DNA of 62,513 bases from a virus (Duplodnaviria; Caudoviricetes). This document shows, piece by piece, positions 1 through 62,513 of this stretch (positions within the stretch are counted from its first letter, which is position 1; every line of letters starts with the position of its first letter). The position numbers and the translations under genes were made by a program. The notes under the pieces were generated by a model, which did no database searches, had not been told where the DNA came from, and saw only the letters and a list, made by a program, of their open reading frames with translations. The DNA lies in IMG/VR virus record IMGVR_UViG_3300037424_002587, positions 1 through 62,513 of that record. One strand, written 5' to 3'.

Positions 1-928
1 TTAATTTTAAATTATAATATTTTAAAAATTCTTTTATAGGTTTCACCCAAGGTTTTGTATCTGCTATTAATGCCTTTTGCTTTGATATCTCATCCTTGAA
101 GTATTCAACTACTTTTTCTTTATATTCTTCTTTTTTATAATTTTTATCACAAGCCATTTTTAACACAAATATATACATACCAATTATATCACGAATTTTA
201 TCCCATTTCTTATGATAATTGGCTCCACCCATGTATCGAAATTCAACATAGCCACTTTGTAATTTTCCAGGATTAATACCATATTCTTTTGTTAAAGTAG
301 TTTTTAATCCAGAAATTATTTCAGTTTCTAAAGCTTTTTCAACACTCTTTAAATTTAAAGAAGTAACTTTTTCTTTGTTATTTAGAATACTTTTTAAAAG
401 TTCTTTAATTGGACCACCAAATATACTTCTTGCTTCTTTATTAAAAACTGAATACACCATGTCTTCATCTATAAAGAACATTAATTTTAACGGGTTAATC
501 TTCTTTGAAATGTTCTTAATAGAAATTCCAACATGAAATCCACATTCATCAGTAGTAATTCCTACTTTATTGATCACATTAAAAACATTGGGACATATTT
601 TTAAGAAGTCTTGCAAGGTCAAAGGTGGACTAATTAATTCAGCACCTGTTTTTTCAGGTAAAGATACATCACGTTCTAATTTCCAACCACTCACATTTTC
701 ATGAGTATGAGATTCACCTTCTAACCAAGGATCTATGTTAATAGAAGATTTTGTAGCTTTTTCTAAAGATTTCAATATTTCGGTATTTATTTTTCTTGGT
801 TCTGATGAAACATTTTCATCATTGAAAATAAATTCAAATTCTGCACCTATTGAAATATCTTTTGATCCTAAGGCTTCTTCTATTTCAGATTGGTCTACTT
901 GAGCAGAAATTTTATGAAAATTTTTCAT
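1..928 (-). CDS. Putative amidoligase (COOH-NH2 ligase) family protein, paralog of 6703..8190; runs off window edge
   Basis: Manual translation from ATG at 928 gives MKNFHKISAQVDQSEIEEALGSKDISIGAEFEFIF..., with ELISPPL, CGFHVGIS and YVEFRYMGG motifs. The ATG overlaps the upstream stop (ATGA). Nt 1-70 are nearly identical to ~7273-7342. Confidence 0.8.
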   Translation of the reverse strand, partial: MKNFHKISAQVDQSEIEEALGSKDISIGAEFEFIFNDENVSSEPRKINTEILKSLEKATKSSINIDPWLEGESHTHENVSGWKLERDVSLPEKTGAELISPPLTLQDFLKICPNVFNVINKVGITTDECGFHVGISIKNISKKINPLKLMFFIDEDMVYSVFNKEARSIFGGPIKELLKSILNNKEKVTSLNLKSVEKALETEIISGLKTTLTKEYGINPGKLQSGYVEFRYMGGANYHKKWDKIRDIIGMYIFVLKMACDKNYKKEEYKEKVVEYFKDEISKQKALIADTKPWVKPIKEFLKYYNLKL

Positions 929-1929
929 TTTATTTTTCCTTTATGGTTCGAACGCCTTTTTTTATGAAAAGCACTACTCGTCGTAGTTTTTCTATATTCC
1001 TCAAGTGTAAACCACGAACCTTTTTCTCTTCTTAATAAATATATCTCTTCGGGTTTAAATTTAAAATCTTTTTTAATATTCTTAACAATAATTTCTTTTT
1101 CTTCTTTGACTATAGTAGTTCCAATACCTACTGCGTATACGGCGGGAAGCACAGCTAACATGATCTCGTCCTTTGAAAAAGTTCTCTTTAACATTACCAA
1201 TATTCGCGAATTATTTTTATATATATCAGGATGAATACTACTCCCAAACTTATGAGCTGCCTCTTCATCATATGTCCAACTACTATATAAACGATTTCGT
1301 AATACTAAATGAGACTTTTTCCCTTCAACTACTTTATCAAGAAGACTTTTATTAACCATTACACAACGATACAAAATATTTGAAGGAGATCGTTTGCATT
1401 CTTCGGGAAGATACTTTGTGAGATGCTCTAATCTTTCTGCATGTTTTATAGCCTGTTTATAATTATCTGCATATAACCAACCTTCCAATTCACTTTTAAT
1501 CTCAAATTGGTGGGCTATAATTTTAGCTTCTGGTAAAAACCCACGCTCTAATATTTCAGGAGTTATTTTTTCATGAGCAAGAAATAAAGACATTAAAAGA
1601 CTACTAACTTCATCATAATTGGTTATTAAAGATTGTAATTTTTTATTAAAATTAATTTCAACCATTAAGGTATGTCTACCTATTGTTTTAATTTCAACTA
1701 CCATTGGTTCAAAAGTTTTTGAAATATCAATTAACTCTCGAAAAGATTCAGAATTTTGATATGAAAATGTCCATATATCAGTTTTATAACTCGCCCAGTA
1801 TTTCCAGTAATCAAGATCGTTTAGAGAAGGTAGATTTCTTTCAGCCAATGTATCATGAATATAAGACATTACTTTATTCATAGTATTTATTAACTTTTGA
1901 AATGTTTTAGGTGTTTCTTCGTATTTCAT
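925..1929 (-). CDS. Putative ADP-ribosyltransferase-fold (R-S-E) domain protein
   Basis: C-terminal half has ILYRC...YSSWT...EEKEIIV, the order expected for the R-S-E ART motifs. Confidence 0.55.
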   Translation of the reverse strand: MKYEETPKTFQKLINTMNKVMSYIHDTLAERNLPSLNDLDYWKYWASYKTDIWTFSYQNSESFRELIDISKTFEPMVVEIKTIGRHTLMVEINFNKKLQSLITNYDEVSSLLMSLFLAHEKITPEILERGFLPEAKIIAHQFEIKSELEGWLYADNYKQAIKHAERLEHLTKYLPEECKRSPSNILYRCVMVNKSLLDKVVEGKKSHLVLRNRLYSSWTYDEEAAHKFGSSIHPDIYKNNSRILVMLKRTFSKDEIMLAVLPAVYAVGIGTTIVKEEKEIIVKNIKKDFKFKPEEIYLLRREKGSWFTLEEYRKTTTSSAFHKKRRSNHKGKIK

Positions 1930-2004
1930 TTTATAAGTCCTGCTTTTTCTTTAAAGCTTCCATTTTCTTGGTTGGATACTACAAAAATAAAAAAAGAAAA
2001 TATA

Positions 2005-3123
2005 TTAATATTGTAGGGTATTAACTGCCTCTCTTTTGTTGAAAACGTTATATACTCTTTTCCAAGATCTACCCATTTTAATATCTTCTATTTTTATACC
2101 ATACATTTTAGAAATATCACTATTTTTGATATTTAATTTTAAAAGCATATGAATTTGATGCACTTGTCGTTCAGTTAATTTTGCATTTGGGTTATTTTCA
2201 CCCCGTTGCTTTTCACACATTTTTTCTTTGCTCTCTAATGAATGCTTTCTACCCGTATTAAATTCCGATAATTTTCTTTTCGCTTCTTCGGAAAGCTTTA
2301 AACCTTTATTAGGTGAAGGTCTACCTTTACAAGACTCCGATATCTTTCTTCTATGTGCATCTGAAAACGTTTTTCCCTTATGAGATTTAGATAGTTTCTG
2401 CCTGGTCTCTTCAGTATGATGCTTGCCTAACATAGAACCTTTTCCAAACATAGGATTATTTTTACCTTTATTTAATAGGGATAATTTTCGTTTAGTTTCT
2501 TCTGAAACTATTCGATTATGACTCGCTAATCCTATCTTTTGTTTAGTTTCTTCAGATAATTTTCGACCTTTATTAGATAATGATATTTTTTGTACAGTCT
2601 CAAAAGAATGATGTTTTCCCAATCTTGACTGTTTTCCGAACATTGGATTTTTTTCGCCCGCCATTTTTCCTTTAAGCGCACTTGATATTTTTTGCTTTGT
2701 TTTTTCGGAAGCTTTTCTACCCTTTAAAGTATTTGCAATTTTCTTTTTTGTTTCTTCCGAAGGATCAATTAAACCATCTCCTCCATCGGTTAAATTTGTT
2801 AAAGGTCCTTTTTTTAGGTCAAAACGGCCGATTTTTGTTATTAAATTTTTCTCAAGATTTAGGGCTTCTTGTTCTAAAAGATTGTCCCTAAAAATCAGGA
2901 TATGCTTTTCTATATCAAAATTTGTAAAACCTTCTTTAAGAAATTTTTGCAGTTTATTTTTAAAATGTGCATTAACTTTTGAACGTTTTAAATGGTCTAA
3001 ATACCTTTTACCTTGGCCTTTACCCACGTAAAGGGGTTCATAAAGAAAACATACATCTTCATAACAATAATAACCACTCTTTCTCGGATCTAAATAAATA
3101 TAAGTATAAAATCTATTTTTCAT
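2005..3123 (-). CDS. GIY-YIG-type homing endonuclease with NUMOD3 repeats and C-terminal HTH
   Basis: [10 protein letters not shown]...[15 protein letters not shown], many H-S-E-E-T-K-x-K-I-S type repeats, and [14 protein letters not shown] tail. Confidence 0.85.
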
Positions 3124-3144
3124 ATTTAACTCTCCTCTATTATG

Positions 3145-3155
3145 AAAATAAATAG
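3145..3155 (-). promoter_or_regulatory. Candidate late-promoter motif CTATTTATTTT
   Basis: The same 11-mer lies just upstream of the RBS of three genes in the structural module (3145, 5284, 19042), with a variant before the sheath gene (~17281). Confidence 0.4.
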
Positions 3156-3217
3156 GAAGAAATATGAAATTTTGAAAAGTAAATTAAACCATTGAAATTA
3201 ATAACGTAATTAACATG

Positions 3218-4558
3218 TCAGCCCGTTGGAAATTGCTCATCAGGTAGGTCTATTGAACCTGCTGGATCATCAGGAGGTGAAGGAGTTTGAGGACTTGCAG
3301 GTGCGCCTGCTCCCACAACATGAGCAATCTGACTAGCCATAGTAGTATGTATAGCAGCAGCTTCAGTAATAGAGGCACCAGCATCGATCTTTAAAGCAGC
3401 ACCTGCTGCTATATTTAACGCAGCTCCGCTTGTAATACCTATCATTGCTATTCCATCTAAAGTGGTTGTTTGTGTTTTGATTGCTAATGTTTGACAATCA
3501 ATTTCACATGTACCCCCAACCTTTAATGTGTAATTACCTTTGATATCAACCTCAGCATTACCTTCTATTGTAATTTTCTGGTCATTTTTTGCTTTTATTC
3601 TTATACTACTATCGGTATCCAAACAAATAAAATTACCTTTATTATCTTTTATAACAACTTTTTCACTTCCTGTAGTACTATCGATATAAACATCATGTCC
3701 TGATGCTCCGTGGATCCTAACTAATTCTTTATCTTTTTCAGCACTTAATTTTATAAATTGTGCACTTGGATTTCCATTTTTTCGACTTGCATCTATAATT
3801 CTTATATAAGCTTTACCATCTTTGCAATACGTGCTTGGGTCAAAAGCACTTTGTGATGGATCATTCTGATTTCTCGCGGAACGTGTACCTCGTTGTGCTG
3901 CATTACCCTCATTATTACTTTCATTTACCGGAGTATACATTTCAAGGATTTGACCTAATCTATCAATAATCATCAAAACTTCAGCTTGATCAGTATCTTT
4001 CGCTAATATTGTAGCTCCCTTAGGTGATTTCGCAATAACACGAATTTGAGTATCCTTTAAATCTTCTTGTGTTTCTTTAGGCGTAGTGAGCCCAGCCTCC
4101 TGCATCCAAGTTCCCATAGAAATAGAAATTGAAGGATCCGGAACATTCCAACTTGAAATAGTATTTATTTCTTGTTGTTTTTCTGGAATATATGGCCAAG
4201 TACCCAACCAAACAGGATAATTAGGATCTGCTTGTTCAAACATTATCCATACACTGGTTCCAATTAAAGGAATATCAAATTCTCCAGTATCTGATACACC
4301 ACCAGTACGAAAACAAGGCCAAGCCCAAGGTAAGGCCTCTACGCTAACTCCTGTTCCTGTTTTACTTTGTTCATTAGGAGAATTAAGATAATCTGCGCCC
4401 CCTACTGCAGCGCCGTGTATAGAGGGAACTCTAACTTTTATTCGCCCTAAACCCTTCGGATCAATATTATATTCGCATACCCCCCGCCAAAGGCCTACTG
4501 CTTTTTTAAGCGAGCCATATTCATCTCTTTTTAACTCATAAATTTGTGAGGGCTTCAT
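3218..4558 (-). CDS. Baseplate central spike (gp5/VgrG-like OB-fold plus beta-helix)
   Basis: DPKGLGRIKVRVP...WAWP...PLIGTSVWIMFEQADPNYPVWLG OB-fold motif, repetitive beta-strand C-terminus, and tail-module context. Confidence 0.8.
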   Translation of the reverse strand: MKPSQIYELKRDEYGSLKKAVGLWRGVCEYNIDPKGLGRIKVRVPSIHGAAVGGADYLNSPNEQSKTGTGVSVEALPWAWPCFRTGGVSDTGEFDIPLIGTSVWIMFEQADPNYPVWLGTWPYIPEKQQEINTISSWNVPDPSISISMGTWMQEAGLTTPKETQEDLKDTQIRVIAKSPKGATILAKDTDQAEVLMIIDRLGQILEMYTPVNESNNEGNAAQRGTRSARNQNDPSQSAFDPSTYCKDGKAYIRIIDASRKNGNPSAQFIKLSAEKDKELVRIHGASGHDVYIDSTTGSEKVVIKDNKGNFICLDTDSSIRIKAKNDQKITIEGNAEVDIKGNYTLKVGGTCEIDCQTLAIKTQTTTLDGIAMIGITSGAALNIAAGAALKIDAGASITEAAAIHTTMASQIAHVVGAGAPASPQTPSPPDDPAGSIDLPDEQFPTG

Positions 4559-4644
4559 GATTCGAAAGTCTCCTACTTTATGAAAAATTAAGCATTTTCA
4601 ACGGGTTAACTACTAACCCTCTAAGATGCCTAATGCCCATTCAC
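4556..4644. mobile_element. Internally deleted remnant of the tnpB element (tnpB 3' end plus downstream end)
   Basis: ctttatgaaaaattaagcattttcaacgggttaactactaaccctcta closely matches 57537-57584. It also carries a degenerate VNGALGILR segment and ends in ATTCAC. Confidence 0.8.
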
Positions 4645-4789
4645 ATTTTTTTATCTTGATCATTTTTCCAAGCTCGAATTTTGAGATTTTCAAGTCCGTC
4701 TTCATCATAATCATAATCTTTTGCTTCTATTTTTTGTACCAATTTTTTCAGGCCTCTCTCTCTTTTAAACTTTTAATTAATTTGTTCAT
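4641..4789 (-). pseudogene. Short frameshifted ORF (MNKLIKSLKE.. / GLKKLVQKIEAKDYDYDED..)
   Basis: Good RBS plus ATG at 4789. The frame is broken in an (AG)n run; removing 2 nt gives 48 aa ending at a TGA supplied by the mini-element. Confidence 0.35.
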
Positions 4790-4805
4790 GATATTTCTCC
4801 TTCCA

Positions 4806-5270
4806 CTACTTACCTTCTAATTTGCTTTTTAACCACCAAGGCCCTTTTTGGCCCGATTTTAATTTTGGACTATATTCAATTTTTTTAGCGAGTGATCCAC
4901 AAAAAGCTCCAGGATTATCTATTTTACCTGTCATTTTTTTAATACATTGAGTTATCCTGTGTTTTCTATCTCCTGTTAAACTATTCCAAAATTTCTTGAT
5001 AGATTCCATAGTCCAACCCCTTGGCATCTTACCCCATCCTGCTGCATTAACTTGTTTAGGGATTGTAATTTTGAATCCCAAAACTTTAGCAACTTTTATA
5101 GCTAATCTGCTATCTTTCTGATACAACGCTTTTATTTCTCTTGCAATTCTTTGTTGTTCATTTTCTTTCATTGTAATTTTGAACCCTAAAGCTTTAGCAG
5201 CTTTTAATGCGAGAGCTTTGTCTCTTTTGTATAATTCTTTTATTTCCGCAATTACTTTTTGTGTTTTCAT
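4806..5270 (-). CDS. Hypothetical virion-module protein with N-terminal tandem ~30-aa repeat
   Basis: EIKELYKRDKALALKAAKALGFKIT / EIKALYQKDSRLAIKVAKVLGFKIT; strong RBS AAGGAG. Confidence 0.7.
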   Translation of the reverse strand: MKTQKVIAEIKELYKRDKALALKAAKALGFKITMKENEQQRIAREIKALYQKDSRLAIKVAKVLGFKITIPKQVNAAGWGKMPRGWTMESIKKFWNSLTGDRKHRITQCIKKMTGKIDNPGAFCGSLAKKIEYSPKLKSGQKGPWWLKSKLEGK

Positions 5271-5283
5271 ATTTTCTCCTTTT

Positions 5284-5294
5284 AAAATAAATAG
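5284..5294 (-). promoter_or_regulatory. Candidate late-promoter motif CTATTTATTTT
   Basis: Identical 11-mer immediately upstream of the AAGGAG RBS of 4806..5270. Confidence 0.4.
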
Positions 5295-5311
5295 ACGAGT
5301 AATTGATTTTT

Positions 5312-6706
5312 TTAAATACCGCCTTGTCCTTGACCCGTAGGGGTACTTTCAAACCATTGATATAAATCAGGCAATGAAGTTCCTTGACCAATAGGGGGTA
5401 CCCAATAAGGTAAAGATTGAGAAATTGTGTCCCAGTCTGAAAAGACCTGGCCATAGCCTTTTTGTTTTACATCTAAAGTTCCTTCTTTTTGTGCATTTTT
5501 CCACAACAACATACTCGAGGTAAAAGTTCCATTATTTATAGTATGTGTTACCCCTGCAACATAAAATCTACCGGAACAATAATGAGGTTTATTTTCTGCA
5601 TCTAATACTAATACTCCAATATTAGTTCCAGGTGTTATATGGGGATCTCCTACAACTTCTAATTCGGCAGTAAAAAACATATTAAATCTCAAGAACCATC
5701 TTTGCAATGCCTCTAATTGTGCGGCGTCAGCTGTAAGAGCGGGTGTGTACAATGGTCTTCCTGTGCCCCCAACAGTTTCTATCACTTGGTCCGGAATAAA
5801 ATCACCATTTACTATCTTAGCTGAAGTACTTTCCTTATTATCTACTATCACATCATATAATTCTCTTGTAAAAGGATTAAGACCAGTCACTCTTAAATTA
5901 AGAGCGCCCATACCTCTTTGTATTGCTCCGTCGCCAAGTTCAGGAGAAAATCGAATAACTTCACCTAAATAGTATTTATATACAATGTAGGTTTTAGTCG
6001 TGGGGGCATCTAAACCGGGGGGCCTAAAAAATAATTTATTTGATGTGGAGTCCAACCAACAACTAAAGCCTGATCTTTCATTGTCCTCTAACCTTGCATG
6101 TTTTATTAATACTTCATTAATAAAAGTCATATCAGGCATTCGGTATTGAATAAATTTTCTTGGATTATCATCTTCATCAGGTACTATTTTCGTTCGGGCT
6201 ATCGAAGCTTCATCATAAAGCCAACCATGAGACTCCGCGATTGCTTCAACTATTTCGTGAATATATGTTTTATCACTCCAATCCCTACTTTTAGCTTCTT
6301 CATTTGCAATAATTGATTGGTCAAAACCTTCTATTGAAATTCTTACCCCATTAACTTCAAATGAAGGAGTATGCTTTTCAATAGTTGCTTTTCTCCACTG
6401 AGATTGGTGTCCTTTTGCCCATCCAAATCTAAATTTTAAATTATCTTTTTGTTTAATTAATAATTCTTCAAATTTCGACCATGTAGCATCAAAAACGTCT
6501 AATGTAAAAACATCGGCTTCAGTCGTTATAGTATTGTTGTAAGTAAAAGATATAAGATTTTCAGGTGGCACATTTTGAATTGTTGAATCATCTAAGAAAC
6601 CAATTTGTATAAATGCAAAATCCGAAGGAGCCTTGGAAGGCTCTCCAAGTAATTCTTTAATATTACCTAAACTAGGATCTTGTTGTTCTATTCCTGGTGT
6701 AATCAT
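5312..6706 (-). CDS. Baseplate hub / late control D (gp27-like) protein
   Basis: FRFGW, IHEIVEAIA, LFFRPP and ELEVVGDPHITPG...SGRFYVAGVTHTI motifs typical of hub proteins; upstream of the spike gene. Confidence 0.75.
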   Translation of the reverse strand: MITPGIEQQDPSLGNIKELLGEPSKAPSDFAFIQIGFLDDSTIQNVPPENLISFTYNNTITTEADVFTLDVFDATWSKFEELLIKQKDNLKFRFGWAKGHQSQWRKATIEKHTPSFEVNGVRISIEGFDQSIIANEEAKSRDWSDKTYIHEIVEAIAESHGWLYDEASIARTKIVPDEDDNPRKFIQYRMPDMTFINEVLIKHARLEDNERSGFSCWLDSTSNKLFFRPPGLDAPTTKTYIVYKYYLGEVIRFSPELGDGAIQRGMGALNLRVTGLNPFTRELYDVIVDNKESTSAKIVNGDFIPDQVIETVGGTGRPLYTPALTADAAQLEALQRWFLRFNMFFTAELEVVGDPHITPGTNIGVLVLDAENKPHYCSGRFYVAGVTHTINNGTFTSSMLLWKNAQKEGTLDVKQKGYGQVFSDWDTISQSLPYWVPPIGQGTSLPDLYQWFESTPTGQGQGGI

Positions 6707-8190
6707 AAAGATTTTCCTTGTGCCTTGCTACGTACCGCAAAAAAATGTAGTTTATAAGAGTTATCCAAAGGAAAAGATGAACCATCCCCAAAACTTAAAC
6801 ATTGTACCTTGGATGAATTTGCGACTTTAGTAGATGTCCAAGTTGTATATTCACCCCGTTCAAATTGAGACATATCCGGAAAAATTTTAGTATCTATGGT
6901 GGGCAATGATCCTTTTTTTACCAAAGTTAGAAGCTCATCCAAAGTGGGAAGTCTCCAATCCTTATAGTTATCTAACTTTAGTTTTTCACAATAACTTAAG
7001 GCCTCTTGCCATTTCATTTTTTTAAATATCCTTCTAACCCACATAAGATTTGTATGATTATCTATTACTGTATTATTTTTAATATTAAATCTTTCTTTCA
7101 TTTTTTTATACATTTTATCATCAAGAAATTTTTTAAAGACTAAATCAGAGGCTGAAATCTTTAATACTTTATTATCAATTTTATATTCAACATAGTCCGT
7201 AATTTTATTCATGTCTTCCTGAAGACCGCTTAGATGAACGTATATAAAAGAAGAAGATCTTCGAATTTGTATAGTTTTTAAATTATAATATTTTAAAAAC
7301 TCTTTTATAGGTTTCACCCAAGGTTTTGTATCTTCTATTAATACTTTTTGTTTTTCCACTTCACCCTTTAATAATTCAGATACTTTTTCCTTGTATTCTT
7401 CTTTTTTATAATCTTTATCACAAGCCATTTTCAATATGAATATATACATACCAATTATATCACGAATTTTATCCCATTTCTTGTGATAATCTTTCCCACC
7501 CATGTATCGAAATTCAACATAACCACTTTGTAATTTTCCGGGGTTAATTCCATAATCTTTTGTTAAGGTAATTGACAATTCAGATTGTAGACTAGCCTCT
7601 AAGGCTGTTTCTAATTTTGTTATATCTTTTATATTAATAGACTTTTCACGTAATGCATCTATTATTATTTCTTTAACTGGCCCCCCGTATATGCTTCGCG
7701 CTTCCTTATTAAAAACAGAGTATACTAAATTCTCATCGATAAAAAAGATTAATTTTAAAGGGTTAATCTTAGATATCTTTCGAGTAGAAATTCCAACATG
7801 AAAACCACAAGCATCTGTAGTTTTGCCCACTTTATCAATAGTTTCAAATACTTGCGGGTATATCTTTAAAAACTTCTGTAAAGGTAAAGGAGGACTAATT
7901 AATTCTGCTCCCCTTTCACCCCGCAAAGAATCTTCATATTCTAATTTCCAACCACTAATATCTTTATAGGTGTGCGCTTTTTTATTTAACCAAGGGCTTA
8001 TATTTATAGGGGATTTTATGGCTTTTTCTAATTGCTCTATAGCCGAAGAGTCCAAATTTCTGGGTTTTAAAATATTTTCTTGGTTAAAGAAAAATTCCCA
8101 TTCAGCTCCTATCAATACGTCTTTTGATAAAAGAGCTTTTTCGATATCCTCGGAAGTTGTTTGTGCTTTAATAAATTTCAATTTAATCAT
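6703..8190 (-). CDS. Putative amidoligase fused to C-terminal DUF1566 (Lcl C-terminal, C-type lectin-like) domain
   Basis: N-terminal IGAEWE, ELISPPL, CGFHVGIS, VEFR. C-terminal TVIDNHTNLMW...WQEALSYCEKL...DWRLPTLDEL...WTST...AVR. Confidence 0.8.
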   Translation of the reverse strand: MIKLKFIKAQTTSEDIEKALLSKDVLIGAEWEFFFNQENILKPRNLDSSAIEQLEKAIKSPINISPWLNKKAHTYKDISGWKLEYEDSLRGERGAELISPPLPLQKFLKIYPQVFETIDKVGKTTDACGFHVGISTRKISKINPLKLIFFIDENLVYSVFNKEARSIYGGPVKEIIIDALREKSINIKDITKLETALEASLQSELSITLTKDYGINPGKLQSGYVEFRYMGGKDYHKKWDKIRDIIGMYIFILKMACDKDYKKEEYKEKVSELLKGEVEKQKVLIEDTKPWVKPIKEFLKYYNLKTIQIRRSSSFIYVHLSGLQEDMNKITDYVEYKIDNKVLKISASDLVFKKFLDDKMYKKMKERFNIKNNTVIDNHTNLMWVRRIFKKMKWQEALSYCEKLKLDNYKDWRLPTLDELLTLVKKGSLPTIDTKIFPDMSQFERGEYTTWTSTKVANSSKVQCLSFGDGSSFPLDNSYKLHFFAVRSKAQGKSL

Positions 8191-8202
8191 TTTTTTCTTT
8201 CT

Positions 8203-9045
8203 TTACACAGGTAACAAATCCAAATACCAAGTACTTGGACTTTGATCCCCTTTAACTATCCATCTTCTACCTTGTGGATCTGAATATATATTTCCTAGAA
8301 CGATACCGATAAATGTTTGGCCATTCCAAATAGTTGGAAAACCCGCTGTGTTTAATTTCAATTGACCCCAAGGTATAGTCGGATTAGGGGCTCCTTTAGG
8401 GGCTACCACTTCAGGTGTTGGGGATATAAGTACAGGCGTGATCATGGCTCCAGGCATTGCTAGCAGAGGAGTAGTAATTGGCTGCTGATTCACATTATTG
8501 AAAGATCTAATGTCAGAAAATCCAAAGGGTATGGTATTTACTTCTTGTAAGGAAATATCCACTTCTGCAATAAAAGGTAATAAATTTTGATCGTAGGGAG
8601 ATTTATAAGTTACATTTACAGAAGGAACTATGCATACACTTTTAATAAGAAGGCCCACTGATAGTAGCACCTTGTGAGGAGGCAATGTATAATCTGCTTT
8701 AGAATAATCAGGATACATTAACGACTGCAACCAACGAGTTTTTACTAATACAGAAACGGGACTATCTGTTATAAGTGCTACATTCGCGGGAGTTTCATCT
8801 TCCGTTGAAGCCGCAAATTTAGTTTGACCTATACCTGCAATAAACTTCAAGTGTAGACTAAATTCACGCGGTCCACTATTTATATAACCAAAAATAGGTT
8901 CAGATCTGCCAGGCACATCAATTTGAGCATAATTAGCCGCTTTAGTATCGCTTATTTCTTCAGGAATATATCCGAAATTTAATATTTCTCCATTTTCCAT
9001 ATCTTTTAAATAAGCGTTGTCTAGAGCTCTTTGCATATCTGACAT
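8203..9045 (-). CDS. Tail tube initiator / CIS-tube-like baseplate protein
   Basis: PEEISDTKAANY..PGRSEPIFGYINSGPREFSL...LQSLMYP...PPHKV; directly downstream of the tape measure gene. Confidence 0.7.
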   Translation of the reverse strand: MSDMQRALDNAYLKDMENGEILNFGYIPEEISDTKAANYAQIDVPGRSEPIFGYINSGPREFSLHLKFIAGIGQTKFAASTEDETPANVALITDSPVSVLVKTRWLQSLMYPDYSKADYTLPPHKVLLSVGLLIKSVCIVPSVNVTYKSPYDQNLLPFIAEVDISLQEVNTIPFGFSDIRSFNNVNQQPITTPLLAMPGAMITPVLISPTPEVVAPKGAPNPTIPWGQLKLNTAGFPTIWNGQTFIGIVLGNIYSDPQGRRWIVKGDQSPSTWYLDLLPV

Positions 9046-9061
9046 ATTATATTATATCTCC

Positions 9062-12000
9062 CTATATTTGATACTGGGCAATCAATGTGGCTAATTCATC
9101 TTTTTTAGGTTTGGGTAAAATCATACCCGTTCCTTGATTTTTTTGTGCATTTTTTTCAACTAAAGCCGTAAGTTTTTCAGTAGCCTTAGTTGATTCCTTA
9201 ACAGCCGCTACCACCTCTTCTTGTACTATAAGTTTAGATGGCATTATAGCTACAGGAGGTTGAGGTTGGGGCACCTTTGCAGTTGGTTCAGGAGTTACTG
9301 TTCTCTCCATAGGAATATCCATAGCGACTTCCACAGTAGGAGGATACTTTCGTTGATAGGCTGCATAATAAGCATTAACTTTCTCAATATAATCTTTTGT
9401 TTCTTGTGGTAAAACTTTTTTTGAACCTTTAAAATATTTGTTTAAACTGCCCATACCCCAATTATATGCTGCTAATGCTTTGTTAACGTCTCCCCCATAA
9501 CGATCTAATAACTGACCTAAATATTTAGTGCCTGCCATAACATTTTTGTTGGTGTCGTAAATATCTTCCAAAGTATTTAAACCTAAATCGCTGGCAGTAG
9601 AGGGCATTAACTGCATTAAACCTCTAGCGCCTGCCTTTGATTGGAGTGAAGGATTACCACTTGATTCTTGCATAATAACCGATCGAATTAAGTTAGGCTC
9701 GACATTATATTGCTTGGAAGCTTTTGCAATTGCTTGTTCAATGTTAGAAGCAAATTGATTGATTCCTTTAATGCCTATCTCTCGTTCTTCTATTTGTTTA
9801 ACCCAATTAGCAAAAGTTTGTTCATTTTTAGTTAAAGCCTTAGAAAATTCTGCTGTGCCCGTGGAAGCACCTAAGAGAACTTTTGTAGTATACATTATAG
9901 CTTTAGCATTTTGAGCTTCAGCACTCATGGTAGTTTTAAAAGCAGCTTTTTGTATTCTTATCTTTTCTCTAATTTGATCAAGTTCCGCTTCATGCTTCAT
10001 TCTTTTTAGTGCAGCCTCTTTTTTTATAATAAGAGCACGAGCAAGGGTTGCTTGCTTTTCAGCTTCTCTTTGCTTTTTTTGAGCTTGAACTTCTTTGAGA
10101 TGCTGTTCATAGGCCTCGCGAGTTTCTGTTTTAATCCCAAATGTGGCACGTAGTTTATCGGATCGCTGCTGCCACCAGTCAATTTTAGAACTCATCCAAT
10201 TCGCAAAAACTTTTGCTTCCCTTGCTACTGTTTTAATCATCTCTCGAGTATCAGAATAAGCTAATTTTACACCATGCCACCAATCTTTAAAAGCTTCTAC
10301 GTCTCTTTTCCATTCATCTCGCATTGCTCCCATAGCAACTTCAACACCTTTACTCCAATTAGGAAATGTTTTTTGAAACCAAGCAATTATTTTATTCCAA
10401 TTTTTCCATACAAGTATAACAGCCGTGATGGCTGCGACTACTGCTAAAACAGGCCAAACAACTGACCACATAGTCCATGCTAATGTTCCTAGACTTACAC
10501 TTGAAGTGCCTGCAGTAGTACCAATACCTAATAAGGCACCAATAGCTTTAGCGGTACCCTTTAGAAAACCTCCAAAAGTAGTGGCTGATAGAGCATCACT
10601 AAATAAAGTGGTTCCCAATTTAGCTCCTAAGACAGCAATTCCATATTTAACTAAAGCTGAGGCTGCAAACCCTGTTATTTTTAAAATAGGATCAAATCCT
10701 AATCCAAATAATTTTAATGCAAAATATGCAGGTATAATAGCATCCTTAAATTTGTAAAATTGTTTTATTAGATAGCTAACGCTCCCCTCAGTCTTTTTTT
10801 CAACATTTGTCCAAAACTTTTTTAACCAATTATCAAATACATTGCCTAATTTTGAGCTTTCTTCTGCAGCAAGATTAGTTAAAGCCTCAGTACTCTTCGC
10901 CCAATTTTTAAGGCCTGCTGTGTTTGCAGCTTCAAATTGTTTCAAAATTTTAGGTGCTTTTTGTATAGTACTTTGCAATGTTTCAAAATCTATTTGTGCT
11001 AATTCTGCAAATCTTCTAAGTACATCACCGCCTGTTTCTGAAGCACTACGCAATCTCCCCATATTACCCAGTAAAAGCTTAAATGCTTTAGGCATATCAC
11101 CTGAAGTTATTGCGTCTTTTATTTGATCTACACTAACACCAAAGGCCTGAAGTTGTGTAGCAGCTTCAGGTGTATTTTGTAAAGCTAAAGCCATAGAGCT
11201 TAATACTTTAGTACTATCACCACCTACTTGATTTAAAGAGCCAATAGCATTAGCTAAACTTACTAAGAAGTCTTTACGCGCTTCACCTTCTACTTCTCCC
11301 TCTCTAAAAGAACGAATAAATTGATCCCCTAAGGTTCTTACACCTTCTATTAAAGTATCTATTGGGATATCGACTGTTCGGCTTGTTTGTACAAGAGACG
11401 CCAGAAAATTACTGGCCTCATCCGCGCTCAATTTCCAAACAGTAGTCATGGTATGACCTAAATCAGCAGCAGCATCTATACTAACATTGGTTGCTTTAGA
11501 CATGAGATATATTGTTTCCCCTAATTTTTTAACAATATCCTCTGCTTTTGCCCCTGTTTTAGCTACTGCAATATAAGCATCAGCAATTTCAGTAGGTAAA
11601 GTATAAATGGGCTTTGCCATTTTATTAAAATCTTCAGCAGTTTTAATAATGTCTTTTCTCCACTGCTCTGGAGGTAAATCAAACTGTGCAGTTTTTCTAA
11701 GCTCTATTATAGCATCGTTTAGGCCCGCAATTTTACCAATAAAACTTTTAATACCTTCAATACTACCAAGCATAAATTCTCGACCATGCAATTTGAGTAG
11801 ATTTAGAACTTGAACTTTTAAATTTTCCGCTATCCCTCTATAACTTTTAGCGGCCTTTTCCGCAGATTTTTCTATTTGCTCCATACGCCATCTTGTTAAT
11901 TCCATGCGAAATGCAGTATCCTTTATTTTATTATTAATACTCTCAAAGTCGCCTACTGCAAAATGTGAAGATCTAATTACATCTGTAAAGTCTTCTAAGA

Positions 12001-12589
12001 GATCACCAATATTTTTAGAGGACACTTCAAAATCTGCAGCAATACTCCCTGAACCTTTTTTAACAGAGACTACTTTTCTAAGTACGTTTGTTAAACCTTG
12101 TTGCATTTTTTCAAAATCGTCTTCAACTGTCTTAATGTCAGCCGGGGTTACTTTAAGTTTTTTTTGCAGCAACTCTTGCAAATCATCACTTAAATCAAAA
12201 GAGCTCAAACTTACACTTCTCATGACTTCAATCAGTTTATCAATCTTTTCAGGAGTTAAAGGTTCAAAACGAATTCGAGGAAGGGAAGAAGGAGGAGGTT
12301 GTTGTGAAAAAGGGGTTCCTACAGGAGCAAACCCTGGAAACCCCTTTTTACCTCGAACTGTTTGTCTTGTAGAGGTTTCTATTTTCATTAAGAGGGGAAT
12401 AGCATTTTTAAAAAAACGAAGAATAGATGTAGCCCCTGTCTTTCCAAATAACCCAGAGCTATCGAGTAATCCTGTCAAATTTTTAAAGGATACATCGAAA
12501 CTTTGTTGCAACTTTAATAGGGCAACTTGAGCATCTTGTAAAATATTTACCATTTGTAAGGCAGCTGGATCTTTTTTTCTTCTTGCCAT
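9062..12589 (-). CDS. Tape measure protein with C-terminal lytic transglycosylase (SLT) domain
   Basis: 1175 aa, helical and Ala-rich with a hydrophobic segment. IMQESSGNP..GARGLMQLMP..AGTKYL..ALAAYNWG SLT motifs. Confidence 0.9.
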   Translation of the reverse strand: MARRKKDPAALQMVNILQDAQVALLKLQQSFDVSFKNLTGLLDSSGLFGKTGATSILRFFKNAIPLLMKIETSTRQTVRGKKGFPGFAPVGTPFSQQPPPSSLPRIRFEPLTPEKIDKLIEVMRSVSLSSFDLSDDLQELLQKKLKVTPADIKTVEDDFEKMQQGLTNVLRKVVSVKKGSGSIAADFEVSSKNIGDLLEDFTDVIRSSHFAVGDFESINNKIKDTAFRMELTRWRMEQIEKSAEKAAKSYRGIAENLKVQVLNLLKLHGREFMLGSIEGIKSFIGKIAGLNDAIIELRKTAQFDLPPEQWRKDIIKTAEDFNKMAKPIYTLPTEIADAYIAVAKTGAKAEDIVKKLGETIYLMSKATNVSIDAAADLGHTMTTVWKLSADEASNFLASLVQTSRTVDIPIDTLIEGVRTLGDQFIRSFREGEVEGEARKDFLVSLANAIGSLNQVGGDSTKVLSSMALALQNTPEAATQLQAFGVSVDQIKDAITSGDMPKAFKLLLGNMGRLRSASETGGDVLRRFAELAQIDFETLQSTIQKAPKILKQFEAANTAGLKNWAKSTEALTNLAAEESSKLGNVFDNWLKKFWTNVEKKTEGSVSYLIKQFYKFKDAIIPAYFALKLFGLGFDPILKITGFAASALVKYGIAVLGAKLGTTLFSDALSATTFGGFLKGTAKAIGALLGIGTTAGTSSVSLGTLAWTMWSVVWPVLAVVAAITAVILVWKNWNKIIAWFQKTFPNWSKGVEVAMGAMRDEWKRDVEAFKDWWHGVKLAYSDTREMIKTVAREAKVFANWMSSKIDWWQQRSDKLRATFGIKTETREAYEQHLKEVQAQKKQREAEKQATLARALIIKKEAALKRMKHEAELDQIREKIRIQKAAFKTTMSAEAQNAKAIMYTTKVLLGASTGTAEFSKALTKNEQTFANWVKQIEEREIGIKGINQFASNIEQAIAKASKQYNVEPNLIRSVIMQESSGNPSLQSKAGARGLMQLMPSTASDLGLNTLEDIYDTNKNVMAGTKYLGQLLDRYGGDVNKALAAYNWGMGSLNKYFKGSKKVLPQETKDYIEKVNAYYAAYQRKYPPTVEVAMDIPMERTVTPEPTAKVPQPQPPVAIMPSKLIVQEEVVAAVKESTKATEKLTALVEKNAQKNQGTGMILPKPKKDELATLIAQYQI

Positions 12590-12592
12590 GGT

Positions 12593-12847
12593 TTAATTCT
12601 TTGCCCGCCTTGTCTGGTTATCCATTTCGATTTTTTCCAGACGCATTTGCTCTACTAATCTATTATAATAGAGTTGTCTGTCTGGAACATACAGCTCATC
12701 GAGATTTGTTAAAGTATCTAAATGTTTATAGGCTATTTGAAAATTTTGTTCTCTGATATTAGCGCCCTCCTCTAAGCTTGGGACGAAAAAACTCAGGACT
12801 AAAAGGTAAAGGAGTTTCAATTTCATATCCACAGGAGGGACATTCAA
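12593..12847 (-). CDS. Tail assembly chaperone C-terminal part (gp51/GT-like), probably reached by frameshift
   Basis: Overlaps the end of 12759..13508 in the +1 frame and lies immediately before the tape measure gene. The only ATG downstream of the overlap is 15 codons from the stop. Confidence 0.55.
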   Translation of the reverse strand: MNVPPVDMKLKLLYLLVLSFFVPSLEEGANIREQNFQIAYKHLDTLTNLDELYVPDRQLYYNRLVEQMRLEKIEMDNQTRRAKN

Positions 12848-13508
12848 ATTCTAAATCTTTGGAAAAACCAGGTTCTATATTTCTAATAGCTTCTTGAAAA
12901 ATTAAGGAATCCATACCTGTCATATTTTCTGATATAAATATCAAACTTTCAGAAAGGTTAACTGATTTTCCATTTATATTAACAATGTGTCGAGCGAGAG
13001 TGTATATATAAGCGGGATCTCCTTCAGTTACTCCCCGTTTAAATGCTTGACTTTTATATCTATCAATTTCTACTTCATCATTTCCTGTTAATAATCTAAA
13101 TCCTAATTCTGCAGTATTATCAGATAATTTAACAATGTAAGGTTCTGAAAGACCTTCAGAAAGTTCATTAATTTCTAATTCATCAGGAATATGAATTTCT
13201 TTTCTAAACATTAATCCACAATTAGGGCATTTAATCTTAAATCCATAGGAAGAGCCATAAGTAAATTTTCTAATCATAAATAATAGAAATAACCTATCTC
13301 CTGATAATAATTGCAATGGATTTAATCCAACTTCTTTTAAAGTAGGCACACATTTAGAAATTAAAGCATTTAAAATACTAATCATGTCGGTCCGACCCGC
13401 TAATAAGGCTTCTTGACCCGTTTTCATAGGTAAAATTTCCACCTTTCCCCCAACTAAATTGGGGTAAGGAATTCCTTTGGAAGGCAACACTATGCTATTT
13501 CCTAACAT
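12759..13508 (-). CDS. Tail assembly chaperone / baseplate hub assembly (gp26-like) protein
   Basis: LPSKG, GDRLFLL..IR..TYG, two CxxC motifs, ending EFFRP; lies between tube and tape measure genes. Confidence 0.75.
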   Translation of the reverse strand: MLGNSIVLPSKGIPYPNLVGGKVEILPMKTGQEALLAGRTDMISILNALISKCVPTLKEVGLNPLQLLSGDRLFLLFMIRKFTYGSSYGFKIKCPNCGLMFRKEIHIPDELEINELSEGLSEPYIVKLSDNTAELGFRLLTGNDEVEIDRYKSQAFKRGVTEGDPAYIYTLARHIVNINGKSVNLSESLIFISENMTGMDSLIFQEAIRNIEPGFSKDLEFECPSCGYEIETPLPFSPEFFRPKLRGGR

Positions 13509-13586
13509 ATATTTCTCTCCTTTTGTTAGTTATTGAAAATATTCTTAAAAATTATAATCTTTCTTTTTAAATTCGAAAAGATTAAT

Positions 13587-14168
13587 TTAAGCGCTTCTAT
13601 CTGAAGCTCCTACTAAGTTAACAGGGATCGCTTTATCATATCGAATAGTAACCTCTATTTTATTTTGTTCCATAGTAGAATAATCAAGAGTAGCTCCATA
13701 ATTAACTCCTGAGGGCCAACATCCTCTTAACATCCATTCTCTTCGAAAAGAACCATCTGGAGCAAATAAAACAATAGTAGCGTCCACTTTATAATTTCTG
13801 GCTAAGCCTATAGCGCCCGTATTGGGATCGTATACTTGTTGTCTCCAATCAGAGATGGTTTTCATAACAGGTTGATCCACATAATCTTTGAGAGTTAAAG
13901 TGCCCGCTTCATACAATGGCTTACCCGCAACATATACTCTTTCATTAACAAAGTGTACTTCAATCTCCTCGCTTGTTTCATTGGGTAAAAAACCAAGATC
14001 TAAGGCGAGTTCTATTACTCTTTTAGTATCATTATTACCTTGACTTGGCGGAGATACTTCGAAATACCAGTTATTTTGTCTCTGGATTTCATAATTTCCT
14101 TGTACTCCTGGAGTGCCACCAAAGCCTGTTCCCGCGCTAATGTGGCCTGCAGATAAATTAATAGCCAT
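13587..14168 (-). CDS. Tail tube protein (gp19-like)
   Basis: YVAGKP, TLTLKD, W.LRGCWPSGVNYG..LDYS, IEVTIRYD. Confidence 0.9.
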   Translation of the reverse strand: MAINLSAGHISAGTGFGGTPGVQGNYEIQRQNNWYFEVSPPSQGNNDTKRVIELALDLGFLPNETSEEIEVHFVNERVYVAGKPLYEAGTLTLKDYVDQPVMKTISDWRQQVYDPNTGAIGLARNYKVDATIVLFAPDGSFRREWMLRGCWPSGVNYGATLDYSTMEQNKIEVTIRYDKAIPVNLVGASDRSA

Positions 14169-14171
14169 ATG

Positions 14172-14636
14172 TTATACTCCTTCTTCTTCTTCCTCTTCCT
14201 CTGTTATTTCCTCGGTTTCCTCAGGTTGCTCTTCAATTTCTTCTTCTGCTTTTTCTGCTTCTTCATCTACTTCATTACCCTCTTCATCTTCATCGAGCTC
14301 TTCAGCCTGTCGTTCCTCCGGATTATTTGATTTATATTCTAAATGTTCAGAAAGAATTTTATTGAATTTTTCTTCTAATTTGTCAAAATCATCTTGTAGT
14401 AAATCTACTAAGTCTTCAGGTGATACTCCTAACTTTTTTTCTAATATTCTAGTAGCCAGATCTTCAATTTGATCACGTAGTTTTCCTGCATATTTTATAG
14501 CCTCAATTTCTGCGGTTCTACGACTAATTTTATCGGCTAGAACATTTCTAAGATCTGCTGCTAGCACATAATGCCCTCTCATTTCTAAAGTGTCTACTAT
14601 TTTTTGTTCATTTTTACTTTGCAAGGTTAACACCAC
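14172..14636 (-). CDS. Hypothetical protein with highly acidic C-terminal tail
   Basis: ORF between sheath and tube genes; Glu-rich last ~50 aa. Confidence 0.65.
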   Translation of the reverse strand: MVLTLQSKNEQKIVDTLEMRGHYVLAADLRNVLADKISRRTAEIEAIKYAGKLRDQIEDLATRILEKKLGVSPEDLVDLLQDDFDKLEEKFNKILSEHLEYKSNNPEERQAEELDEDEEGNEVDEEAEKAEEEIEEQPEETEEITEEEEEEEGV

Positions 14637-14692
14637 CTCATTTTCTTATCTAAAATCTTGTTGAAGCACTTAAAACGCTTCTTATTTCAGAG

Positions 14693-14726
14693 GAAATTCC
14701 GTCACCCTAAAAGATGACGAAATTTC
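14693..14726. other. Imperfect stem-loop downstream of the sheath gene
   Basis: gaaattccgtca-ccctaaaaga-tgacgaaatttc. Confidence 0.4.
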
Positions 14727-14765
14727 GTTATCATTTAAAATGCTATAAACATCTGGCCTATATTA

Positions 14766-17243
14766 TTAATACTCAACTTCTGTAAATGAAACACCCGTCG
14801 GAGTAGATACAAAGTCAACAGCAATAGCTTCTGCATATTTAGTGTGTTGCATTAAAATTTTTCCAGCCATATTGTTTTGAGCTATTAAATCCGCGGTATT
14901 AGTCGATTCATCACAAATAACTCTAAAATCCACCAAGCCTCTACGATTTTTAATTGACTCAAAAAGAGGAGTAACTAAACGCACAAAACGCCTCCAAGTA
15001 GTGGCATCATCTGGTTCAAAAACAAGTTGACTAACAGCAGTAGAAACTACTTTTTCTGCATAACATAACATTCTTCGCGTTGCCACTCTGTCTTTAGCTG
15101 TAGTTGCCCTTTGTAAAGTTTTTTGGCCATATATTTGAATTAAATTATCTAATTCACGAATTGGATTTAAATTATTACCTCCCCCATACATTAACTCAAT
15201 ATCTCCCTCTTCAGGATTATATTCAATACCAAGTGCAGAAATTAACCTACCTCTTTGAGGGCCTGCAGGTGGAAACCATGGATCTGCAATATAATCGGTA
15301 TAAGCCATTTGAGCTGCAACAAAACCACTGGAAGGTAGCCAAATATCTGCAGCACTATATTGATCATATATTCGTATCCAAGGCCAATATAAGGCAGCAT
15401 AAGAAGAATTTAAAGAAGTACGCGAGGAATATACACCCTCTCCATTCATAAAGTTAACAGCATTTTGTACACTTAATCCGTACGGAGTATCTAAGATAGT
15501 AATGCAATCTCTGCGATCTACTTCTGAAACACTAATCATTTTATTTTGAACTGCTTCAGAAGTAACGCCAGGCACTATTAAAATATTAATATCTATTTCC
15601 TTAGGGTTACTAAAAATCTCCAAACCTGTTTTAGTTTGACCTCCAACCTGTCCTATATAATCGGCATCAACAACATCAGTTATACCGCTTACCCCTCCTA
15701 CAAGAACATAATCTCCATTAATAGGTAGTGAAGATACCGCAGAGGCATCAGTAGAGGTAATATAATTAGATGTAGCCAATTGAGTTTCATGAAAATAAGA
15801 ACTTGAAGAATCCTTGCTTAAATTATCGAATACTTCTAACTTTATATTATTAGTATCATAAAGAGTTAATTTAAATGTGCCATCAATACCTTCATAAGTT
15901 CCTACAGTCCATCCAACAGTTGTATTCATACTTGAAGCAATTGAGTTAACAGAGAAGGTATGCCCTGAACCCACCTGATCCATAGTAATTCTAATTTTAC
16001 CACTTACGGCATCAAAAGATAAACCTGCCGCAGCTAATGCAGTGTCCAATAAACTTGCTAAAGAAGCCGCCGTATAAGTACCTATTGCTATTGTACCTGT
16101 AGCTGGTGTACCATCAACAGTAAAAGAATAAGCATTATTAGCTATAGTAAGTACAAAACTTTCAGTGGCAGAACCCGTATGTGTGGCCCCTGTTGCCCCA
16201 ATAGTTCCATCTGTAAGACTAAACGAATAATTATTAGCCCAAGTGCCTTCAGTATTAGCAGAAACTGTCAAAGTAGTAGTCGTTCCATCTGAGCCTGCGT
16301 GAGTAGCATTATCAAGACCCAAAGTAGTATCGCAAGTACTTACTGAATTTACCTTTAGTGTTTCAGTAGAACCCGCTTGCGTCTTAACTAATTTAACTCT
16401 ACCAATACTATCTGCGGCTGCTACAAAATCTGTTGCCGTTGCATTGATGTCTTGAGCAACTTGTAAAGCACTTCGCGTTCCGGCCGTTAGAGTAAAAGTC
16501 TGTGTTCCTGCTCCAGTTCCTGCTAACAAAACACTTAAATAATCAGTGCCATCAGATCCAGTATAAGTTGCTTCGGTCCAGCCAACCACAGCATACATTT
16601 CATTTGCAGTATTATTAAGTGTAATAGTGGTAGAGCCTCCCGCATCATCGGAAGTAAATCTGATCTTACCATCTACGTCTTCAAATGTAATAGCTGTAGT
16701 TGCTGCATTTAATAACGCGACTAATGCCGCGGCTGTATACGTACCTGCAACTATAGAACCAGTTTGGGTTCCTGCGTGCGCTCCACCCGCTAGTGTAAAA
16801 GAAAAAGCATTAGAGGTTGCCCCCAATGTAAAATTTTCAACTTCAGTACCTGTGTGAGTGCCCCCCGTAGCCGCAGTTATTGTAAAGTATTCACTATTCG
16901 ATCCAGTTACTGTAGCCTGAGCAGCAGCACCCGGTACAGCTTTTGAGGCCTTTGTAGCACTAGTGTATGGAGGTCCGTCTACACTGCCTCCACAAACACG
17001 CACAACCCATAATGCTCTTCCCCTTTTTAAAAATTCTAAAGCTGCATAACCCATGTAAGAATTTGATGTAGGTTGTCCAAATGTTTTAACAAACTGATCT
17101 GCACTCGTAATATAAGTTGCCACGTTGATAGGACCTTTAACTGCGGTCCCTATTATAGCGCACACACTCGTTGATAAAGCTGAAGCGTATTCGCTTAAAT
17201 CTATTTCCCGAAAATAAACTCCGGGGACTACATAGTATGCCAT
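14766..17243 (-). CDS. Tail sheath protein (gp18-like)
   Basis: PGVYFREIDLS, KGP, YAALYWPWI, PWFPPAG..RG, GQKTL, LVFEP, DFRVICDESTNT motifs. Confidence 0.95.
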   Translation of the reverse strand: MAYYVVPGVYFREIDLSEYASALSTSVCAIIGTAVKGPINVATYITSADQFVKTFGQPTSNSYMGYAALEFLKRGRALWVVRVCGGSVDGPPYTSATKASKAVPGAAAQATVTGSNSEYFTITAATGGTHTGTEVENFTLGATSNAFSFTLAGGAHAGTQTGSIVAGTYTAAALVALLNAATTAITFEDVDGKIRFTSDDAGGSTTITLNNTANEMYAVVGWTEATYTGSDGTDYLSVLLAGTGAGTQTFTLTAGTRSALQVAQDINATATDFVAAADSIGRVKLVKTQAGSTETLKVNSVSTCDTTLGLDNATHAGSDGTTTTLTVSANTEGTWANNYSFSLTDGTIGATGATHTGSATESFVLTIANNAYSFTVDGTPATGTIAIGTYTAASLASLLDTALAAAGLSFDAVSGKIRITMDQVGSGHTFSVNSIASSMNTTVGWTVGTYEGIDGTFKLTLYDTNNIKLEVFDNLSKDSSSSYFHETQLATSNYITSTDASAVSSLPINGDYVLVGGVSGITDVVDADYIGQVGGQTKTGLEIFSNPKEIDINILIVPGVTSEAVQNKMISVSEVDRRDCITILDTPYGLSVQNAVNFMNGEGVYSSRTSLNSSYAALYWPWIRIYDQYSAADIWLPSSGFVAAQMAYTDYIADPWFPPAGPQRGRLISALGIEYNPEEGDIELMYGGGNNLNPIRELDNLIQIYGQKTLQRATTAKDRVATRRMLCYAEKVVSTAVSQLVFEPDDATTWRRFVRLVTPLFESIKNRRGLVDFRVICDESTNTADLIAQNNMAGKILMQHTKYAEAIAVDFVSTPTGVSFTEVEY

Positions 17244-17357
17244 CCGATAGTTTCTCCTTTCCTATTATCTCTTGTCAAGTATAAATAAACTATCAAAAAA
17301 TTGCTCTAACTAAATTACAACATATACTTGCTTTTGAGAGTAAATATGTGTATACAA

Positions 17358-18374
17358 TTATTTTTTTTCTAAAAAGCCACGAGCTATCTTATCCCTAATA
17401 TCTGGAGACTGTTCCAATTCGGAAGTCGTAATACCAATCATTCCTTTAGCCACAATGGGAACTGCGGTGTCTCGGCCATTTCTGATCACATGGATATACA
17501 ATAGTTGATTTAACTTATTTATTAATTTAACTTTCTGCATTACAACTCTCTCCTCTTTAATAACTTGGACATTATTTTCAGATGGGGGCCTTGTTGTAGT
17601 TGTTTGAAAATTTACATCTTCAAAATACCAAGCATCCAAACAATAAGCATTATAATAATCATAAGATAGATAACCGTATCCTTGATTTCCCCAAGAAATT
17701 CCCCAACTATTTTTAAATTTAATTAATTGTTTTGTATCCTCAAATCCACAAACGGTAATGGCGTGTCCGCCCCGAGGTTTTTTCCTATTTTTGGGCATAG
17801 GAACAATTCCGTCTATAGGTTTAAAAATTTCATCGAAACAGGTAATACCTATAACAATTGGCCCCTTACTAAGTAAAATTTTTAATTGTTCTAGAGTAGT
17901 TATTCTCCAATAAGAAGCACATTTATACCAATTTGCTACATAAATCGCCCATTTTTCGGGGGCTCCCTTTGTAATGGGATCATAATTCCAACCGGATTCA
18001 ACTGGAATCCCTTGTTTTTGTAAGATATTCATTGCAAATCTAAAAGAAGTGCCTTGTGTATTAGGCCAGGAATCAATTTCCTTACATTTATAATAAAGCC
18101 ATTGTTCACTAAGATCATATTCTTTATTTTTATTAACTTCTAATTTATGTTCTTTTTTTTCTTGCCATTCCTTAATAGCACATACTGAAAAAGCAACGCA
18201 ACTTCCCAAGGGACCTTGATTTTTAACAGGGGACATCTCAGGTTCCCAATCTATTTCAGGGGGAGTTTCCTTGGTTTCTAATAAATAGCTTGAATTACAT
18301 GCTAAATAATCCCGACTATCTTTTGGATCTTTCTCTGCACCTAATATTACATCTTTATATGAAAGCTCTTCCAC
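17358..18374 (-). CDS. Papain-family (C1A) cysteine protease with in-frame C-terminal extension
   Basis: NQGPLGSCVAF (catalytic Cys), GGHAI (His), KNSWG (Asn). Internal GAGGAG RBS plus ATG at 17540. Confidence 0.9.
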   Translation of the reverse strand: MEELSYKDVILGAEKDPKDSRDYLACNSSYLLETKETPPEIDWEPEMSPVKNQGPLGSCVAFSVCAIKEWQEKKEHKLEVNKNKEYDLSEQWLYYKCKEIDSWPNTQGTSFRFAMNILQKQGIPVESGWNYDPITKGAPEKWAIYVANWYKCASYWRITTLEQLKILLSKGPIVIGITCFDEIFKPIDGIVPMPKNRKKPRGGHAITVCGFEDTKQLIKFKNSWGISWGNQGYGYLSYDYYNAYCLDAWYFEDVNFQTTTTRPPSENNVQVIKEERVVMQKVKLINKLNQLLYIHVIRNGRDTAVPIVAKGMIGITTSELEQSPDIRDKIARGFLEKK

Positions 18375-18394
18375 GCAATTTTACTCCTTTCTTT

Positions 18395-19018
18395 TTATCC
18401 AGTATATTCTTGAATATCTAATAAGTAATTTTCGGGACTTTCCAAATATTCTATAATAGCTTTCTGAATAAGATTAACGTTTCCTAATAGTCTAATCCAT
18501 ACACCCAAATTAATATTGATTGAACTATTATAGTACCCCGCTCTATCTTCTTCATGTAGAATAAATTCATTAACACTATTGGTTATATCTAAAGATATTC
18601 TATATTCGCGATTTGTTTCCCTATGAAAAATATGAACGATGGGAGAGTCCATCACTGAAATCCAAAAAGTTCTTTGCATATTTTCAACGGTGTCTCTGCC
18701 AGGAGCCCAAAAATCAATAATATAAGGATGTGTAATAGGAATTGCACGAACACGAGTTCCTTTTCTTGTTCCCGTAGTATCGGATACTACTAATTGTCCA
18801 ATCCTGTGTAAATAAGCATTGTATCTTGTGGTATCTAATTCTACGTCGCCTGTCATTTCATAAGAAACAAAAGGTAAAGAAATTTTGGATAAATCCTGAC
18901 GTTTAGCTATGTGTTTACTAAATGTGTCAAAAGCTTGTTCTCTTTTAGCTTGAACTATTTCAACATTCAAAGCTTGTTTAATGTAGTTGCCTAAACCCTC
19001 ATTATAATCTTTAAGCAC
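18395..19018 (-). CDS. Putative tail terminator/completion protein (gp15-like)
   Basis: LPFVSYE..D..R and P+..Y.IDFW pattern; position upstream of the sheath gene. Confidence 0.5.
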   Translation of the reverse strand: MLKDYNEGLGNYIKQALNVEIVQAKREQAFDTFSKHIAKRQDLSKISLPFVSYEMTGDVELDTTRYNAYLHRIGQLVVSDTTGTRKGTRVRAIPITHPYIIDFWAPGRDTVENMQRTFWISVMDSPIVHIFHRETNREYRISLDITNSVNEFILHEEDRAGYYNSSININLGVWIRLLGNVNLIQKAIIEYLESPENYLLDIQEYTG

Positions 19019-19041
19019 GTAGAACTCCTTTATTAGGTTTT

Positions 19042-19052
19042 AAAATAAATAG
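19042..19052 (-). promoter_or_regulatory. Candidate late-promoter motif CTATTTATTTT
   Basis: Identical 11-mer at the head of the structural module. Confidence 0.4.
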
Positions 19053-19084
19053 GCATACTAAAAGCTAAAACACTTGTTATTTTT

Positions 19085-19140
19085 GTGAATTGCCTATAGT
19101 GTGTCCTGCGGACAACTATGGGTTTTCTCAACCTAAGATT
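19085..19140 (-). mobile_element. IS200/IS605-type mini element (hairpin repeat)
   Basis: Minus strand reads TTTAT|aatcttaggttgagaaaacccatagttgtcc..ggacacactataggcaattcac; near-identical to 45735-45786. Confidence 0.75.
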
Positions 19141-19180
19141 ATAAAAATTGATTGGATGGGTTTAAAGGAGGAGTTTTTGA

Positions 19181-19218
19181 AAAAAAAAAGACACACTGAA
19201 CTTCAGTGTGTCTTTTTT
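19181..19218. terminator. Bidirectional intrinsic terminator between replication and structural modules
   Basis: Near-perfect inverted repeat aaaagacacactgaa-c-ttcagtgtgtctttt flanked by A and T runs. Confidence 0.8.
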
Positions 19219-19378
19219 AATATATTTTGGAAGCGATGTACATTTCTTTTTTCAATTCATTTTTTCTTACAGTAAGGTGTTTAAAATATTGTGAACTTTC
19301 CTGACCCAATAATTTATCTAACTTTTTTTGAATATCTGCAAGCCTCATTTGATTAATTTTTTTAACTTTCTTTGTCAT
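19217..19378 (-). CDS. Small basic hypothetical protein (53 aa)
   Basis: Manual translation MTKKVKKINQMRLADIQKKLDKLLGQESSQYFKHL...; its stop abuts the terminator. Confidence 0.4.
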   Translation of the reverse strand: MTKKVKKINQMRLADIQKKLDKLLGQESSQYFKHLTVRKNELKKEMYIASKIY

Positions 19379-19421
19379 TAATAAAGAACCTTTCTTTTAA
19401 AAATTATTTTTAAGAAAATGT

Positions 19422-19904
19422 CTAAAGAACTTTACGGGTCTCAGGCTGAATATCTGAAAGGGGTTTAAAAATTCTATCTATTTCGTTAGATAGAATATGT
19501 ACTCTGAATTCTTCTAATCCATAACTTTGAATTAACTTATCCAAAGCGTATAATGCTAATAAATTGTTAATATATATACGAAATTGACGATCACCGAAAA
19601 TGGCACGAATACCATTTGCTTCAAGTTTTTGTTTAAATTTTGCAATTGCACTGTCTGTCGATTTTTCTATTTTCATTAATTCGGATAATAGATTCCATAA
19701 AATTGCTTCAATAGGATGACTTTCATCTGATTCCAATACGGAATCTTTTGCTGTAAACTTATAACACAATACATCATCTGTACACTGTATAGAACAAGCA
19801 TTACAATTATATTTTGGAATAAAAAATTTACAAATACTTTTTTCTTTAGCTTTATGATGTTGACAAAATTCAATACTAGAGCACAACTTACAGATATCAA
19901 CCAT
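19422..19904 (-). CDS. Hypothetical protein with Cys-rich N-terminus
   Basis: Two CxxC-containing clusters; co-oriented in operon. Confidence 0.6.
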   Translation of the reverse strand: MVDICKLCSSIEFCQHHKAKEKSICKFFIPKYNCNACSIQCTDDVLCYKFTAKDSVLESDESHPIEAILWNLLSELMKIEKSTDSAIAKFKQKLEANGIRAIFGDRQFRIYINNLLALYALDKLIQSYGLEEFRVHILSNEIDRIFKPLSDIQPETRKVL

Positions 19905-19912
19905 ATTTTTCC

Positions 19913-20608
19913 TTACTTCTCCAAACGGGTACTCATTAAAAAATTACACGCTAAATCTTTGATTTCTTTCAAAACAAAATAAGTATCTTTTAAATTACTA
20001 TACACGGAATCTGCCATACCTATAACGTGTTCTACTTTTAGAACTACACTACCTAAAGGAGCTAATAGCGAGCTAATTACAGTTTCTCTAATAGTTTCAG
20101 ATTTCATATTTTGAAAATAAGAGCCAAAGTGTTCATAAATATATTGACGACCTAGAGCTTCAATGTTTTTCAAATCTACCATCAAAGATTGTAAACCCAT
20201 TTTAATTGCTAAAGATCTATCTCTTAACGCTTGAGTTTCTTCAAAAAGAGATATCAAATGGGCTGCTTCCTGAGGACCATATGAACAAGCCAATGTTCCT
20301 TTTAATTTTTTACCGCCTGTTTTTATCTCTTGCGACACTACAAAATAAGAGCTTAATTCATCTTTTAATGAAGGATCTATCACAAAACATTTGCTTTTCA
20401 AACGTTTACGCAGTTTTAAAAGAAATTGATCTGTTGCTTTTATTTCAGAAATATCAAAAGATTTAACTGTAAAATCCTTGCAAGCAGGTGATAAAGAGGT
20501 AATAACACTCGATTTTTCAGAACACGATAATTTTGCAGTACCTTGAGGGGTAAACAACCATACACATTGTCCACACAATTCATTTTTCATAATTAACCCT
20601 AACAACAA
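19913..20608 (-). CDS. Hypothetical protein (N-terminal Cys cluster, C-terminal coiled coil)
   Basis: ORF track; operon packing. Confidence 0.6.
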   Translation of the reverse strand: MLLGLIMKNELCGQCVWLFTPQGTAKLSCSEKSSVITSLSPACKDFTVKSFDISEIKATDQFLLKLRKRLKSKCFVIDPSLKDELSSYFVVSQEIKTGGKKLKGTLACSYGPQEAAHLISLFEETQALRDRSLAIKMGLQSLMVDLKNIEALGRQYIYEHFGSYFQNMKSETIRETVISSLLAPLGSVVLKVEHVIGMADSVYSNLKDTYFVLKEIKDLACNFLMSTRLEK

Positions 20609-20940
20609 AAAAGAAAATTATAATTTTTAGTTTTAAACACGCTCAGATATTTATCTTTATATATAGACTGGTAAGTAGATTTTTTTAAATTAAAAGAACC
20701 TAATAATAGATAGTCTTTGGAGGTAAGAATTAAGGAAAACGGCAAACAAACTATTTCATATCCTATAATAGTCTGCTCAGAAGTAGCCAAAGAATGTATA
20801 TTTAACTGTATTTTCTTATCTAATTTTAAGCTACTTGAAGGTTCAGTAACTAAATATTGAGTATTAATTACTTTTAAAATAAAAGAATTCTTTCGAATTT
20901 TTTTAAAACAAAACTGAGTATCTACTAATTTCCAGTCCAA
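20599..20940 (-). CDS. Hypothetical protein
   Basis: ORF track; abuts both neighbours. Confidence 0.45.
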   Translation of the reverse strand: MDWKLVDTQFCFKKIRKNSFILKVINTQYLVTEPSSSLKLDKKIQLNIHSLATSEQTIIGYEIVCLPFSLILTSKDYLLLGSFNLKKSTYQSIYKDKYLSVFKTKNYNFLFCC

Positions 20941-22098
20941 TTAAGATTCCTTTCCTGCAACTGCAAGCTGAGGTAAACAAAATACAAGTTCATATTTTAA
21001 ACTTTCAAGCACCAGTACTTTTTGATAAAAAGAAAGTCTTATAAAATCATCCATTATTAATAATGGAATAATTAACCCACTAGATACACTAAATTTTCCT
21101 TGACCTTCCACATTATCTATAGGAATTGAATATGAACTATAGGCGGTTTCTCCTCTAGTATATACTTTTATATTATCCTTATCATCGGGTCCTTTTTTCA
21201 CCTCTTTACCTGAAATTAATTCAATGTAAATACGTATTTCTTCTTCAGAATTTAGTATACCACTGATGGCTTTTATTGCAGTTTTAAGATCTTTTGCTTT
21301 TATATCAAAAGCACATTTTACGGCACCCTTTCTTTGTAAAGCTATTTGATTAGTAATATCTGAAGAATTTGCTACCTGATATAGACGAGCACATTGCAAA
21401 TCAACAGAACCACATTGTACTCTGGTCTGCTTAGCTGAAAAGCCTATTTGAAGGGTATCTTCAGAAAATAACAATAAAGCTGACATGATAAAAGAAAAAT
21501 CAATCGTAGTGTCTATATCAGAAGTGCAAAAATCTGCGGAATAATAACCCCCTCTGAAACTATCATTTGTAGACAAATAACATTTTTTATCTTTCGTATA
21601 AACCCTTACTATCTTACTCTTAGTATCAGTAGCAACTGGTTTAAAAGATAACAAACTCAATCCCTTAGTAAATGTCTCTTTATTAAAAGAATGTGTGAGC
21701 TTTATTTTTTCCATGTTATTGATTAATGCTTTTTTAGGGTTTGTACAAATAGTAGACCCCTTAAAATTTCCAGAAATTAACCAAATCTTCGATGCACCTT
21801 TTTGAGAATTTTCGATCTTCAAATAAATTTCTTTACCTGAAAATTTAAACTTTTGTAAAATTTCAAAAGGAATTGCAAAAATAGAGGTCTCTTTAACTAT
21901 TGTTGCTTCAGTAGTCTTAAGGCTCTGTTCCAGCCAAAGGATATCAGTTCCACATTTCACTAAAAGACAATTATCTTCCATAATTTCAAATACAATATGA
22001 CTATCTTTTTGGGCTACCAGTGTTTTTATTAGCTGTAATGCTTTTTTAAAGGTGTCAGTATTAACTTTAAATGAACTCATAGTTTTCCTTAAAAACAA
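20941..22098 (-). CDS. dnaN: DNA polymerase III beta sliding clamp-like protein
   Basis: ~380 aa with a three-domain beta-clamp-like pattern; STNDSFR resembles ATDGHR; a DnaX is encoded in the same window. Confidence 0.6.
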   Translation of the reverse strand: MFLRKTMSSFKVNTDTFKKALQLIKTLVAQKDSHIVFEIMEDNCLLVKCGTDILWLEQSLKTTEATIVKETSIFAIPFEILQKFKFSGKEIYLKIENSQKGASKIWLISGNFKGSTICTNPKKALINNMEKIKLTHSFNKETFTKGLSLLSFKPVATDTKSKIVRVYTKDKKCYLSTNDSFRGGYYSADFCTSDIDTTIDFSFIMSALLLFSEDTLQIGFSAKQTRVQCGSVDLQCARLYQVANSSDITNQIALQRKGAVKCAFDIKAKDLKTAIKAISGILNSEEEIRIYIELISGKEVKKGPDDKDNIKVYTRGETAYSSYSIPIDNVEGQGKFSVSSGLIIPLLIMDDFIRLSFYQKVLVLESLKYELVFCLPQLAVAGKES

Positions 22099-22723
22099 AA
22101 TGTGAATTTAAAATTGAAACCCAACTTGTTTTTCTTTGGTCCAAAACTTTATTTAAATGAATTAATTGATTGATTAAAAAATTTCTTGCTATTTGAAGAT
22201 CCTCTTCAAATAAATCATATGAACCATTTCTAAGAACATAGGAGGGGTGTACGGTAAGAAAAAGGTTATAATTGTTCCATTTATACATTTTACCCCTTAG
22301 CTTCGTAATACCTGCTTCTGCAATTCCAAAAGCTCTCATTGCAGAACTACCCATTACTACAATTAAGTTAGGGTTGCAATGTTTAATTATTTCAAAACAA
22401 TTACTCTTACACCTATCTGTAACGTACCAGCTTGGATTGCCTGTGGTACCGTTGTCCTTAAGTGTTTGGCATAATACCACATTAGTTAACAAATATCTAA
22501 AGTACTTTACAAAATAGCGATCAAAATAGCTACGAAAAACTTGCCCTGAGGGTCCTATTAAAGGTGCACCTTGTTCAATCTCTTTATTACCAGGATTTTC
22601 TGCAACAAACACAACTTCTACTTTAGAAAGATCGTCAGGATAATTAGTTTCTAATATACAACTTGGACAAGATAAAAGAGGACAATTTGAACAATCAGCG
22701 AAAGATTTTTGAATATTAAACAT
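22067..22723 (-). CDS. Uracil-DNA glycosylase family 4
   Basis: CSNCPL, VAENPG..E..QGAPLIGPSG, TNVVLC, TVHPSYVLR. Confidence 0.9.
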   Translation of the reverse strand: MFNIQKSFADCSNCPLLSCPSCILETNYPDDLSKVEVVFVAENPGNKEIEQGAPLIGPSGQVFRSYFDRYFVKYFRYLLTNVVLCQTLKDNGTTGNPSWYVTDRCKSNCFEIIKHCNPNLIVVMGSSAMRAFGIAEAGITKLRGKMYKWNNYNLFLTVHPSYVLRNGSYDLFEEDLQIARNFLINQLIHLNKVLDQRKTSWVSILNSHFVFKENYEFI

Positions 22724-22735
22724 TTTAACCTTTTC

Positions 22736-24523
22736 TTAAAATAATATATTAACTTTTTCGTCTAAACTGAAAGTAAAAAATTCGTGCAAAAAATTCAATA
22801 AGTCTTTTTTAGAACCAATATTCTCTACTAATTTATATGGGATATCCGTTTTTAATTGAGTAATACTAAACATCTTCTCTACTTGAGCTCTATTATTTAA
22901 TAATATGTCATGAGTAGTTTGCTTCATGTCTTTAGGACATGTTTCTAATATTTCATAAAAATCTTGAGGTGTACCCTGACTAAAATCAATGTACTTGCTA
23001 ACAATCTTACGTTCTAAGCGACCTTCTAATTTGGGGATATTATCTGAGGGATCCCCAAAAATTGCTTTGTGTAATGCAATACTACGTGGATTATTCAAAC
23101 CAAATTTTTTGTTAAAATCATTTAAAGTAATTTTTTCATCTGCTCTCGGAACTAATACTACATTTGGAATATCTAGTAATTGCCAAAGATCCTTATCAGC
23201 AGACACAATAAACACTTGACGCTCTAAAGACAATTCTTTGGCTAATGTTGCAATTACATGATCTGCTTCAGTATGAGGACAATATGCATGAAAACAATTT
23301 AAGTGAGATACTAAATTTTTAATATCAGGCACAGGATTAAATATATGGTTTCTACCTGCTTTATACTCTGGAAATATTTCAAGTGTTTCAATAGGACGCT
23401 CATCAAATACAAATATTAAATCAGTTTCTTTAATGAGACTTCCACTAAAAGCTCTTAACGCGGATAATATTTTAGATATACTCCCGAATACGTGACCTGA
23501 AGGTGATTCGACACCTTCACCGTTCCTTTTACAAGTCATCCAATTATATGCTTTTGAAGCCAAACTGGCATGGGCAATCCAGCTTGTATCGAATATCAAC
23601 CAGCTTTTTTTAGGTATATCTAATTGAAATAATGGGGCATCTGAAAATTTTTCTTTCATTTTTTCGTTTTTCCTATTTTCTCTGTTTTTAAATTTAGCTT
23701 GTCTCATCTTTTCTTTAGATTCCTCAGAAAATTTCCTTCCCAATCCAGCTTTACTTATTTTTTTTCTGCATTCTTCTGAAAATGTTTTATTTTTCATTTT
23801 CTGTATAGATTCTTCCGAATGCTTTTTCCCTAAATTAGCCTGTCTGAGTTTTTCTTTTGTTTCATCTGACACCTTTCTTCCTAAGTGAGCCCTCCTATTT
23901 TTCTCTTTTGTTTTTTCAGATTGTTTCTTACCAAATCGTAATTGTCTTAATTTATCTCTTAATTCCTCGGAAAATTCTCTATTAAGACAGGATATCTTTA
24001 TTTTCTTTTTGTGCTCTTCAGATAATTTTTTACCTTGATTAGGACTTGATAAACCTTTATGTGATTGCGACATTTTTCTTTTTATTTCTTCAGAAAAGTG
24101 TTGTCCTTTATTAGCTTTGGATATTTTATCTTTAAATTCTGTAGAACGTATGGCTCCGCTCGTTCCTTCGCCCCCGTCGGTGTGATTCGCCAAAGGGCCT
24201 GTTCCAAAATCAAAACGGCCAATCTCTTCTATTAAGTTTTGTTCAAATTCAAAAGCTTTTACTTCAGTTAAATTATTTCTAAATAATACTATATAATTTT
24301 TTAAATCTTGTTTAGAAAAATCTGATAAAATTTTCTTAAGTTTATTTTGAAATAAACCTCTGATCTTATTTTTTATAAGATGTTTCAGATACCTGTTTCC
24401 GTGTCCTTTTCCGACATAAAAAGGCTCATATAAAAAACAAACACTTTTATAGCAAAACTTTCCAGGCTTTCGAGGATCTAAATAAATGTAGGCATAAAAT
24501 TTATTTTCCCCCGAGTCTAACAA
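22736..24523 (-). CDS. In-frame fusion: GIY-YIG/NUMOD3 homing endonuclease (N) plus 5'-3' exonuclease/flap endonuclease (C, from ~23659)
   Basis: N part is paralogous to 2005..3123. C part has LIFD, FVFD, YKAGR, EADHVIATL, SADKDLWQL, GDPSDNIP. Internal AGGA RBS plus ATG at 23659. Confidence 0.85.
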   Translation of the reverse strand: MLDSGENKFYAYIYLDPRKPGKFCYKSVCFLYEPFYVGKGHGNRYLKHLIKNKIRGLFQNKLKKILSDFSKQDLKNYIVLFRNNLTEVKAFEFEQNLIEEIGRFDFGTGPLANHTDGGEGTSGAIRSTEFKDKISKANKGQHFSEEIKRKMSQSHKGLSSPNQGKKLSEEHKKKIKISCLNREFSEELRDKLRQLRFGKKQSEKTKEKNRRAHLGRKVSDETKEKLRQANLGKKHSEESIQKMKNKTFSEECRKKISKAGLGRKFSEESKEKMRQAKFKNRENRKNEKMKEKFSDAPLFQLDIPKKSWLIFDTSWIAHASLASKAYNWMTCKRNGEGVESPSGHVFGSISKILSALRAFSGSLIKETDLIFVFDERPIETLEIFPEYKAGRNHIFNPVPDIKNLVSHLNCFHAYCPHTEADHVIATLAKELSLERQVFIVSADKDLWQLLDIPNVVLVPRADEKITLNDFNKKFGLNNPRSIALHKAIFGDPSDNIPKLEGRLERKIVSKYIDFSQGTPQDFYEILETCPKDMKQTTHDILLNNRAQVEKMFSITQLKTDIPYKLVENIGSKKDLLNFLHEFFTFSLDEKVNILF

Positions 24524-24545
24524 AATGTATCTCCTCCTTGTCTAT

Positions 24546-24893
24546 TCATTTTTGATTTTTTTCTTTTATTAGCTTAAAAAGATTCGGAGTTTCTCGGGCC
24601 ATTACTGTATCTATTATTTTTTCAATTTCCTCGTCCGTAAGTTTTAAAGGAGAAACCTCTTCCATAAGTTTCTTACAATGTTCAGAAAATAATACCATAG
24701 CAAGTTTTAACCCAATACCCACTGCATCAAAAAATAGCTTTTTTAACCAAACAAGATCTTCAGGAGAATTTATAAGCCGTGAATCATCCCATTCGTATAC
24801 TTTTTTACCCCTTAAATAAATCTTATATATATTCGAATCTTCTTCATCAATCACCTCAATAATTTCAAATTGCTTCTCCAATTGCTGACTCAT
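24546..24893 (-). CDS. Hypothetical protein
   Basis: ORF track; ATGA overlap with the upstream gene. Confidence 0.6.
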   Translation of the reverse strand: MSQQLEKQFEIIEVIDEEDSNIYKIYLRGKKVYEWDDSRLINSPEDLVWLKKLFFDAVGIGLKLAMVLFSEHCKKLMEEVSPLKLTDEEIEKIIDTVMARETPNLFKLIKEKNQK

Positions 24894-25561
24894 TTTAAAT
24901 CTTCCCCGTCAAGTTTTTTACACAGATTTATAGTTATTTTCTCAAATTGCCAATGCTGATGATTTTTTATATCTTCACTAAATTTACCATTTACATACTT
25001 TGCTACTGAATGGTTAAATGTACCATATGTAAAGCTATCTGCTAAGCGAACTACGTAGCCTTCACACTGATCCTGTTCAAACATTGGTTTATAAAGATGT
25101 TTGATTAGATTTTCGTCCCATTGTCCTTCATACAATATTGGTACATGTTTTAAATCCAATAATTTACACCATTCAACGGTTTCTTTCCAACTTAGACACG
25201 CATTCTTATCATCCCAAATAGAAAATACCATAAAATAGTCATCCAAGTACTTGTAATGTATAGTATGTTTAGCATAAAGATTTTCACCACACACTCTCCA
25301 ATTGTAAGGGATATTATAACAAATTCGAGCATGCAAGTTCTTGATCCATGTTCGAGAAGGATGAGTATTGCTATCAATAGATCGGGCATGACAATAATCA
25401 GAGTACAACGAAAAGTTCTCACCATCCATTTTCACATTTACTATCATATTTTTATCTATAAAATGATCTACATTTGGTAATATCTTATCATCCGTTGTGA
25501 TTACCTCACTCCAAGGTAAATGGAATGTACGAGGATATTTAATATGTTTTAGATGGTTCAA
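24890..25561 (-). CDS. RNA ligase family nucleotidyltransferase
   Basis: KYPRTFHLPWS, KMDGEN (motif I), GENL, EGYVVR, AKYV. Confidence 0.85.
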   Translation of the reverse strand: MNHLKHIKYPRTFHLPWSEVITTDDKILPNVDHFIDKNMIVNVKMDGENFSLYSDYCHARSIDSNTHPSRTWIKNLHARICYNIPYNWRVCGENLYAKHTIHYKYLDDYFMVFSIWDDKNACLSWKETVEWCKLLDLKHVPILYEGQWDENLIKHLYKPMFEQDQCEGYVVRLADSFTYGTFNHSVAKYVNGKFSEDIKNHQHWQFEKITINLCKKLDGEDLK

Positions 25562-25586
25562 AAATTTCTCTTTTTTTGAGTTATCT

Positions 25587-25769
25587 TTATGAATTTAATA
25601 TAGTAATACATAACGAAACTATTAAAGACAATGGCCAAAAAAGTATAAAGAGTGTGCAGCCTACAAAGGAAAATAATGAAGTATCTAAATCTGTTAAACC
25701 CCCTATAAATAGACGATGTATAACTGATCCTATCAATATCCATATGATTAATAATAATATAATATTCAT
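25587..25769 (-). CDS. Small membrane protein
   Basis: Two hydrophobic segments; FWPL motif. Confidence 0.5.
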   Translation of the reverse strand: MNIILLLIIWILIGSVIHRLFIGGLTDLDTSLFSFVGCTLFILFWPLSLIVSLCITILNS

Positions 25770-25805
25770 ATTAAGGCTTCCTTAAATTAATCCTTTGTTC
25801 ACGTT

Positions 25806-27326
25806 CTAAGGGTTATTTTTTTTAGCTACTTCAGGATTCTTTTTCATTTGATCTGTTAGTAGGATAAAATGATGTCCTACAATAGCCAAATATAAAGCTT
25901 CCTTTATTGAATACGGGCAACACAATATTACTTTAATAATAAATTTTAAGTAATCTCGCCAATAAAATGACGTAATTTGAGTTAATAAAACTCTTAATAA
26001 AGCACGTTGTTTTATATTCGCTTTACAAGTGGAAAGTTTTGAAAAATGTGCCTGCTTAAGAAAAGCAAAACAACGTGCAAAGTAATTCCTAGGCTTATAC
26101 AAATATGTTAACATATTTGTATAACTACTGATTAACCGTTCTTTATCCATTTTAGATTCAAAGTTAAGATCTAAAATGTGAGTATGATTTCCAGCTGATT
26201 CCTTAATGAAACGGCCTTCACTTATAAGTCTACGCTGTAATCGCGTACTCGGTAAAGCAGTTAATAGACCTATTAAAGGCCTTGTAATGCCCGCAGACTC
26301 AATAAATTCAATTTGTTGTTGAAAAATATCTTCAGGGTCTGTATCAAATCCAACAATTAAACCGGCGATTACTTCTATGCCTCTCTCTTGTACTTTTTTA
26401 ATGGTATCAACAAGGGAGATGTTCATGTTTTGTCTTTTACCTATACTCTGTAATACTTCAACAGAGGGAGATTCTATCCCTACAAACACAAAATCGAAGT
26501 TTGCCTCTACTAACAAATTTAATAACTCTTCGTCTTTCAAATAATTGATTGACAATTGAGTACCAAAACTAAAAGGAAAATTTCGATTTTGCTGCCAATT
26601 GATTATATCTTTTAATATCTCTTTAATATTAGATATTGCAGCAAGATTATCATCTGCAATGAACAAACCACCTCTCCACCCCAATGAATGGAGCAAATCC
26701 AATTCATTTAAAATTTGAAAGATACTTTTTACACGTATTTTTCTTCCAAACATTTCAACGATATTACAAAATTCACAATTAAAAACACATCCTCTCGAGA
26801 TTTGTATTGTGGCACTCACATAATTTTCATACGAGATTAAACCATAACGAGGAACTGGACATAGATTTTCATCATTCATGTCAATCATTTCTTTTTCTTT
26901 ATCGTAGTATATAATTTTTGCTCTACCTTCCTCAAAATCTTTCAAGAATTTAGGAAAGGTACGTTCGGCTTCACCTAATATAAAATGATTAACGCCTTTT
27001 ATTGAAGCATACGAGAAGGTAGCATAAGGACCTCCTACTGCTGCAGGTACCTTAAATTTATTGCATCTTTTAATAATTGCACGTAAACTTTCCTTTTGTA
27101 CAATCATCGCTGATATACAAACTATATCAGCCCAAATGATATCTTCAGATTTTAATTCTTCAACATTAATATCAATGAGTTTAACATTATGCTGTTTAGG
27201 TATTAAAGCTGCAATAGTTAGTAAACCAAGAGGAGGCATTACTGATTTCTTACCTACTAATGAAATTATATGAGTATAATTACAATACGTTGGAGGAATT
27301 TCAGGCCATACTAGGAGTATATTCAT
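25806..27326 (-). CDS. B12-binding radical SAM protein (DUF4070-type C-terminus)
   Basis: PPLGLLTIAA, GGPYAT, SRGCVFNCEFC (CxxxCxxC), DDN, GIES, GLIVGFD. Confidence 0.9.
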   Translation of the reverse strand: MNILLVWPEIPPTYCNYTHIISLVGKKSVMPPLGLLTIAALIPKQHNVKLIDINVEELKSEDIIWADIVCISAMIVQKESLRAIIKRCNKFKVPAAVGGPYATFSYASIKGVNHFILGEAERTFPKFLKDFEEGRAKIIYYDKEKEMIDMNDENLCPVPRYGLISYENYVSATIQISRGCVFNCEFCNIVEMFGRKIRVKSIFQILNELDLLHSLGWRGGLFIADDNLAAISNIKEILKDIINWQQNRNFPFSFGTQLSINYLKDEELLNLLVEANFDFVFVGIESPSVEVLQSIGKRQNMNISLVDTIKKVQERGIEVIAGLIVGFDTDPEDIFQQQIEFIESAGITRPLIGLLTALPSTRLQRRLISEGRFIKESAGNHTHILDLNFESKMDKERLISSYTNMLTYLYKPRNYFARCFAFLKQAHFSKLSTCKANIKQRALLRVLLTQITSFYWRDYLKFIIKVILCCPYSIKEALYLAIVGHHFILLTDQMKKNPEVAKKNNP

Positions 27327-27865
27327 TCCTTTTTCTCTTTCTTTATTTTTAATACTTTATAGTTAATATTCAATATTTTACTCAGACACATTGCCATTTG
27401 TTTATTGATAGGTCTCTTATTGTTTTCCATTTTGGACAGAGTTCCTCGACTAATACCAAGTAATTTTGCTAATTGTTCTTGTGTAAGACTCTCCTTATGG
27501 CGAGCACCTTTAAGAGCAACACTTGGATTGTAATTAGGGAAAGCTTCTCTCCAAGGAATAGTAGATTCTTCTGGAAACTGAACATTTAATGTATCAAATG
27601 AGTGTCCATTTTCTACTTTATGTACAAGATGAATTTCAAAATTTATCTTTTTGTTTTTATCATGCAAATAATCATATAACAAATTATGAATTCTCATAAT
27701 CTCGCCATCGGGCAAATATTGACATTGAATATACATCTTATGGCCACAAGAACATTCAGTATTAATCCCGTTATCCCTAAGATACTTAACAAGATTTCTA
27801 ATAGGTCCTTCAATATTTTCATACCAATTCATTTGTATTGCTCCTTTTCTGTTTGAAGTTTCCAC
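27323..27865 (-). CDS. Hypothetical N-terminal domain fused to XRE-family HTH (antitoxin-like)
   Basis: C-terminal WREAFP..LKGARHKESLTQEQLAKLLGISRGTLSKMENNKRPI. Confidence 0.75.
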   Translation of the reverse strand: METSNRKGAIQMNWYENIEGPIRNLVKYLRDNGINTECSCGHKMYIQCQYLPDGEIMRIHNLLYDYLHDKNKKINFEIHLVHKVENGHSFDTLNVQFPEESTIPWREAFPNYNPSVALKGARHKESLTQEQLAKLLGISRGTLSKMENNKRPINKQMAMCLSKILNINYKVLKIKKEKKE

Positions 27866-27887
27866 GTGCTCTCTTATTTATGTATTA

Positions 27888-27916
27888 ATTATACATCCTT
27901 TTTCGAAAAAAGGCAA
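27888..27916 (-). promoter_or_regulatory. Sigma70-type promoter
   Basis: TTGCCT-17 nt-TATAAT followed by TAATACATAA; same architecture as 48992-49020. Confidence 0.75.
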
Positions 27917-27986
27917 CCCGTTTGAACAAATTAAAAATGCATTTTTACACCTCAGGTGATTGAATATGTTTACACATTTTTCTATT

Positions 27987-28439
27987 TTATGCCTTAAAAA
28001 AAGATTTAAAATGTTTAGTAGACTTCAACCTTAATTTGGAACACAATTGAAGTTCTATTGCGGTATGCTTAACTTCTTTTTCCAAATATCCCATAAAAGA
28101 ATTAATCTGCTCATTACAATGAGCTTCAGGGTGAATATCCATAATTTTAGAAAATATGTATCCACTCTGTCTTAATCTCGAGTCATGCACAACAATACTA
28201 AATCGATTTTCTATATCTTTTTCAGTATATCCCTTATTCTCATTCAAGGGTATAGTTAATCGAGATTCAGACCTAAGGGTATAATAAAGACGCTTACCTC
28301 TATGGCAAATATTTACATTAACCTCGACACATTTAATCATACCACTATTAAATTTCGAATATTCAACTATTCCCTTTTTAACAGCTCTAATAAATTTTTG
28401 CATAAAAGTCATTTTTTTTTTAATACTCCACCGAATCAT
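27987..28439 (-). CDS. Hypothetical protein
   Basis: ORF track; follows dnaB. Confidence 0.55.
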   Translation of the reverse strand: MIRWSIKKKMTFMQKFIRAVKKGIVEYSKFNSGMIKCVEVNVNICHRGKRLYYTLRSESRLTIPLNENKGYTEKDIENRFSIVVHDSRLRQSGYIFSKIMDIHPEAHCNEQINSFMGYLEKEVKHTAIELQLCSKLRLKSTKHFKSFFKA

Positions 28440-30879
28440 CTTCTATTGAAAATTCTTCTGAAGGTTGATTAGGAATAATTGAGCCATCATTTGGTTCTTC
28501 ACCTTCATAATCTGTTAGCATCATATAGTTAAATCTTTCACTAACTCGAAAACTAAACCTTTGTTGCGATCTAGCTTTTTGCTGATCAATAGTAATAATG
28601 TGCCCTGTTTCTCGCGCTATTTCTTCACTATATTGCCAAGCCCAGACATTATCCGAGTGTTCTAAAATGGCACGACTGTATTTTACTTTACTATCATCAT
28701 TTAACTGACATAGTAATACTCCTACCATATCCATTTTTTTAATAAAACGTTTAGTAAAACGAGCAACTTCACCCAATGCCTTCCATGGCTCATTACCCCT
28801 GACATCCAACAGAGACACATAATCTACAATTAATACAGCATAGCCAAAACGAGTCAATCTAAAACATACATCTTGAATGCTCAAATCATCCACGGGGCAA
28901 TAAATGCTATATTTACAATTCTTTTGCTTCCCTAACTTAACAAATTCTTCCCAAGTCTTTGTTGCATGTTGTTGCTGTTTTTCCGAGAGTCTGCCTAATA
29001 GAATATCCAAGGAATCTAATCTACAAATGTTTGAAAGAATCCTAGAAACTATCTCTTCATGATCCATTTCCAAAGAAACAAGTGCCACATTATAACCTTG
29101 ACGATACATATTGATAAGTAATTGAACTGCACAGCAACTATTGTGAGTAACCACAAAACTATCTGTAATGTATAAATGATCAGGGTGGTTAATCATTATA
29201 CATTGCGTTGGTTGTATTCCTAAATATTTAATACTTTTAATTTCACATTTAAGGGAGATTTCCTTTGCTCTCTTGACTCTGTCTGCTTTTCTTGAAAGTT
29301 TGAATAAAGTTTCAGGTTCATTGTATCTGATACAACATTTGAAACGCGTTTTACATCTTTTTTTAATACCTTCTTTTGTTTTATAATAAGATTTTTTAAT
29401 TCGAATTTTACAAAGGCCCCCCAATGATCTCACCAAATACTGAATATCAAGGGCTAATTTATGACTAGAAGTACTTATAGAGAAACTACCTCCCCAATCT
29501 TCGCCTCTATAATTGGCTTCGCCGTCTGTATCACTCAAACCCCTTAGAAGTTCTAAACGTTGTTCAATTGATCCCTTCTTATAAATTTCTGGAATAAATT
29601 TTTCCCAAGCATATTTATGAGCAAGTTTTAAATCAAAAATAACTTGATTATAATAATTTAAAAATTTTCCTTTTCGCAATTCATTACATATCTTAAATGT
29701 TTCATTTTCTTCTCGAATTAAAGAATAATCACATTTATTATTTTTTACTTTTTTTAAACAATAACCATTTATCATTTTACTTGATAATCTATCTAGAATA
29801 TCTTTATCTATATTGGAAAAACCTATTCTATTCCCAAAATGACCGTCACCTAATAATAAACCCAGTACATAGGGATCCAAAGGAAGAATTTTATTCGTAT
29901 TTTCGATAGCCTTTGGTAAGGGTATATACAATCTTCGCCATTTACTTTTCTTTAATTTTAATATTTCTTTTAAAGAAAGAACTCTCCAAGGATCTCGTTT
30001 ATAATAAACACGTTTTCCGTTTACAGTAGTATTACTTTGTCCCCAAGAAGGACTATATACTTTCCATAGATGATTTTCATCACAATCTGTAGTTCTACCA
30101 TCTTCAAATGTTATTCGATAAGTTGGACGCAATCCTTGAGGAAAAACATGTGTAACACGAGATGCTTCTCCACTCGAAGCAGAAACTATATCTCCCACTT
30201 TTATGTTTCCCATCTTTATCCAACCATCCGGAGTTTTAATAAGAGAATATAAAGGTTGAGCCTTTCCTCCAGATGAACTGGAAGCTATTGATATTAATGC
30301 ACCTTTACGTAAGCCTCCATTTATATTATCAAAACTTTTAAACCCTGTCGGAATATAAGATGTTACATTTCCCCCTATTATATTTTTAACTAAAAGATCA
30401 GCATTACAATCAGTTCCTATATGAATTAATTCCTCATCCATGTCACCAGAAACTCTTGCATTTAAAACTGAACTTTCATATAAGTTGATTACCTGATTTA
30501 TATCAACCTTTTTCTCTTGTAATAATTTTAATGTTTGTTCGCTACAATCGTAACAAATTCTTATTTTCCTATATTCATTAAGTTGACTTAATAAGGGCTT
30601 AGTATCTGTTGTATTTTTGATACGTTGAAAATTTTTATAATGCCGTACAAGATCTTTTGCTTCCTCTGAAAGAGCGGGATCTTCTAATAAAGTTGGAATG
30701 TTTGGAATTTCTTTTCCGTTTTTAACCAAACAAAAAACTCTGGTATACACTTCTCTCGCAGCAGGTACTCCAAAATGAGTATCCTTTAAAGATCCTATTA
30801 AAAATGTTTTAACATCGGTTAAACCACTACAAAGATTTACGAGAGCAGTTATTTCCGTCGAAGGGGAACACGTTTTCAT
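28420..30879 (-). CDS. dnaB: Replicative DNA helicase DnaB with intein
   Basis: IPTGF..FD...GGL, Walker A SSSGGK|S, VSLEM, IVDY, LCQLN, SRAILEHSD. Confidence 0.9.
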   Translation of the reverse strand: MKTCSPSTEITALVNLCSGLTDVKTFLIGSLKDTHFGVPAAREVYTRVFCLVKNGKEIPNIPTLLEDPALSEEAKDLVRHYKNFQRIKNTTDTKPLLSQLNEYRKIRICYDCSEQTLKLLQEKKVDINQVINLYESSVLNARVSGDMDEELIHIGTDCNADLLVKNIIGGNVTSYIPTGFKSFDNINGGLRKGALISIASSSSGGKAQPLYSLIKTPDGWIKMGNIKVGDIVSASSGEASRVTHVFPQGLRPTYRITFEDGRTTDCDENHLWKVYSPSWGQSNTTVNGKRVYYKRDPWRVLSLKEILKLKKSKWRRLYIPLPKAIENTNKILPLDPYVLGLLLGDGHFGNRIGFSNIDKDILDRLSSKMINGYCLKKVKNNKCDYSLIREENETFKICNELRKGKFLNYYNQVIFDLKLAHKYAWEKFIPEIYKKGSIEQRLELLRGLSDTDGEANYRGEDWGGSFSISTSSHKLALDIQYLVRSLGGLCKIRIKKSYYKTKEGIKKRCKTRFKCCIRYNEPETLFKLSRKADRVKRAKEISLKCEIKSIKYLGIQPTQCIMINHPDHLYITDSFVVTHNSCCAVQLLINMYRQGYNVALVSLEMDHEEIVSRILSNICRLDSLDILLGRLSEKQQQHATKTWEEFVKLGKQKNCKYSIYCPVDDLSIQDVCFRLTRFGYAVLIVDYVSLLDVRGNEPWKALGEVARFTKRFIKKMDMVGVLLCQLNDDSKVKYSRAILEHSDNVWAWQYSEEIARETGHIITIDQQKARSQQRFSFRVSERFNYMMLTDYEGEEPNDGSIIPNQPSEEFSIEDDSVEY
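29140..30261 (-). mobile_element. Class 3 (Ala1, WCT) intein with LAGLIDADG endonuclease in DnaB Walker A, 374 aa
   Basis: Begins AQPLYSLIKTPDGW; block B HLW, block F TQCI, ends YITDSFVVTHN|S; LGLLLGDG and LLRGLSDTDG. Confidence 0.9.
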
Positions 30880-30914
30880 ACTATATTGTTTCCATTCCTA
30901 AATTTTCTCAATTT

Positions 30915-31502
30915 TTATACCGCCTCAATTTTTTTTATACCACCCACCTGAAAAAATATTGCATTTTTATGTAATCTATTTTTAAAAAATTCCACAATAT
31001 TCTTTGTAATAACAGGAACTACTAATACAGAATTAGCAAAAACACTCATTAAAGTTCTCGCGTTTTCTATAGCAAAAATTGTACAATCTTCCGTAAGATC
31101 TATTATACACACTACTTCAGGAGCATATTCTTGATTTAATAATTCTTTTGGAATATTAAGTAAAGAAGATAAAGTTACAATGTTAAATGTCTTATTATTA
31201 TCGTGAAATTTATATAGAAGGGACGTAGCTCCTGCTAAACAACCAACATCTGTCGGATAAGAACCAATTCCGATTATTAAAGGTTGCGCTATTAATTTAC
31301 TTGACAATTCTTTGTAGATCTTACTTTGCTTAGCAGTAGGAATAGTAACCATTTTATTATTATCTGAATAATTAATAACTTTAAATTGCAGATCATATCC
31401 AATATATTTGTGATAGGCATAAGGTAAACCATTTTTTAATAGTGAAAGTTTATCTACTTCCAATTTACCAATAAAAGTTTTTGGAATATTATTGTTATTC
31501 AT
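30915..31502 (-). CDS. Hypothetical protein (possible degenerate P-loop/helicase-loader-like)
   Basis: Immediately upstream of dnaB; alpha/beta pattern without an intact Walker A. Confidence 0.5.
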   Translation of the reverse strand: MNNNNIPKTFIGKLEVDKLSLLKNGLPYAYHKYIGYDLQFKVINYSDNNKMVTIPTAKQSKIYKELSSKLIAQPLIIGIGSYPTDVGCLAGATSLLYKFHDNNKTFNIVTLSSLLNIPKELLNQEYAPEVVCIIDLTEDCTIFAIENARTLMSVFANSVLVVPVITKNIVEFFKNRLHKNAIFFQVGGIKKIEAV

Positions 31503-31595
31503 TATTATTTTCTTTTCTTATAGTTAAACTTCTCGTATTTTTATTTTGTCTCTTCAAGATGTTTCTTTTACTTTTATACCACCTATCAAGTCCAA

Positions 31596-31802
31596 TTATT
31601 CAACTTCAGGAAAAGTTGAATACCTTTGATCGGAGTCCTTGTAAATTCGATGCACGTAGTAGTTATGTAGATCAATATGTAAAGATATCAAAGGTTGAAT
31701 ATTTTGAAGGCATTCTATAAAAAGCTCTGGCTTAAAATATGTAAAACCTTCATGTACGGCTATATTACGTTTTTTACATATTTTTTTACAAAATTCAACC
31801 AC
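31596..31802 (-). CDS. Small hypothetical protein
   Basis: ORF track only. Confidence 0.35.
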   Translation of the reverse strand: MVEFCKKICKKRNIAVHEGFTYFKPELFIECLQNIQPLISLHIDLHNYYVHRIYKDSDQRYSTFPEVE

Positions 31803-31826
31803 ATTTTTGTAGTCTTTCTTAAACTC

Positions 31827-32426
31827 TCAATTTAAATTTTTAATAGCAGTATCAAATTCATCACCTGTAAGTTTAGGAAACCATTTCTCCCAACTATATC
31901 TGTGTCCCTTATGTATTTCATCGTTAAATTCCTTCCAGTTTCGACTTGAAGGTTTATTCCGAGCCATCCATAAGTGATAAAGAAAATGCTTAAAAAGTAT
32001 TTCTACCAATGTTTGAAAAAATGTAGCAGCAGTGACAGAGTCTGGATTACTACAACAAAAGGGTTGAAAATTATAATGCTTGATTATTGCTTGTTCAACT
32101 ATTAAATTACAAATTTTTTGTAACACTACCATAGAAAAATAAGATTCACCACAGGGACTGCTGCGACCACAACACTCGGTGGGATATCCAACTCTCATTC
32201 GTTCCATATCATGATCCACTCTCCCGCAATATTGACATATAAGAGTCTTTTCGGGACCACAATAATCACTGAGTTCGTGCATTAAATAATTTTTATCTTC
32301 TACCAAAATATTTTCTGATCGTATTTGCTTAACAGTTTCGGCTATATTATAAACCATTTTTAAATTTCCTTTTTTATTACGAATTTTAAATTTCACGTTC
32401 CTAAATATGTTAACCACTCTTACCAT
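31827..32426 (-). CDS. Hypothetical protein (Cys-containing)
   Basis: ORF track; CQYCG motif. Confidence 0.55.
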   Translation of the reverse strand: MVRVVNIFRNVKFKIRNKKGNLKMVYNIAETVKQIRSENILVEDKNYLMHELSDYCGPEKTLICQYCGRVDHDMERMRVGYPTECCGRSSPCGESYFSMVVLQKICNLIVEQAIIKHYNFQPFCCSNPDSVTAATFFQTLVEILFKHFLYHLWMARNKPSSRNWKEFNDEIHKGHRYSWEKWFPKLTGDEFDTAIKNLN

Positions 32427-32455
32427 AAATCACTTTTCTTCTTTTACAAAAACTT

Positions 32456-34321
32456 TCAGTGTGCGGGAGTGTGTTGTATTACAAATTTTAAATTTCCACA
32501 ATCCCAAATTCTTGTATAACCTTCTTGCAATCTCAATAGCCACTCTGGAGTATCTTTCGGCTCATCTGGTCTCTTTCTTAATGCAAAACGATGGATTCTT
32601 TTTAAACCCTTAACATACCAGTAATTAGGTTTTGTGATACTTTCTAATTCAAATCCTAATTTATAATACATATTACCTACAGACCATCTACGATCAGCAA
32701 ATGAATATATAGTTTTCCATTTATAATTTTTCTTAAAATAACTTAACAACTTACTTGCTATCCCAGGAATATGAAAGTTGTAATCACAACAATAACGATT
32801 TAATTCCCAATTAAAGTCATTTTTCTTCTTTACACCTTTAGCTAATGATCCATGATTAAAAGTCATTACAGCTAATAATATATCATTATAAAAAGCACCA
32901 AGACTTAATGGCGAATTATCGAAACCTTGTAAGTGATATTTTATTAAAAATTCATTTTTTTTATTGCTTGATATTTCTTTGATAATACAAGATCTCGCAT
33001 GTATGCGTTGAGAATTATTAACTCCTAAAATTTGCTGCAAGCGATATTTAACAATATCTTGATGGTAAAACCATTCATCTTCAAATATTTGAATAAGAGT
33101 AATATTTTTAGATTGACAAAGATTAAGTTTATTTAAATGGTAATTTTTATCTTTACCCGCAGTTTCAGAATGCCAATATAAACCATTATATTCAAGGGCT
33201 AAAGCTTTTTCTGGAATATAAATGTCTAACTCTAAAGGACTAATTGTATTTCTATTATTTTCAAAAACATTAAAATTAAAAGATTGAGATTTTATATAAT
33301 TTAAAATTTCTGTTTCTGCAATACTCTTATATTTTGGATAACAATTTGGACACCTTCCACAGCCTTGATATAAATTAAAGAAAACTGTTTCAAACTCTAA
33401 ATCACATATTTGACATTTAACTCGTATTATTTCATGTGCATTTTTATAAGGGGATAGAAATTGAAGTTTTAAATTTTGTAGAAGAACTTCAACCTTAGGT
33501 AACTGCTTATTTAGTTGAAATTTAATAATCTTAGTCTTTACTTCATTATTTCGACTGGGAGTATTCACTCCATACTTTTTAAAACAAGTTTCTTCAATTT
33601 GCTGCCTAATGATGGGAGCCTGTAAACAGTGAGATACTCCGTATTTATGAAGATTAGTTGCAATTGTTTTTTGTTTCTTTTGTATTTTCTGCTCAAACGT
33701 TTTAGAAGCAACTGTAGCTTTTTGTTTATTTTTAACTTGCTCATTTTGAGAAGATACAGACGCACCATATCTTTTAAGATTAGTATTTTGCATTTTTGCA
33801 ATAATCTTTTTACACTTTAAAGGATGATCTATACCATAATGTTCCAAGCTTGTATTTTTCTTTTTAAGCTTTATTTCTTCTACTTGTGAGGGGTTTTCTA
33901 CTCCATACTTTATTAGGCAAGTATTTTTCTTTTTATTTTTTATTTGCTCATTCTGATTTGGATTTTTAACTCCAAATTTTTCAAGACATGTGTTTTTAAT
34001 TTTATTTTTTATCTGTTTATTTTGAAAAACATTTGGAACACCATATTTTTCGACACATGTTTTCTCATACTTTTTACGAGTTTCTGAACAAGAGGCAGAA
34101 CATTTTAAAGAACAAAACTGAGAATAACCTCTGTTTATACCTCGAAACTTGTTAAACTTCTTGCATGAAGAAATTTGTCCATACATAAGGCAAATTTCTT
34201 CATGATCTTTTTTAAAAAATCTATCATAATACTCTTGTATTGTTAGACCATGGGTATTTAAACAGTGTCTTTTAAGGATTTTTTCAGTTAGCTCTTGATT
34301 GCAAATCAAACATTTTACCAT
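32456..34321 (-). CDS. Homing endonuclease-like protein (Zn finger, KYGVxN repeats, PD-(D/E)xK nuclease, GNAT-like C-terminus)
   Basis: Repeats T.LEKYGV.NP.Q; ELDIYIPE..LALEYNGLYWH; C-terminal YHLQG..WELNRY..GIASKLL..SFADRRWS.G. Confidence 0.8.
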   Translation of the reverse strand: MVKCLICNQELTEKILKRHCLNTHGLTIQEYYDRFFKKDHEEICLMYGQISSCKKFNKFRGINRGYSQFCSLKCSASCSETRKKYEKTCVEKYGVPNVFQNKQIKNKIKNTCLEKFGVKNPNQNEQIKNKKKNTCLIKYGVENPSQVEEIKLKKKNTSLEHYGIDHPLKCKKIIAKMQNTNLKRYGASVSSQNEQVKNKQKATVASKTFEQKIQKKQKTIATNLHKYGVSHCLQAPIIRQQIEETCFKKYGVNTPSRNNEVKTKIIKFQLNKQLPKVEVLLQNLKLQFLSPYKNAHEIIRVKCQICDLEFETVFFNLYQGCGRCPNCYPKYKSIAETEILNYIKSQSFNFNVFENNRNTISPLELDIYIPEKALALEYNGLYWHSETAGKDKNYHLNKLNLCQSKNITLIQIFEDEWFYHQDIVKYRLQQILGVNNSQRIHARSCIIKEISSNKKNEFLIKYHLQGFDNSPLSLGAFYNDILLAVMTFNHGSLAKGVKKKNDFNWELNRYCCDYNFHIPGIASKLLSYFKKNYKWKTIYSFADRRWSVGNMYYKLGFELESITKPNYWYVKGLKRIHRFALRKRPDEPKDTPEWLLRLQEGYTRIWDCGNLKFVIQHTPAH

Positions 34322-35781
34322 TGATTCTTCTTTTTAGTGTATACACTTTCTGTATACACGACTTCAAAATTTTGTTCTATATGCACCTTATCAATAATCT
34401 TAAAACATGCAAATACTGCACCATGCCCTCGATCTAAGAATACACGAATAAGAGGCGTCTGTTTCTTTTTACCCAATTTACATTCTAATTCTTTAGGGTA
34501 AGGTGTGCGAATACGACTCATTTCTTGGTAATAATTTTTATCATAAGCCATCGGAATAACGTGATAATAACAATCAAGCAAAGGAATATCTATACCGAGT
34601 TTAATCATCTTACGCATAGCAATTACAACTTCATATTTACCATCGCGTATACTATCTAATAACTTTTTACGACCTAACTTAGGTACTCGGCCATCATATG
34701 TTGCAACAGTTAAGCCTGATGCAGTTAACTGTTGAGCTAATAGGTCAATATGTTTTATTCGCTCGGTAACTATAAGTACATATCTACCATCATCAACATC
34801 TTTTTTTGCCATATTGCATATTTGTTCGTTTCTCTCCTCATTTTCACTTAAACGCTTTATAAAAGTAGTCCATTGTCGAAACGGGGATACTTGTACTCCT
34901 GTATTTATAATAACTACTTTACAATGCATTTCATTTGATTCACCAGCAGAGGTAACTGGTCCCATTATATCATAAACGAGACACTCCATACTATCTTTTC
35001 TCTTGGGTGTTGCTGAAAGTCCTAAACGATATCGAGCATTTATACTATTCGTTACTGTACGAAAGCAATTTGCTGCAGCCGTATGTACTTCGTCGACAAT
35101 TACCAATCCAAAAGTATTTTGAATGCCTCCCAAAAAGTTTTTGCCTTTATCAGTAATAAAAGATTGATAAGTACTAAGACACACATCATAATCTGACAAG
35201 TCTTCTCGACAATTTGTAATACCTACAATTTTATCTGTATTATACTTTTCTTGCAACTCTTTTAGATTAGTATGATTTTGAAAAGTGGTTAAAAACTGAT
35301 CCAATAAATCTTGTTGATGTGTTAAAACAAGAGTTTTTTGTCTTAATGAACAAGTTATAAAACTCGACATACAAGTTTTTCCAGATCTGGGACTAGATTG
35401 CAATATTCCATATTTATATTTTAACCACTTATTCGTAGTTATTATTTGATTATCCCACAATTTGGAAGTGAATTTTAAATCATATTTGAATGATGCATTG
35501 GTTGTTTGATCAACTATTTGAAGATCTTTAAAAATTTTATAGATTTTACCCAAATTGCCTCGACAAAAAGCCATATAGCCTTTATTACGACTATATGTTC
35601 TTATTTCACGAGTTTCGTAAAGAGGACACTCCAAACAAGCACTTGAATCTTCATGTTTATTAGTGCACCTTTGACAAGCTGTATCATCTATACAATATGT
35701 AAAAAAATCTAACAAACTTACATTTTCTTCCACAAATGAAGCAGGCACATACAGCCTCTCCCTCAAATATGCTTTTATCAT
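34315..35781 (-). CDS. Superfamily 2 (DEAH/ResIII-like) helicase
   Basis: SPRSGKT, IVDEVH, LGLSATPKR, GIDIP, QEMSRIR. Confidence 0.9.
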   Translation of the reverse strand: MIKAYLRERLYVPASFVEENVSLLDFFTYCIDDTACQRCTNKHEDSSACLECPLYETREIRTYSRNKGYMAFCRGNLGKIYKIFKDLQIVDQTTNASFKYDLKFTSKLWDNQIITTNKWLKYKYGILQSSPRSGKTCMSSFITCSLRQKTLVLTHQQDLLDQFLTTFQNHTNLKELQEKYNTDKIVGITNCREDLSDYDVCLSTYQSFITDKGKNFLGGIQNTFGLVIVDEVHTAAANCFRTVTNSINARYRLGLSATPKRKDSMECLVYDIMGPVTSAGESNEMHCKVVIINTGVQVSPFRQWTTFIKRLSENEERNEQICNMAKKDVDDGRYVLIVTERIKHIDLLAQQLTASGLTVATYDGRVPKLGRKKLLDSIRDGKYEVVIAMRKMIKLGIDIPLLDCYYHVIPMAYDKNYYQEMSRIRTPYPKELECKLGKKKQTPLIRVFLDRGHGAVFACFKIIDKVHIEQNFEVVYTESVYTKKKNQW

Positions 35782-35783
35782 TA

Positions 35784-35927
35784 TTAACCTTTATTAAATT
35801 GATTATTTTTATCTTTCAAATTTTCTTTTTCGACATCTTTCTTTTCTTGTTTTTCCACCTCAATTATACCTTCAGATTGTCTCACTTCGCCTGTAATGAA
35901 TACAGGACGTTTTTTATCCTCACTCAT
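35784..35927 (-). CDS. Small charged hypothetical protein (47 aa)
   Basis: Strong RBS AGGAGGTG before ATG; MSEDKKRPVFITGEVRQSEGIIEVEKQ...; stop abuts the helicase start. Confidence 0.55.
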   Translation of the reverse strand: MSEDKKRPVFITGEVRQSEGIIEVEKQEKKDVEKENLKDKNNQFNKG

Positions 35928-35965
35928 CCTATCACCTCCTCTCTTTAATTATACCTTTTTTGAAG

Positions 35966-36069
35966 ATTAACATCCCAAAATGTCTTGATGGTCGAAATGA
36001 TCGTTGTTCATTGAACAATAAGGCTATCAAAGACCATTCGACAATTTTGGGTTTTCTCAATCTAAGATT
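35966..36069 (-). mobile_element. IS200/IS605-type mini element with extended hairpin (degenerate)
   Basis: Minus strand TTTAT|aatcttagattgagaaaacccaaaattgtcgaatggtc...gaccatcaagacattttgggatgttaat; shares its left segment with 19085 and 45735. Confidence 0.6.
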
Positions 36070-36082
36070 ATAAAAGCAACCC

Positions 36083-37000
36083 TTAAAACTCTTCAAGTTC
36101 TTCTTTTTCGATGTCTTCTTTTTCGATGTCTTCTTTTTCGATATCTTTAAGCTCTTGTTCTTTAACTAAAGTAGAATTCTCACCTCTTTTCTTTAACAAA
36201 GATTTTGGCAGATTAAGAACAAATTCATATTTAATATCCAATGGTAAATAGGTAGTTAAATAATTGAAATCTAACTTATTAGTTTTAGTTTCTTGTAGAG
36301 CAATTTTAGAAGGGGTATGATAAATATTAATATCCATAAAAGCTGTTCTTAATGCTTTTCCCTTATAACTCGAAACATAAGCTATAAGCTTTTCGACTGC
36401 AGCTGATGGGATAGAATAAATCCTACATAAAGACCCCAACTTCTTTTTACCCAAAATTCCCACCACAAATTGAAGTAGTCCTTCAGAAGCTTCACCCCTT
36501 TCCTTATTACCTAAATGTTCAATAGCTTCTTGTATCATAGAACTTAATTCGGTTTCTGTATTAAGATTTCGTTGAATAACTTTAGTTTTTAATGAAATCT
36601 CTTCCAAAGGAACATCAGTAGTAATCTTAATTTCTTCTACACCCAAACAACACTCATCTAAGGCGGCATTTAGATCTGCAGGTACTATAGATACAAATTG
36701 AAAGCTATTACCTCTTTTTCTAACATCTTTAACATTATTTGTTATTTTAAATAAACTAGAAATAGTATCCATTATAATAATTTTGCTTGTTTGTAAATTA
36801 AAACCCTCTTCGACAACTGCTAATAAATTTTCTACACTTGCAAACATTATTACTTTAGTGCGAATATCAGGACATTCCAAAAATTCAGCTAACTTTTTTA
36901 AATTTTCTTGAAATACATTAGTAATTATAAGGGGTTTGTATTTGTCTCTATCGATTAAAAGAGCAAGAACTGCAGGTGAGTACTGCGTAAAGCCTATCAT
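36083..37000 (-). CDS. Hypothetical protein
   Basis: 305-aa ORF; RBS and start lie within the mini-element end. Confidence 0.7.
   Translation of the reverse strand: MIGFTQYSPAVLALLIDRDKYKPLIITNVFQENLKKLAEFLECPDIRTKVIMFASVENLLAVVEEGFNLQTSKIIIMDTISSLFKITNNVKDVRKRGNSFQFVSIVPADLNAALDECCLGVEEIKITTDVPLEEISLKTKVIQRNLNTETELSSMIQEAIEHLGNKERGEASEGLLQFVVGILGKKKLGSLCRIYSIPSAAVEKLIAYVSSYKGKALRTAFMDINIYHTPSKIALQETKTNKLDFNYLTTYLPLDIKYEFVLNLPKSLLKKRGENSTLVKEQELKDIEKEDIEKEDIEKEELEEF
36101..36145. repeat. 15-bp tandem repeat x3 encoding DIEKE
   Basis: ttctttttcgatgtc x2 plus ttctttttcgatatc. Confidence 0.8.
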
Positions 37001-37089
37001 GATTCAAAATTCCTTTCTTTAATAATATTCCTGTTATATTTTTTATGAATCACCCATAGTTGTCCACAGGACAACTATGGGTGATTCAC
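36998..37089. mobile_element. Mini element carrying both ends of the tnpB unit; perfect palindrome
   Basis: ttcaaaattcctttcttta is identical to 57523-57541; tgaatcacccatagttgtcc-aca-ggacaactatgggtgattca is a 20-bp perfect inverted repeat. Confidence 0.8.
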
Positions 37090-37098
37090 TTTGATACT

Positions 37099-37251
37099 TT
37101 ATTTTAACAATTCAATTAGTACATTAAAAAAAGCTAAAACGATAGTACCTATCAAAGCCACCAATAAAGGAGTTTCATCTTTTGTATACTTAGTTCCAAG
37201 TGCAGCACCTAACCACATAAATAATATAGATAAAGCGAACCATAAATTCAT
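37099..37251 (-). CDS. Small two-TM membrane protein (50 aa)
   Basis: Manual translation MNLWFALSILFMWLGAALGTKYTKDETPLLVALIGTIVLAFFNVLIELLK; AAGGA RBS. Confidence 0.55.
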   Translation of the reverse strand: MNLWFALSILFMWLGAALGTKYTKDETPLLVALIGTIVLAFFNVLIELLK

Positions 37252-37331
37252 AAATGTATATTCCTTATACGCTTATCTCGATATTTTCTTTGTACTTTGC
37301 GAGAGAATCAAACAACCAAGATTATGATGCA

Positions 37332-39698
37332 TTAAAGCTTTACATTCAAACTTAAGGACGATAAACCTTGTTCATATTTTGCAAGATGAATACAATCAAA
37401 ATTATCTAAAGGAATAGGAGCTTCTATTCTACCTTCTGTAGTGCATGTTGAGGGCGAAATAATAATAACAGTTTTGAATTTTGTCTTAAGGAAAGGAATT
37501 AAAAATTCTCCAATTGCTTCTCTACCATTACTATCGATGTTTGCATCTATTTCATCTAATATTATCAGATTGGTTCTTTTTCTTGCATTAATTAAGCCAG
37601 CTAAAGTAGGGATTAAAGCAATAAGAAACCTTTTTTTATAACCCCCATTTAAAAAACGCACATCTTTTTCTGCATGCTCTCCTCGTTTAAAAAGAATATC
37701 CACTGAATTTTCATTTGCATCGACTGTAAAGCTTATTTTCTCATTAAAAATTAAAGGAACAAACATATTAAGTTTTTGTGCAATAAGTTCAGCAACTCTG
37801 GAGACTTGAATCTTTTTAAGGTTTGAGGGCAAATAAGCCTTATAACAGGTATTTACAATTTTTCTAAAAGAATTTAACTTATCTAATGAAGATACTTGTT
37901 TAGCTACTTTCTCTATTTGATATGTATAATCGCTAACTGAAGTTTTTAAAGTAATGAATTCTCGTAAATCTGATGTAAGTGTAGGAATTATTTCATCATA
38001 TAATTCAATTTTTTCAGCAATTTCTTTTTTTATATCTTTTAATCGATCTTTATTTTCAACTATTTTTGGAAGTTCAGTTAACTGAAGTTCTAAAGAAAAC
38101 TTTTCACTACTTCTACCAAATTCTTTTTGCAAATTTTTAAGTTTTTCTTGAATTTTAGGAAATTCTTTTTGAATTATTTTTGCATGAGCTTGATCATACT
38201 TTTTATATATTTCCATTTGCTTTTTAAGTCTTTGTGCTTCTTTAGTACTATTTAATTTACATTTAAAAATTTCTATTTCTTGATCAAGTTGTGTAATATC
38301 AATTTTAACATTGCTTGTATTTTCAATGGATTCCAACACACTGTGATATTTCTGTATTTCATCAATTAACTTCAATTGATGTTGAAATTTCCTATTATCT
38401 ATTTCATGTTGTTTAATAGACGATTCTAATTCAACTATTTCAGAAGAAAGTGTTTTCAATTCTACTTTAATGTGTGTAGAATCCAACAATTGACCACAAC
38501 GCGAACATTTACCTCCATCCTTTGATAATGTGGATAAATCTTTGATAATGCTTTTTTTATCGTTTAAGAGTGAACGTTTTGCAATTAGCTCTTCTATAAC
38601 TTGTTTCGCCAATTGAGGTATATCTTTAGAATCACTTGTAAGATCAACCGAAAGTATATTAATTTTACTTATAAGTTCTTGTCTTTGTTTAAGTTGCCTA
38701 TTTAAAATTTCAGCTTTTCCTCTTTGTTGCACCAAAGAATCCAATTGATCACTTAATTTAAAGATATCTTGATTCACGTAATCCTTTACAATAGAAAAAT
38801 CTTGTAGCAATTTTTCTTTAATTTGCCATTGCTTTAGATACATTTGATAGGTGCTTTGCTTTGATTGCTGCTTTTCAATGTCCGCAGAAATCTCTTCTAA
38901 TTTTCGAACGATTCCATACCTTTGAATTGATAATTGTATATTTTCTTGTGTAGAAAGAGTAGTTAATTTATTTTCAATGGAACATTTAAGAGCGTCTAAT
39001 TTTATTTTATCTTTTTTTGCAATACCCAAGTATTGAGTACAAATATCTATTCTTCTCTCTAACAAATCTAATGAAGGGTATTTCTTTAAATATACCTCCA
39101 ACTGATCCATAATTTCTTGAGCTTTAGCAACATCAGCTAATTGTTCATCTACTTCATCCAATTTATCTTTAAGTTTAGATCTTATTTGATCATAGATATC
39201 AAAACCAAATACTTTGCTTAAATAAGCTAATCTTTCAGATCCTTTTCCATATGCCAAAACATGAAGTCCATCTTGTGATAAATAGTAAAAGCTGCTAAAT
39301 TCTTCGGCAGTAAAAGGCAGTAATCTAGCAATATATCTCTCGGCTTCAGGAATTCCTCCACCAATTCTAAGAGATTCTCCATTCCTTAGAATATTATAAC
39401 CTTCGTATTCAAAATCAAGATTGTCAAAAAATTGACGAATTTCGTAATCTATATCATCAAGTTTAAATTTGACATGTGCATAATACCCAGGATTTGCTAT
39501 TAATTTTCTTTTTCCTTTTGAAGATAAAGGCGTATAGCCAAAAAGTATATTATATAATACATTAAAGGGAACACTTTTTCCTGCACCATTAACTCCACCA
39601 ATATATACAGCACCCTGATCCTTTAAAGGAATTTTAACTAAATTGTTAGTACAATAGGTTGCAGCCTGTTTGAAAGCTAACTCCTGAAACTCTAACAT
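37332..39698 (-). CDS. sbcC: SbcC/Rad50/gp46-like recombination ATPase
   Basis: GVNGAGKS Walker A, LSQ Q-loop, coiled coil with CSRCGQ zinc hook, LNGG signature variant, IILDEIDANID. Confidence 0.9.
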   Translation of the reverse strand: MLEFQELAFKQAATYCTNNLVKIPLKDQGAVYIGGVNGAGKSVPFNVLYNILFGYTPLSSKGKRKLIANPGYYAHVKFKLDDIDYEIRQFFDNLDFEYEGYNILRNGESLRIGGGIPEAERYIARLLPFTAEEFSSFYYLSQDGLHVLAYGKGSERLAYLSKVFGFDIYDQIRSKLKDKLDEVDEQLADVAKAQEIMDQLEVYLKKYPSLDLLERRIDICTQYLGIAKKDKIKLDALKCSIENKLTTLSTQENIQLSIQRYGIVRKLEEISADIEKQQSKQSTYQMYLKQWQIKEKLLQDFSIVKDYVNQDIFKLSDQLDSLVQQRGKAEILNRQLKQRQELISKINILSVDLTSDSKDIPQLAKQVIEELIAKRSLLNDKKSIIKDLSTLSKDGGKCSRCGQLLDSTHIKVELKTLSSEIVELESSIKQHEIDNRKFQHQLKLIDEIQKYHSVLESIENTSNVKIDITQLDQEIEIFKCKLNSTKEAQRLKKQMEIYKKYDQAHAKIIQKEFPKIQEKLKNLQKEFGRSSEKFSLELQLTELPKIVENKDRLKDIKKEIAEKIELYDEIIPTLTSDLREFITLKTSVSDYTYQIEKVAKQVSSLDKLNSFRKIVNTCYKAYLPSNLKKIQVSRVAELIAQKLNMFVPLIFNEKISFTVDANENSVDILFKRGEHAEKDVRFLNGGYKKRFLIALIPTLAGLINARKRTNLIILDEIDANIDSNGREAIGEFLIPFLKTKFKTVIIISPSTCTTEGRIEAPIPLDNFDCIHLAKYEQGLSSLSLNVKL

Positions 39699-39703
39699 TA
39701 TGT

Positions 39704-40069
39704 CTAACCCCTTTCATATTCGAACCCTTCATCTCCTCTATATATCAACAAATGCTTGTCTTCTTTAGCTTTAAATCTTTTTTTAAGATAAGTTAAACCT
39801 TCTAGCAAATTTCTTTCTCCACAAGTGAAAAGATCTATTGCAGCATAACCACGTTCGGGCCAGGTATGAACGGATAAATGTGATTCGGCAATTAATATAT
39901 ACCCACTTACCCCTTGAGGTGCAAATTTATGAAATTTCTGTTGAAGTACATTAACATTTAAAAATTTTGCGGTATCTAATAAAATTGCAGAGACTTTATC
40001 CAAATCGTCCAAAATCTTAAATGGACATCCTATTAACTCCACTATCAAGTGTTTTCCCAATGCATTCAA
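39704..40069 (-). CDS. speD: S-adenosylmethionine decarboxylase proenzyme
   Basis: GKHLIVEL, HKFAPQGVSG..LIAESHLSVHTWPE.GYAAIDLFTCG. Confidence 0.95.
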   Translation of the reverse strand: MNALGKHLIVELIGCPFKILDDLDKVSAILLDTAKFLNVNVLQQKFHKFAPQGVSGYILIAESHLSVHTWPERGYAAIDLFTCGERNLLEGLTYLKKRFKAKEDKHLLIYRGDEGFEYERG

Positions 40070-40724
40070 TGGCCTGCCCTTTCTTTGTAGCTACTAGAAA
40101 ATTAATAATTATCGCGTAAATCTCTTTACACACCTCGGTTAAGTTCCTGTGCGCATCGATCCTCCTTATAATTGAAGACTCTAAACTATTATAGATAGTT
40201 TTTACTTTTTCTAAAAATTCTTTTTTTTCAAAACTAGTTGTTTTAGCCCTATTTTTAATAATACGGGTTAAAGCTGTATCCACATCTATATCAAATAAAA
40301 ATGTTAGATCGGGATTTAATATAACATTTTTGTTTAATTCAAAAATATACTCAGGTGATAAATCAACTCCTTGATAAGCAATGTTAGAATAAAAATATCT
40401 ATCTAATAAAACTATTTTATCTTCACGTAAAGCAGGTAACAAATTTTTATCTCTATTTTCTATTCGATCTTTAACAAATAAATCAGCAACAATTTGAGGA
40501 TCAGGCAGCTTCCCGCCAGAAGAAGCTGCCTCCCTAATCTGTGTCCCAAATATACCATTTGATGGTTCTGCAAAATTTACTACATCAAAACATGCTATAG
40601 ATAACTTTTTAAAAAGATTTTGAATGCAGATGCTTTTCCCGCTACCGTCGATACCTTCAAATACAATTAGATGGCCTGAATATGTTTTCAGATTGTTTAC
40701 CCAAACATTCATTATTAACCCCAT
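40017..40724 (-). CDS. tmk: Thymidylate kinase
   Basis: IVFEGIDGSGKS, EPS, LLDRYFYSNIAYQG, PDLTF. Confidence 0.9.
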   Translation of the reverse strand: MGLIMNVWVNNLKTYSGHLIVFEGIDGSGKSICIQNLFKKLSIACFDVVNFAEPSNGIFGTQIREAASSGGKLPDPQIVADLFVKDRIENRDKNLLPALREDKIVLLDRYFYSNIAYQGVDLSPEYIFELNKNVILNPDLTFLFDIDVDTALTRIIKNRAKTTSFEKKEFLEKVKTIYNSLESSIIRRIDAHRNLTEVCKEIYAIIINFLVATKKGQAIECIGKTLDSGVNRMSI

Positions 40725-41085
40725 CCTCCTCTAAAGAAACCCAACCAGTAGCCTGATTAAGATCGTATTCACATATTTTCCCTTTAAACCACTTTTTACT
40801 ACCGTTTGGCATTTCGGCAAAAGCATATAAATATAAAGCATCTCTATGAGCCAAGGTCAAAATATCACCATTAGTTAACTCTTCATTTTCTTCTTGTGCT
40901 TCAGGCTGAATTTGTTCAACGATTTTTAAGCTTTCTTTAAGATACTTAAATATTCTCTCTGAATCCAAAATTAAATCTTCAATCACAGGTAATGATCTAA
41001 TAGACGAGTGTATTTCACAGTACATACAATATAAATTTATATTTAATGATTCAATTAATTTTTCAATAGTAGTAGTAGTTAACAT
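40657..41085 (-). CDS. Hypothetical protein
   Basis: ORF track; AAGGAG RBS. Confidence 0.55.
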   Translation of the reverse strand: MLTTTTIEKLIESLNINLYCMYCEIHSSIRSLPVIEDLILDSERIFKYLKESLKIVEQIQPEAQEENEELTNGDILTLAHRDALYLYAFAEMPNGSKKWFKGKICEYDLNQATGWVSLEEDGVNNECLGKQSENIFRPSNCI

Positions 41086-41266
41086 AAGAATGTCTCCTTT
41101 TTATACAAATTTTGAATAAAAAAAATCCTTTTTTTAAGACACTCTCGAACCTTAACGCACATCCTTAGTTTTTAAATAGCTGTTTCCCTTTTCTCTCCTG
41201 TTAGTTGTAATTGAGTTATTTGGTGATATATCTGTTCCTTCTAAAAATAAATTAATATCTAAACCT

Positions 41267-41434
41267 TCATTTATTTTTAATACTATCTAAGATAGATTCT
41301 ACTGTTTCATTCGTCGTCTTAAATAATTTTTCTAAGGCTTCACGCAAAAGTTTAGGTTTTGCTTGAAGCTCGTCAAGGCTATCTTTACACTTTTTTAAAT
41401 CACTAATAGATTTTTCTAAATTTACATCACTCAC
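41267..41434 (-). CDS. Small coiled-coil hypothetical protein (55 aa)
   Basis: GAAAGGA RBS plus GTG; MSDVNLEKSISDLKKCKDSLDELQ... Confidence 0.45.
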   Translation of the reverse strand: MSDVNLEKSISDLKKCKDSLDELQAKPKLLREALEKLFKTTNETVESILDSIKNK

Positions 41435-41458
41435 TTAAATATCCTTTCAATATAATAA

Positions 41459-42292
41459 TTAGATTAAATAGGTGCCACACCTTTTGCAATAAGTGGCATC
41501 CGAGTTAGATGCTAACCCACACATTGTACAAATAAGTTTATTCCCTGTAGTGATGGGTTTTTCAACTTCTTCCATTGTTCCTATAAAGCCCCTTAATTGT
41601 AAAGTGATAGTATGAGAAACTTCTTCCAACTCTCCAATACAGGCTTCTATAAATTTCTGATTTGAAATACTTCCTTTTGTAGTAATACCTTCATCAACAT
41701 TTGGAACTACTCCATTACTACTTTGAAAATTAGAGGCCTGAATATCTCTTACTTGCGTAGAATTTATATTATAAGCACTCCCTATGCCTGAAGACGACGA
41801 AAGAGAAACAGTTTCATCAGTCCATGTATAACGTGATGGAGCAACACGTTTAGGCTTAGGATAAGGTGGATAATAAGGTGGATAATAAGACGGATAATAA
41901 TACGTATTACATATAGTGTAATATTCTATACAGTTTCTCTGTTTTTCAAAAGTAAACTCTACACGAATTAATCCATCATCGATCTTATCCCCTCGATACT
42001 CTGCTATTTCAGAAGTCTTCCTAATAAACTTAAATCTATTCCCGGAACTTAAATTCTCAGCAAACCTCTCAATTTCGCGTTCATGTCCTCCATCAAGAAT
42101 ATAAGTACTATTATTTCCAAATATATTTTGACCATCGATGAAAATTTTCACTGAAGCTTTTCTAGTTTCTAGATTCTTTAAAAGAATCGAAAACTCTGAG
42201 TTAAATGGAAGATATACTCCATTTTCTCGTTCTCGTAAAATTTGACGATTACATTTCAATGCAACTACAAAATTATTCTTATGCATAAACAA
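41459..42292 (-). CDS. Phage hypothetical protein with C-terminal zinc ribbon
   Basis: NNFVVALK..ILRE..VYLPF.SEFSILLKN; YYPP repeats; CTMCG...YCKRCGT. Confidence 0.75.
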   Translation of the reverse strand: MFMHKNNFVVALKCNRQILRERENGVYLPFNSEFSILLKNLETRKASVKIFIDGQNIFGNNSTYILDGGHEREIERFAENLSSGNRFKFIRKTSEIAEYRGDKIDDGLIRVEFTFEKQRNCIEYYTICNTYYYPSYYPPYYPPYPKPKRVAPSRYTWTDETVSLSSSSGIGSAYNINSTQVRDIQASNFQSSNGVVPNVDEGITTKGSISNQKFIEACIGELEEVSHTITLQLRGFIGTMEEVEKPITTGNKLICTMCGLASNSDATYCKRCGTYLI

Positions 42293-42304
42293 AATTCTCC
42301 TTTC

Positions 42305-42339
42305 AATCGCCCAACTAACGATTATCTTTTTAAAGTTGG
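42305..42339 (-). promoter_or_regulatory. Candidate H-type pseudoknot abutting the RBS of 41459..42292
   Basis: Minus strand CCAACT...AATCGT-t-AGTTGG-GCGATT-gaaaggag: two interleaved 6-bp stems. Confidence 0.4.
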
Positions 42340-42448
42340 AAAGCTCTATGCCTAAAGAGCTAAAATTTTAAGGCATTAACTACTAAGAGTACATTAAAAT
42401 CTGCGTATTCTTTAAGACACAAAAATTATTTCAGCCATAGCTAAATTC

Positions 42449-42675
42449 GTGAATTACCCATCGTGTCCTACGGATAACTATGGACTTCTAAGTTCTTAGA
42501 ATTCTCTAATGAGAACGCCTCCCTTAGTTTTTGTTTAGAGACCGATTGCATCCCACAACCAGTCTATATTGAAAGTTTCTTAAGTATTTTCTTTAAAGAT
42601 TAACTATCTTCGTTGATCTTTAAAAAATTTAAGAATACTTCTTTCATATTTAATGGGGTTGATTAACCTAGCATT
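42449..42675 (-). ncRNA. Orphan TnpB omega-RNA-like locus within a non-autonomous IS200/IS605 element
   Basis: Minus strand: TTTAT|aatgctaggtt..., a long hairpin, then ctggttgtgggatgcaatcggtctctaaacaaaaactaagggaggcg... (resembles tnpB 3'-end GCGxQSxxKQKxxEA) and a terminal hairpin ending GGGTAATTCAC. No tnpB ORF. Confidence 0.6.
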
Positions 42676-42913
42676 ATAAAAAATAACTTCCATTATTTCG
42701 AGTTTCCTTAGGATATTCTCTAAGTATCTTATCATGTTGAGATACGTTCCATTTTACAATCATGCCATCCTCGGCACAAACAGCATAATTAGCTTCACCA
42801 TAAATTTTAAAATAAAGTACATTCTTCCAATTAAATAAAATAGGTGAATACATTTCTGCTATAATTAGATAATTTTTATTTACAGAAATAAAATCTTGTT
42901 GAGCTTTACACAT
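42674..42913 (-). CDS. Hypothetical protein
   Basis: ORF track; AAGGAG RBS; stop formed at the element junction. Confidence 0.5.
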   Translation of the reverse strand: MCKAQQDFISVNKNYLIIAEMYSPILFNWKNVLYFKIYGEANYAVCAEDGMIVKWNVSQHDKILREYPKETRNNGSYFL

Positions 42914-42924
42914 CTCCTTTTTCC

Positions 42925-43158
42925 TTATAAGGAATAATCGCTTGAGATATCCTGAATAGCTCGAAATACAGCCAAAACGGTATTTCGATCCAAATCTTTA
43001 GCTCCTTCTGACAACTGCTGATAAGGTACCATCAACTCTTCTCCCATCTCACTTTTTCTAGAAAAAATACCTTGATCAAGTTTTGAAATCATCCAAGCTG
43101 TATGAACTTTAGCACTAACTACCTCTACATCTGGCAATTTAATTTTGTTTTCAGGCAT
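42925..43158 (-). CDS. RyR-repeat-like domain protein
   Basis: AKVHTAWM...LMVPYQQLSEGAKDLDR. Confidence 0.65.
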   Translation of the reverse strand: MPENKIKLPDVEVVSAKVHTAWMISKLDQGIFSRKSEMGEELMVPYQQLSEGAKDLDRNTVLAVFRAIQDISSDYSL

Positions 43159-43172
43159 TGTTGTGCTCCTTC

Positions 43173-45374
43173 TTATATTTCTACTTTTTTCTCTTCCAAA
43201 GAAATGCTAAATACCACACCATTTAATTCCATAGAATTATTTTCTCTATTAGAAAACTCATCAAACCATTTTTTACCTAGCACGATAGCAAATTTTGTTC
43301 TTTGAATATCTTTACGTAAAATAGCTAAACATTTTTGGACATCCTCTATTCTAATATCAAGCCAACTCAATTTATTAGCGTCTGAGACATGTTTAACACT
43401 ATTAAAAGTATTCAAAGCTTCTGCAATTAATTCATCACTTATGGTAAGCTTTTTACATGTATCTAATTTCGCTTGTACGATATCTACCTTTGGTAAGCTA
43501 CTTAAACCCTTCATCTTAATATTAAACTCTTTAGCAAAATAAAAATCAGTAGCTTCTACTTTTTCTACTTCTGGATGAAAACCTTTCGTAGTTAATCCCA
43601 TGTTTGCAAGGTATTCTAACTGTTCTGAGGTCAAACTCGCAAATGCACCTGTAATCTTTTGAGGTTTTTCAGGCTCTATTGAGTTTCTTAAAAATTTTAG
43701 TGTTTTCAATTCAGCTTTTAATTCCAATTCTTTATATACTTTAGTAAATAATTCTTTCGCAGAAGTTCTTCCCTCTGCGGTAGCTCTATTCATAATAGGG
43801 ATATTATCGAAATGCACTTCATATATTTCACTTGACTTATATATAGCTTGCTTATCAATTAAACCTTGTTTTTGAAAGATTTCAAAACTCTTTTCAGACA
43901 TGGAAAGAGGTAAACAATTAACATTCAAAAAACCATCCTTTACTAATGTATAATTTCGCCATACAAAAGTTGGAAAAATGTTCTTGATAAAACCTTTTTT
44001 TCTATAATCTTTCTTAAGTTTTACAGCACCTGGAATATTAACTAATACCGAAAGATTAAGTCTACTTTCATTCCATACTAAATTAGAAAATTTACATTTT
44101 ACATCAGATTCTGGTTCAAATATTGGATAGCCTTCTTTAGAAACACTCGGCACTCCAATTCTCTTATAGTTAAAGGCCTTATGTTGTGGATACAAATAAG
44201 CATCATTGTCTTCAAATAATAATTCAAGAGCATCCAATACACAAAATGCATCAATTGGAGGTAAATAGTGGGGATCCCAGCCATTAATAAAACGTTTGGC
44301 GGGCGATTTTACAGCTTCCCCAATTCTACGTTCGGCAGCACCATATTCTTCATTAGTAAATGCGTTTGAAACTACATCAATTAAGGCCTTATCTCCTAAA
44401 ATACTAAGTAATTCTAGTGCTTCATCTGTTTTTGTCTTCTGAACAAGAAGGTAAATGGCTGCGTATATTCCTTTAATAAAGCTTTCAATTTTAGTATCTT
44501 TACCAGTACTTGCTTTTGTCAATTTAACAAGATCTATCACACCTTCAGGTCGCTTACTTGTAAGAGTATATATGTAATTTTTACCTTTCCCGCGTGTTTT
44601 AGTTGGAGTAAATAAGATATAACCTTCTGAATCAACTGAATATATATTAATATCTGTGCCATTTATACCAAAAAGGATATCTCCGGTATTAACATTAACT
44701 TTAATTCGCACTTTACCACTTACATCTTGAACGTTCTTGATAAATTCAGATAATGTAATATTAAATGTTGGTAGATCACTGCTGTGAATTAAGGCACCCC
44801 CCAATGCCTCAGTCATTTGAGCCATTAGTGTTTTGTTGTAGTAATTACCATAGCCTACCAATAAGCTTGCGGTAATTTTACCTTGAATGGCAGAAATTGT
44901 TCTAAAAATATCATTAATTTCTTGTTGATAATTTTGAACAACAGGATAGCCATCTGTAAAAAAACATAGGGCATATCTATTTGAAAAAATGCTTAAATCT
45001 TGAATTACAATAGCAGTATTATCTAATATCTCAGAAAAACAGGTAGTATTTAATGTAGTATTATTCTTACGAATAGCTTGCTTTAATAACTCATAATCCT
45101 CCCCGTCACCTGATATTTTAAAGCCTTTTAATATAAAATTATAACATCCCTCACCACTGAACCAACCAAGAGTAAGGGTATCACCCACAGGAATTTGTTG
45201 CGCCCGTTCTACCAAATCCTCTGTTAATTTCCCTATTAACCCATACATTGATCCACTGCGATCATAAATCCAAATATGATTAGTGGATTCTGACGCACTG
45301 TTATCTTGTTCGGGAGTTAAGTCTACTTCTTCTTGTAGAAGGTATAAATTTGACTTAATATCCAAACATCTCAT
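43173..45374 (-). CDS. von Willebrand factor A domain protein
   Basis: IYDRSGSM (MIDAS DxSxS), FFTDG, VGYG. Confidence 0.8.
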   Translation of the reverse strand: MRCLDIKSNLYLLQEEVDLTPEQDNSASESTNHIWIYDRSGSMYGLIGKLTEDLVERAQQIPVGDTLTLGWFSGEGCYNFILKGFKISGDGEDYELLKQAIRKNNTTLNTTCFSEILDNTAIVIQDLSIFSNRYALCFFTDGYPVVQNYQQEINDIFRTISAIQGKITASLLVGYGNYYNKTLMAQMTEALGGALIHSSDLPTFNITLSEFIKNVQDVSGKVRIKVNVNTGDILFGINGTDINIYSVDSEGYILFTPTKTRGKGKNYIYTLTSKRPEGVIDLVKLTKASTGKDTKIESFIKGIYAAIYLLVQKTKTDEALELLSILGDKALIDVVSNAFTNEEYGAAERRIGEAVKSPAKRFINGWDPHYLPPIDAFCVLDALELLFEDNDAYLYPQHKAFNYKRIGVPSVSKEGYPIFEPESDVKCKFSNLVWNESRLNLSVLVNIPGAVKLKKDYRKKGFIKNIFPTFVWRNYTLVKDGFLNVNCLPLSMSEKSFEIFQKQGLIDKQAIYKSSEIYEVHFDNIPIMNRATAEGRTSAKELFTKVYKELELKAELKTLKFLRNSIEPEKPQKITGAFASLTSEQLEYLANMGLTTKGFHPEVEKVEATDFYFAKEFNIKMKGLSSLPKVDIVQAKLDTCKKLTISDELIAEALNTFNSVKHVSDANKLSWLDIRIEDVQKCLAILRKDIQRTKFAIVLGKKWFDEFSNRENNSMELNGVVFSISLEEKKVEI

Positions 45375-45386
45375 GGAATTCTCCTT

Positions 45387-45641
45387 TTATTTGATTAATT
45401 TATTGAAATTATTAAAACATAACAATCCCATCCCATATCCAATTAATATTAATGCACCAATAGGAGAAAAAATAGTCATAAGAACCACACGAGGATCATA
45501 AATGTCGTTGACCAAATTCATCATTACTTTAAAAACTATTGTTGATAACATTGTCCATGTAATTATAATGAATATCATTGTTAATAAAGTCATCATTTTC
45601 TTTCTGCAGACACACTTAACATTGCAAAGAATATAGACCAC
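45387..45641 (-). CDS. Small membrane protein
   Basis: Two hydrophobic segments; resembles 46129..46338 (F.SPI..LILIGY..G). Confidence 0.55.
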   Translation of the reverse strand: MVYILCNVKCVCRKKMMTLLTMIFIIITWTMLSTIVFKVMMNLVNDIYDPRVVLMTIFSPIGALILIGYGMGLLCFNNFNKLIK

Positions 45642-45734
45642 GATTGCATTAAGTACCTACATAATATTTCTGCATTTGATATCAACACTTCTAACTTCTA
45701 ATTTCAACACTTTCTTACAATCAGGGCGCTTTAT

Positions 45735-45786
45735 AATCTTAGGTTGAGAAAACCCATAGTTGTCGAAGACACTATGGGTGATTCAC
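45735..45786 (+). mobile_element. IS200/IS605-type mini element (52 bp)
   Basis: TTTAT|aatcttaggttgagaaaacccatagttgtcgaagacactatgggtgattcac; supplies the TGA stop of 45783..46043. Confidence 0.8.
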
Positions 45787-46043
45787 ATTCTCTTATTCCA
45801 TAATTCTATTGCAATAAGTGCATCATCTTCGTAGCTGCCTTTGTGAATGGTTCTTGTTCTTGTTCCACATTTTTGACATACAATGATTATGCCATCTTGT
45901 AGAGATATACCTATACTATCCTCTACTTCTTCTATAATTTCTTCTATAATTTCTACTTTAGACAATCCGCCACACATGGGGCAAGATAGCAATTCTCCGT
46001 CATACTTGATATCACACTTATTGCCCCAAAAGTAAACTATCAT
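45783..46043 (-). CDS. Lar-family restriction alleviation-like zinc-finger protein
   Basis: LLSCPMCGG...IVCQKCGTRT...AIELWNKR. Confidence 0.75.
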   Translation of the reverse strand: MIVYFWGNKCDIKYDGELLSCPMCGGLSKVEIIEEIIEEVEDSIGISLQDGIIIVCQKCGTRTRTIHKGSYEDDALIAIELWNKRM

Positions 46044-46128
46044 TTGTTTGCCTCCTTAAGGTTTAACACATCTGGAGGGATTACTGTGGAGGTAGGGGAG
46101 CTCACCTCCTGAAATCCAAAGAATTTGT

Positions 46129-46338
46129 TTATTTTTTAAAAAATTTAACAACTAAAGTACCCAGATAGTACCCAATTAAAATGAATATAGAAATAGGAGC
46201 AAGAAAGGAAAGAACAAATCTTAATTCACTATCTTGATAATTACCTAAAATATGATATATTGTGGCACCCAGAAAGCCCCATACAATTAATATTAACATT
46301 ATTGCAAAGACAAAAATCATTTTGATAATCCTTTCCAA
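46129..46338 (-). CDS. Small membrane protein
   Basis: Two TM-like segments; paralog-like to 45387..45641. Confidence 0.55.
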   Translation of the reverse strand: MERIIKMIFVFAIMLILIVWGFLGATIYHILGNYQDSELRFVLSFLAPISIFILIGYYLGTLVVKFFKK

Positions 46339-46342
46339 AAAA

Positions 46343-48361
46343 TCAACTATTGATAATATTAATTATTCGGCACGTCATGGCCAGTAGCAATTCGCCCGCA
46401 TCCATCGTATAGCTTTTAATATGAGAGTGCGTACTCACCATATCTGTTAAAATGTTTGCCATTATATTACTAGAGATTTTTATATTTAATTTTTGCATTT
46501 CTTCGATGAGTCTCGAATAAGCGGGGAATGAACCTACTAAATTCTTTTTTACAGAAGCGTACAGCATATTTGTATGAAAATCAATTAAACTCTTTAAAAA
46601 ATATTCAACATTCTGAATATTCTTAAGAATAGTCAACGCAGTAGCATACTTACCCATATAAACACTTAATAAGTATTTACTTACTAATACACTTGGGGGT
46701 AAATCGACTACCTCTTTAATAATTTCAGGGAGAATAGATAAATCTATTTTACCCTTACCTTTTACATAATAAATTACTTTTTCTAAAGCTTTTAATCCGT
46801 CTCGAGGTTGACCTCGAACTAATTTAGATATTTCTATTAGGCTTTTTTTGTCTTCGGCTATAATGGATTTCTCAGCAACAGCTACTTTATAAAGCAATTT
46901 GGCTAAGTCCTTGTATTCAAGAGGGTTTGTTTGGAATTTAAGACATCTACCCAAGATAGTATCTTTAAATTTTTCAGGTTCAGTGGTGCAAAGTATCCAT
47001 ACAACATGTTCGGGAGGTTCTTCCAAAGGTTTAAGAAAACACTCCCGAGCTGCTGGAGTGGACATGTGAAATTCGTCTAATATATAGACCCTAAAATTAG
47101 ATTCAGGTAGATATAAAGACTGATTAATTAATTCCCTTGCATTATCTACACCTGTAGCATTTGCCATATTTAATTCGTGGATATCAGGATGGTCTTCAAT
47201 TTTATCTAATTTACAAGTAGAACATTCTCCACATAATAATTTATCACCAGTACAATTGATATATCTTGCAATAATGCGAGCAATCGAAGTCTTGCCCGAT
47301 CCGGCACTCCCATATAACATGATAGTGTGATTAATTTTTCCGCTTTCAAACATTCCCCTAAGGGTATTAACTATTTCATTTTGTCCAACCAAATCCTCAA
47401 GACACTTTGGTCTATACTTTACATCCAAAGATTCAGTAGTTGTTAAAAAAGGCACTTTTAATTTCTCCTTTTCTTTGATTTTGATACTTTCATATTCTTT
47501 TACAATAGTCTCTCGGTTGATCCACATAGTGCCTGTATTTGCACTTGCATATTTCGACCAGTCAATTTTTTCAAAAATTTGGCGAACTCCCGAAACATGG
47601 CACTTAATTCTTTCAGTCGTTTGTATAGCAACCGGGTCGTCAACTTCTCGGACCAACTGCTTGCGTGCTCCACAAACAACAAACAGAAAATCAGCATGAT
47701 ACCTTTGTGCTTTTGGTAAAAAAACAAAATCTGGATGAGTTGTTAATGGAGCCGTCAGAATACGTTTATTGGTGGTCGAAGACCACTTAGTAGTGCCTAT
47801 TTTTCGAGTTGTCCATATTTGAAATGTGCATTTTACATCATAATCTAAATTGTTAAAAACAAAGGAAAAAGGTTTTAATCGCTTATTAAAAATAAGAGCA
47901 AAACGTGTATCTAAACGTCTATGAATGCTCCACTTTTCCCAGACAACAGGAACTATAAAAGCTATAGTATCAGAATATTTGGCTGCATGATTAAAAAACT
48001 GCACAGCATACTTCGACTGCACACCAAACGGAGGATTTCCAATTGTTATTATTCGCTTAGTGGTCTTCGACCACTCTGTAGGTAAACCATATTGTAAAAA
48101 ATCTCCTTGAATTACACCGAAACATTTAGGCTCTATATCCAACCCCAGTCTTTTATTAGCTGGTAATAATTCAAAAAAGCTACCAGTTCCCGCACTGGGC
48201 TCAAGAAAAATATCATAATAGTCCTCGTAATCTGATGGATAAATTTGCTTTATGTAGGCTATGCACTCTCTTGCAACTTCAGTTTTTGTATAATATTGAT
48301 TTAGTTCCTTACAATTCACCGAACAATTCCTTTTCAGTGATAGCATATTTGAACCAATCAA
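46343..48361 (-). CDS. dnaX: In-frame fusion: amino-DNA methyltransferase (N) plus DNA polymerase III gamma/tau clamp loader (C, from GTG 47455)
   Basis: N part has QYYT, LEPSAGTGSF, IGNPPFG. C part has KYRP..LEDLVGQ, GSAGSGKTS, CxxC zinc cluster, ILDEFHM, FLKPLEEPP, TILGRC. The likely real start is GTG at 48319. Confidence 0.9.
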   Translation of the reverse strand: MIGSNMLSLKRNCSVNCKELNQYYTKTEVARECIAYIKQIYPSDYEDYYDIFLEPSAGTGSFFELLPANKRLGLDIEPKCFGVIQGDFLQYGLPTEWSKTTKRIITIGNPPFGVQSKYAVQFFNHAAKYSDTIAFIVPVVWEKWSIHRRLDTRFALIFNKRLKPFSFVFNNLDYDVKCTFQIWTTRKIGTTKWSSTTNKRILTAPLTTHPDFVFLPKAQRYHADFLFVVCGARKQLVREVDDPVAIQTTERIKCHVSGVRQIFEKIDWSKYASANTGTMWINRETIVKEYESIKIKEKEKLKVPFLTTTESLDVKYRPKCLEDLVGQNEIVNTLRGMFESGKINHTIMLYGSAGSGKTSIARIIARYINCTGDKLLCGECSTCKLDKIEDHPDIHELNMANATGVDNARELINQSLYLPESNFRVYILDEFHMSTPAARECFLKPLEEPPEHVVWILCTTEPEKFKDTILGRCLKFQTNPLEYKDLAKLLYKVAVAEKSIIAEDKKSLIEISKLVRGQPRDGLKALEKVIYYVKGKGKIDLSILPEIIKEVVDLPPSVLVSKYLLSVYMGKYATALTILKNIQNVEYFLKSLIDFHTNMLYASVKKNLVGSFPAYSRLIEEMQKLNIKISSNIMANILTDMVSTHSHIKSYTMDAGELLLAMTCRIINIINS

Positions 48362-48920
48362 ATTTTTTACGATTCAATGAAATACTCCACTCTTCTTTGG
48401 ATCCATTTTGAATCTTACTCATCTTATTTTTGGAACCTCCCATTATATGGGCACCTGAAAATGAAATGTCTTTTGCATAGTGTTCCTTTAGCTTTTTTGT
48501 AGGAATGTAAAGCAAAGTATATGAACCCGTATCTTCATAAATAGTTAAAAACAGATAACCCTCCAAGGATTGATAAAGTCTAACTTGGTTTCCCCTAAAA
48601 ATTCTGTTATCTCTGCTAGTTAGAACTGCGATCTTTAACTCATAATATTTATTCGCTTTGCAGAGATCGCCTCGATCTTCCTTTTGTTTGGATTTTCGAT
48701 CAAAATAACCACGAGCTTGAAAATATAACTCACAAAGAGGACCTCTCTGTTGTCCAGTAAGAGGAAGCAATTTTTTAACAAAAACTTCTAAGGGTAGCTG
48801 TTTCAAAACCTCTACGTTATTGAGCTGATTGTAGGAATTACGTTGTAATAGACACAAATGACAAGCATCTTCTTCCTTAGATATTAGATCATCAAGGTTT
48901 TCAAATCGTATAGCCATCAA
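48309..48920 (-). CDS. Putative PD-(D/E)xK restriction endonuclease
   Basis: CE...RGD...YYELK...NQVR pattern; overlaps the MTase start and has its own promoter. Confidence 0.6.
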   Translation of the reverse strand: MMAIRFENLDDLISKEEDACHLCLLQRNSYNQLNNVEVLKQLPLEVFVKKLLPLTGQQRGPLCELYFQARGYFDRKSKQKEDRGDLCKANKYYELKIAVLTSRDNRIFRGNQVRLYQSLEGYLFLTIYEDTGSYTLLYIPTKKLKEHYAKDISFSGAHIMGGSKNKMSKIQNGSKEEWSISLNRKKFDWFKYAITEKELFGEL

Positions 48921-48991
48921 ATTCTCCTACAAGTGAGTTTTCATCGCGTGCCTATGTTTCAGTTCAACGATCAGTAATCAATTATGTATTA

Positions 48992-49020
48992 ATTATACAG
49001 GTTATTCTGAGAAAAGTCAA
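48992..49020 (-). promoter_or_regulatory. Sigma70-type promoter driving REase-MTase/DnaX
   Basis: TTGACT-17 nt-TATAAT followed by TAATACATAA. Confidence 0.8.
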
Positions 49021-49070
49021 CCCTTTTTGTTCAACTCCTCTTAACATTTACGTAGTTTACATCTTTTTAT

Positions 49071-49133
49071 GTATGAATGTAAAATCACTATCCTAAAAGG
49101 ATTTATTGACCATAGAGATAGTGGGTGATTCAC
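49071..49133 (+). mobile_element. Degenerate IS200/IS605-type mini element
   Basis: TTTAT|gtatgaatg..cactatc...gatagtgggtgattcac; supplies the TGA stop of 49130..49435. Confidence 0.6.
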
Positions 49134-49435
49134 TTTCCATATAATTCAGTATTTATAATCTCCAATTGAACATTTGAGATATTTTTAAAAACTATCTTTT
49201 TGAGAATCTTTTCTGGTGAAACATCGACAAAATCTAAAAAATTAGCAAAAGCTTGACTTGCAAATCCCGGACTAATTTTATGCACATTCGTAAAATCCAA
49301 AATAATAAAGGGCTCTTCATTCAGCCAAGCTTCTTCATTAAGAAGCTTGGCTAAATATTTATTTACAAAGGTAATCGCTTGACTTCGGTCGGCCAAACGA
49401 CTACTAAATTCTTTACCTACATCAACAACTTGCAT
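49130..49435 (-). CDS. STAS-like (DUF4325) protein
   Basis: LADRSQA...IILDFTNV..ISPGFASQAF. Confidence 0.7.
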   Translation of the reverse strand: MQVVDVGKEFSSRLADRSQAITFVNKYLAKLLNEEAWLNEEPFIILDFTNVHKISPGFASQAFANFLDFVDVSPEKILKKIVFKNISNVQLEIINTELYGK

Positions 49436-49445
49436 TTAGGCTCCA

Positions 49446-49634
49446 TTAATAGAATATAAGTTTCAATATATCTTCTGCAGCTTTATTGCGAGTTTCAAAA
49501 TTTGTAATACCATAATGATCATGCAATAACATTGCTATATTTGAAATATAGCCGTCTTTAAATCCGCCTGGTTGTGAATCTGCTTCAAAAGCATCTTTCA
49601 TTACTTTACGCGCTTTAACAATTTCTTTTGACAA
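49446..49634 (-). CDS. Small hypothetical protein
   Basis: ORF track; GGAGGG RBS. Confidence 0.55.
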   Translation of the reverse strand: MSKEIVKARKVMKDAFEADSQPGGFKDGYISNIAMLLHDHYGITNFETRNKAAEDILKLIFY

Positions 49635-49685
49635 TTTAATTCCCTCCTACGTCTACTATATTACTTCATTAAAAAACGATAATCT

Positions 49686-50174
49686 TCACGATACGTAATT
49701 TGCTGTTTTATAGGACTTTACAATTATATCATTTTCATTACACGAAAATGCAACAGCCGCGCCAGTCGTAGTTTCTCTGACTCGTGCATAAACTACTTTA
49801 ATTAAATCTTTATACTTTTGCTCTAAGAAATCATTTGTAAATTTGAACAAAGCCCGAGCCATATTTTCGGCTGTGCAATTTTTCTTCATTACTAAAACAC
49901 GCTCAAACTTACTATAAAAGAATTCAATAACTTCCTTATCTTCTTCCTCCGCAAAAACAGTAGCGTGATCAAAATCATCAACAAAATCTTTAATGGGTTT
50001 CAATTCCTTAAAATCTAATACCATGCCAGTGTTGTCATCTACTAAACCCTTTAAAGCAATTTCCCAAATATAACTATGGCCATGCACGCTAAATCTACAG
50101 CGGGTGCTTACTGCATTTTTAACAATATGGGCAGTTTCTGACTTCATGATTTTTTCAATCAAAGCTTCAGGCAT
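49686..50174 (-). CDS. queD: 6-carboxy-5,6,7,8-tetrahydropterin synthase (QueD-like)
   Basis: AH..., C...HGHSY, GMVLDFKELK, FDH, TAENMA, VRET. Confidence 0.85.
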   Translation of the reverse strand: MPEALIEKIMKSETAHIVKNAVSTRCRFSVHGHSYIWEIALKGLVDDNTGMVLDFKELKPIKDFVDDFDHATVFAEEEDKEVIEFFYSKFERVLVMKKNCTAENMARALFKFTNDFLEQKYKDLIKVVYARVRETTTGAAVAFSCNENDIIVKSYKTANYVS

Positions 50175-50252
50175 ATAACCTCCAAAAAATCAATATATTT
50201 TTAAATGATTATTTTAATCCACCTAACCTAATACTCTTTTTCATTTATCTCT

Positions 50253-50708
50253 TTAACAAATTTGTAATATTTTAACTTCTGCCTCCTTCAAAAGACCTTC
50301 AGTAAATTCATCAGGATATGGTTCTTTATAAAAGATTTTACAAATTCCTGCACTTATTATCATTTTAGCACAAGTAGCACAAGGCATATGCGTTACGTAA
50401 ATGGAGCAGCTATTGAGGTCTCTTCGTGCATATATTATAGCATTTTGTTCTGCATGCATAGCACGACAAATTTCAATTCGCTGTGCTGATGGAATATCCA
50501 ATTCCGCTCGCAAACAACCACGTTCATCACAATGTTTTAATTTACTTGGAATACCGTTATAACCCGTTGATATAATTCGATTCTCTGTGTCTACTATAAC
50601 TGCACCTATTTTTCTCCTTATACAGGTTGATCTACAGGAGGTCAACTCAGCAATACTCATAAAATATTCGACCCATGGAAGTCTCTTTTTATTATATTCG
50701 GTAGACAT
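50253..50708 (-). CDS. dCMP deaminase
   Basis: RSTC.RRKIGAVIV, STGYNG, HAEQNAI, PCATCAKMII. Confidence 0.9.
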   Translation of the reverse strand: MSTEYNKKRLPWVEYFMSIAELTSCRSTCIRRKIGAVIVDTENRIISTGYNGIPSKLKHCDERGCLRAELDIPSAQRIEICRAMHAEQNAIIYARRDLNSCSIYVTHMPCATCAKMIISAGICKIFYKEPYPDEFTEGLLKEAEVKILQIC

Positions 50709-53454
50709 TATCAGCTCTTATCTCCCTTGTTGCATTAGTGATATCAACCACTCGCTTTGAATTACTTACTATGGCTTCGTAATTATAGCAACTATGATTT
50801 ACTGCAATAATAATTGTTTCAAAACCACATAAATTATCATAACGAGGCGTTATTGAATAACTATGCAATGTTTTAAAAATATCGCCATCTCTTTTTAATA
50901 TAGGGATGTAAGGATCATTATAATCAATGATTAAGCCTTTTTCTTCTAAATAATCCATTAAGCGTAATACTCCTGACTCGCGTATATCATCAATATCAGG
51001 TTTATACGTAACACCTAATATAAGTATATTAGCCTCGGGTAGGAGAATATGCCGACCTAATATCTCACAAATTTTGGTAGCAATGTATTTTGGTTGACCC
51101 CAATTAATTGCTTCAGCTTCCGAAATTAAACGAGATTTACATTCAAACTTTTTAACACGATAAGTTAAATAGGTGGGATCAGTTGAAATGCAATTATGTA
51201 CTATAAGACCATTTGAGGTAATTATAGTATGATTATTCTCTATTTCTGCAGAATAGACAAAAGTATTTGAAGGCTCAATCATGATATCTTTAACTTTTAA
51301 GGCATAATAATTTCCATAATCTTTAACATAATCATATATAATTCTTTTTTGAAGATTATTAAAGTATGTTTCAAATAAAGATTTACGTATTTCACCAAAC
51401 AATTTTTTTGCGTTTTCTAAATCTTCTGGACCTGAGAGCGAAAGTAATCCATCTCTTTTTTGAATTTTAGGAATTACACCAAAATCTTTCAATAATAAAC
51501 CAATTTGTTGAAATAAATTTGGACTTGAAGTAAAATAATTTATAGAAGCACTTGTTTTGTTATAAATCCTCCCCTTAGCATCTTTTTGTTTCCCTGAAAA
51601 AATATAACTTCCTCCATCTCCTCTAAATAATCCACTTAATAATTCAAATTTTAAATCAGAGGAAGCATTATAAAAAAGAGCTGGAATTTGCTTTTCATAA
51701 CAATTTTTTCCACATTTTAAAATATTTTCAAATAAAAATCCAAGAAAATATGAAGGAATTCTAATGCAAGTTGCTTTAAAATTTTTATCTTTAAAAACCA
51801 ATGGTTTTAATTCAAACTTAGTTTTTAATATAGACACAACATCCTCTATATATTCAAATTCTGTTGAATTAAACGTAAAGGCTGTTTTTAAACTATCTCC
51901 ATTATTCAGGACACAACCTTCACTCAAATAATAACCAATTAATCGAGCAAAATCCTTATCTACAAAGATAATACAGGGAAACTTGCTAAAGCTGGGACCG
52001 CTTCCTCTGCACAAATAAAGATTAGATCTGGGGATATTTAAATCTTTTTCTAATTCTAAATATTTTTCTAAAGGTAAATAATCAGAAATAAAATAATTCA
52101 TCGCAATTCGTAAATTACCTATTTTTTTCTTTATGGTATCTTTGTAATCTTTAAAACTGCCTGTTTTAAGTTTAACTCTCACTTTCGGATACACAGAAGG
52201 ATCTAGATATTCAAGAATATCTAGATTCATAGAGTTCCAAAAATTTTGTTTCGGAAGATTTTTATTTAAAATCAACAAATCCCCAGATTTAATATCTTTC
52301 GCATATTTGATCTGAATCCCTTTCTCCTCAATGAGCATAGGATGCAAATCACTTACTCGAAGAGAATACCCATAATGGCAATTTATATCAATCATATTCC
52401 CTATAAATTTTCTTTTTGAAAAACAATTAACTTTTTCGTAAGTGATACTTTTATCAGATATGTTAAAAGATAAACATTTTGTGTTTTCAGGATAAAAGAA
52501 TTCGGTATTATTTACTATTTCTTTACGACAATTTAAAGAATCTACATAAGGACCAAAATCAACAATTTTATGCTCTTTGTTTTCGATTAAGAAGAGTTTT
52601 GATTTTCCATCTAAACAGTGCCCTCCGACGAAGCCTGGAGTAAACTTTTGAAATCCAAAAGGTTTTGTAGAGGCTGCTTCTACAACTTTCCAAATATCAA
52701 TACCCATCTGTTCACACAAATAACGCATTTCATTTATTAAAGCAATATTAACTGCACGATAAGTATTTTCTAAAATTTTTGCAGTTTCTGCAATTTCAAC
52801 AGAATCCACAGGTATCACTTTATCAAATACCTGTTGATAGAGAACTTGCACTCTTTCCAAACATTTTTTTGTTATTCCTGAAACTAATTTAGGAATTTGT
52901 TTGATTGGAATTTTACTACCAGGGTTTTCACGTTCGGGTGAAAATGCTACAAAATAATCTCTTCCCACTACTTTACCTGTTGCCTTTTGAATAACATTAC
53001 ATATTTCTTCTCGTGTAGTACCCGGGTATGAAGTGCTCTCTAAAATAATTAACTGATTCTTACAGAGATATTGTTTCAGTTGATTCACAACATTTCTCAC
53101 GTAGGAAAGATCTGGTTGTCTATATTCATTTAATGGTGTAGGTACCGTTATAATTATAACATCCATGTTTTCCAATATAGAAAAATTAGAAGTAGGATAA
53201 AAGGTACAATTCGCAATTCTATCAGATTGAATTGTTGAAATATATGATTTATTACTGCGAATTGTATCAATTTTATTTTCATCAATGTCAAATCCAACTA
53301 CACGAAATCCAGCTTCACAAAAGGTGAGAGTAAGAGGAAGCCCCACATATCCTAAACCTACAACACCTATCCATACTTCTTTAGTTGTAATTTTTTCAAT
53401 TAAATCTAAATCTTTATCAGAAATTTTCTTTAAAATATTATTACGATTATCCAT
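50692..53454 (-). CDS. UDP-glucose/UDP-GlcNAc/GDP-mannose dehydrogenase family protein with intein
   Basis: VGLGYVGLP, VPTP, LESTSYPGTT, FSPER.NPG, KILENTYR.VNIA..NE, GGH|C, LGVTYKPDIDD.RES. Confidence 0.9.
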   Translation of the reverse strand: MDNRNNILKKISDKDLDLIEKITTKEVWIGVVGLGYVGLPLTLTFCEAGFRVVGFDIDENKIDTIRSNKSYISTIQSDRIANCTFYPTSNFSILENMDVIIITVPTPLNEYRQPDLSYVRNVVNQLKQYLCKNQLIILESTSYPGTTREEICNVIQKATGKVVGRDYFVAFSPERENPGSKIPIKQIPKLVSGITKKCLERVQVLYQQVFDKVIPVDSVEIAETAKILENTYRAVNIALINEMRYLCEQMGIDIWKVVEAASTKPFGFQKFTPGFVGGHCLDGKSKLFLIENKEHKIVDFGPYVDSLNCRKEIVNNTEFFYPENTKCLSFNISDKSITYEKVNCFSKRKFIGNMIDINCHYGYSLRVSDLHPMLIEEKGIQIKYAKDIKSGDLLILNKNLPKQNFWNSMNLDILEYLDPSVYPKVRVKLKTGSFKDYKDTIKKKIGNLRIAMNYFISDYLPLEKYLELEKDLNIPRSNLYLCRGSGPSFSKFPCIIFVDKDFARLIGYYLSEGCVLNNGDSLKTAFTFNSTEFEYIEDVVSILKTKFELKPLVFKDKNFKATCIRIPSYFLGFLFENILKCGKNCYEKQIPALFYNASSDLKFELLSGLFRGDGGSYIFSGKQKDAKGRIYNKTSASINYFTSSPNLFQQIGLLLKDFGVIPKIQKRDGLLSLSGPEDLENAKKLFGEIRKSLFETYFNNLQKRIIYDYVKDYGNYYALKVKDIMIEPSNTFVYSAEIENNHTIITSNGLIVHNCISTDPTYLTYRVKKFECKSRLISEAEAINWGQPKYIATKICEILGRHILLPEANILILGVTYKPDIDDIRESGVLRLMDYLEEKGLIIDYNDPYIPILKRDGDIFKTLHSYSITPRYDNLCGFETIIIAVNHSCYNYEAIVSNSKRVVDITNATREIRADNVYRI
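51193..52617 (-). mobile_element. Class 1 intein with LAGLIDADG endonuclease at the catalytic Cys of the sugar dehydrogenase, 475 aa
   Basis: GGH|CLDG...SDLHP...LIGYYLSEG...LLSGLFRGDG...LIVHN|CIS. Confidence 0.9.
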
Positions 53455-53510
53455 GATTTTCCTACTTTAAACTCCTTTAGAAGATTACTACTTTTAATCC
53501 CAAAAAGATC

Positions 53511-53720
53511 TCATCTATTTTTTTCTTCTTTATTTATTCTATTACTATAACCATCATTTGACCACCCACCCCCAACTAAAATAAAAGTACAAGGATTAAT
53601 AATTTTTTCAGTAGTAAGGCTAAAACATTTTTCACAAAGGGGTAAAGAGTTATCTAACATAGATTTACGCTGATCAAATATATGGCCACATCTTAAACAT
53701 TTAAATGTATAGATCGGCAT
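53511..53720 (-). CDS. FmdB-family zinc ribbon protein
   Basis: MPIYTFKCLRCGHIF...CEKC...FILVGGGW...GY. Confidence 0.85.
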   Translation of the reverse strand: MPIYTFKCLRCGHIFDQRKSMLDNSLPLCEKCFSLTTEKIINPCTFILVGGGWSNDGYSNRINKEEKNR

Positions 53721-53721
53721 G

Positions 53722-56016
53722 TTATCTCCTTACAACTTTAATGTGCCCATTTTCTAAAAGAACTACACACTCTTTAACATTTTCTAAAGAGGGTGTTTCA
53801 AACATGGTTTCTAGCATGATACTTTCCATAATAGATCTTAAACTACGAGCTCCAGTACCCATATCCAGTGCCTTTTGTGCAATATATTCAAGAGCTGACT
53901 TATCAAATTTTAAATCAATGTTATCCATTAATAATAATTCTTGATATTGCTCTACGAGAGAATATTTAGGAATTGTTAAAATTTTAATGAGATCATCTAT
54001 GTCTAACTCATCCAATGTAACAATAATAGGAACTCTACCTACCAACTCAGGTATTAATCCGTATTTGATTAAATCCCTATGTGTAACCTGTTTCAAATAC
54101 TTTTCTACTTTATCTGAAGAAGAAACCTTTTCAGTCAAAAAACCAACATTAGAGTTTCCTTGTCTTTCCGCAATTAATTCGGCCAATCCATTGAAGGCAC
54201 CCCCAAGTATAAATAATATATTACGAGTATCTATGCGAACATATTGCTGTCCTGGATGTTTTCTTTGACCCGTAGGTTGCACATTAATAATAGAACCCTC
54301 TAATAATTTCAATAAAGCCTGCTGAACACCTTCACCTGAAACATCGCGGGTTATTGAAGGATTTGCTCCATTCTTACGTGCTTTTTTATCTATTTCATCA
54401 ATATAAATAATTCCCCGAGTTGCTTTTTCTATATCCGAATTTGCATTAATCAGCAATGTTTGCAACATTGTTTCGATATCTTCGCCAACGTAGCCCGCCT
54501 CTGTCATAGAGGTAGCATCTACAATAGCAAATGGAACATTTAAAAATCGAGCTAATGTTTGACACAGAAGTGTATTATGCGTCACCACAAATCCATCTGT
54601 AATGTATAAATGATCAGGGTGATCGATCATTATACATTGTGTTTCTTGTATTCCAAGGTATTTTATTGTTTTAATTTTACATCTTAATGTTATAGGAATC
54701 GAACGAATAGCTCTTTCACTTTTCCTACCAAGCTTCATTAGTATTTCAGGATTAGAATGTCTAATACAACATTTGAACCACATTCTACATCTTTTTCGAA
54801 TACCTTCTTTTGTTTTATAAAAAGATTTTTTAATCCTAATAGTACAAAGACCGCCTAACGATCTTATTAAATACTGAACATCTAAGGCTAATTGATGGTT
54901 ACTCGTAGAATAAGAAACATCCCCACTTGCATAGCTATCTTCATATTTAGATTTTTGACATTTTCTTTTATTAACTTCTCCATCTATATCCATTAAACCC
55001 CTTAATAATTCTAAACGCTGCTCAACTGAGCTTTCTTTGTAAATTTCTGGTATAAATTTTTCATAGGAGTGTTTGTCATAAAGACCCAAGTCCCTTAATA
55101 TCTCGATATAAACATTCGAGTTTTCTTTTTTTCCATGTGTTATATTGTAATCACAACTCCTTTTAAATTTTAAATAATAACCCTGTTCCAATTTAGAAAT
55201 CAAATTATTAAGAATTTGATCCTCTATATTAGAAAAATTTACAACCCCCGTAAGATTACCATCGCCTAACAAAAGTCCTAATAAATAAGGATTCATAGGA
55301 AGATCTTTTAAACTATTTTGAATAAATTTACATAAAGGCACATACAATGGACTTTTTACTTTTTTCTTATATTCTATTATTTCCTTTAAAGACATAATTC
55401 GTTCAGAATTTTCAACTTTAATGTGCTCTTTATGATTATTTCGATGTTTTCGTGTCCAATTATAACTAAAAACTTTCCATAAATGATTCTCATCACAATC
55501 TGTAGTTCGACCATCTTCAAACGTTATACGATAAGTTGGCCTTAATCCTTGTGGAAATACTCCCCTAACTGATGCAGATTTTCCCTTAGGAGTTGATACC
55601 ACATCACCTACTTTAATATCTCCCATCTTTATCCAACCATCAGGTGTTTTAATCTGTGAGTAAAGAGGTTGTGCTTTTCCACTACCCGTAGGTCCAATCA
55701 ACATAATATTACTTTTTTGAATTTCAGTGGTAATATTACGGATTCTTTTATAATGATTATAAACAGCAACAGCTAAAGATTTTTTAACTTGTTCCTGGCC
55801 TATTACATAGTCATCTAAGAAATTTTTTATTTCAATAGGTTTGAACGAACAACTACCAATTTTCTTTTCAAGAGCTTCATTTTCTAAAAATTTAGTACCA
55901 AATGCAATACATTCATTACAAATAAATGCACCTGAACCTTCCAGTAATTTCCCAACCTCAGAAGTAGTCCGGCCACAAAAAGAACATTTATTTTCTTGAT
56001 AATCTGAAGAAACCAT
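53722..56016 (-). CDS. clpX: ATP-dependent Clp protease ATPase ClpX with intein
   Basis: CSFCG zinc domain, YVIGQ..VK..LAVAVYNHYKR, KSNI.LIGPTGSGK|TLL, TEAGYVGED, SITRDVSGEGVQQALLK, TGARSLR. Confidence 0.95.
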   Translation of the reverse strand: MVSSDYQENKCSFCGRTTSEVGKLLEGSGAFICNECIAFGTKFLENEALEKKIGSCSFKPIEIKNFLDDYVIGQEQVKKSLAVAVYNHYKRIRNITTEIQKSNIMLIGPTGSGKAQPLYSQIKTPDGWIKMGDIKVGDVVSTPKGKSASVRGVFPQGLRPTYRITFEDGRTTDCDENHLWKVFSYNWTRKHRNNHKEHIKVENSERIMSLKEIIEYKKKVKSPLYVPLCKFIQNSLKDLPMNPYLLGLLLGDGNLTGVVNFSNIEDQILNNLISKLEQGYYLKFKRSCDYNITHGKKENSNVYIEILRDLGLYDKHSYEKFIPEIYKESSVEQRLELLRGLMDIDGEVNKRKCQKSKYEDSYASGDVSYSTSNHQLALDVQYLIRSLGGLCTIRIKKSFYKTKEGIRKRCRMWFKCCIRHSNPEILMKLGRKSERAIRSIPITLRCKIKTIKYLGIQETQCIMIDHPDHLYITDGFVVTHNTLLCQTLARFLNVPFAIVDATSMTEAGYVGEDIETMLQTLLINANSDIEKATRGIIYIDEIDKKARKNGANPSITRDVSGEGVQQALLKLLEGSIINVQPTGQRKHPGQQYVRIDTRNILFILGGAFNGLAELIAERQGNSNVGFLTEKVSSSDKVEKYLKQVTHRDLIKYGLIPELVGRVPIIVTLDELDIDDLIKILTIPKYSLVEQYQELLLMDNIDLKFDKSALEYIAQKALDMGTGARSLRSIMESIMLETMFETPSLENVKECVVLLENGHIKVVRR
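54574..55674 (-). mobile_element. Class 3 (Ala1, WCT) intein with LAGLIDADG endonuclease in ClpX Walker A, 367 aa
   Basis: AQPLYSQIKTPDGW...CDENHLW...TQCIMI...YITDGFVVTHN|T; closely similar to the DnaB intein. Confidence 0.9.
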
Positions 56017-56088
56017 ATTTTGAACCTTTCATATGTTAAAGTTCCTATTTTTTAAGGTATACAAAAATAATTTCTTATTACGGATAAT

Positions 56089-56271
56089 TCACCCGCTATC
56101 CTCCTCATTCTTATCTGCAACTACATGCTCAAAATATTGTTTTCTGTATTTGATTTTTGCAATTTCTTCTCGGCTCTCTCTACGTTCCTTATTGGCGGAA
56201 TGTTTATTTTTTTTATCACATTTAATCTTTAAATGTTTTTTGCGTTCCAGTTTTTCGAAAAATTCAGGCAC
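56089..56271 (-). CDS. Small basic hypothetical protein
   Basis: ORF track; AGGAG RBS. Confidence 0.45.
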   Translation of the reverse strand: MPEFFEKLERKKHLKIKCDKKNKHSANKERRESREEIAKIKYRKQYFEHVVADKNEEDSG

Positions 56272-56300
56272 AGCTAATAACTCTCCTATGAATCACGTTG

Positions 56301-57527
56301 CTACTTTTGTAGTATTAAAAAGTACTTCGCATATTTGGTTATTAAAGTCTCCCAAATATGATCTATCGAAGCAGGTATATGTACACCATTTTTAACAATA
56401 TAAGACTCTTTAGCTTTTAAGGCTAAATTCATTTTAAATATATTTGACTTTATATCCCAAAATTTTGAAAAATCATTGTAATCTAAACCTTCGATACCTG
56501 TAGTGCCTTTCTTTTTTAAAAAATGATAAAGTGTTTCATTAGATTCCCATTTGTAAATATTGGGGTTAAAACTTGAAAATCTTTCATCTTTAGGAGGGGC
56601 CCCTCTTAAACCCTCTATTAAATTCAACCAACCTTTTTTTTCATAGAACTTTAACTTAAAAATTTTTTCATTCAAAGTATCTTTCAAAAATTTAAAATAC
56701 TCTTTTTTACTATTATAAGGTAATGAAAATGAAAAATAGGATTTTAAAGAATTGCAAAACGAATCATAGTCATCTATTACCATGAGACACCTTGGTTTGT
56801 AAAAAACTTTAAACATTTGAGCTAAAAAAGTAAAAGGTCGCATTACACCTATTTTAAAATTTTTACAATTTTGAACATCTCTTAAATAACGACATTTGAT
56901 ATAACAATTATTTTCAATTAAAAAATTTTGTTTGTTCCTTCCAAATAACCTTTTACAAGAAGCATTTTCAAGATTATTTTTGTTAATATAACATCGATAA
57001 CTATCTTTTTTTCTAAAAATACCAAGTTCTAAATCTGTAATTTTTAAAAAATTAACTAATTTAGTATCAAAAGTAATTAGAAATGCATTTGGAAATAATT
57101 TCAATGCTGAATATATTGTATCTTTTTTATCATTTGTTTTCAATTTAATAATATTTGTATTGTTAAATTCAGAAAACTTATTATCTAAACAATTAAAATT
57201 CCAATCAGGTAAAAATTTTATCTTATGATTTTCAATATTTAAAAAAGATACCCCTTCTTCTTCATTGTCTGAAAAAATTTGAAATCTACTTAATTTTTTC
57301 TTTGAACTTTTAATATAAGGTTTTTCAAACAAACTCAATACATCTCTTACCCCTAAACTATATTCTAATAATAACACATTATCTAAAGATAATGTCTTCC
57401 TATTTTGTTCCAAAAATAACGTGTGCTGTTTATGTTGATCTAAAAATAAACTACTTCTTCCATATAAGAGACAATAAGACTCCTGATCTCTCTTGTTAGC
57501 TCGTAGATATAAAGTTTTATGGTTCAA
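56301..57527 (-). CDS. Hypothetical Lys/Phe-rich protein
   Basis: 408-aa ORF; its RBS and TTG start lie in the tnpB-downstream end. Confidence 0.6.
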   Translation of the reverse strand: MNHKTLYLRANKRDQESYCLLYGRSSLFLDQHKQHTLFLEQNRKTLSLDNVLLLEYSLGVRDVLSLFEKPYIKSSKKKLSRFQIFSDNEEEGVSFLNIENHKIKFLPDWNFNCLDNKFSEFNNTNIIKLKTNDKKDTIYSALKLFPNAFLITFDTKLVNFLKITDLELGIFRKKDSYRCYINKNNLENASCKRLFGRNKQNFLIENNCYIKCRYLRDVQNCKNFKIGVMRPFTFLAQMFKVFYKPRCLMVIDDYDSFCNSLKSYFSFSLPYNSKKEYFKFLKDTLNEKIFKLKFYEKKGWLNLIEGLRGAPPKDERFSSFNPNIYKWESNETLYHFLKKKGTTGIEGLDYNDFSKFWDIKSNIFKMNLALKAKESYIVKNGVHIPASIDHIWETLITKYAKYFLILQK

Positions 57528-58848
57528 AATTCCTTTCTTTATGAAAAACTAAACATTTTCAATGGGTTAACCACTAACCCTCTATTGAGTAGTTTTTCTT
57601 CAAAAAACTCATCTTGAAGAAAATCATTCCCAATTACTTTTCTTAAAATTCCTAATGCACCATTAACATCAGCATTTAATAGTTGACCGTAGCTACTACG
57701 AAACAAACCACGTTTAACTCTTTTTCCAAGGTATGTTTCATGGTGTTCCAACGTCTCATTGGCTAAATGATCAACTTTACTCGTGTAGGATTCTTCCGTT
57801 GTTAACACAACAATACCTACTTCTTCAGCTTTGTAAGTTATTTGGCTAATGAGTGTGTTAAATGGGATACTAACAAATTTTTGATTAGTAGCCTTACTTA
57901 GATTAACTCTTTGTTTCCAACCATCGTTTTTTCCAATAACAATCGTTCCAATGTTATGTTGAAGACAATAATTAATAATGAATCTTGATGTATGGTGCAT
58001 GTAGTTTTGAACACGCATGTTCCTTTTGTGAGTAAGTCGAAGTATACGTTTCGAACTTCCCTTTCCACCTACATAACTTTGATACACTGCCTTTATCTTG
58101 TTATAATATTGATTAATGGACTTCAAAATCTTACCTTTAATGAGAATAGGAAGTTGTCCTGACTCATTTAACAAGTGGTCAAAATGGTCTTTGACCATTG
58201 AGACCCCCACACAAGTTGCAAGATTATTAATGCCTAAATCAATACCAAGGTATAGTTCACTTTTTAAGTTTTCATCTATTTCAATCTCCTTTTTATAAAC
58301 AACCTCAACCACATAACATGTATGCTGGGGTATAATTCTAACAAGTTGTAAGTTGTTAGTAATTTTAGTTTTTAATGGCTGAATGCCACTTCTCTTTGGA
58401 AAATGTATGAAACCATTCTTAATCTTACACTGAACATAAGTGAATACCACAATGTTTTTACCATTTTCCTCTTTGTAATGTGGAATTCTTGGTTTGCCAG
58501 TAAATTTCTTAGGGTGTTTAGAATACTCAATACTTGCTCTAACAAAACTTTTCCAATTTTTCTCTAAAAGCAGGAGTATCTGTTGAGCACTATTATGAGG
58601 TAAAGCTCTAAAACTTTCTTCTTTCTTCATTAAATGATACAAATCATTGTAGCTTATATACTTTCCCGTGTTAAAGTAAACATTTCGCATGTAAAAATTA
58701 GCACGGTTGTAGAGATTTTTAGATAAAAAACATAATCTGTCAAAAGTTTTAGACTCTAAAAATATATGACGTTCACATCTTGTTAAAATGGTATTCACCT
58801 CCTTTCACGAAGAAGCCCATATTGCCATAGGCAACGTGAGTGATTCAC
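57519..58848. mobile_element. Non-autonomous IS200/IS605-family (IS1341-like) element, tnpB only
   Basis: tnpB flanked by ends that recur in shorter copies (4556, 36998, 62258); hairpin end gaagcccatattgccataggcaacgtgagtgattcac; no tnpA in the window. Left boundary is 57519-57543. Confidence 0.8.
57539..58798 (-). CDS. tnpB: RNA-guided endonuclease TnpB
   Basis: LCFLSKNLYN, GIDLGINNL (RuvC-I), IVIGKN, EESYTSK, KRGLF, NADVNGALGILRK (RuvC-III). Confidence 0.95.
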   Translation of the reverse strand: MNTILTRCERHIFLESKTFDRLCFLSKNLYNRANFYMRNVYFNTGKYISYNDLYHLMKKEESFRALPHNSAQQILLLLEKNWKSFVRASIEYSKHPKKFTGKPRIPHYKEENGKNIVVFTYVQCKIKNGFIHFPKRSGIQPLKTKITNNLQLVRIIPQHTCYVVEVVYKKEIEIDENLKSELYLGIDLGINNLATCVGVSMVKDHFDHLLNESGQLPILIKGKILKSINQYYNKIKAVYQSYVGGKGSSKRILRLTHKRNMRVQNYMHHTSRFIINYCLQHNIGTIVIGKNDGWKQRVNLSKATNQKFVSIPFNTLISQITYKAEEVGIVVLTTEESYTSKVDHLANETLEHHETYLGKRVKRGLFRSSYGQLLNADVNGALGILRKVIGNDFLQDEFFEEKLLNRGLVVNPLKMFSFS

Positions 58849-58850
58849 TA

Positions 58851-59192
58851 TCACGCAAACTTTTGCAGTCCTTTTTTTATCTTCAATTTAGCGGCGATAT
58901 CTAACTTTTGTAAGGCTTTTTTAAATGTAGGATTTGTAGCTAACTTAGAAAGATCTTGAACCATGTTGAAATCTTTCATAAATAATAGTACAGATACTGC
59001 CGCTAATTTTTTATTAGCGAAATAACCCTCATGAAGATCTTCACCTGAAGCCTCATGTGCCACTTTCCACAATCCATTCTTTTCATATAAAAATATACCG
59101 GGTAAATCTAACAACTTATAGACATTAATGAGTACTTTATGTCCACCTAACTCAATTTTTGCATTGTCCTTTTTAAGACGAATATCAGGCAT
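58851..59192 (-). CDS. Hypothetical protein
   Basis: ORF track; TAATG overlap with the upstream gene. Confidence 0.6.
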   Translation of the reverse strand: MPDIRLKKDNAKIELGGHKVLINVYKLLDLPGIFLYEKNGLWKVAHEASGEDLHEGYFANKKLAAVSVLLFMKDFNMVQDLSKLATNPTFKKALQKLDIAAKLKIKKGLQKFA

Positions 59193-59521
59193 TACAGCTC
59201 CTTAATGATTTCTTTTTCTTCATAAGTTAAATCACCATTTAATATCTTTTCTTCAGTGATCTTTTTGATAACTAATTTATTATCCCTAACACTGACAACC
59301 TTACAAGTAAAAACGATATCTTTACCCTTTATGGTGAAAATTTCACCGATGTTCCACTCTTTTACATTTGAAACTCGAATTTGCATTCGATCTCTCGCTA
59401 AAGTGTGCATAAATTCTACAGTACTTTCTATACCATCCTTTACAACTTTCAATAATTTCTTTTCAAAAGGAAAATATACAATACCTGTTTTTTTATTATA
59501 TAAAGGTTTTAATTGTTCCAC
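59192..59521 (-). CDS. Hypothetical protein
   Basis: ORF track. Confidence 0.6.
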   Translation of the reverse strand: MEQLKPLYNKKTGIVYFPFEKKLLKVVKDGIESTVEFMHTLARDRMQIRVSNVKEWNIGEIFTIKGKDIVFTCKVVSVRDNKLVIKKITEEKILNGDLTYEEKEIIKEL

Positions 59522-59539
59522 TTTTTATATCCCTTTCAT

Positions 59540-59704
59540 TTAAATAAGACGTGTCCAAATTTTTCCTATTTCTATCATTAGAATTGTTGATTCACTAACA
59601 TCAAATTTTTCACTTATTTCTTTTTTTGTCAACTTATTTTCTTGCAATAATCTTTTAATTTCCTCAATTTCTTCTTTACTAATTGTCCTCCAAATTTTAT
59701 CCAT
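59540..59704 (-). CDS. Small HTH protein (homing-endonuclease C-terminal HTH-like, 54 aa)
   Basis: Manual translation MDKIWRTISKEEIEEIKRLLQENKLTKKEISEKFDVSESTILMIEIGKIWTRLI; GAGGTG RBS. Confidence 0.55.
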   Translation of the reverse strand: MDKIWRTISKEEIEEIKRLLQENKLTKKEISEKFDVSESTILMIEIGKIWTRLI

Positions 59705-59781
59705 CACTAATATTTTTCACCTCTCACAGTATTGAATTTTAAATCCAAATAGCTCCAAAAGTTATACTAACGAAAAACACT

Positions 59782-60783
59782 TCAACTTTCAGTTTGAATA
59801 CTTCGAATAATTTTTTCAACTAAAGAAACTCCCACAGTTTGTTCATTAGGATTAAGCCCTTGCAAAGCTAAATAAGAAGTTAACCCTTTTAAGGAATCAA
59901 AATCTTGTTCATATTCTTCAATTTCTTCAAATGTAGTAAAATCTTGAGTTGACACTACTACATTAGGTGGCAAATCTCTATTTAAATGTGATTCATTAGT
60001 TAATAATTTGACATATCCGTCAGAAGGAATCGTTTCCCCTTCTTTAATGATATATAAAGGTTTTACATTTTTAAGACGTACAAATTTAGGATTTTCAGGA
60101 TTATTGGTATCAACTATTAACACTCCTTTTGGCTGTTTGTCATGAAATTGGTGTTGTATTGGTGAACCGCACTGAAATGCATTTCGTAATCTCAATCTTT
60201 GCATCTTATGTATATGTCCAAACGCATAATATGTTATATTTGGAATTTGTTTCATCTCCCAACCAGTTCGTGCAGTCCAGCCCTTATCATCAGATACTCC
60301 AATAGTGGTATCATGTATCATTGCAACAATCCACTTATATTGTTCTTTTATTTGTGAAACCATCTCTTCAAGAGTTGCCTCCTTAAATAAAGGCATTACT
60401 AAAAACGCGCCATCTTCGTAGGGGATTACTTTATTTTGTAATTCCACAATAATCGTATTTTTAAATTTATGTTTATCAAAAAGTATCTTTAAATAATGAA
60501 TGGAAGTACCACTTATATCAATAGTATCATGATTTCCTTCAAAAATAATAGTAGTAAAGTATTTATCATATCTTAAAAGTTTTTCAAGAACCATATCGCG
60601 GCACTCACGATTAGGTTCTCGTTTATGAAATAAATCACCACACACTAATATTACTTTAATATTACGTTTTTTTGCAATGGCATAGATATTATCTATCATT
60701 GTAGCTTGTCGCGATAAATAATCATTAGGTAAAAACTTCCAAGATTCTCCAATATGCCAATCTGAAGTATGTAAAAAAACCAC
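59782..60783 (-). CDS. sbcD: SbcD/Mre11/gp47-like metallophosphoesterase nuclease
   Basis: HTSDWHIG, CGDLFH, GNHD, YAFGHIH, CGSP. Confidence 0.9.
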   Translation of the reverse strand: MVFLHTSDWHIGESWKFLPNDYLSRQATMIDNIYAIAKKRNIKVILVCGDLFHKREPNRECRDMVLEKLLRYDKYFTTIIFEGNHDTIDISGTSIHYLKILFDKHKFKNTIIVELQNKVIPYEDGAFLVMPLFKEATLEEMVSQIKEQYKWIVAMIHDTTIGVSDDKGWTARTGWEMKQIPNITYYAFGHIHKMQRLRLRNAFQCGSPIQHQFHDKQPKGVLIVDTNNPENPKFVRLKNVKPLYIIKEGETIPSDGYVKLLTNESHLNRDLPPNVVVSTQDFTTFEEIEEYEQDFDSLKGLTSYLALQGLNPNEQTVGVSLVEKIIRSIQTES

Positions 60784-60818
60784 GTTAATTTCCTCTCTCT
60801 GTTAAACTTACCAATTAA

Positions 60819-61583
60819 TTATTTTTCATTTTTATGAACTTCTATGATAGCGGGTAATACATTGGGATCTTTCACCCATTCACAATACTCGGTCCAGGTC
60901 ATTCCAAGAAAATTATGTAAAGTAATTGATCCCTTTAAGGATCCATGCCAACGTGCTACAAAATCATTAATTTCACACATTTGCACTTCACCTAACACAC
61001 ATCTTTCAACAAAAGTTTTCTCCTCTTGACTTTGTTCCACTTCATCGTTTCGTTTTACTTGCCCAATGTGAAAAACATCCTGATTTAAAAAGAATCTCAT
61101 ACTCGATTGTTTACCTAATTTAAAATGGTGCATTTTAAGTTTATTTGTAGAATTAGAACAATAGATCACCTCAGGTTTTATTTTACAGATACAGCTTAAA
61201 TAATCACAATAGATACCAAGATCAAGTTTTTCATCTAAAAGTTTTGAACGTCGAACCCACATCAATCCTCGAAACAATTCCGAAAGATCCTCAGTATCAA
61301 TTTTACTCTCTTCTTTATGATTTTCAAAAATAACTAAAGGAATTGCTATTGGATCTTCATATCTTTCGGATTCAACAAGCCAATAAGTATTTTGCCAATC
61401 CATACCATCGATCCAGACTTCAGTATAATATTTATCTATTGTAGGTGTTCCTAAATATAAACCCGCAGGATATGGCCAATTTTCGGAAGGTATATTAAAA
61501 TCTTTTCTCCCCTTTTCAATAACGCCAACTGCATTTAATAGATAAGTAGGTGCTAACATCACTGTATTATAAGGTATTCCCAT
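60819..61583 (-). CDS. Hypothetical protein
   Basis: ORF track; the RBS/start matches the mini-element end. Confidence 0.65.
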   Translation of the reverse strand: MGIPYNTVMLAPTYLLNAVGVIEKGRKDFNIPSENWPYPAGLYLGTPTIDKYYTEVWIDGMDWQNTYWLVESERYEDPIAIPLVIFENHKEESKIDTEDLSELFRGLMWVRRSKLLDEKLDLGIYCDYLSCICKIKPEVIYCSNSTNKLKMHHFKLGKQSSMRFFLNQDVFHIGQVKRNDEVEQSQEEKTFVERCVLGEVQMCEINDFVARWHGSLKGSITLHNFLGMTWTEYCEWVKDPNVLPAIIEVHKNEK

Positions 61584-61603
61584 GATTCAATTCCTTTCTT
61601 TCA
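61581..61603. repeat. Fragment matching the tnpB-downstream end (aaagaaaggaattgaatcATG)
   Basis: Similar to 36998-37021 and 57519-57541; could also be only a shared RBS. Confidence 0.4.
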
Positions 61604-62260
61604 ATATGTAATCCATAAATTATTTGATACTTTTTCAATTTCTTTATAAAGATTTACAAGCTCTTCTTCAGAAAAACTTGGGATATTTAACTTTTTTGTT
61701 ATTCTACTTGCTTGATGTTGAACAATCACAGGAAATTTAGATTTAAATTTATGATCATAAATTTGACAATACGAGATTGGTAATTTATATAATTTAATTG
61801 TTTTATTTTGAGCAATCATACTTTGTAGTATTCTTTGCTCGAATAAAACTTTATTTATTTTATTAGCTTCAATCCAATTCTCTATAAGATACCTCACTTT
61901 ATCACAGTTGTTCAAATAAAGAGTACCACTCCATAAATGATTAATATGACTATAGAAAGCTGCAATATCGATATTATTAAGATTTTCAAAAAGTTGGGGA
62001 TATTGAACAACTTCACCATCAGCATCTATAAACACAACTGGTGCTTTAACTCGAGTTAGAGCACGCAGTATAAACGTTGCTTTATAATCAGTTGCATCTT
62101 TCCAACTACCCAAAGAGGGTATACCTTCAATATAATAGTCAAGTTCAAATTTTTCTAAACTTGCTATTAAGCGCTTAATCTGCTCCGCGTAAATAGTATC
62201 TTCTGTGTAGTAAGAAATAACTACAAAATTCTTACCCTTCCTTTTAAAAAGGATGTTCAT
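61601..62260 (-). CDS. Nucleotide-diphospho-sugar (GT-A) glycosyltransferase
   Basis: ISYYT..Y...L..SL, W....YKA.FI, FIDAD (DxD), SGTLYL, EQ..L, LP.SYC.I.D, HQASR. Confidence 0.8.
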   Translation of the reverse strand: MNILFKRKGKNFVVISYYTEDTIYAEQIKRLIASLEKFELDYYIEGIPSLGSWKDATDYKATFILRALTRVKAPVVFIDADGEVVQYPQLFENLNNIDIAAFYSHINHLWSGTLYLNNCDKVRYLIENWIEANKINKVLFEQRILQSMIAQNKTIKLYKLPISYCQIYDHKFKSKFPVIVQHQASRITKKLNIPSFSEEELVNLYKEIEKVSNNLWITY

Positions 62261-62364
62261 AATTCGAACGTTTCCTTTCTTTATGAACCATTTAACTCCT
62301 TCTCACGAAGAAGCCTGTAGTTGTCCAATGGACAAAGACCATTGGACAACTATGGGTGATTCAC
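62258..62364. mobile_element. ~105-bp mini element joining both ends of the tnpB unit with tnpB deleted
   Basis: ttcctttctttatgaa (=57530-57545) joined to ctccttctcacgaagaagcc (~58799-58817) and hairpin tagttgtccaatgg..ccattggacaactatgggtgattcac. Confidence 0.85.
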
Positions 62365-62513
62365 TTCATCCAGCCAACTTTTTCATAGTTATTAATAAAT
62401 TGAGTTTTTTCACTACCAAATTTCTTAGCGATTCTAAGCATATTCAATTGAAAATTTTCTTCTGTAAACATTAAATCATCATAATAGATGGTCATTATAT
62501 TAGAAAAATAATC
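62361..62513 (-). CDS. 3' end of a gene running in from beyond the window
   Basis: Open frame ...DYFSNIMTIYYDDLMFTEENFQLNMLRIAKKFGSEKTQFINNYEKVGWMK*; TGA comes from the element end. Confidence 0.5.
   Translation of the reverse strand, partial: DYFSNIMTIYYDDLMFTEENFQLNMLRIAKKFGSEKTQFINNYEKVGWMK

Follow-up and report, generated by a model that had tools for sequence, protein, structure and literature searches.

The stretch analysed here (the window, 62,513 nucleotides) comes from a very large phage genome and covers about 24% of it. The phage genes all lie on one strand, short hairpin units stud the window, and a single tnpB, the gene of an RNA-guided nuclease, is present (Table 1). The sequence GGTGATTCAC, allowing at most one mismatch, occurs 11 times where 1.82 occurrences are expected, and none of 100 shuffles reached 11. 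Seven of the 11 fall inside listed units; the remaining matches, at 8484, 24779, 53079 and 59586, lie within coding sequence and are chance-like. The repeats are real and non-random. A preliminary description of this DNA had counted about nine related units, and related sequence is indeed found at all the sites it listed, but three modules had been mixed there: a hairpin with TGATTCAC, a leader TTTATAATCTTAGGTTGAGAAAA, and a module resembling a ribosome-binding site (RBS), here called M. The pieces at 42653-42680, 940-970 and 25553-25593 were absent from that list. The repeat set is formed by two nested layers and not by a single element type.

Table 1. Hairpin units, tnpB and copies of module M in the window
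Feature	Position	Strand	Remarks
tnpB	57539..58798	-	419 aa from GTG; stop TAA in complement of TTTAT
Composite unit A	57543..58848	+	after TTTAT 57538-57542; ends TTCAC 58844-58848; tnpB inside, opposite strand
Hairpin unit directly 5' of tnpB	58798..58848	+	leader CTCCTTTCACGAAGAAG, diverged hairpin, then TGATTCAC
Unit B, tnpB-less derivative	4582..4644	+	last 45 nt of tnpB 3' end with hairpin, 16 nt, ATTCAC
Unit C (C-type, 80 nt)	62285..62364	+	after TTTAT 62280-62284
Unit D, perfect 20-bp palindrome	37047..37089	+	after TTTAT 37042-37046; fold z -11.2
T-type unit (52 nt)	45735..45786	+	after TTTAT 45730-45734
Decayed A-type hairpin unit	49071..49133	+	after TTTAT 49066-49070
T-type unit, opposite orientation	19085..19140	-	after TTTAT 19145-19141
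T-type unit, long extended hairpin, decayed end	35966..36069	-	after TTTAT 36074-36070
Hairpin and TAATTCAC only	42449..42483	-	without clear TTTAT; weak fold
T-type unit, left part only (TTTATAATGCTAGG..)	42653..42680	-	TAA 42676-42674 across TTTAT|AA boundary ends 79-aa ORF
M at A (TTCATAAAGAAAGGAATTTTGAACCAT)	57519..57545	-	proposed right-end terminus of tnpB; TTG 57527 inside, start of 408-aa ORF
M at B	4556..4584	-	predicted Shine-Dalgarno and ATG 4558 of baseplate hub/spike gene
M at C	62258..62287	-	predicted Shine-Dalgarno and ATG 62260 of 219-aa ORF
M at D	36998..37022	-	predicted Shine-Dalgarno and ATG 37000 of 305-aa ORF
M alone, site E	61581..61600	-	without hairpin or TTCAT; ATG 61583
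M and about 7 nt of tnpB 3' end, site F	940..970	-	ORF 925..1929 reads through
M-like junction, site G	25553..25593	-	without hairpin; TAA ends 60-aa membrane ORF; TTG 25561 starts RNA-ligase-like gene

Hairpin units and their boundaries

The frame of the units is TTTAT|...TTCAC|, with the target motif outside and TTCAC, which mismatches TTTAT at positions 3 and 5, as the end of the element itself. In element orientation TTTAT lies directly 5' of nine of the ten units, as had been claimed for most of them, and TTCAC terminates eight of the ten. The outer motif varies: it is TTTAT in the window, and two copies from elsewhere have CTAAT and CTGGT. The inner TTCAC is constant. A distance of 6-29 nt separates the target from the hairpin, and 8 nt separate the hairpin from the end. 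Both orientations occur, the units at 19085, 35966 and 42449 being inverted with respect to the others, and six of the ten are inserted opposite to the phage genes. Folding covered ten stretches, nine unit hairpins and one in the 3' coding end of tnpB. Clear folds were obtained at 45730 (z -4.0), 35966 (z -3.5), 62284 (z -5.7) and 37045 (z -11.2), moderate ones at 19085 (z -2.7), 58798 (z -2.2) and 4576 (z -2.6), and weak ones at 42449 (z -1.0) and 49067 (z -0.6). In most units there is a single hairpin whose position suits both ends; unit C has a small second hairpin, and A and B each have two unlike hairpins. The ends of IS200/IS605 elements normally carry one hairpin each, and mostly single-hairpin units count against reading them as one of two mobile layers.

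The ends had been assigned to the IS200/IS605 type, and this assignment is borne out, since TTTAT and TTCAC are identical to the experimental TAM and TEM of ISGst2, an IS200/IS605 element of Geobacillus stearothermophilus, as given in the available text of Meers et al. (10.1101/2023.03.14.532601). That text also describes gene-less derivatives of ISGst2 (PATEs), and the likeness to the window, which is one of motifs and layout, comprises the same target and end, subterminal hairpins, non-autonomous gene-less copies and tnpB; both systems would need TnpA in trans. Unlike ISGst2, the window has mostly single-hairpin units, a tnpB of an IS607-like clade that is antisense to TTTAT->TTCAC, and no TnpA was found in it. 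A scan of the window for a Y1 transposase (PF01797) gave no match, which is weak evidence because the contig is only about 24% complete.

Metagenome contigs carry copies of the units with other flanks, as does an unrelated phage contig. Contigs diverge exactly to the left of 45730 (five in X2 and two in X3), the metagenome joints having sides of 21-25 nt, flagged weak by the search. A C-type copy, L138, resides in a contig with no detectable protein homology to the window. Within the window, in the 45730 contigs and in L138, the same unit recurs at separate places whose flanks are unrelated, and the target is not duplicated. No near relatives of the phage were present in the collections searched and no clean empty allele was seen in Logan contigs, so the unit boundaries rest on copy comparison; those boundaries, like the sequences and the reading frames, are direct observations.

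It has also to be considered that the units are immobile and that the hairpins are regulatory cassettes of the phage, distributed by recombination and acting as terminators, promoters or RNA-stability elements. T4-type promoter-early stem-loop cassettes and bacterial MITEs such as Correia elements are repeated intergenic hairpins of dense genomes that can carry expression signals; to our knowledge they have neither TTTAT/TTCAC boundaries nor a link to tnpB. In the 45786 unit TTTTCTC comes after a stem on the mRNA strand, and units in the other orientation carry TATAAT over the TTTAT|AAT boundary, with two promoter-like matches there (36096-36067 and 42701-42673). Nevertheless, this explanation is very improbable: promoter-like matches number 65 versus 65.6 in shuffled sequence and terminator-like ones 7 versus 5.3, none of the latter seven lies at a hairpin unit, the units occur in both orientations, the one in the unrelated phage contig is placed within the 3' end of an ORF, and the boundary motifs are identical to those of a characterised transposon.

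The tnpB gene, its right end and module M

The link of the units to tnpB made in the preliminary description stands. The gene lies inside the frame of A, and the last 45 nt of its 3' end are contained in B, which is 84% identical to A across 70 nt. Besides GTG, tnpB has an alternative start, ATT at 58786, with better Shine-Dalgarno spacing; the leader of the adjoining 58798..58848 unit supplies the predicted Shine-Dalgarno sequence. The product matches Pfam OrfB_IS605 (2.5e-15) and the Cas12f1-like TNB domain (1.3e-08), both above Pfam cut-offs. The motifs GIDLG, TEESYTS and NADVNG align in 10 of 11 TnpB relatives, the eleventh row (L046) being a frameshifted translation that remains unaligned; we take the catalytic residues to lie in these motifs, the match to the PDB sequence being weak. 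The best protein matches are IS607 from Helicobacter pylori together with IS607-like tnpB elements of Ktedonobacteria, Chloroflexia and cyanobacteria (43-46% identity) and, judged by sequence, the gene is a member of an IS607-lineage clade. With these matches it shares a hairpin in the 3' coding end, here at 57542-57600 (z -4.1) and family-conserved. Unlike IS607, no serine recombinase gene adjoins tnpB, the ORF upstream (58851..59192) having no Pfam or PHROG match, and the sequence 5' of tnpB within the element amounts to only about 50 nt, which are the hairpin unit. GG-type targets were seen at two of three Microcystis copies and are absent from the window. The gene is on the minus strand, whereas TTTAT (57538) to TTCAC (58848) reads on the plus strand. 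This antisense arrangement is a non-canonical layout and speaks against two mobile layers.

In seven multi-copy groups of the IS607-like relatives, the similarity between copies extends 30-71 nt beyond the stop, and in five of the seven groups the right ends have an ..AC(N)(A/G)T-type terminus: GAACTGT|, GTACTAT|, GAACTAT|, TAACTAT| and GAACGGT|. The closest relatives by 3' DNA (L018, L030, L045 and L046) end in ..TTTTTAATA(T/C)CAT|, and the window end is GAA(C/T)CAT|; this likeness consists of a 7-nt motif and AT-rich alignments, and MAFFT set M against an internal motif of the relatives. The putative guide-RNA/right-end stretch folds with a z-score of -2.4, and no Rfam family matched it.

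Module M (TTCATAAAG..TTYGAAYCAT) lies outside the hairpin-unit boundary and occurs at seven sites, A to G. At four of them it provides a predicted Shine-Dalgarno sequence and the AT of the ATG, the ORFs at 4558, 37000, 61583 and 62260 starting at the ATG of ..GAAT(C/T)ATG. The earlier claim that genes take their starts from the module agrees with these four called starts; at 57527 the called start is a TTG inside it. The motif TTYGAAYYAT is found 8 times on the coding strand versus 1.9 expected, six of the eight at most 24 nt from a called start. M is not the general RBS of the genome, a possibility that had been raised, as AAAGGAG-type sites are found at most of the 67 called starts and GAATCATG occurs three times. 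It follows every tnpB 3' end seen (A, B, F and two variant copies in X1 and X2), and at D it is identical to that at A in 22 of 23 positions. M more likely belongs to the right end of tnpB, and it would probably be the 3' end of the guide-RNA scaffold. Excision by a Y1 enzyme would sever tnpB from M, and the copies at 61583 and 25561, without element remnant, resemble an ordinary gene junction; both points tell against two mobile layers.

The M sites could instead be a gene-junction cassette of the phage itself (stop, Shine-Dalgarno, spacer and start), acting as a translational operator or recombination cassette of about seven genes, with the elements merely sitting at its TTTAT. M terminates exactly at start codons at four sites, its TAA/TGA is the upstream stop at A, G, E and the restored C site, and two copies (61583 and 25561) stand without element remains. 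Its first half (AAAGAAAGGA) is similar to many other RBSs in the window, PHROG profiles align near residue 1 of genes 4558 and 25561, and M has diverged more than the adjoining tnpB end (17/25 against 40/45 identical positions between A and B, hand count), which also counts against two mobile layers. We consider this alternative rather unlikely because M is present after five of five tnpB 3' ends yet at only about 7 of 67 gene starts, because its terminus matches those of the right ends of tnpB relatives, and because the genes bearing it have no evident common function; M is, moreover, not present in G001.

In the preliminary description M was the other end of the hairpin mini-elements. On a model of this kind there would be one element in the tnpB sense with GTGAATCAC and hairpin as left end and ..GAATCAT as right end; some enzyme, such as a serine recombinase of the IS607 type, would move it, and the mini-elements would be internal deletions with both ends. 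Several features agree with this model: on the 5' side C retains 62 nt and on the 3' side about 33 nt, GTGAAT and the last 66 nt are left in B, TGAATCA is common to both termini, the tnpB clade is IS607-like, and depth in X1 is 38.9-79.9 at five places of the two ends of A, versus 20.8 in the tnpB interior and about 8-9 in the phage backbone. It did not hold, however, for the T-type units (three in the window and at least seven contigs), which end at TTTAT without M, nor for two independent outside C-type copies (a metagenome contig and L138) that stop at the same ..GTTC| without M; M also stands by itself at 61583 and 25561. The sequence in front of GTGAATCAC has no conserved motif and the relatives have no corresponding left-end rule, and a single element of this kind appears improbable.

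Stop codons at the unit ends

On the coding strand the complement of TTTAT reads A-TAA-A and that of TTCAC reads G-TGA-A; with such a target and such an end, insertion at a TAA stop replaces it with an in-frame TGA. Three ORFs and a pseudo-ORF show this replacement. The ORFs with their ends at 45783, 49130 and 62361 use the TGA within GTGAATCAC, namely TGA 45785-45783 of a Lar-like ORF (45735..45786 unit), TGA 49132-49130 of a DUF4325 ORF (49071..49133 unit) and TGA 62363-62361 of the ORF upstream (unit C). The element-encoded stops described previously are thus confirmed at these ORFs and at the 4641 pseudo-ORF, except that the GTGAAT of unit B begins at 4644 and not at 4641. The ORFs upstream of 58848 and 37089 have their own stops, 2 and 9 nt earlier. 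When the units are removed in silico, AAG TGA becomes AAA TAA (unit C and the 49071 unit) and ATG TGA becomes ATA TAA (45735 unit). Splitting of genes by insertions, also envisaged earlier, was not seen in the window. The replacement by TGA follows from motif similarity and not from design: stop 'donation' is an automatic result of TAM/TEM similarity and selection on insertion survival, and it need not be an adaptation.

On Borrelia plasmids IS605 stem-loops overlap the 3' ends of lipoprotein genes, and as in the window, solitary IS605 end hairpins are placed just past or across stops, with similarity extending into the coding end (PMC2775950). The genes concerned are plasmid genes, and the available portion of that article gave no description of a TAA-to-TGA swap rule or an RBS module.

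A model of two overlapping mobile layers

Taken as a whole, the earlier reading is partly supported. We propose two overlapping mobile layers, IS200/IS605-type hairpin units and an IS607-lineage tnpB with its own right end, a proposal to which we assign about an even chance. The first layer would be composed of gene-less, mostly single-hairpin IS200/IS605-type derivatives with insertion directly 3' of TTTAT and with TTCAC as their end, mobilised by a Y1 transposase presumably encoded elsewhere. Since the genes are on one strand and six of the ten units on the other, the target reads A-TAA-A on the mRNA strand and the element end G-TGA-A. Insertions would persist at gene junctions where, if the target TAA is the stop of a gene, the element end would set a TGA in the same frame, so that the protein would be unchanged or differ by one residue. 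In the second layer tnpB would come with a right end of its own, and M would be the final 20-25 nt of that end (..TTCATAAAGAAAGGAATTTTGAAYCAT|). Located just outside the TTTAT boundary, M would remain at sites where the other parts of the element have decayed or moved out and, given an AAAGGA about 10 nt before ..AT|G, would provide several phage genes with a Shine-Dalgarno sequence and a start. Both the guide-RNA role of M and its use in translation are what we infer from sequence.

A more far-reaching version, which we put forward as doubtful, would have the last 20-25 nt of the guide-RNA scaffold double as a portable Shine-Dalgarno-plus-AT(G) cassette, so that tnpB excision by Y1 at the TTTAT boundary would leave a working 'scar' that drives the translation of four or more phage genes, the baseplate hub among them; TTTAT/TTCAC being stop-neutral on the complement, both properties together would permit colonisation of gene junctions without polarity.

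Few insertions into a dense phage genome should be survivable, and still tnpB genes are numerous in large phages. The interchangeable stops A-TAA-A and G-TGA-A give a testable rule for harmless IS200/IS605-type insertion at gene junctions, and in M a guide-RNA/right-end segment may have been put to a second use as a signal for starting translation. The tnpB, of the IS607 lineage, runs backwards within IS605-type boundaries, an arrangement that bears, in turn, on the switching of transposase partners by tnpB. IStrons, fusions of a group I intron with IS605 or IS607 elements, target TTGAT, ATTAT or TTTAT, carry tnpB and insert without harm to the host gene, according to the available text of PMC4227781. 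The window resembles them in target, tnpB and harmless insertion, and differs in the intron: Rfam gave no group I intron match at gathering scores in the window and three chance-level ones (E 2.9-8.9) around tnpB. In the window harmlessness would owe nothing to splicing and would stem from mimicry of stop and RBS at the DNA level.

Repeated modules and the boundaries of the hairpin units

The preliminary description listed about nine related intergenic units as copies of one element type. Related sequence is present at every site listed, and, at up to one mismatch, GGTGATTCAC has 11 copies where 1.8 would be expected, a number reached by none of 100 shuffles. The repeats are real; they are built, rather than from a single element, from three modules, H, T and M (Table). 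Ten stretches were folded: four of the nine unit hairpins are clear, three moderate and two weak, and the tenth, also clear, is the conserved hairpin in the tnpB 3′ end.

Table. Modules, hairpin units and copies of module M (n = 7) in the window
Feature	Unit span	Strand	M site	Coding-strand reading or remark
Module H				GTGAATCA, then hairpin
Module T				same hairpin as H, then TTTTCTCAACCTAAGATTATAAA
Module M				TTCATAAAG(A/T)AGGA..TT(C/T)GAA(T/C)CAT
Unit A	57543..58848	+	57545	
tnpB of unit A	57539..58798	-		
Unit B	4582..4644	+	4584	
Unit C	62285..62364	+	62287	
Unit D	37047..37089	+	37049	
Unit 45786	45735..45786	+		
Unit 49133	49071..49133	+		
Unit 19085		-		inverted with respect to the remaining units
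Unit 35966		-		inverted with respect to the remaining units
Unit 42449		-		inverted with respect to the remaining units
Site E			61597	
Site F			968	
Site G			25593	

When oriented TTTAT-first, the units lie directly after TTTAT in 9 of 10 cases and end in TTCAC in 8 of 10, with the hairpin 6-29 nt past TTTAT and 8 nt short of the unit end. According to Meers et al., ISGst2, of the IS200/IS605 type, has TTTAT as transposon-adjacent motif and TTCAC as transposon-encoded motif, with mismatches at positions 3 and 5, and the same text describes gene-less derivatives (PATEs) and tolerance of alternative boundaries (10.1101/2023.03.14.532601). Metagenome contigs (five in run X2, two in X3) part from the window exactly on the left side of position 45730, where TTTAT begins, and in run X1 ATTAG.., instead of M, comes after the ..GTTC end of a C-type unit. 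Another C-type unit, 94.6% identical over 37 nt to the 45786 hairpin, was found in an IMG/VR virus (positions 59-122 of locus L138, record G001), inside the 3′ end of a 107-aa ORF; it likewise ends ..GTTC without M, and its contig shares no protein with the window at E 1e-5. The ORF adjoins an RtcB-like gene and runs through the unit, gaining about 19 residues. Since the outer motif is variable (TTTAT, CTAAT, CTGGT) and the inner TTCAC constant, the orientation of the units is fixed, and the tnpB-sense reading, with GTGAA as target motif, was rejected on the same grounds. Judged from their sequences, the hairpin units are mobile, non-autonomous elements of the IS200/IS605 type. No Y1 gene was found in the window, about a quarter of the genome. 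Two exact hairpin/end strings had no match in IMG/VR or in GTDB genomes, nor had the T-type leader in IMG/VR; distant blastn of a T-type unit against plasmids and phages gave chance-level matches only, and scans for promoter-like and terminator-like sequences gave counts equal to those of shuffles.

Module M and a proposed composite tnpB unit

The ORF of unit A encodes TnpB (Pfam), whose conserved motifs appear intact in the alignment. Its best matches, 43-48% identical, include IS607 of H. pylori and proteins of Ktedonobacteria, Chloroflexia and cyanobacteria; many of these relatives have a serine recombinase gene upstream, and the hairpin in the 3′ coding end is common to them and the tnpB of unit A. 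Within seven multi-copy groups of relatives the copies are alike for 30-71 nt beyond the tnpB stop, up to the ends GAACTGT|, GTACTAT|, GAACTAT|, TAACTAT|, GAACGGT|, AGACAT| and TGAATG|. L018, L030, L045 and L046, the four closest copies by 3′ DNA, run on beyond the stop through ..AAATAAAAAC.. and terminate in ..TTTTTAATA(T/C)CAT|. In L045 and L046 a long-range hairpin lies at the left end, about 30-130 nt upstream of tnpB, and its stems are fully compensatory (GGTGGTATCC/GGATACCAC versus TTGAGAGGC/GCCTCTCAA), which suggests a conserved structure. Terminal direct repeats, in which left ends of the closest relatives would open with the right-end motif, were unsupported by a three-way alignment.

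Module M follows every tnpB 3′ end found, namely those at A, B and F and in two variant tnpB copies from runs X1 and X2; B is 84% identical to A over 70 nt. Likeness among the copies of M extends to the terminal GAA(C/T)CAT, which lies 20 nt past the tnpB stop, and no further. M lies outside the hairpin-unit boundary and is missing from T-type units and from two of the three C-type copies. Because of the position of its end and the like termini of the tnpB relatives, we infer that the right end proper to tnpB, and probably its guide-RNA scaffold too, terminates with M. The 18 nt after M at A, checked as a guide target, have no second copy in the window.

M also lies at gene starts. It differs from the general RBS, which answers the concern that it might be the genome-wide RBS consensus. 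The coding strand has 8 copies of TTYGAAYYAT where 1.9 would be expected, and 200 shuffles gave 6 at most; a called start lies no more than 24 nt away from 6 of the 8. The proposal that M donates start codons fits at four of five genes, its terminal ATG being the first start of a long ORF at 4558, 37000, 61583 and 62260; for the gene at 57527 the first start is instead a TTG inside M, as it is at 25561. PHROG profile alignments of the genes at 4558 and 25561 begin near residue 1. M could alternatively be a junction cassette of the phage itself, which tnpB copies happen to adjoin; these start positions are compatible with it, the similar termini of the tnpB relatives speak for a tnpB end, and we consider the cassette less likely. 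The M string has no match in IMG/VR.

With M taken as a tnpB terminus, unit A would be a composite in which a tnpB of IS607 lineage, with M as right end, carries a Y1-type hairpin unit on its 5′ side. The gene lies antisense between TTTAT (57538) and TTCAC (58848), its TAA stop being the complement of that TTTAT, and the hairpin-unit leader supplies its Shine-Dalgarno sequence. The internal TTTAT and the TTCAC of the 5′ hairpin unit would frame a Y1-excisable segment that excludes M. In run X1 the phage backbone has a contig depth of about 8-9, and places in the tnpB interior have 20.8; five places in the two ends of A reach 38.9-79.9. The deeper ends indicate that short two-ended derivatives outnumber full copies. 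The C-type ending ..TTAAA(A)TG(G/T)TTC resembles the tnpB 3′ end ..TTGAAAATGTT..TTC, a short match, which hints that C-type units may be deletion derivatives of the TTTAT-to-TTCAC tnpB segment.

Stop codons at the unit ends

The coding-strand complements of TTTAT and TTCAC are ATAAA and GTGAA. The GTGAA end had been described as supplying the stop of upstream ORFs, and among the six plus-strand units its TGA truly ends long ORFs at 62361, 45783 and 49130; a fourth TGA ends the 4641 pseudo-ORF, and the ORFs upstream of units A and D terminate at stop codons of their own, which precede the unit by 2 and 9 nt. In silico removal changes ..ATG AAG TGA to ..ATG AAA TAA at unit C, ..GGA AAG TGA to ..GGA AAA TAA at unit 49133 and ..AGA ATG TGA to ..AGA ATA TAA at unit 45786. 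The in-frame TAA thus restored implies that a native TAA sat in the target and that the element end supplies a stop in the same frame; the frame of unit B, judged by eye, is the same. Of 311 coding-strand ATAAA pentamers, 36 are not fully coding and 7 contain the stop of a called gene, so that three to four units in six matches what a survival filter would leave where 90% of the genome is coding. The stop replacement calls for no special adaptation. In the opposite orientation, the TAA of a TTTAT|AA boundary ends ORF 42674..42913. A gap of 247 nt lies upstream of the baseplate hub gene; it contains an ORF of 13 codons and an open frame that the TGA of unit B closes, and the stretch 4644-4805 (minus strand) may be a decayed small gene.

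The phage and its other insertions

The window is an entire record: one linear contig from a virus, 62,513 bases long, with a completeness of about 24% (CheckV) and a GC content of about 31%. The minus strand carries all long ORFs, and the products include a tail sheath, a baseplate hub, a tape-measure-like protein, a DnaB-like helicase, a clamp-loader-like ATPase and a ClpX-like protein. The 67 crude gene calls have a median spacing of 24 nt, and the hairpin units occupy larger gaps. Searches for tRNA genes in the window and against Rfam found nothing. Logan contigs from metagenome runs of sediment and soil contain near-identical DNA, and none of the sequencing runs listed was RNA. Near and distant searches of INPHARED gave no relative useful for empty sites, the protein search gave distant domain matches only, the SMC-like and clamp-loader-like genes have no relatives in IMG/VR, and metagenome contigs gave matches of 33-36% identity only. 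The window thus has no near relative in INPHARED, IMG/VR or the metagenome contigs.

Intein or LAGLIDADG homing-endonuclease domains lie inside three minus-strand genes (50692-53454, 53722-56016 and 28420-30879), which are UDP-glucose dehydrogenase-like, ClpX-like and DnaB-like, and a single minus-strand ORF (22736-24523) fuses a GIY-YIG and NUMOD3 endonuclease module with a 5′-3′ exonuclease domain. The phage carries a heavy load of selfish elements, which are of several kinds. The 223-aa protein of 24890-25561 (minus strand) aligns only to positions 132-341 of a 342-position RNA-ligase PHROG and matches an entire 219-position family, so that a short or split form is possible.

The exact string CTATTTATTTT occurs at 3145-3155, 5284-5294 and 19042-19052 (minus strand), 13-24 nt upstream of the starts at 3123, 5270 and 19018, and two of the three copies adjoin baseplate genes. 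The string may be a motif of the late-promoter-like kind, but with one mismatch allowed its count is no higher than chance. At 19180-19215 (minus strand), immediately upstream of the 19085 unit, a strong stem with about 10 T after it looks like an intrinsic terminator.

Follow-up and report, generated by a model that had tools for sequence, protein, structure and literature searches.

An uncultured tailed phage encodes a predicted N6-adenine methyltransferase and a DnaX-type clamp-loader ATPase in one uninterrupted reading frame, immediately behind a candidate restriction endonuclease gene. On balance, we think it probable that the fusion arose when a mobile cassette was inserted directly 5' of dnaX and a stop codon was lost, and that the phage makes both the chimera and free DnaX; a tolerated accident is a likelier account of the fusion than a proven new mechanism. 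The window (the whole 62,513-nt stretch of DNA that was analyzed) is an IMG/VR viral contig fragment from soil or sediment, corresponding to ~24% of the phage genome by completeness estimate. Sheath, tube, and baseplate genes identify the phage as tailed, and selfish insertions are abundant in its genome, including homing endonucleases, intein-like insertions, and a transposase.

The fused open reading frame (ORF; positions 46343 to 48361, minus strand) is 672 codons long and has no internal stop. Residues 1 to 302 form a complete, predicted gamma-class N6-adenine Type II-like methyltransferase (47456 to 48361, minus strand; candidate starts TTG 48361, ATG 48346, and GTG 48319), and residues 303 to 672 form a complete gamma-like DnaX clamp-loader ATPase of 370 aa (46343 to 47455, minus strand). 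The first-pass annotation had described a complete amino-methyltransferase (EPSAGTG, NPPF) continuing without a stop into a complete gamma/tau subunit, and that description holds, with the DnaX part being of the gamma type. Pfam DNA_pol3_delta2 matches residues 326 to 480 with 103 bits against a cut-off of 27, the PHROG clamp loader phrog_5846 matches residues 308 to 655 (E = 2.1e-66), and NCBIfam TIGR02397 (dnaX_nterm) scores 239.7 bits, slightly below its cut-off of 250. Escherichia coli gamma/tau aligns with an E value of 2.8e-39, residue 10 of the DnaX part lying opposite gamma residue 6. Across 10 aligned sequences the Walker A (G351, G354, G356, and K357) and Walker B (D429 and E430) residues, the arginine-finger SRC-type motif (R472-C473, GRC here), and zinc module residues C370, C380, and C383 are invariant, and C377 is nearly so. 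The tau C-terminal domains IV and V, responsible for DnaB and polymerase binding, are absent; the best-aligned stretch covers residues 6 to 234 of E. coli gamma/tau, and this extent, together with a length close to that of its relatives, indicates a gamma-like rather than a tau-like protein. The nine closest DnaX relatives all stand alone, at 371 to 393 aa and 38 to 68% identity (66 to 68% for P0002 to P0004).

At the joint, the tail of the methyltransferase is read through the dnaX leader, and there is no evolved linker. An AAGGAG Shine-Dalgarno site of dnaX (47465 to 47470, minus strand) lies inside the methyltransferase frame 9 nt 5' of the native dnaX start, a GTG at 47453 to 47455 (minus strand; V303 of the fused ORF), and a leader TAA (47458 to 47460, minus strand), which is out of the methyltransferase frame, ends 2 nt 5' of the same GTG. 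An internal start at this place (AAGGAG-9 nt-GTG at 47455) had been proposed from the first reading of the DNA and is borne out by the relatives: eight of the nine (MPxL/LPxI; MRL in P0002) begin within one or two alignment columns of V303-P304, and the most distant, P0011, begins ~8 residues further upstream. TTG serves as the dnaX start in two of four relatives inspected, so that non-ATG starts appear to be usual in this family. The closest methyltransferase homologs are also stand-alone proteins (269 to 296 aa, 49 to 59% identity), and they end at query residues ~293 to 302. Because DnaX relatives start at GTG 47455 and methyltransferase relatives end at the joint, the fusion is, as read from the sequence, two whole genes minus one stop codon, and a 1-nt frame difference at the joint separates the fused from the unfused state. 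Only ~12 residues lie between the last methyltransferase helix and KYRP, a conserved motif in the AAA+ module, a spacing at which steric interference with assembly is possible.

Shine-Dalgarno-like elements and A-runs stimulate ribosomal shifts in E. coli dnaX and prfB, and both the AAGGAG element and A-runs are present ahead of the joint; moreover, both alternative frames close nearby, at the TAA before the GTG and at a TGA seven codons past the Lys codon. Ribosomes might therefore slip out of the zero frame close to the joint and end translation there, or a protease might cut the chimera, such that free methyltransferase and free DnaX are produced after all. We regard this as improbable, however, in that off-frame stops are expected by chance at 32% GC, and there are no relatives in which a shift site might be seen to be conserved. 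The joint lacks a canonical slippery heptamer (A AAA AAG type), and the 121-nt joint RNA folds at -16.1 kcal/mol (z = -0.64), with 47 of 200 shuffles folding at least as well, so that its structure is not unusual; a programmed frameshift site of the dnaX/prfB type was rejected at the joint for lack of both the heptamer and a stimulatory structure. The locus nonetheless resembles the tau/gamma system of E. coli dnaX, in that long and short DnaX isoforms with a common AAA+ and collar core would come from one locus. The E. coli isoforms differ at the C terminus and arise by a -1 frameshift at A AAA AAG, whereas the extra part in the window is N-terminal and a foreign enzyme, the short form would come from internal initiation, and slippery site, stimulatory structure, and tau domains IV and V are all missing.

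The fused DNA is genuine, judged from assembled contigs of two sequencing runs, X1 and X3. Gain or loss of a single base in the A-rich tail would bring the methyltransferase into the frame of the leader TAA. A frame that is closed between the two genes in the real phage could have been opened by a homopolymer error of 1 nt or by chimerism of the assembly. We consider such an artifact very unlikely, although the comparison is at the contig level and X1 is possibly the window's own source sample. A separate Logan assembly of X1 yields a contig of 3925 nt that matches positions 45735 to 49500 with 0 differences. Run X3 belongs to a different study and year and yields a 151-nt contig (depth 11.9) that spans 47431 to 47581 with 0 differences and 0 gaps, as well as three flanking 151-nt contigs (47289 to 47439, 47094 to 47244, and 47633 to 47783), each with 0 differences. 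The X3 joint contig has 24 to 25 letters on the DnaX side of the GTG, fewer than the 31-letter bridging rule, but it does span the A-rich tail in which a stop would be expected. Sequence identical to the window occurs in runs of at least three studies (X1, X2, and X3; the X2 and X5 sequences do not reach the joint), which suggests that the fusion-carrying lineage is successful and that the fusion is not obviously harmful.

In the methyltransferase part, motif I (EPSAGTG, E54-G60) is followed C-terminally by motif IV (NPPF, N109-F112), and a 48-sequence family alignment shows E54, P55, S56, G58, and G60 of the former and the run G108-N109-P110-P111-F112-G113 around the latter to be invariant. 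The structural model (pLDDT 89.1) has a class I Rossmann fold as in adenine-N6 methyltransferases. Foldseek returned 196 PDB matches at E <= 0.001, the best of which are the adenine-N6 enzymes Erm38 and KsgA, PH1948 (a putative RNA methyltransferase), and METTL5, with M.TaqI, CamA, M.BseCI, and MmeI also present; a PDB profile search gave weak matches, to METTL5 and M.TaqI at E ~3e-3. PADLOC MTase_II matches over the full profile length (E = 3.2e-39 and 6.8e-36), and PHROG 799 "DNA methyltransferase" matches at 1.7e-12. The indications of substrate are divided: the top structural matches are rRNA adenine methyltransferases and some homologs bear the JGI label "predicted RNA methylase," which point to RNA, whereas the adjacency of a nuclease gene in 25 of 80 loci, the fusion to Dam in P0241, and GenBank phage annotations point to DNA. 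We predict a gamma-class N6-adenine Type II DNA enzyme.

The upstream gene (48309 to 48917, minus strand; 202 aa from ATG 48917) codes for a predicted PD-(D/E)xK nuclease with a D-x8-E-x-K motif, a candidate Type II restriction endonuclease, and shares 11 to 53 nt with the start of the methyltransferase gene, according to the start chosen. Its family is small, with 24 relatives among 1.84 billion representatives; in 23 sequences Q111, R113, and Y121 do not vary at all, and G83, D84, E93, and K95 hardly do. The model (pLDDT 90.9) places the motif on strands 85 to 87 and 90 to 99. VIA-align finds NhoI with a Z score of 9.1 (rmsd 3.9, 143 residues aligned), to be read with the tool's warning that best Z scores of 7 to 8 are common, followed by matches that include the Eco15I N-domain (Z 7.4) and PvuII (Z 6.1); seven of the eight rows after NhoI are PD-(D/E)xK-type nucleases (Z 5.3 to 7.4), the remaining one being MepB. 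With Foldseek, the best E value is only 5.5e-3. At the head of the unit is a sigma-70-like promoter (TTGACT-17 nt-TATAAT; 48992 to 49020, minus strand), a pattern match that agrees with the consensus at 11 of 12 positions and is the best site between 45600 and 49700, although the region as a whole has no excess of promoter-like sites (15 versus 18.1 +/- 4.1 in shuffles). Both the overlapping PD-(D/E)xK gene and the near-consensus promoter had been recognized in the first-pass annotation. The catalytic motifs of nuclease, methyltransferase, and DnaX are all intact.

An ORF of the nuclease family adjoins a homolog of the methyltransferase at 25 of the 80 viral loci, which argues that the pair is a predicted two-gene restriction-modification module. 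Gene order is convergent in 24 of these linked loci and as in the window in one (L239), and nine of the 25 are on giant-virus MAG contigs. The pair resembles Type II restriction-modification systems (PvuII/NhoI-like nuclease with M.TaqI-like methyltransferase) in the nuclease motif and a modeled fold nearest those of NhoI, Eco15I-N, and PvuII, in having motif I before NPPF, a Rossmann fold, and the MTase_II match, and in gene adjacency; it differs in that the methyltransferase has no stop of its own and in that neither protein has a Pfam or NCBIfam match. NhoI acts on methylated DNA, according to its PDB title, and its specificity is therefore not transferable to the window nuclease. Composition is suggestive of a foreign origin of the cassette, with a GC3 of 0.28 versus 0.214 +/- 0.028 for 46 other genes, but is not discriminating, since the DnaX part is also high (0.26). 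Chloroviruses, too, have adjacent nuclease and methyltransferase genes encoded by the virus and not the host, and for the PBCV-1 nucleases the proposed role is breakdown of host DNA at an early stage of infection (PMC7019647). The window, in contrast, is from a tailed phage, and no chlorovirus methyltransferase fused to a replication protein is reported in the passages of PMC7019647 drawn on here.

Comparison with related loci bears on how the cassette came to lie beside dnaX. The syntenic relative L083 shares a QueD-like gene, dnaX, and three downstream genes with the window; four unrelated ORFs precede its dnaX, and neither cassette gene is present there. An HMM and tblastn cross-search found an ORF of either cassette family in none of 160 DnaX loci. 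L083 to L086 all have a GGAG-type site before the dnaX start at a spacing similar to that in the window. L083 has an upstream ORF of 142 codons, closed by a TAG 10 nt ahead of the dnaX start, and in L084, L085, and L086 a TAA lies 1 to 2 nt before the start; this closes a sizeable ORF (72 codons) only in L085 (at 1 nt), whereas in L084 and L086 the stops are close by but the frame they belong to has no sizeable ORF upstream.

Methyltransferase genes recur near the clamp-loader genes of other phages, which could hint at a functional link and not chance. L166 and L167 have a homolog of the window methyltransferase family between T4-type genes 44 and 62, and other methyltransferase families are found upstream of the clamp-loader gene in L086, L002, and L004. 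The survey of upstream regions comprised 67 ORFs of at least 150 aa within 2.6 kb upstream of the clamp-loader gene at 40 loci, of which 49 were scanned; the 18 left out were from near-duplicate loci, antisense overlaps, or L083 and L086 (two of these were scanned separately, the QueD-like homolog not).

The methyltransferase-DnaX fusion is so far a singleton in all collections searched. Among the best 120 of 468 matches in a near-length search with the whole protein, only the window's own covers more than 55% of the query, and among 12 long proteins with this methyltransferase domain, DnaX occurs in the window's own only. A tblastn search of 50,697 GenBank phage records gave 636 with a match, none covering at least 80% of the query; the best ESM Atlas scores (0.79), useful as a lead only, are all to plain viral clamp loaders of 345 to 472 aa; and HMM and tblastn searches of the 160 DnaX and 80 methyltransferase loci gave no second fusion. 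The first-pass annotation knew of no described fusion of this kind, in agreement with these protein, GenBank phage, ESM Atlas, and locus searches. The nearest relatives of both halves being separate proteins, nothing points to selection in favor of the fused state, and we note that one case alone can show selection neither for nor against it.

These searches weigh on the most far-reaching proposal of the first-pass annotation, that the fusion tethers methylation to the replication fork. Chimera and free DnaX would co-assemble in the phage clamp loader, the methyltransferase would sit at primer-template junctions, and nascent phage DNA would be methylated immediately, with the DNA of host or competitors left to be degraded by the nuclease. 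Mixed complexes are conceivable, given two intact domains and a native dnaX start that is still in place. The exact window sequence recurs in runs of several studies, and the same methyltransferase family lies inside the T4-type clamp-loader operon of L166 and L167. RFC1 has a large N-terminal DNA-binding extension ahead of its AAA+ module. Replication-coupled methylation also has precedents: Bacillus subtilis DnmA localizes preferentially near the replisome (PMC9973331), and Dnmt1 has a PCNA-binding region (PMC4575159). The idea of methylating nascent DNA at or near the fork is shared with these systems (PMC4575159, PMC9973331), but DnmA and Dnmt1 reach the fork via a binding motif or substrate availability, and neither is known to be covalently fused to a clamp-loader subunit. 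We think an adaptive tether possible but unlikely. It lacks comparative support, given a singleton fusion with the nine nearest DnaX and the nearest methyltransferase relatives all separate, and the short joint without a linker also stands against it. The window, moreover, yields no clamp gene and no other clamp-loader subunits: PF00712 (DnaN-like clamp) has 0 matches in this fragment and PF13177 matches dnaX only. Two conserved ORFs (41459 to 42292 and 36083 to 37000) have neither a PDB sequence match nor a Pfam match. More doubtful still is the stronger claim that the chimera is a working clamp-loader subunit that brings an N6-adenine methyltransferase to every primer-template junction, as a covalent prokaryotic counterpart of Dnmt1-PCNA coupling.

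We thus favor cassette insertion with loss of a stop codon. A two-gene restriction-modification cassette with its own sigma-70-like promoter, nuclease first and methyltransferase second, would have come to lie directly 5' of dnaX. The methyltransferase frame, having no stop, continues through the retained ribosome-binding site and GTG of dnaX into dnaX itself. Initiation at the methyltransferase would give the 672-aa chimera, presumably the sole form of the methyltransferase, and initiation at AAGGAG/GTG would give the ordinary 370-aa DnaX; that both are produced is a reasonable inference from the signals retained. With free DnaX still produced and neither domain damaged, the phage would tolerate the fusion, which we take to be a young by-product of the cassette insertion or the stop loss.

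If the fusion is only a tolerated accident, it illustrates how a selfish restriction-modification cassette can settle right beside an essential replication gene and how a gene fusion can be buffered by a retained internal start. The nuclease family and the Pfam-less methyltransferase family would in either case constitute an uncharacterized restriction-modification module, found widely among large viruses and with a specificity that might be put to practical use. We know of no covalent fusion that couples DNA modification to the replisome in bacteria or phages. If the chimera works in the clamp loader, a lytic phage could turn an aggressive restriction enzyme on host and rival DNA with no interval in which its own fast-replicating DNA is unmethylated, and the operon placement in L166 and L167 would be the same coupling without fusion. 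A chimera active in both roles would be a natural experiment in which DNA modification is physically coupled to the replisome, and would show how a virus may carry a restriction enzyme safely.

The 62,513-base window is an IMG/VR viral contig with an estimated completeness of 24%, and it codes for tail sheath, tube, and baseplate proteins, a DnaB-like helicase, and SbcCD-like proteins, as well as several homing endonucleases and a transposase; the tail genes, together with the other gene content, indicate a large tailed phage. A single stop-free ORF of 672 amino acids (46343..48361, minus strand) contains a methyltransferase (residues 1 to 302) and a DnaX-like clamp loader (residues 303 to 672), as the first-pass annotation had proposed, and both parts are whole by the lengths of their relatives. 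In fused-ORF numbering, the second part matches Pfam DNA_pol3_delta2 at residues 326 to 480 (103 bits; cutoff, 27) and the PHROG clamp loader family phrog_5846 at residues 308 to 655 (E 2.1e-66). It also matches E. coli gamma/tau (E 2.8e-39), with its residue 10 corresponding to gamma residue 6, and at 370 amino acids it lacks the tau-specific C-terminal domains; its TIGR02397 score of 239.7 bits is slightly below the cutoff of 250. A whole-ORF search of 5.8 billion protein clusters yielded 468 matches at E ≤ 0.001, and among the best 120 of these only the window's own product has more than 55% query coverage. The nine closest DnaX relatives among the matches listed are 371 to 393 amino acids long and 38 to 68% identical, and eight of them start within one or two alignment columns of V303-P304 (N termini MPxL or LPxI; MRL in the homolog P0002), the V303 codon being the GTG at 47455-47453. 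The N terminus of P0011, the most distant of the nine, lies ∼8 residues further upstream. Walker A (G351-K357), Walker B (D429, E430), R472-C473, and the zinc-module cysteines are invariant in the alignment.

The N-terminal part has no matching model in Pfam or NCBIfam, and it matches phrog_5172 (unknown function; residues 17 to 296, E 1.3e-47), phrog_799, "DNA methyltransferase" (residues 18 to 142, E 1.7e-12), and PADLOC Type II methyltransferase models, the latter over the full length of the models (E 3.2e-39 and 6.8e-36). With these 302 residues as the query, 139 proteins were found, the 10 best of which are stand-alone, 269 to 296 amino acids long and 49 to 59% identical; the relatives' C termini are at or just past a conserved NRETIVKEY block at query residues ∼293 to 302. 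All 48 aligned sequences retain motif I (EPSAGTG) and motif IV (NPPF) unchanged. An AlphaFold model built from the family alignment (pLDDT 89.1) has 196 PDB matches at E ≤ 0.001, including the adenine-N6 methyltransferases Erm38, KsgA, METTL5, M.TaqI, CamA, M.BseCI, and MmeI. The family domain is also present in P0241, a 626-residue metagenome protein, fused to a D12-class Dam methyltransferase (Pfam PF02086, residues 16 to 264) and 36% identical to the window methyltransferase. Ten more proteins of 532 to 602 amino acids contain it and may be tandem duplications; the three of these scanned have no Pfam match above cutoff. Because the relatives of each half stand alone and have matching ends, the fused ORF corresponds to two whole genes minus one stop codon.

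Seven public sequencing runs contain part of the stretch, and four (X1, X2, X3, and X5) were compared with the window. In X1, possibly the source sample, a 3,925-nt Logan contig agrees with the window at every base of 45735-49500. X3 comes from another study and another year; its 151-nt contig (depth 11.9; 47431-47581) shows zero differences or gaps and spans the conserved methyltransferase C terminus, the A-rich tail, the Shine-Dalgarno sequence, the GTG, and eight DnaX codons. This contig has 24 to 25 letters on the DnaX side of the GTG, fewer than the 31 of the bridging rule, and it bridges the expected stop position; an adjacent identical X3 contig covers 47289-47439. Contigs from X2 and X5 are identical in other parts of the region, with the joint outside their coverage. 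We therefore regard an artifactual joint as highly improbable. A short element nearby (45728-45787), with a perfect 8-bp inverted repeat (45753-45778) and one copy in the window, has 30 to 60 bases common to many contigs with differing flanks in all four runs and a depth of up to 59 versus 9 elsewhere; this pattern suggests a dispersed repeat or, alternatively, a shared regulatory hairpin.

At the joint, the GTG immediately follows the methyltransferase tail on the minus strand (...KEYESIKIKEKEKLK), and AAGGAG lies at 47470-47465, 9 nt upstream. Four relatives with upstream sequence (loci L083 to L086) carry a GGAG-type site about as far ahead of the dnaX start, which is TTG in two of them. 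L083 has a 142-codon upstream ORF with its stop 10 nt before dnaX and L085 a 72-codon ORF with its stop 1 nt before, while in L084 and L086 stops occur shortly upstream, with no sizeable ORF ending there. Given these sites and starts at the same spot, the strong internal start that had been predicted holds up and is the native dnaX translation start; the final residues of the methyltransferase part are in effect the dnaX leader, translated. In the window itself, a TAA lies two bases ahead of the GTG in a frame other than that of the fused ORF, so that a one-base frame difference decides between a fusion and two genes. We found no canonical slippery heptamer at the joint, and the structure of the 121-nt joint RNA is not unusual (z -0.64).

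The upstream gene (48309..48917, minus strand; 202 amino acids from an ATG preceded by AGGAG) has no match in Pfam, PHROG, or NCBIfam; a search of 1.84 billion representatives found 24 relatives. G83, D84, E93, and K95 are nearly invariant, Q111, R113, and Y121 are invariant, and the catalytic-type motif is D-x8-E-x-K, placed on adjacent strands in the model (pLDDT 90.9). The best of 48,161 PDB representatives is the restriction endonuclease NhoI (Z 9.1, 143 residues aligned), followed by the Eco15I N-domain (7.4), 3ndh (6.5), MepB (6.3), I-Ssp6803I (6.2), NaeI (6.2), PvuII (6.1), and others; Foldseek by itself is weak (best E 5.5e-3). Linkage is the strongest evidence for the assignment: an HMM finds a nuclease-family ORF adjoining the methyltransferase homolog in 25 of 80 viral loci, chosen by methyltransferase family. 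Nine of these 25 are giant-virus MAG contigs. The genes are convergent in 24, and in the remaining locus, L239, the nuclease gene precedes and overlaps the methyltransferase gene, as in the window. This adjacency points to a conserved two-gene restriction-modification module, and the restriction endonuclease suggested previously stands as a candidate. The near-consensus sigma70 promoter-like sequence is the region's best site (TTGACT-17-TATAAT, 11/12; 49020-48992, minus strand), although promoter-like sites are not enriched there as a class.

The cassette appears to be an addition to the phage backbone. Metagenome contig L083 encodes a DnaX of 53% identity and has a QueD-like gene, dnaX, and three downstream genes in common with the window, in the same order. 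The interval between the first two is occupied in L083 by four unrelated small ORFs, without any nuclease or methyltransferase of the cassette families; none of 160 DnaX loci has an ORF of either family. The GC3 of the cassette (0.28) is slightly above that of 46 other genes (0.214 ± 0.028) and its codon fit is the poorest, but the DnaX part is also atypical, which makes this test weak. Many further selfish insertions occur in this genome. A transposase-like ORF is at 57539-58798 (minus strand; phrog_506, E 2e-41), and genes at 50692-53454, 53722-56016, and 28420-30879 (all minus strand) look interrupted by intein-like insertions. The 920-residue UDP-glucose dehydrogenase has GGHC and VHNC junction-like motifs, a 764-residue protein aligns to its 387-residue L083 homolog only at residues 8 to 125 and 479 to 743, and the 819-residue DnaB-like helicase has foreign PHROG matches mid-protein. 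DnaX relatives P0005, P0014, P0015, and P0018 carry PF14890 or PF07591, which we take to be intein/Hint-type domains. A DUF4325 STAS-like domain is encoded just upstream of the promoter-like site (49130-49435, minus strand).

One mRNA would arise from the promoter-like site, each methyltransferase polypeptide would read on into DnaX to yield a chimera of ∼77 kDa by residue count, and the strong Shine-Dalgarno sequence and GTG would supply free DnaX, with the chimera presumably tolerated by the phage. We somewhat favor a young accident, by cassette insertion or stop loss, over an adaptive tether of the methyltransferase to the replisome, because the joint lacks an evolved linker and there is no second example, the fusion being a singleton in the searches made. 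The tether seems unlikely, but three observations weigh against discarding it, the first being that the exact sequence recurs in runs from three or more studies. Second, in IMG/VR loci L166 (2357-5283) and L167, from a T4-like phage, clamp-loader genes 44 (phrog_168) and 62 (phrog_225) are separated by a 234-residue ORF with no family match and a 301-residue homolog of the window methyltransferase, with gene 45 upstream and regA downstream. This is a second instance, here unfused, of a family member within a clamp-loader operon, but chance suffices to explain 2 of 80 loci, which probably represent a single phage sampled twice. Third, methyltransferases of other families are encoded upstream of clamp-loader genes in L086 (3629-4363, plus strand; phrog_67, E 6.5e-54; two genes before a dnaX whose product is 41 to 42% identical to the window's) and in L002 and L004, ahead of DNA polymerase and the clamp loader. 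The initial observation is thus confirmed, whereas its interpretation is supported in part, with the tether less favored.

Three known systems come closest in concept. Escherichia coli makes two DnaX isoforms, tau and gamma, from one gene by frameshifting; these differ at the C terminus and involve no covalent fusion of another enzyme to a clamp-loader subunit. Dnmt1 has a PCNA-binding region (PMC4575159) and Bacillus subtilis DnmA is concentrated near the replisome via substrate availability (PMC9973331), and neither is covalently joined to such a subunit. No natural methyltransferase-DnaX fusion was found among the titles and abstracts listed by literature searches on the subject, in agreement with the first-pass annotation, nor is one mentioned in the matching passages of a jumbo-phage review (PMC7824862). 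The fused architecture is new and represented by one example; the restriction-modification module is new and of an already known type. Chloroviruses likewise encode nuclease-methyltransferase pairs, whose nucleases are thought to break down the DNA of the host (PMC7019647).

An 86-residue Lar-like restriction alleviation protein is encoded two genes beyond dnaX in the downstream direction (45783-46043, minus strand; PF14354, E 6e-9), a notable anti-restriction neighbor for a restriction-modification cassette. The window also codes, all on the minus strand, for a QueD-like 6-pyruvoyl-tetrahydropterin synthase (49686-50174) and for matches to dCMP deaminase (50253-50708), thymidylate kinase (40017-40724), SAM decarboxylase (39704-40069), and a B12-binding radical SAM protein (25806-27326). 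These genes may constitute a DNA base hypermodification pathway, which, if true, would bear on how the phage protects itself against the nuclease.
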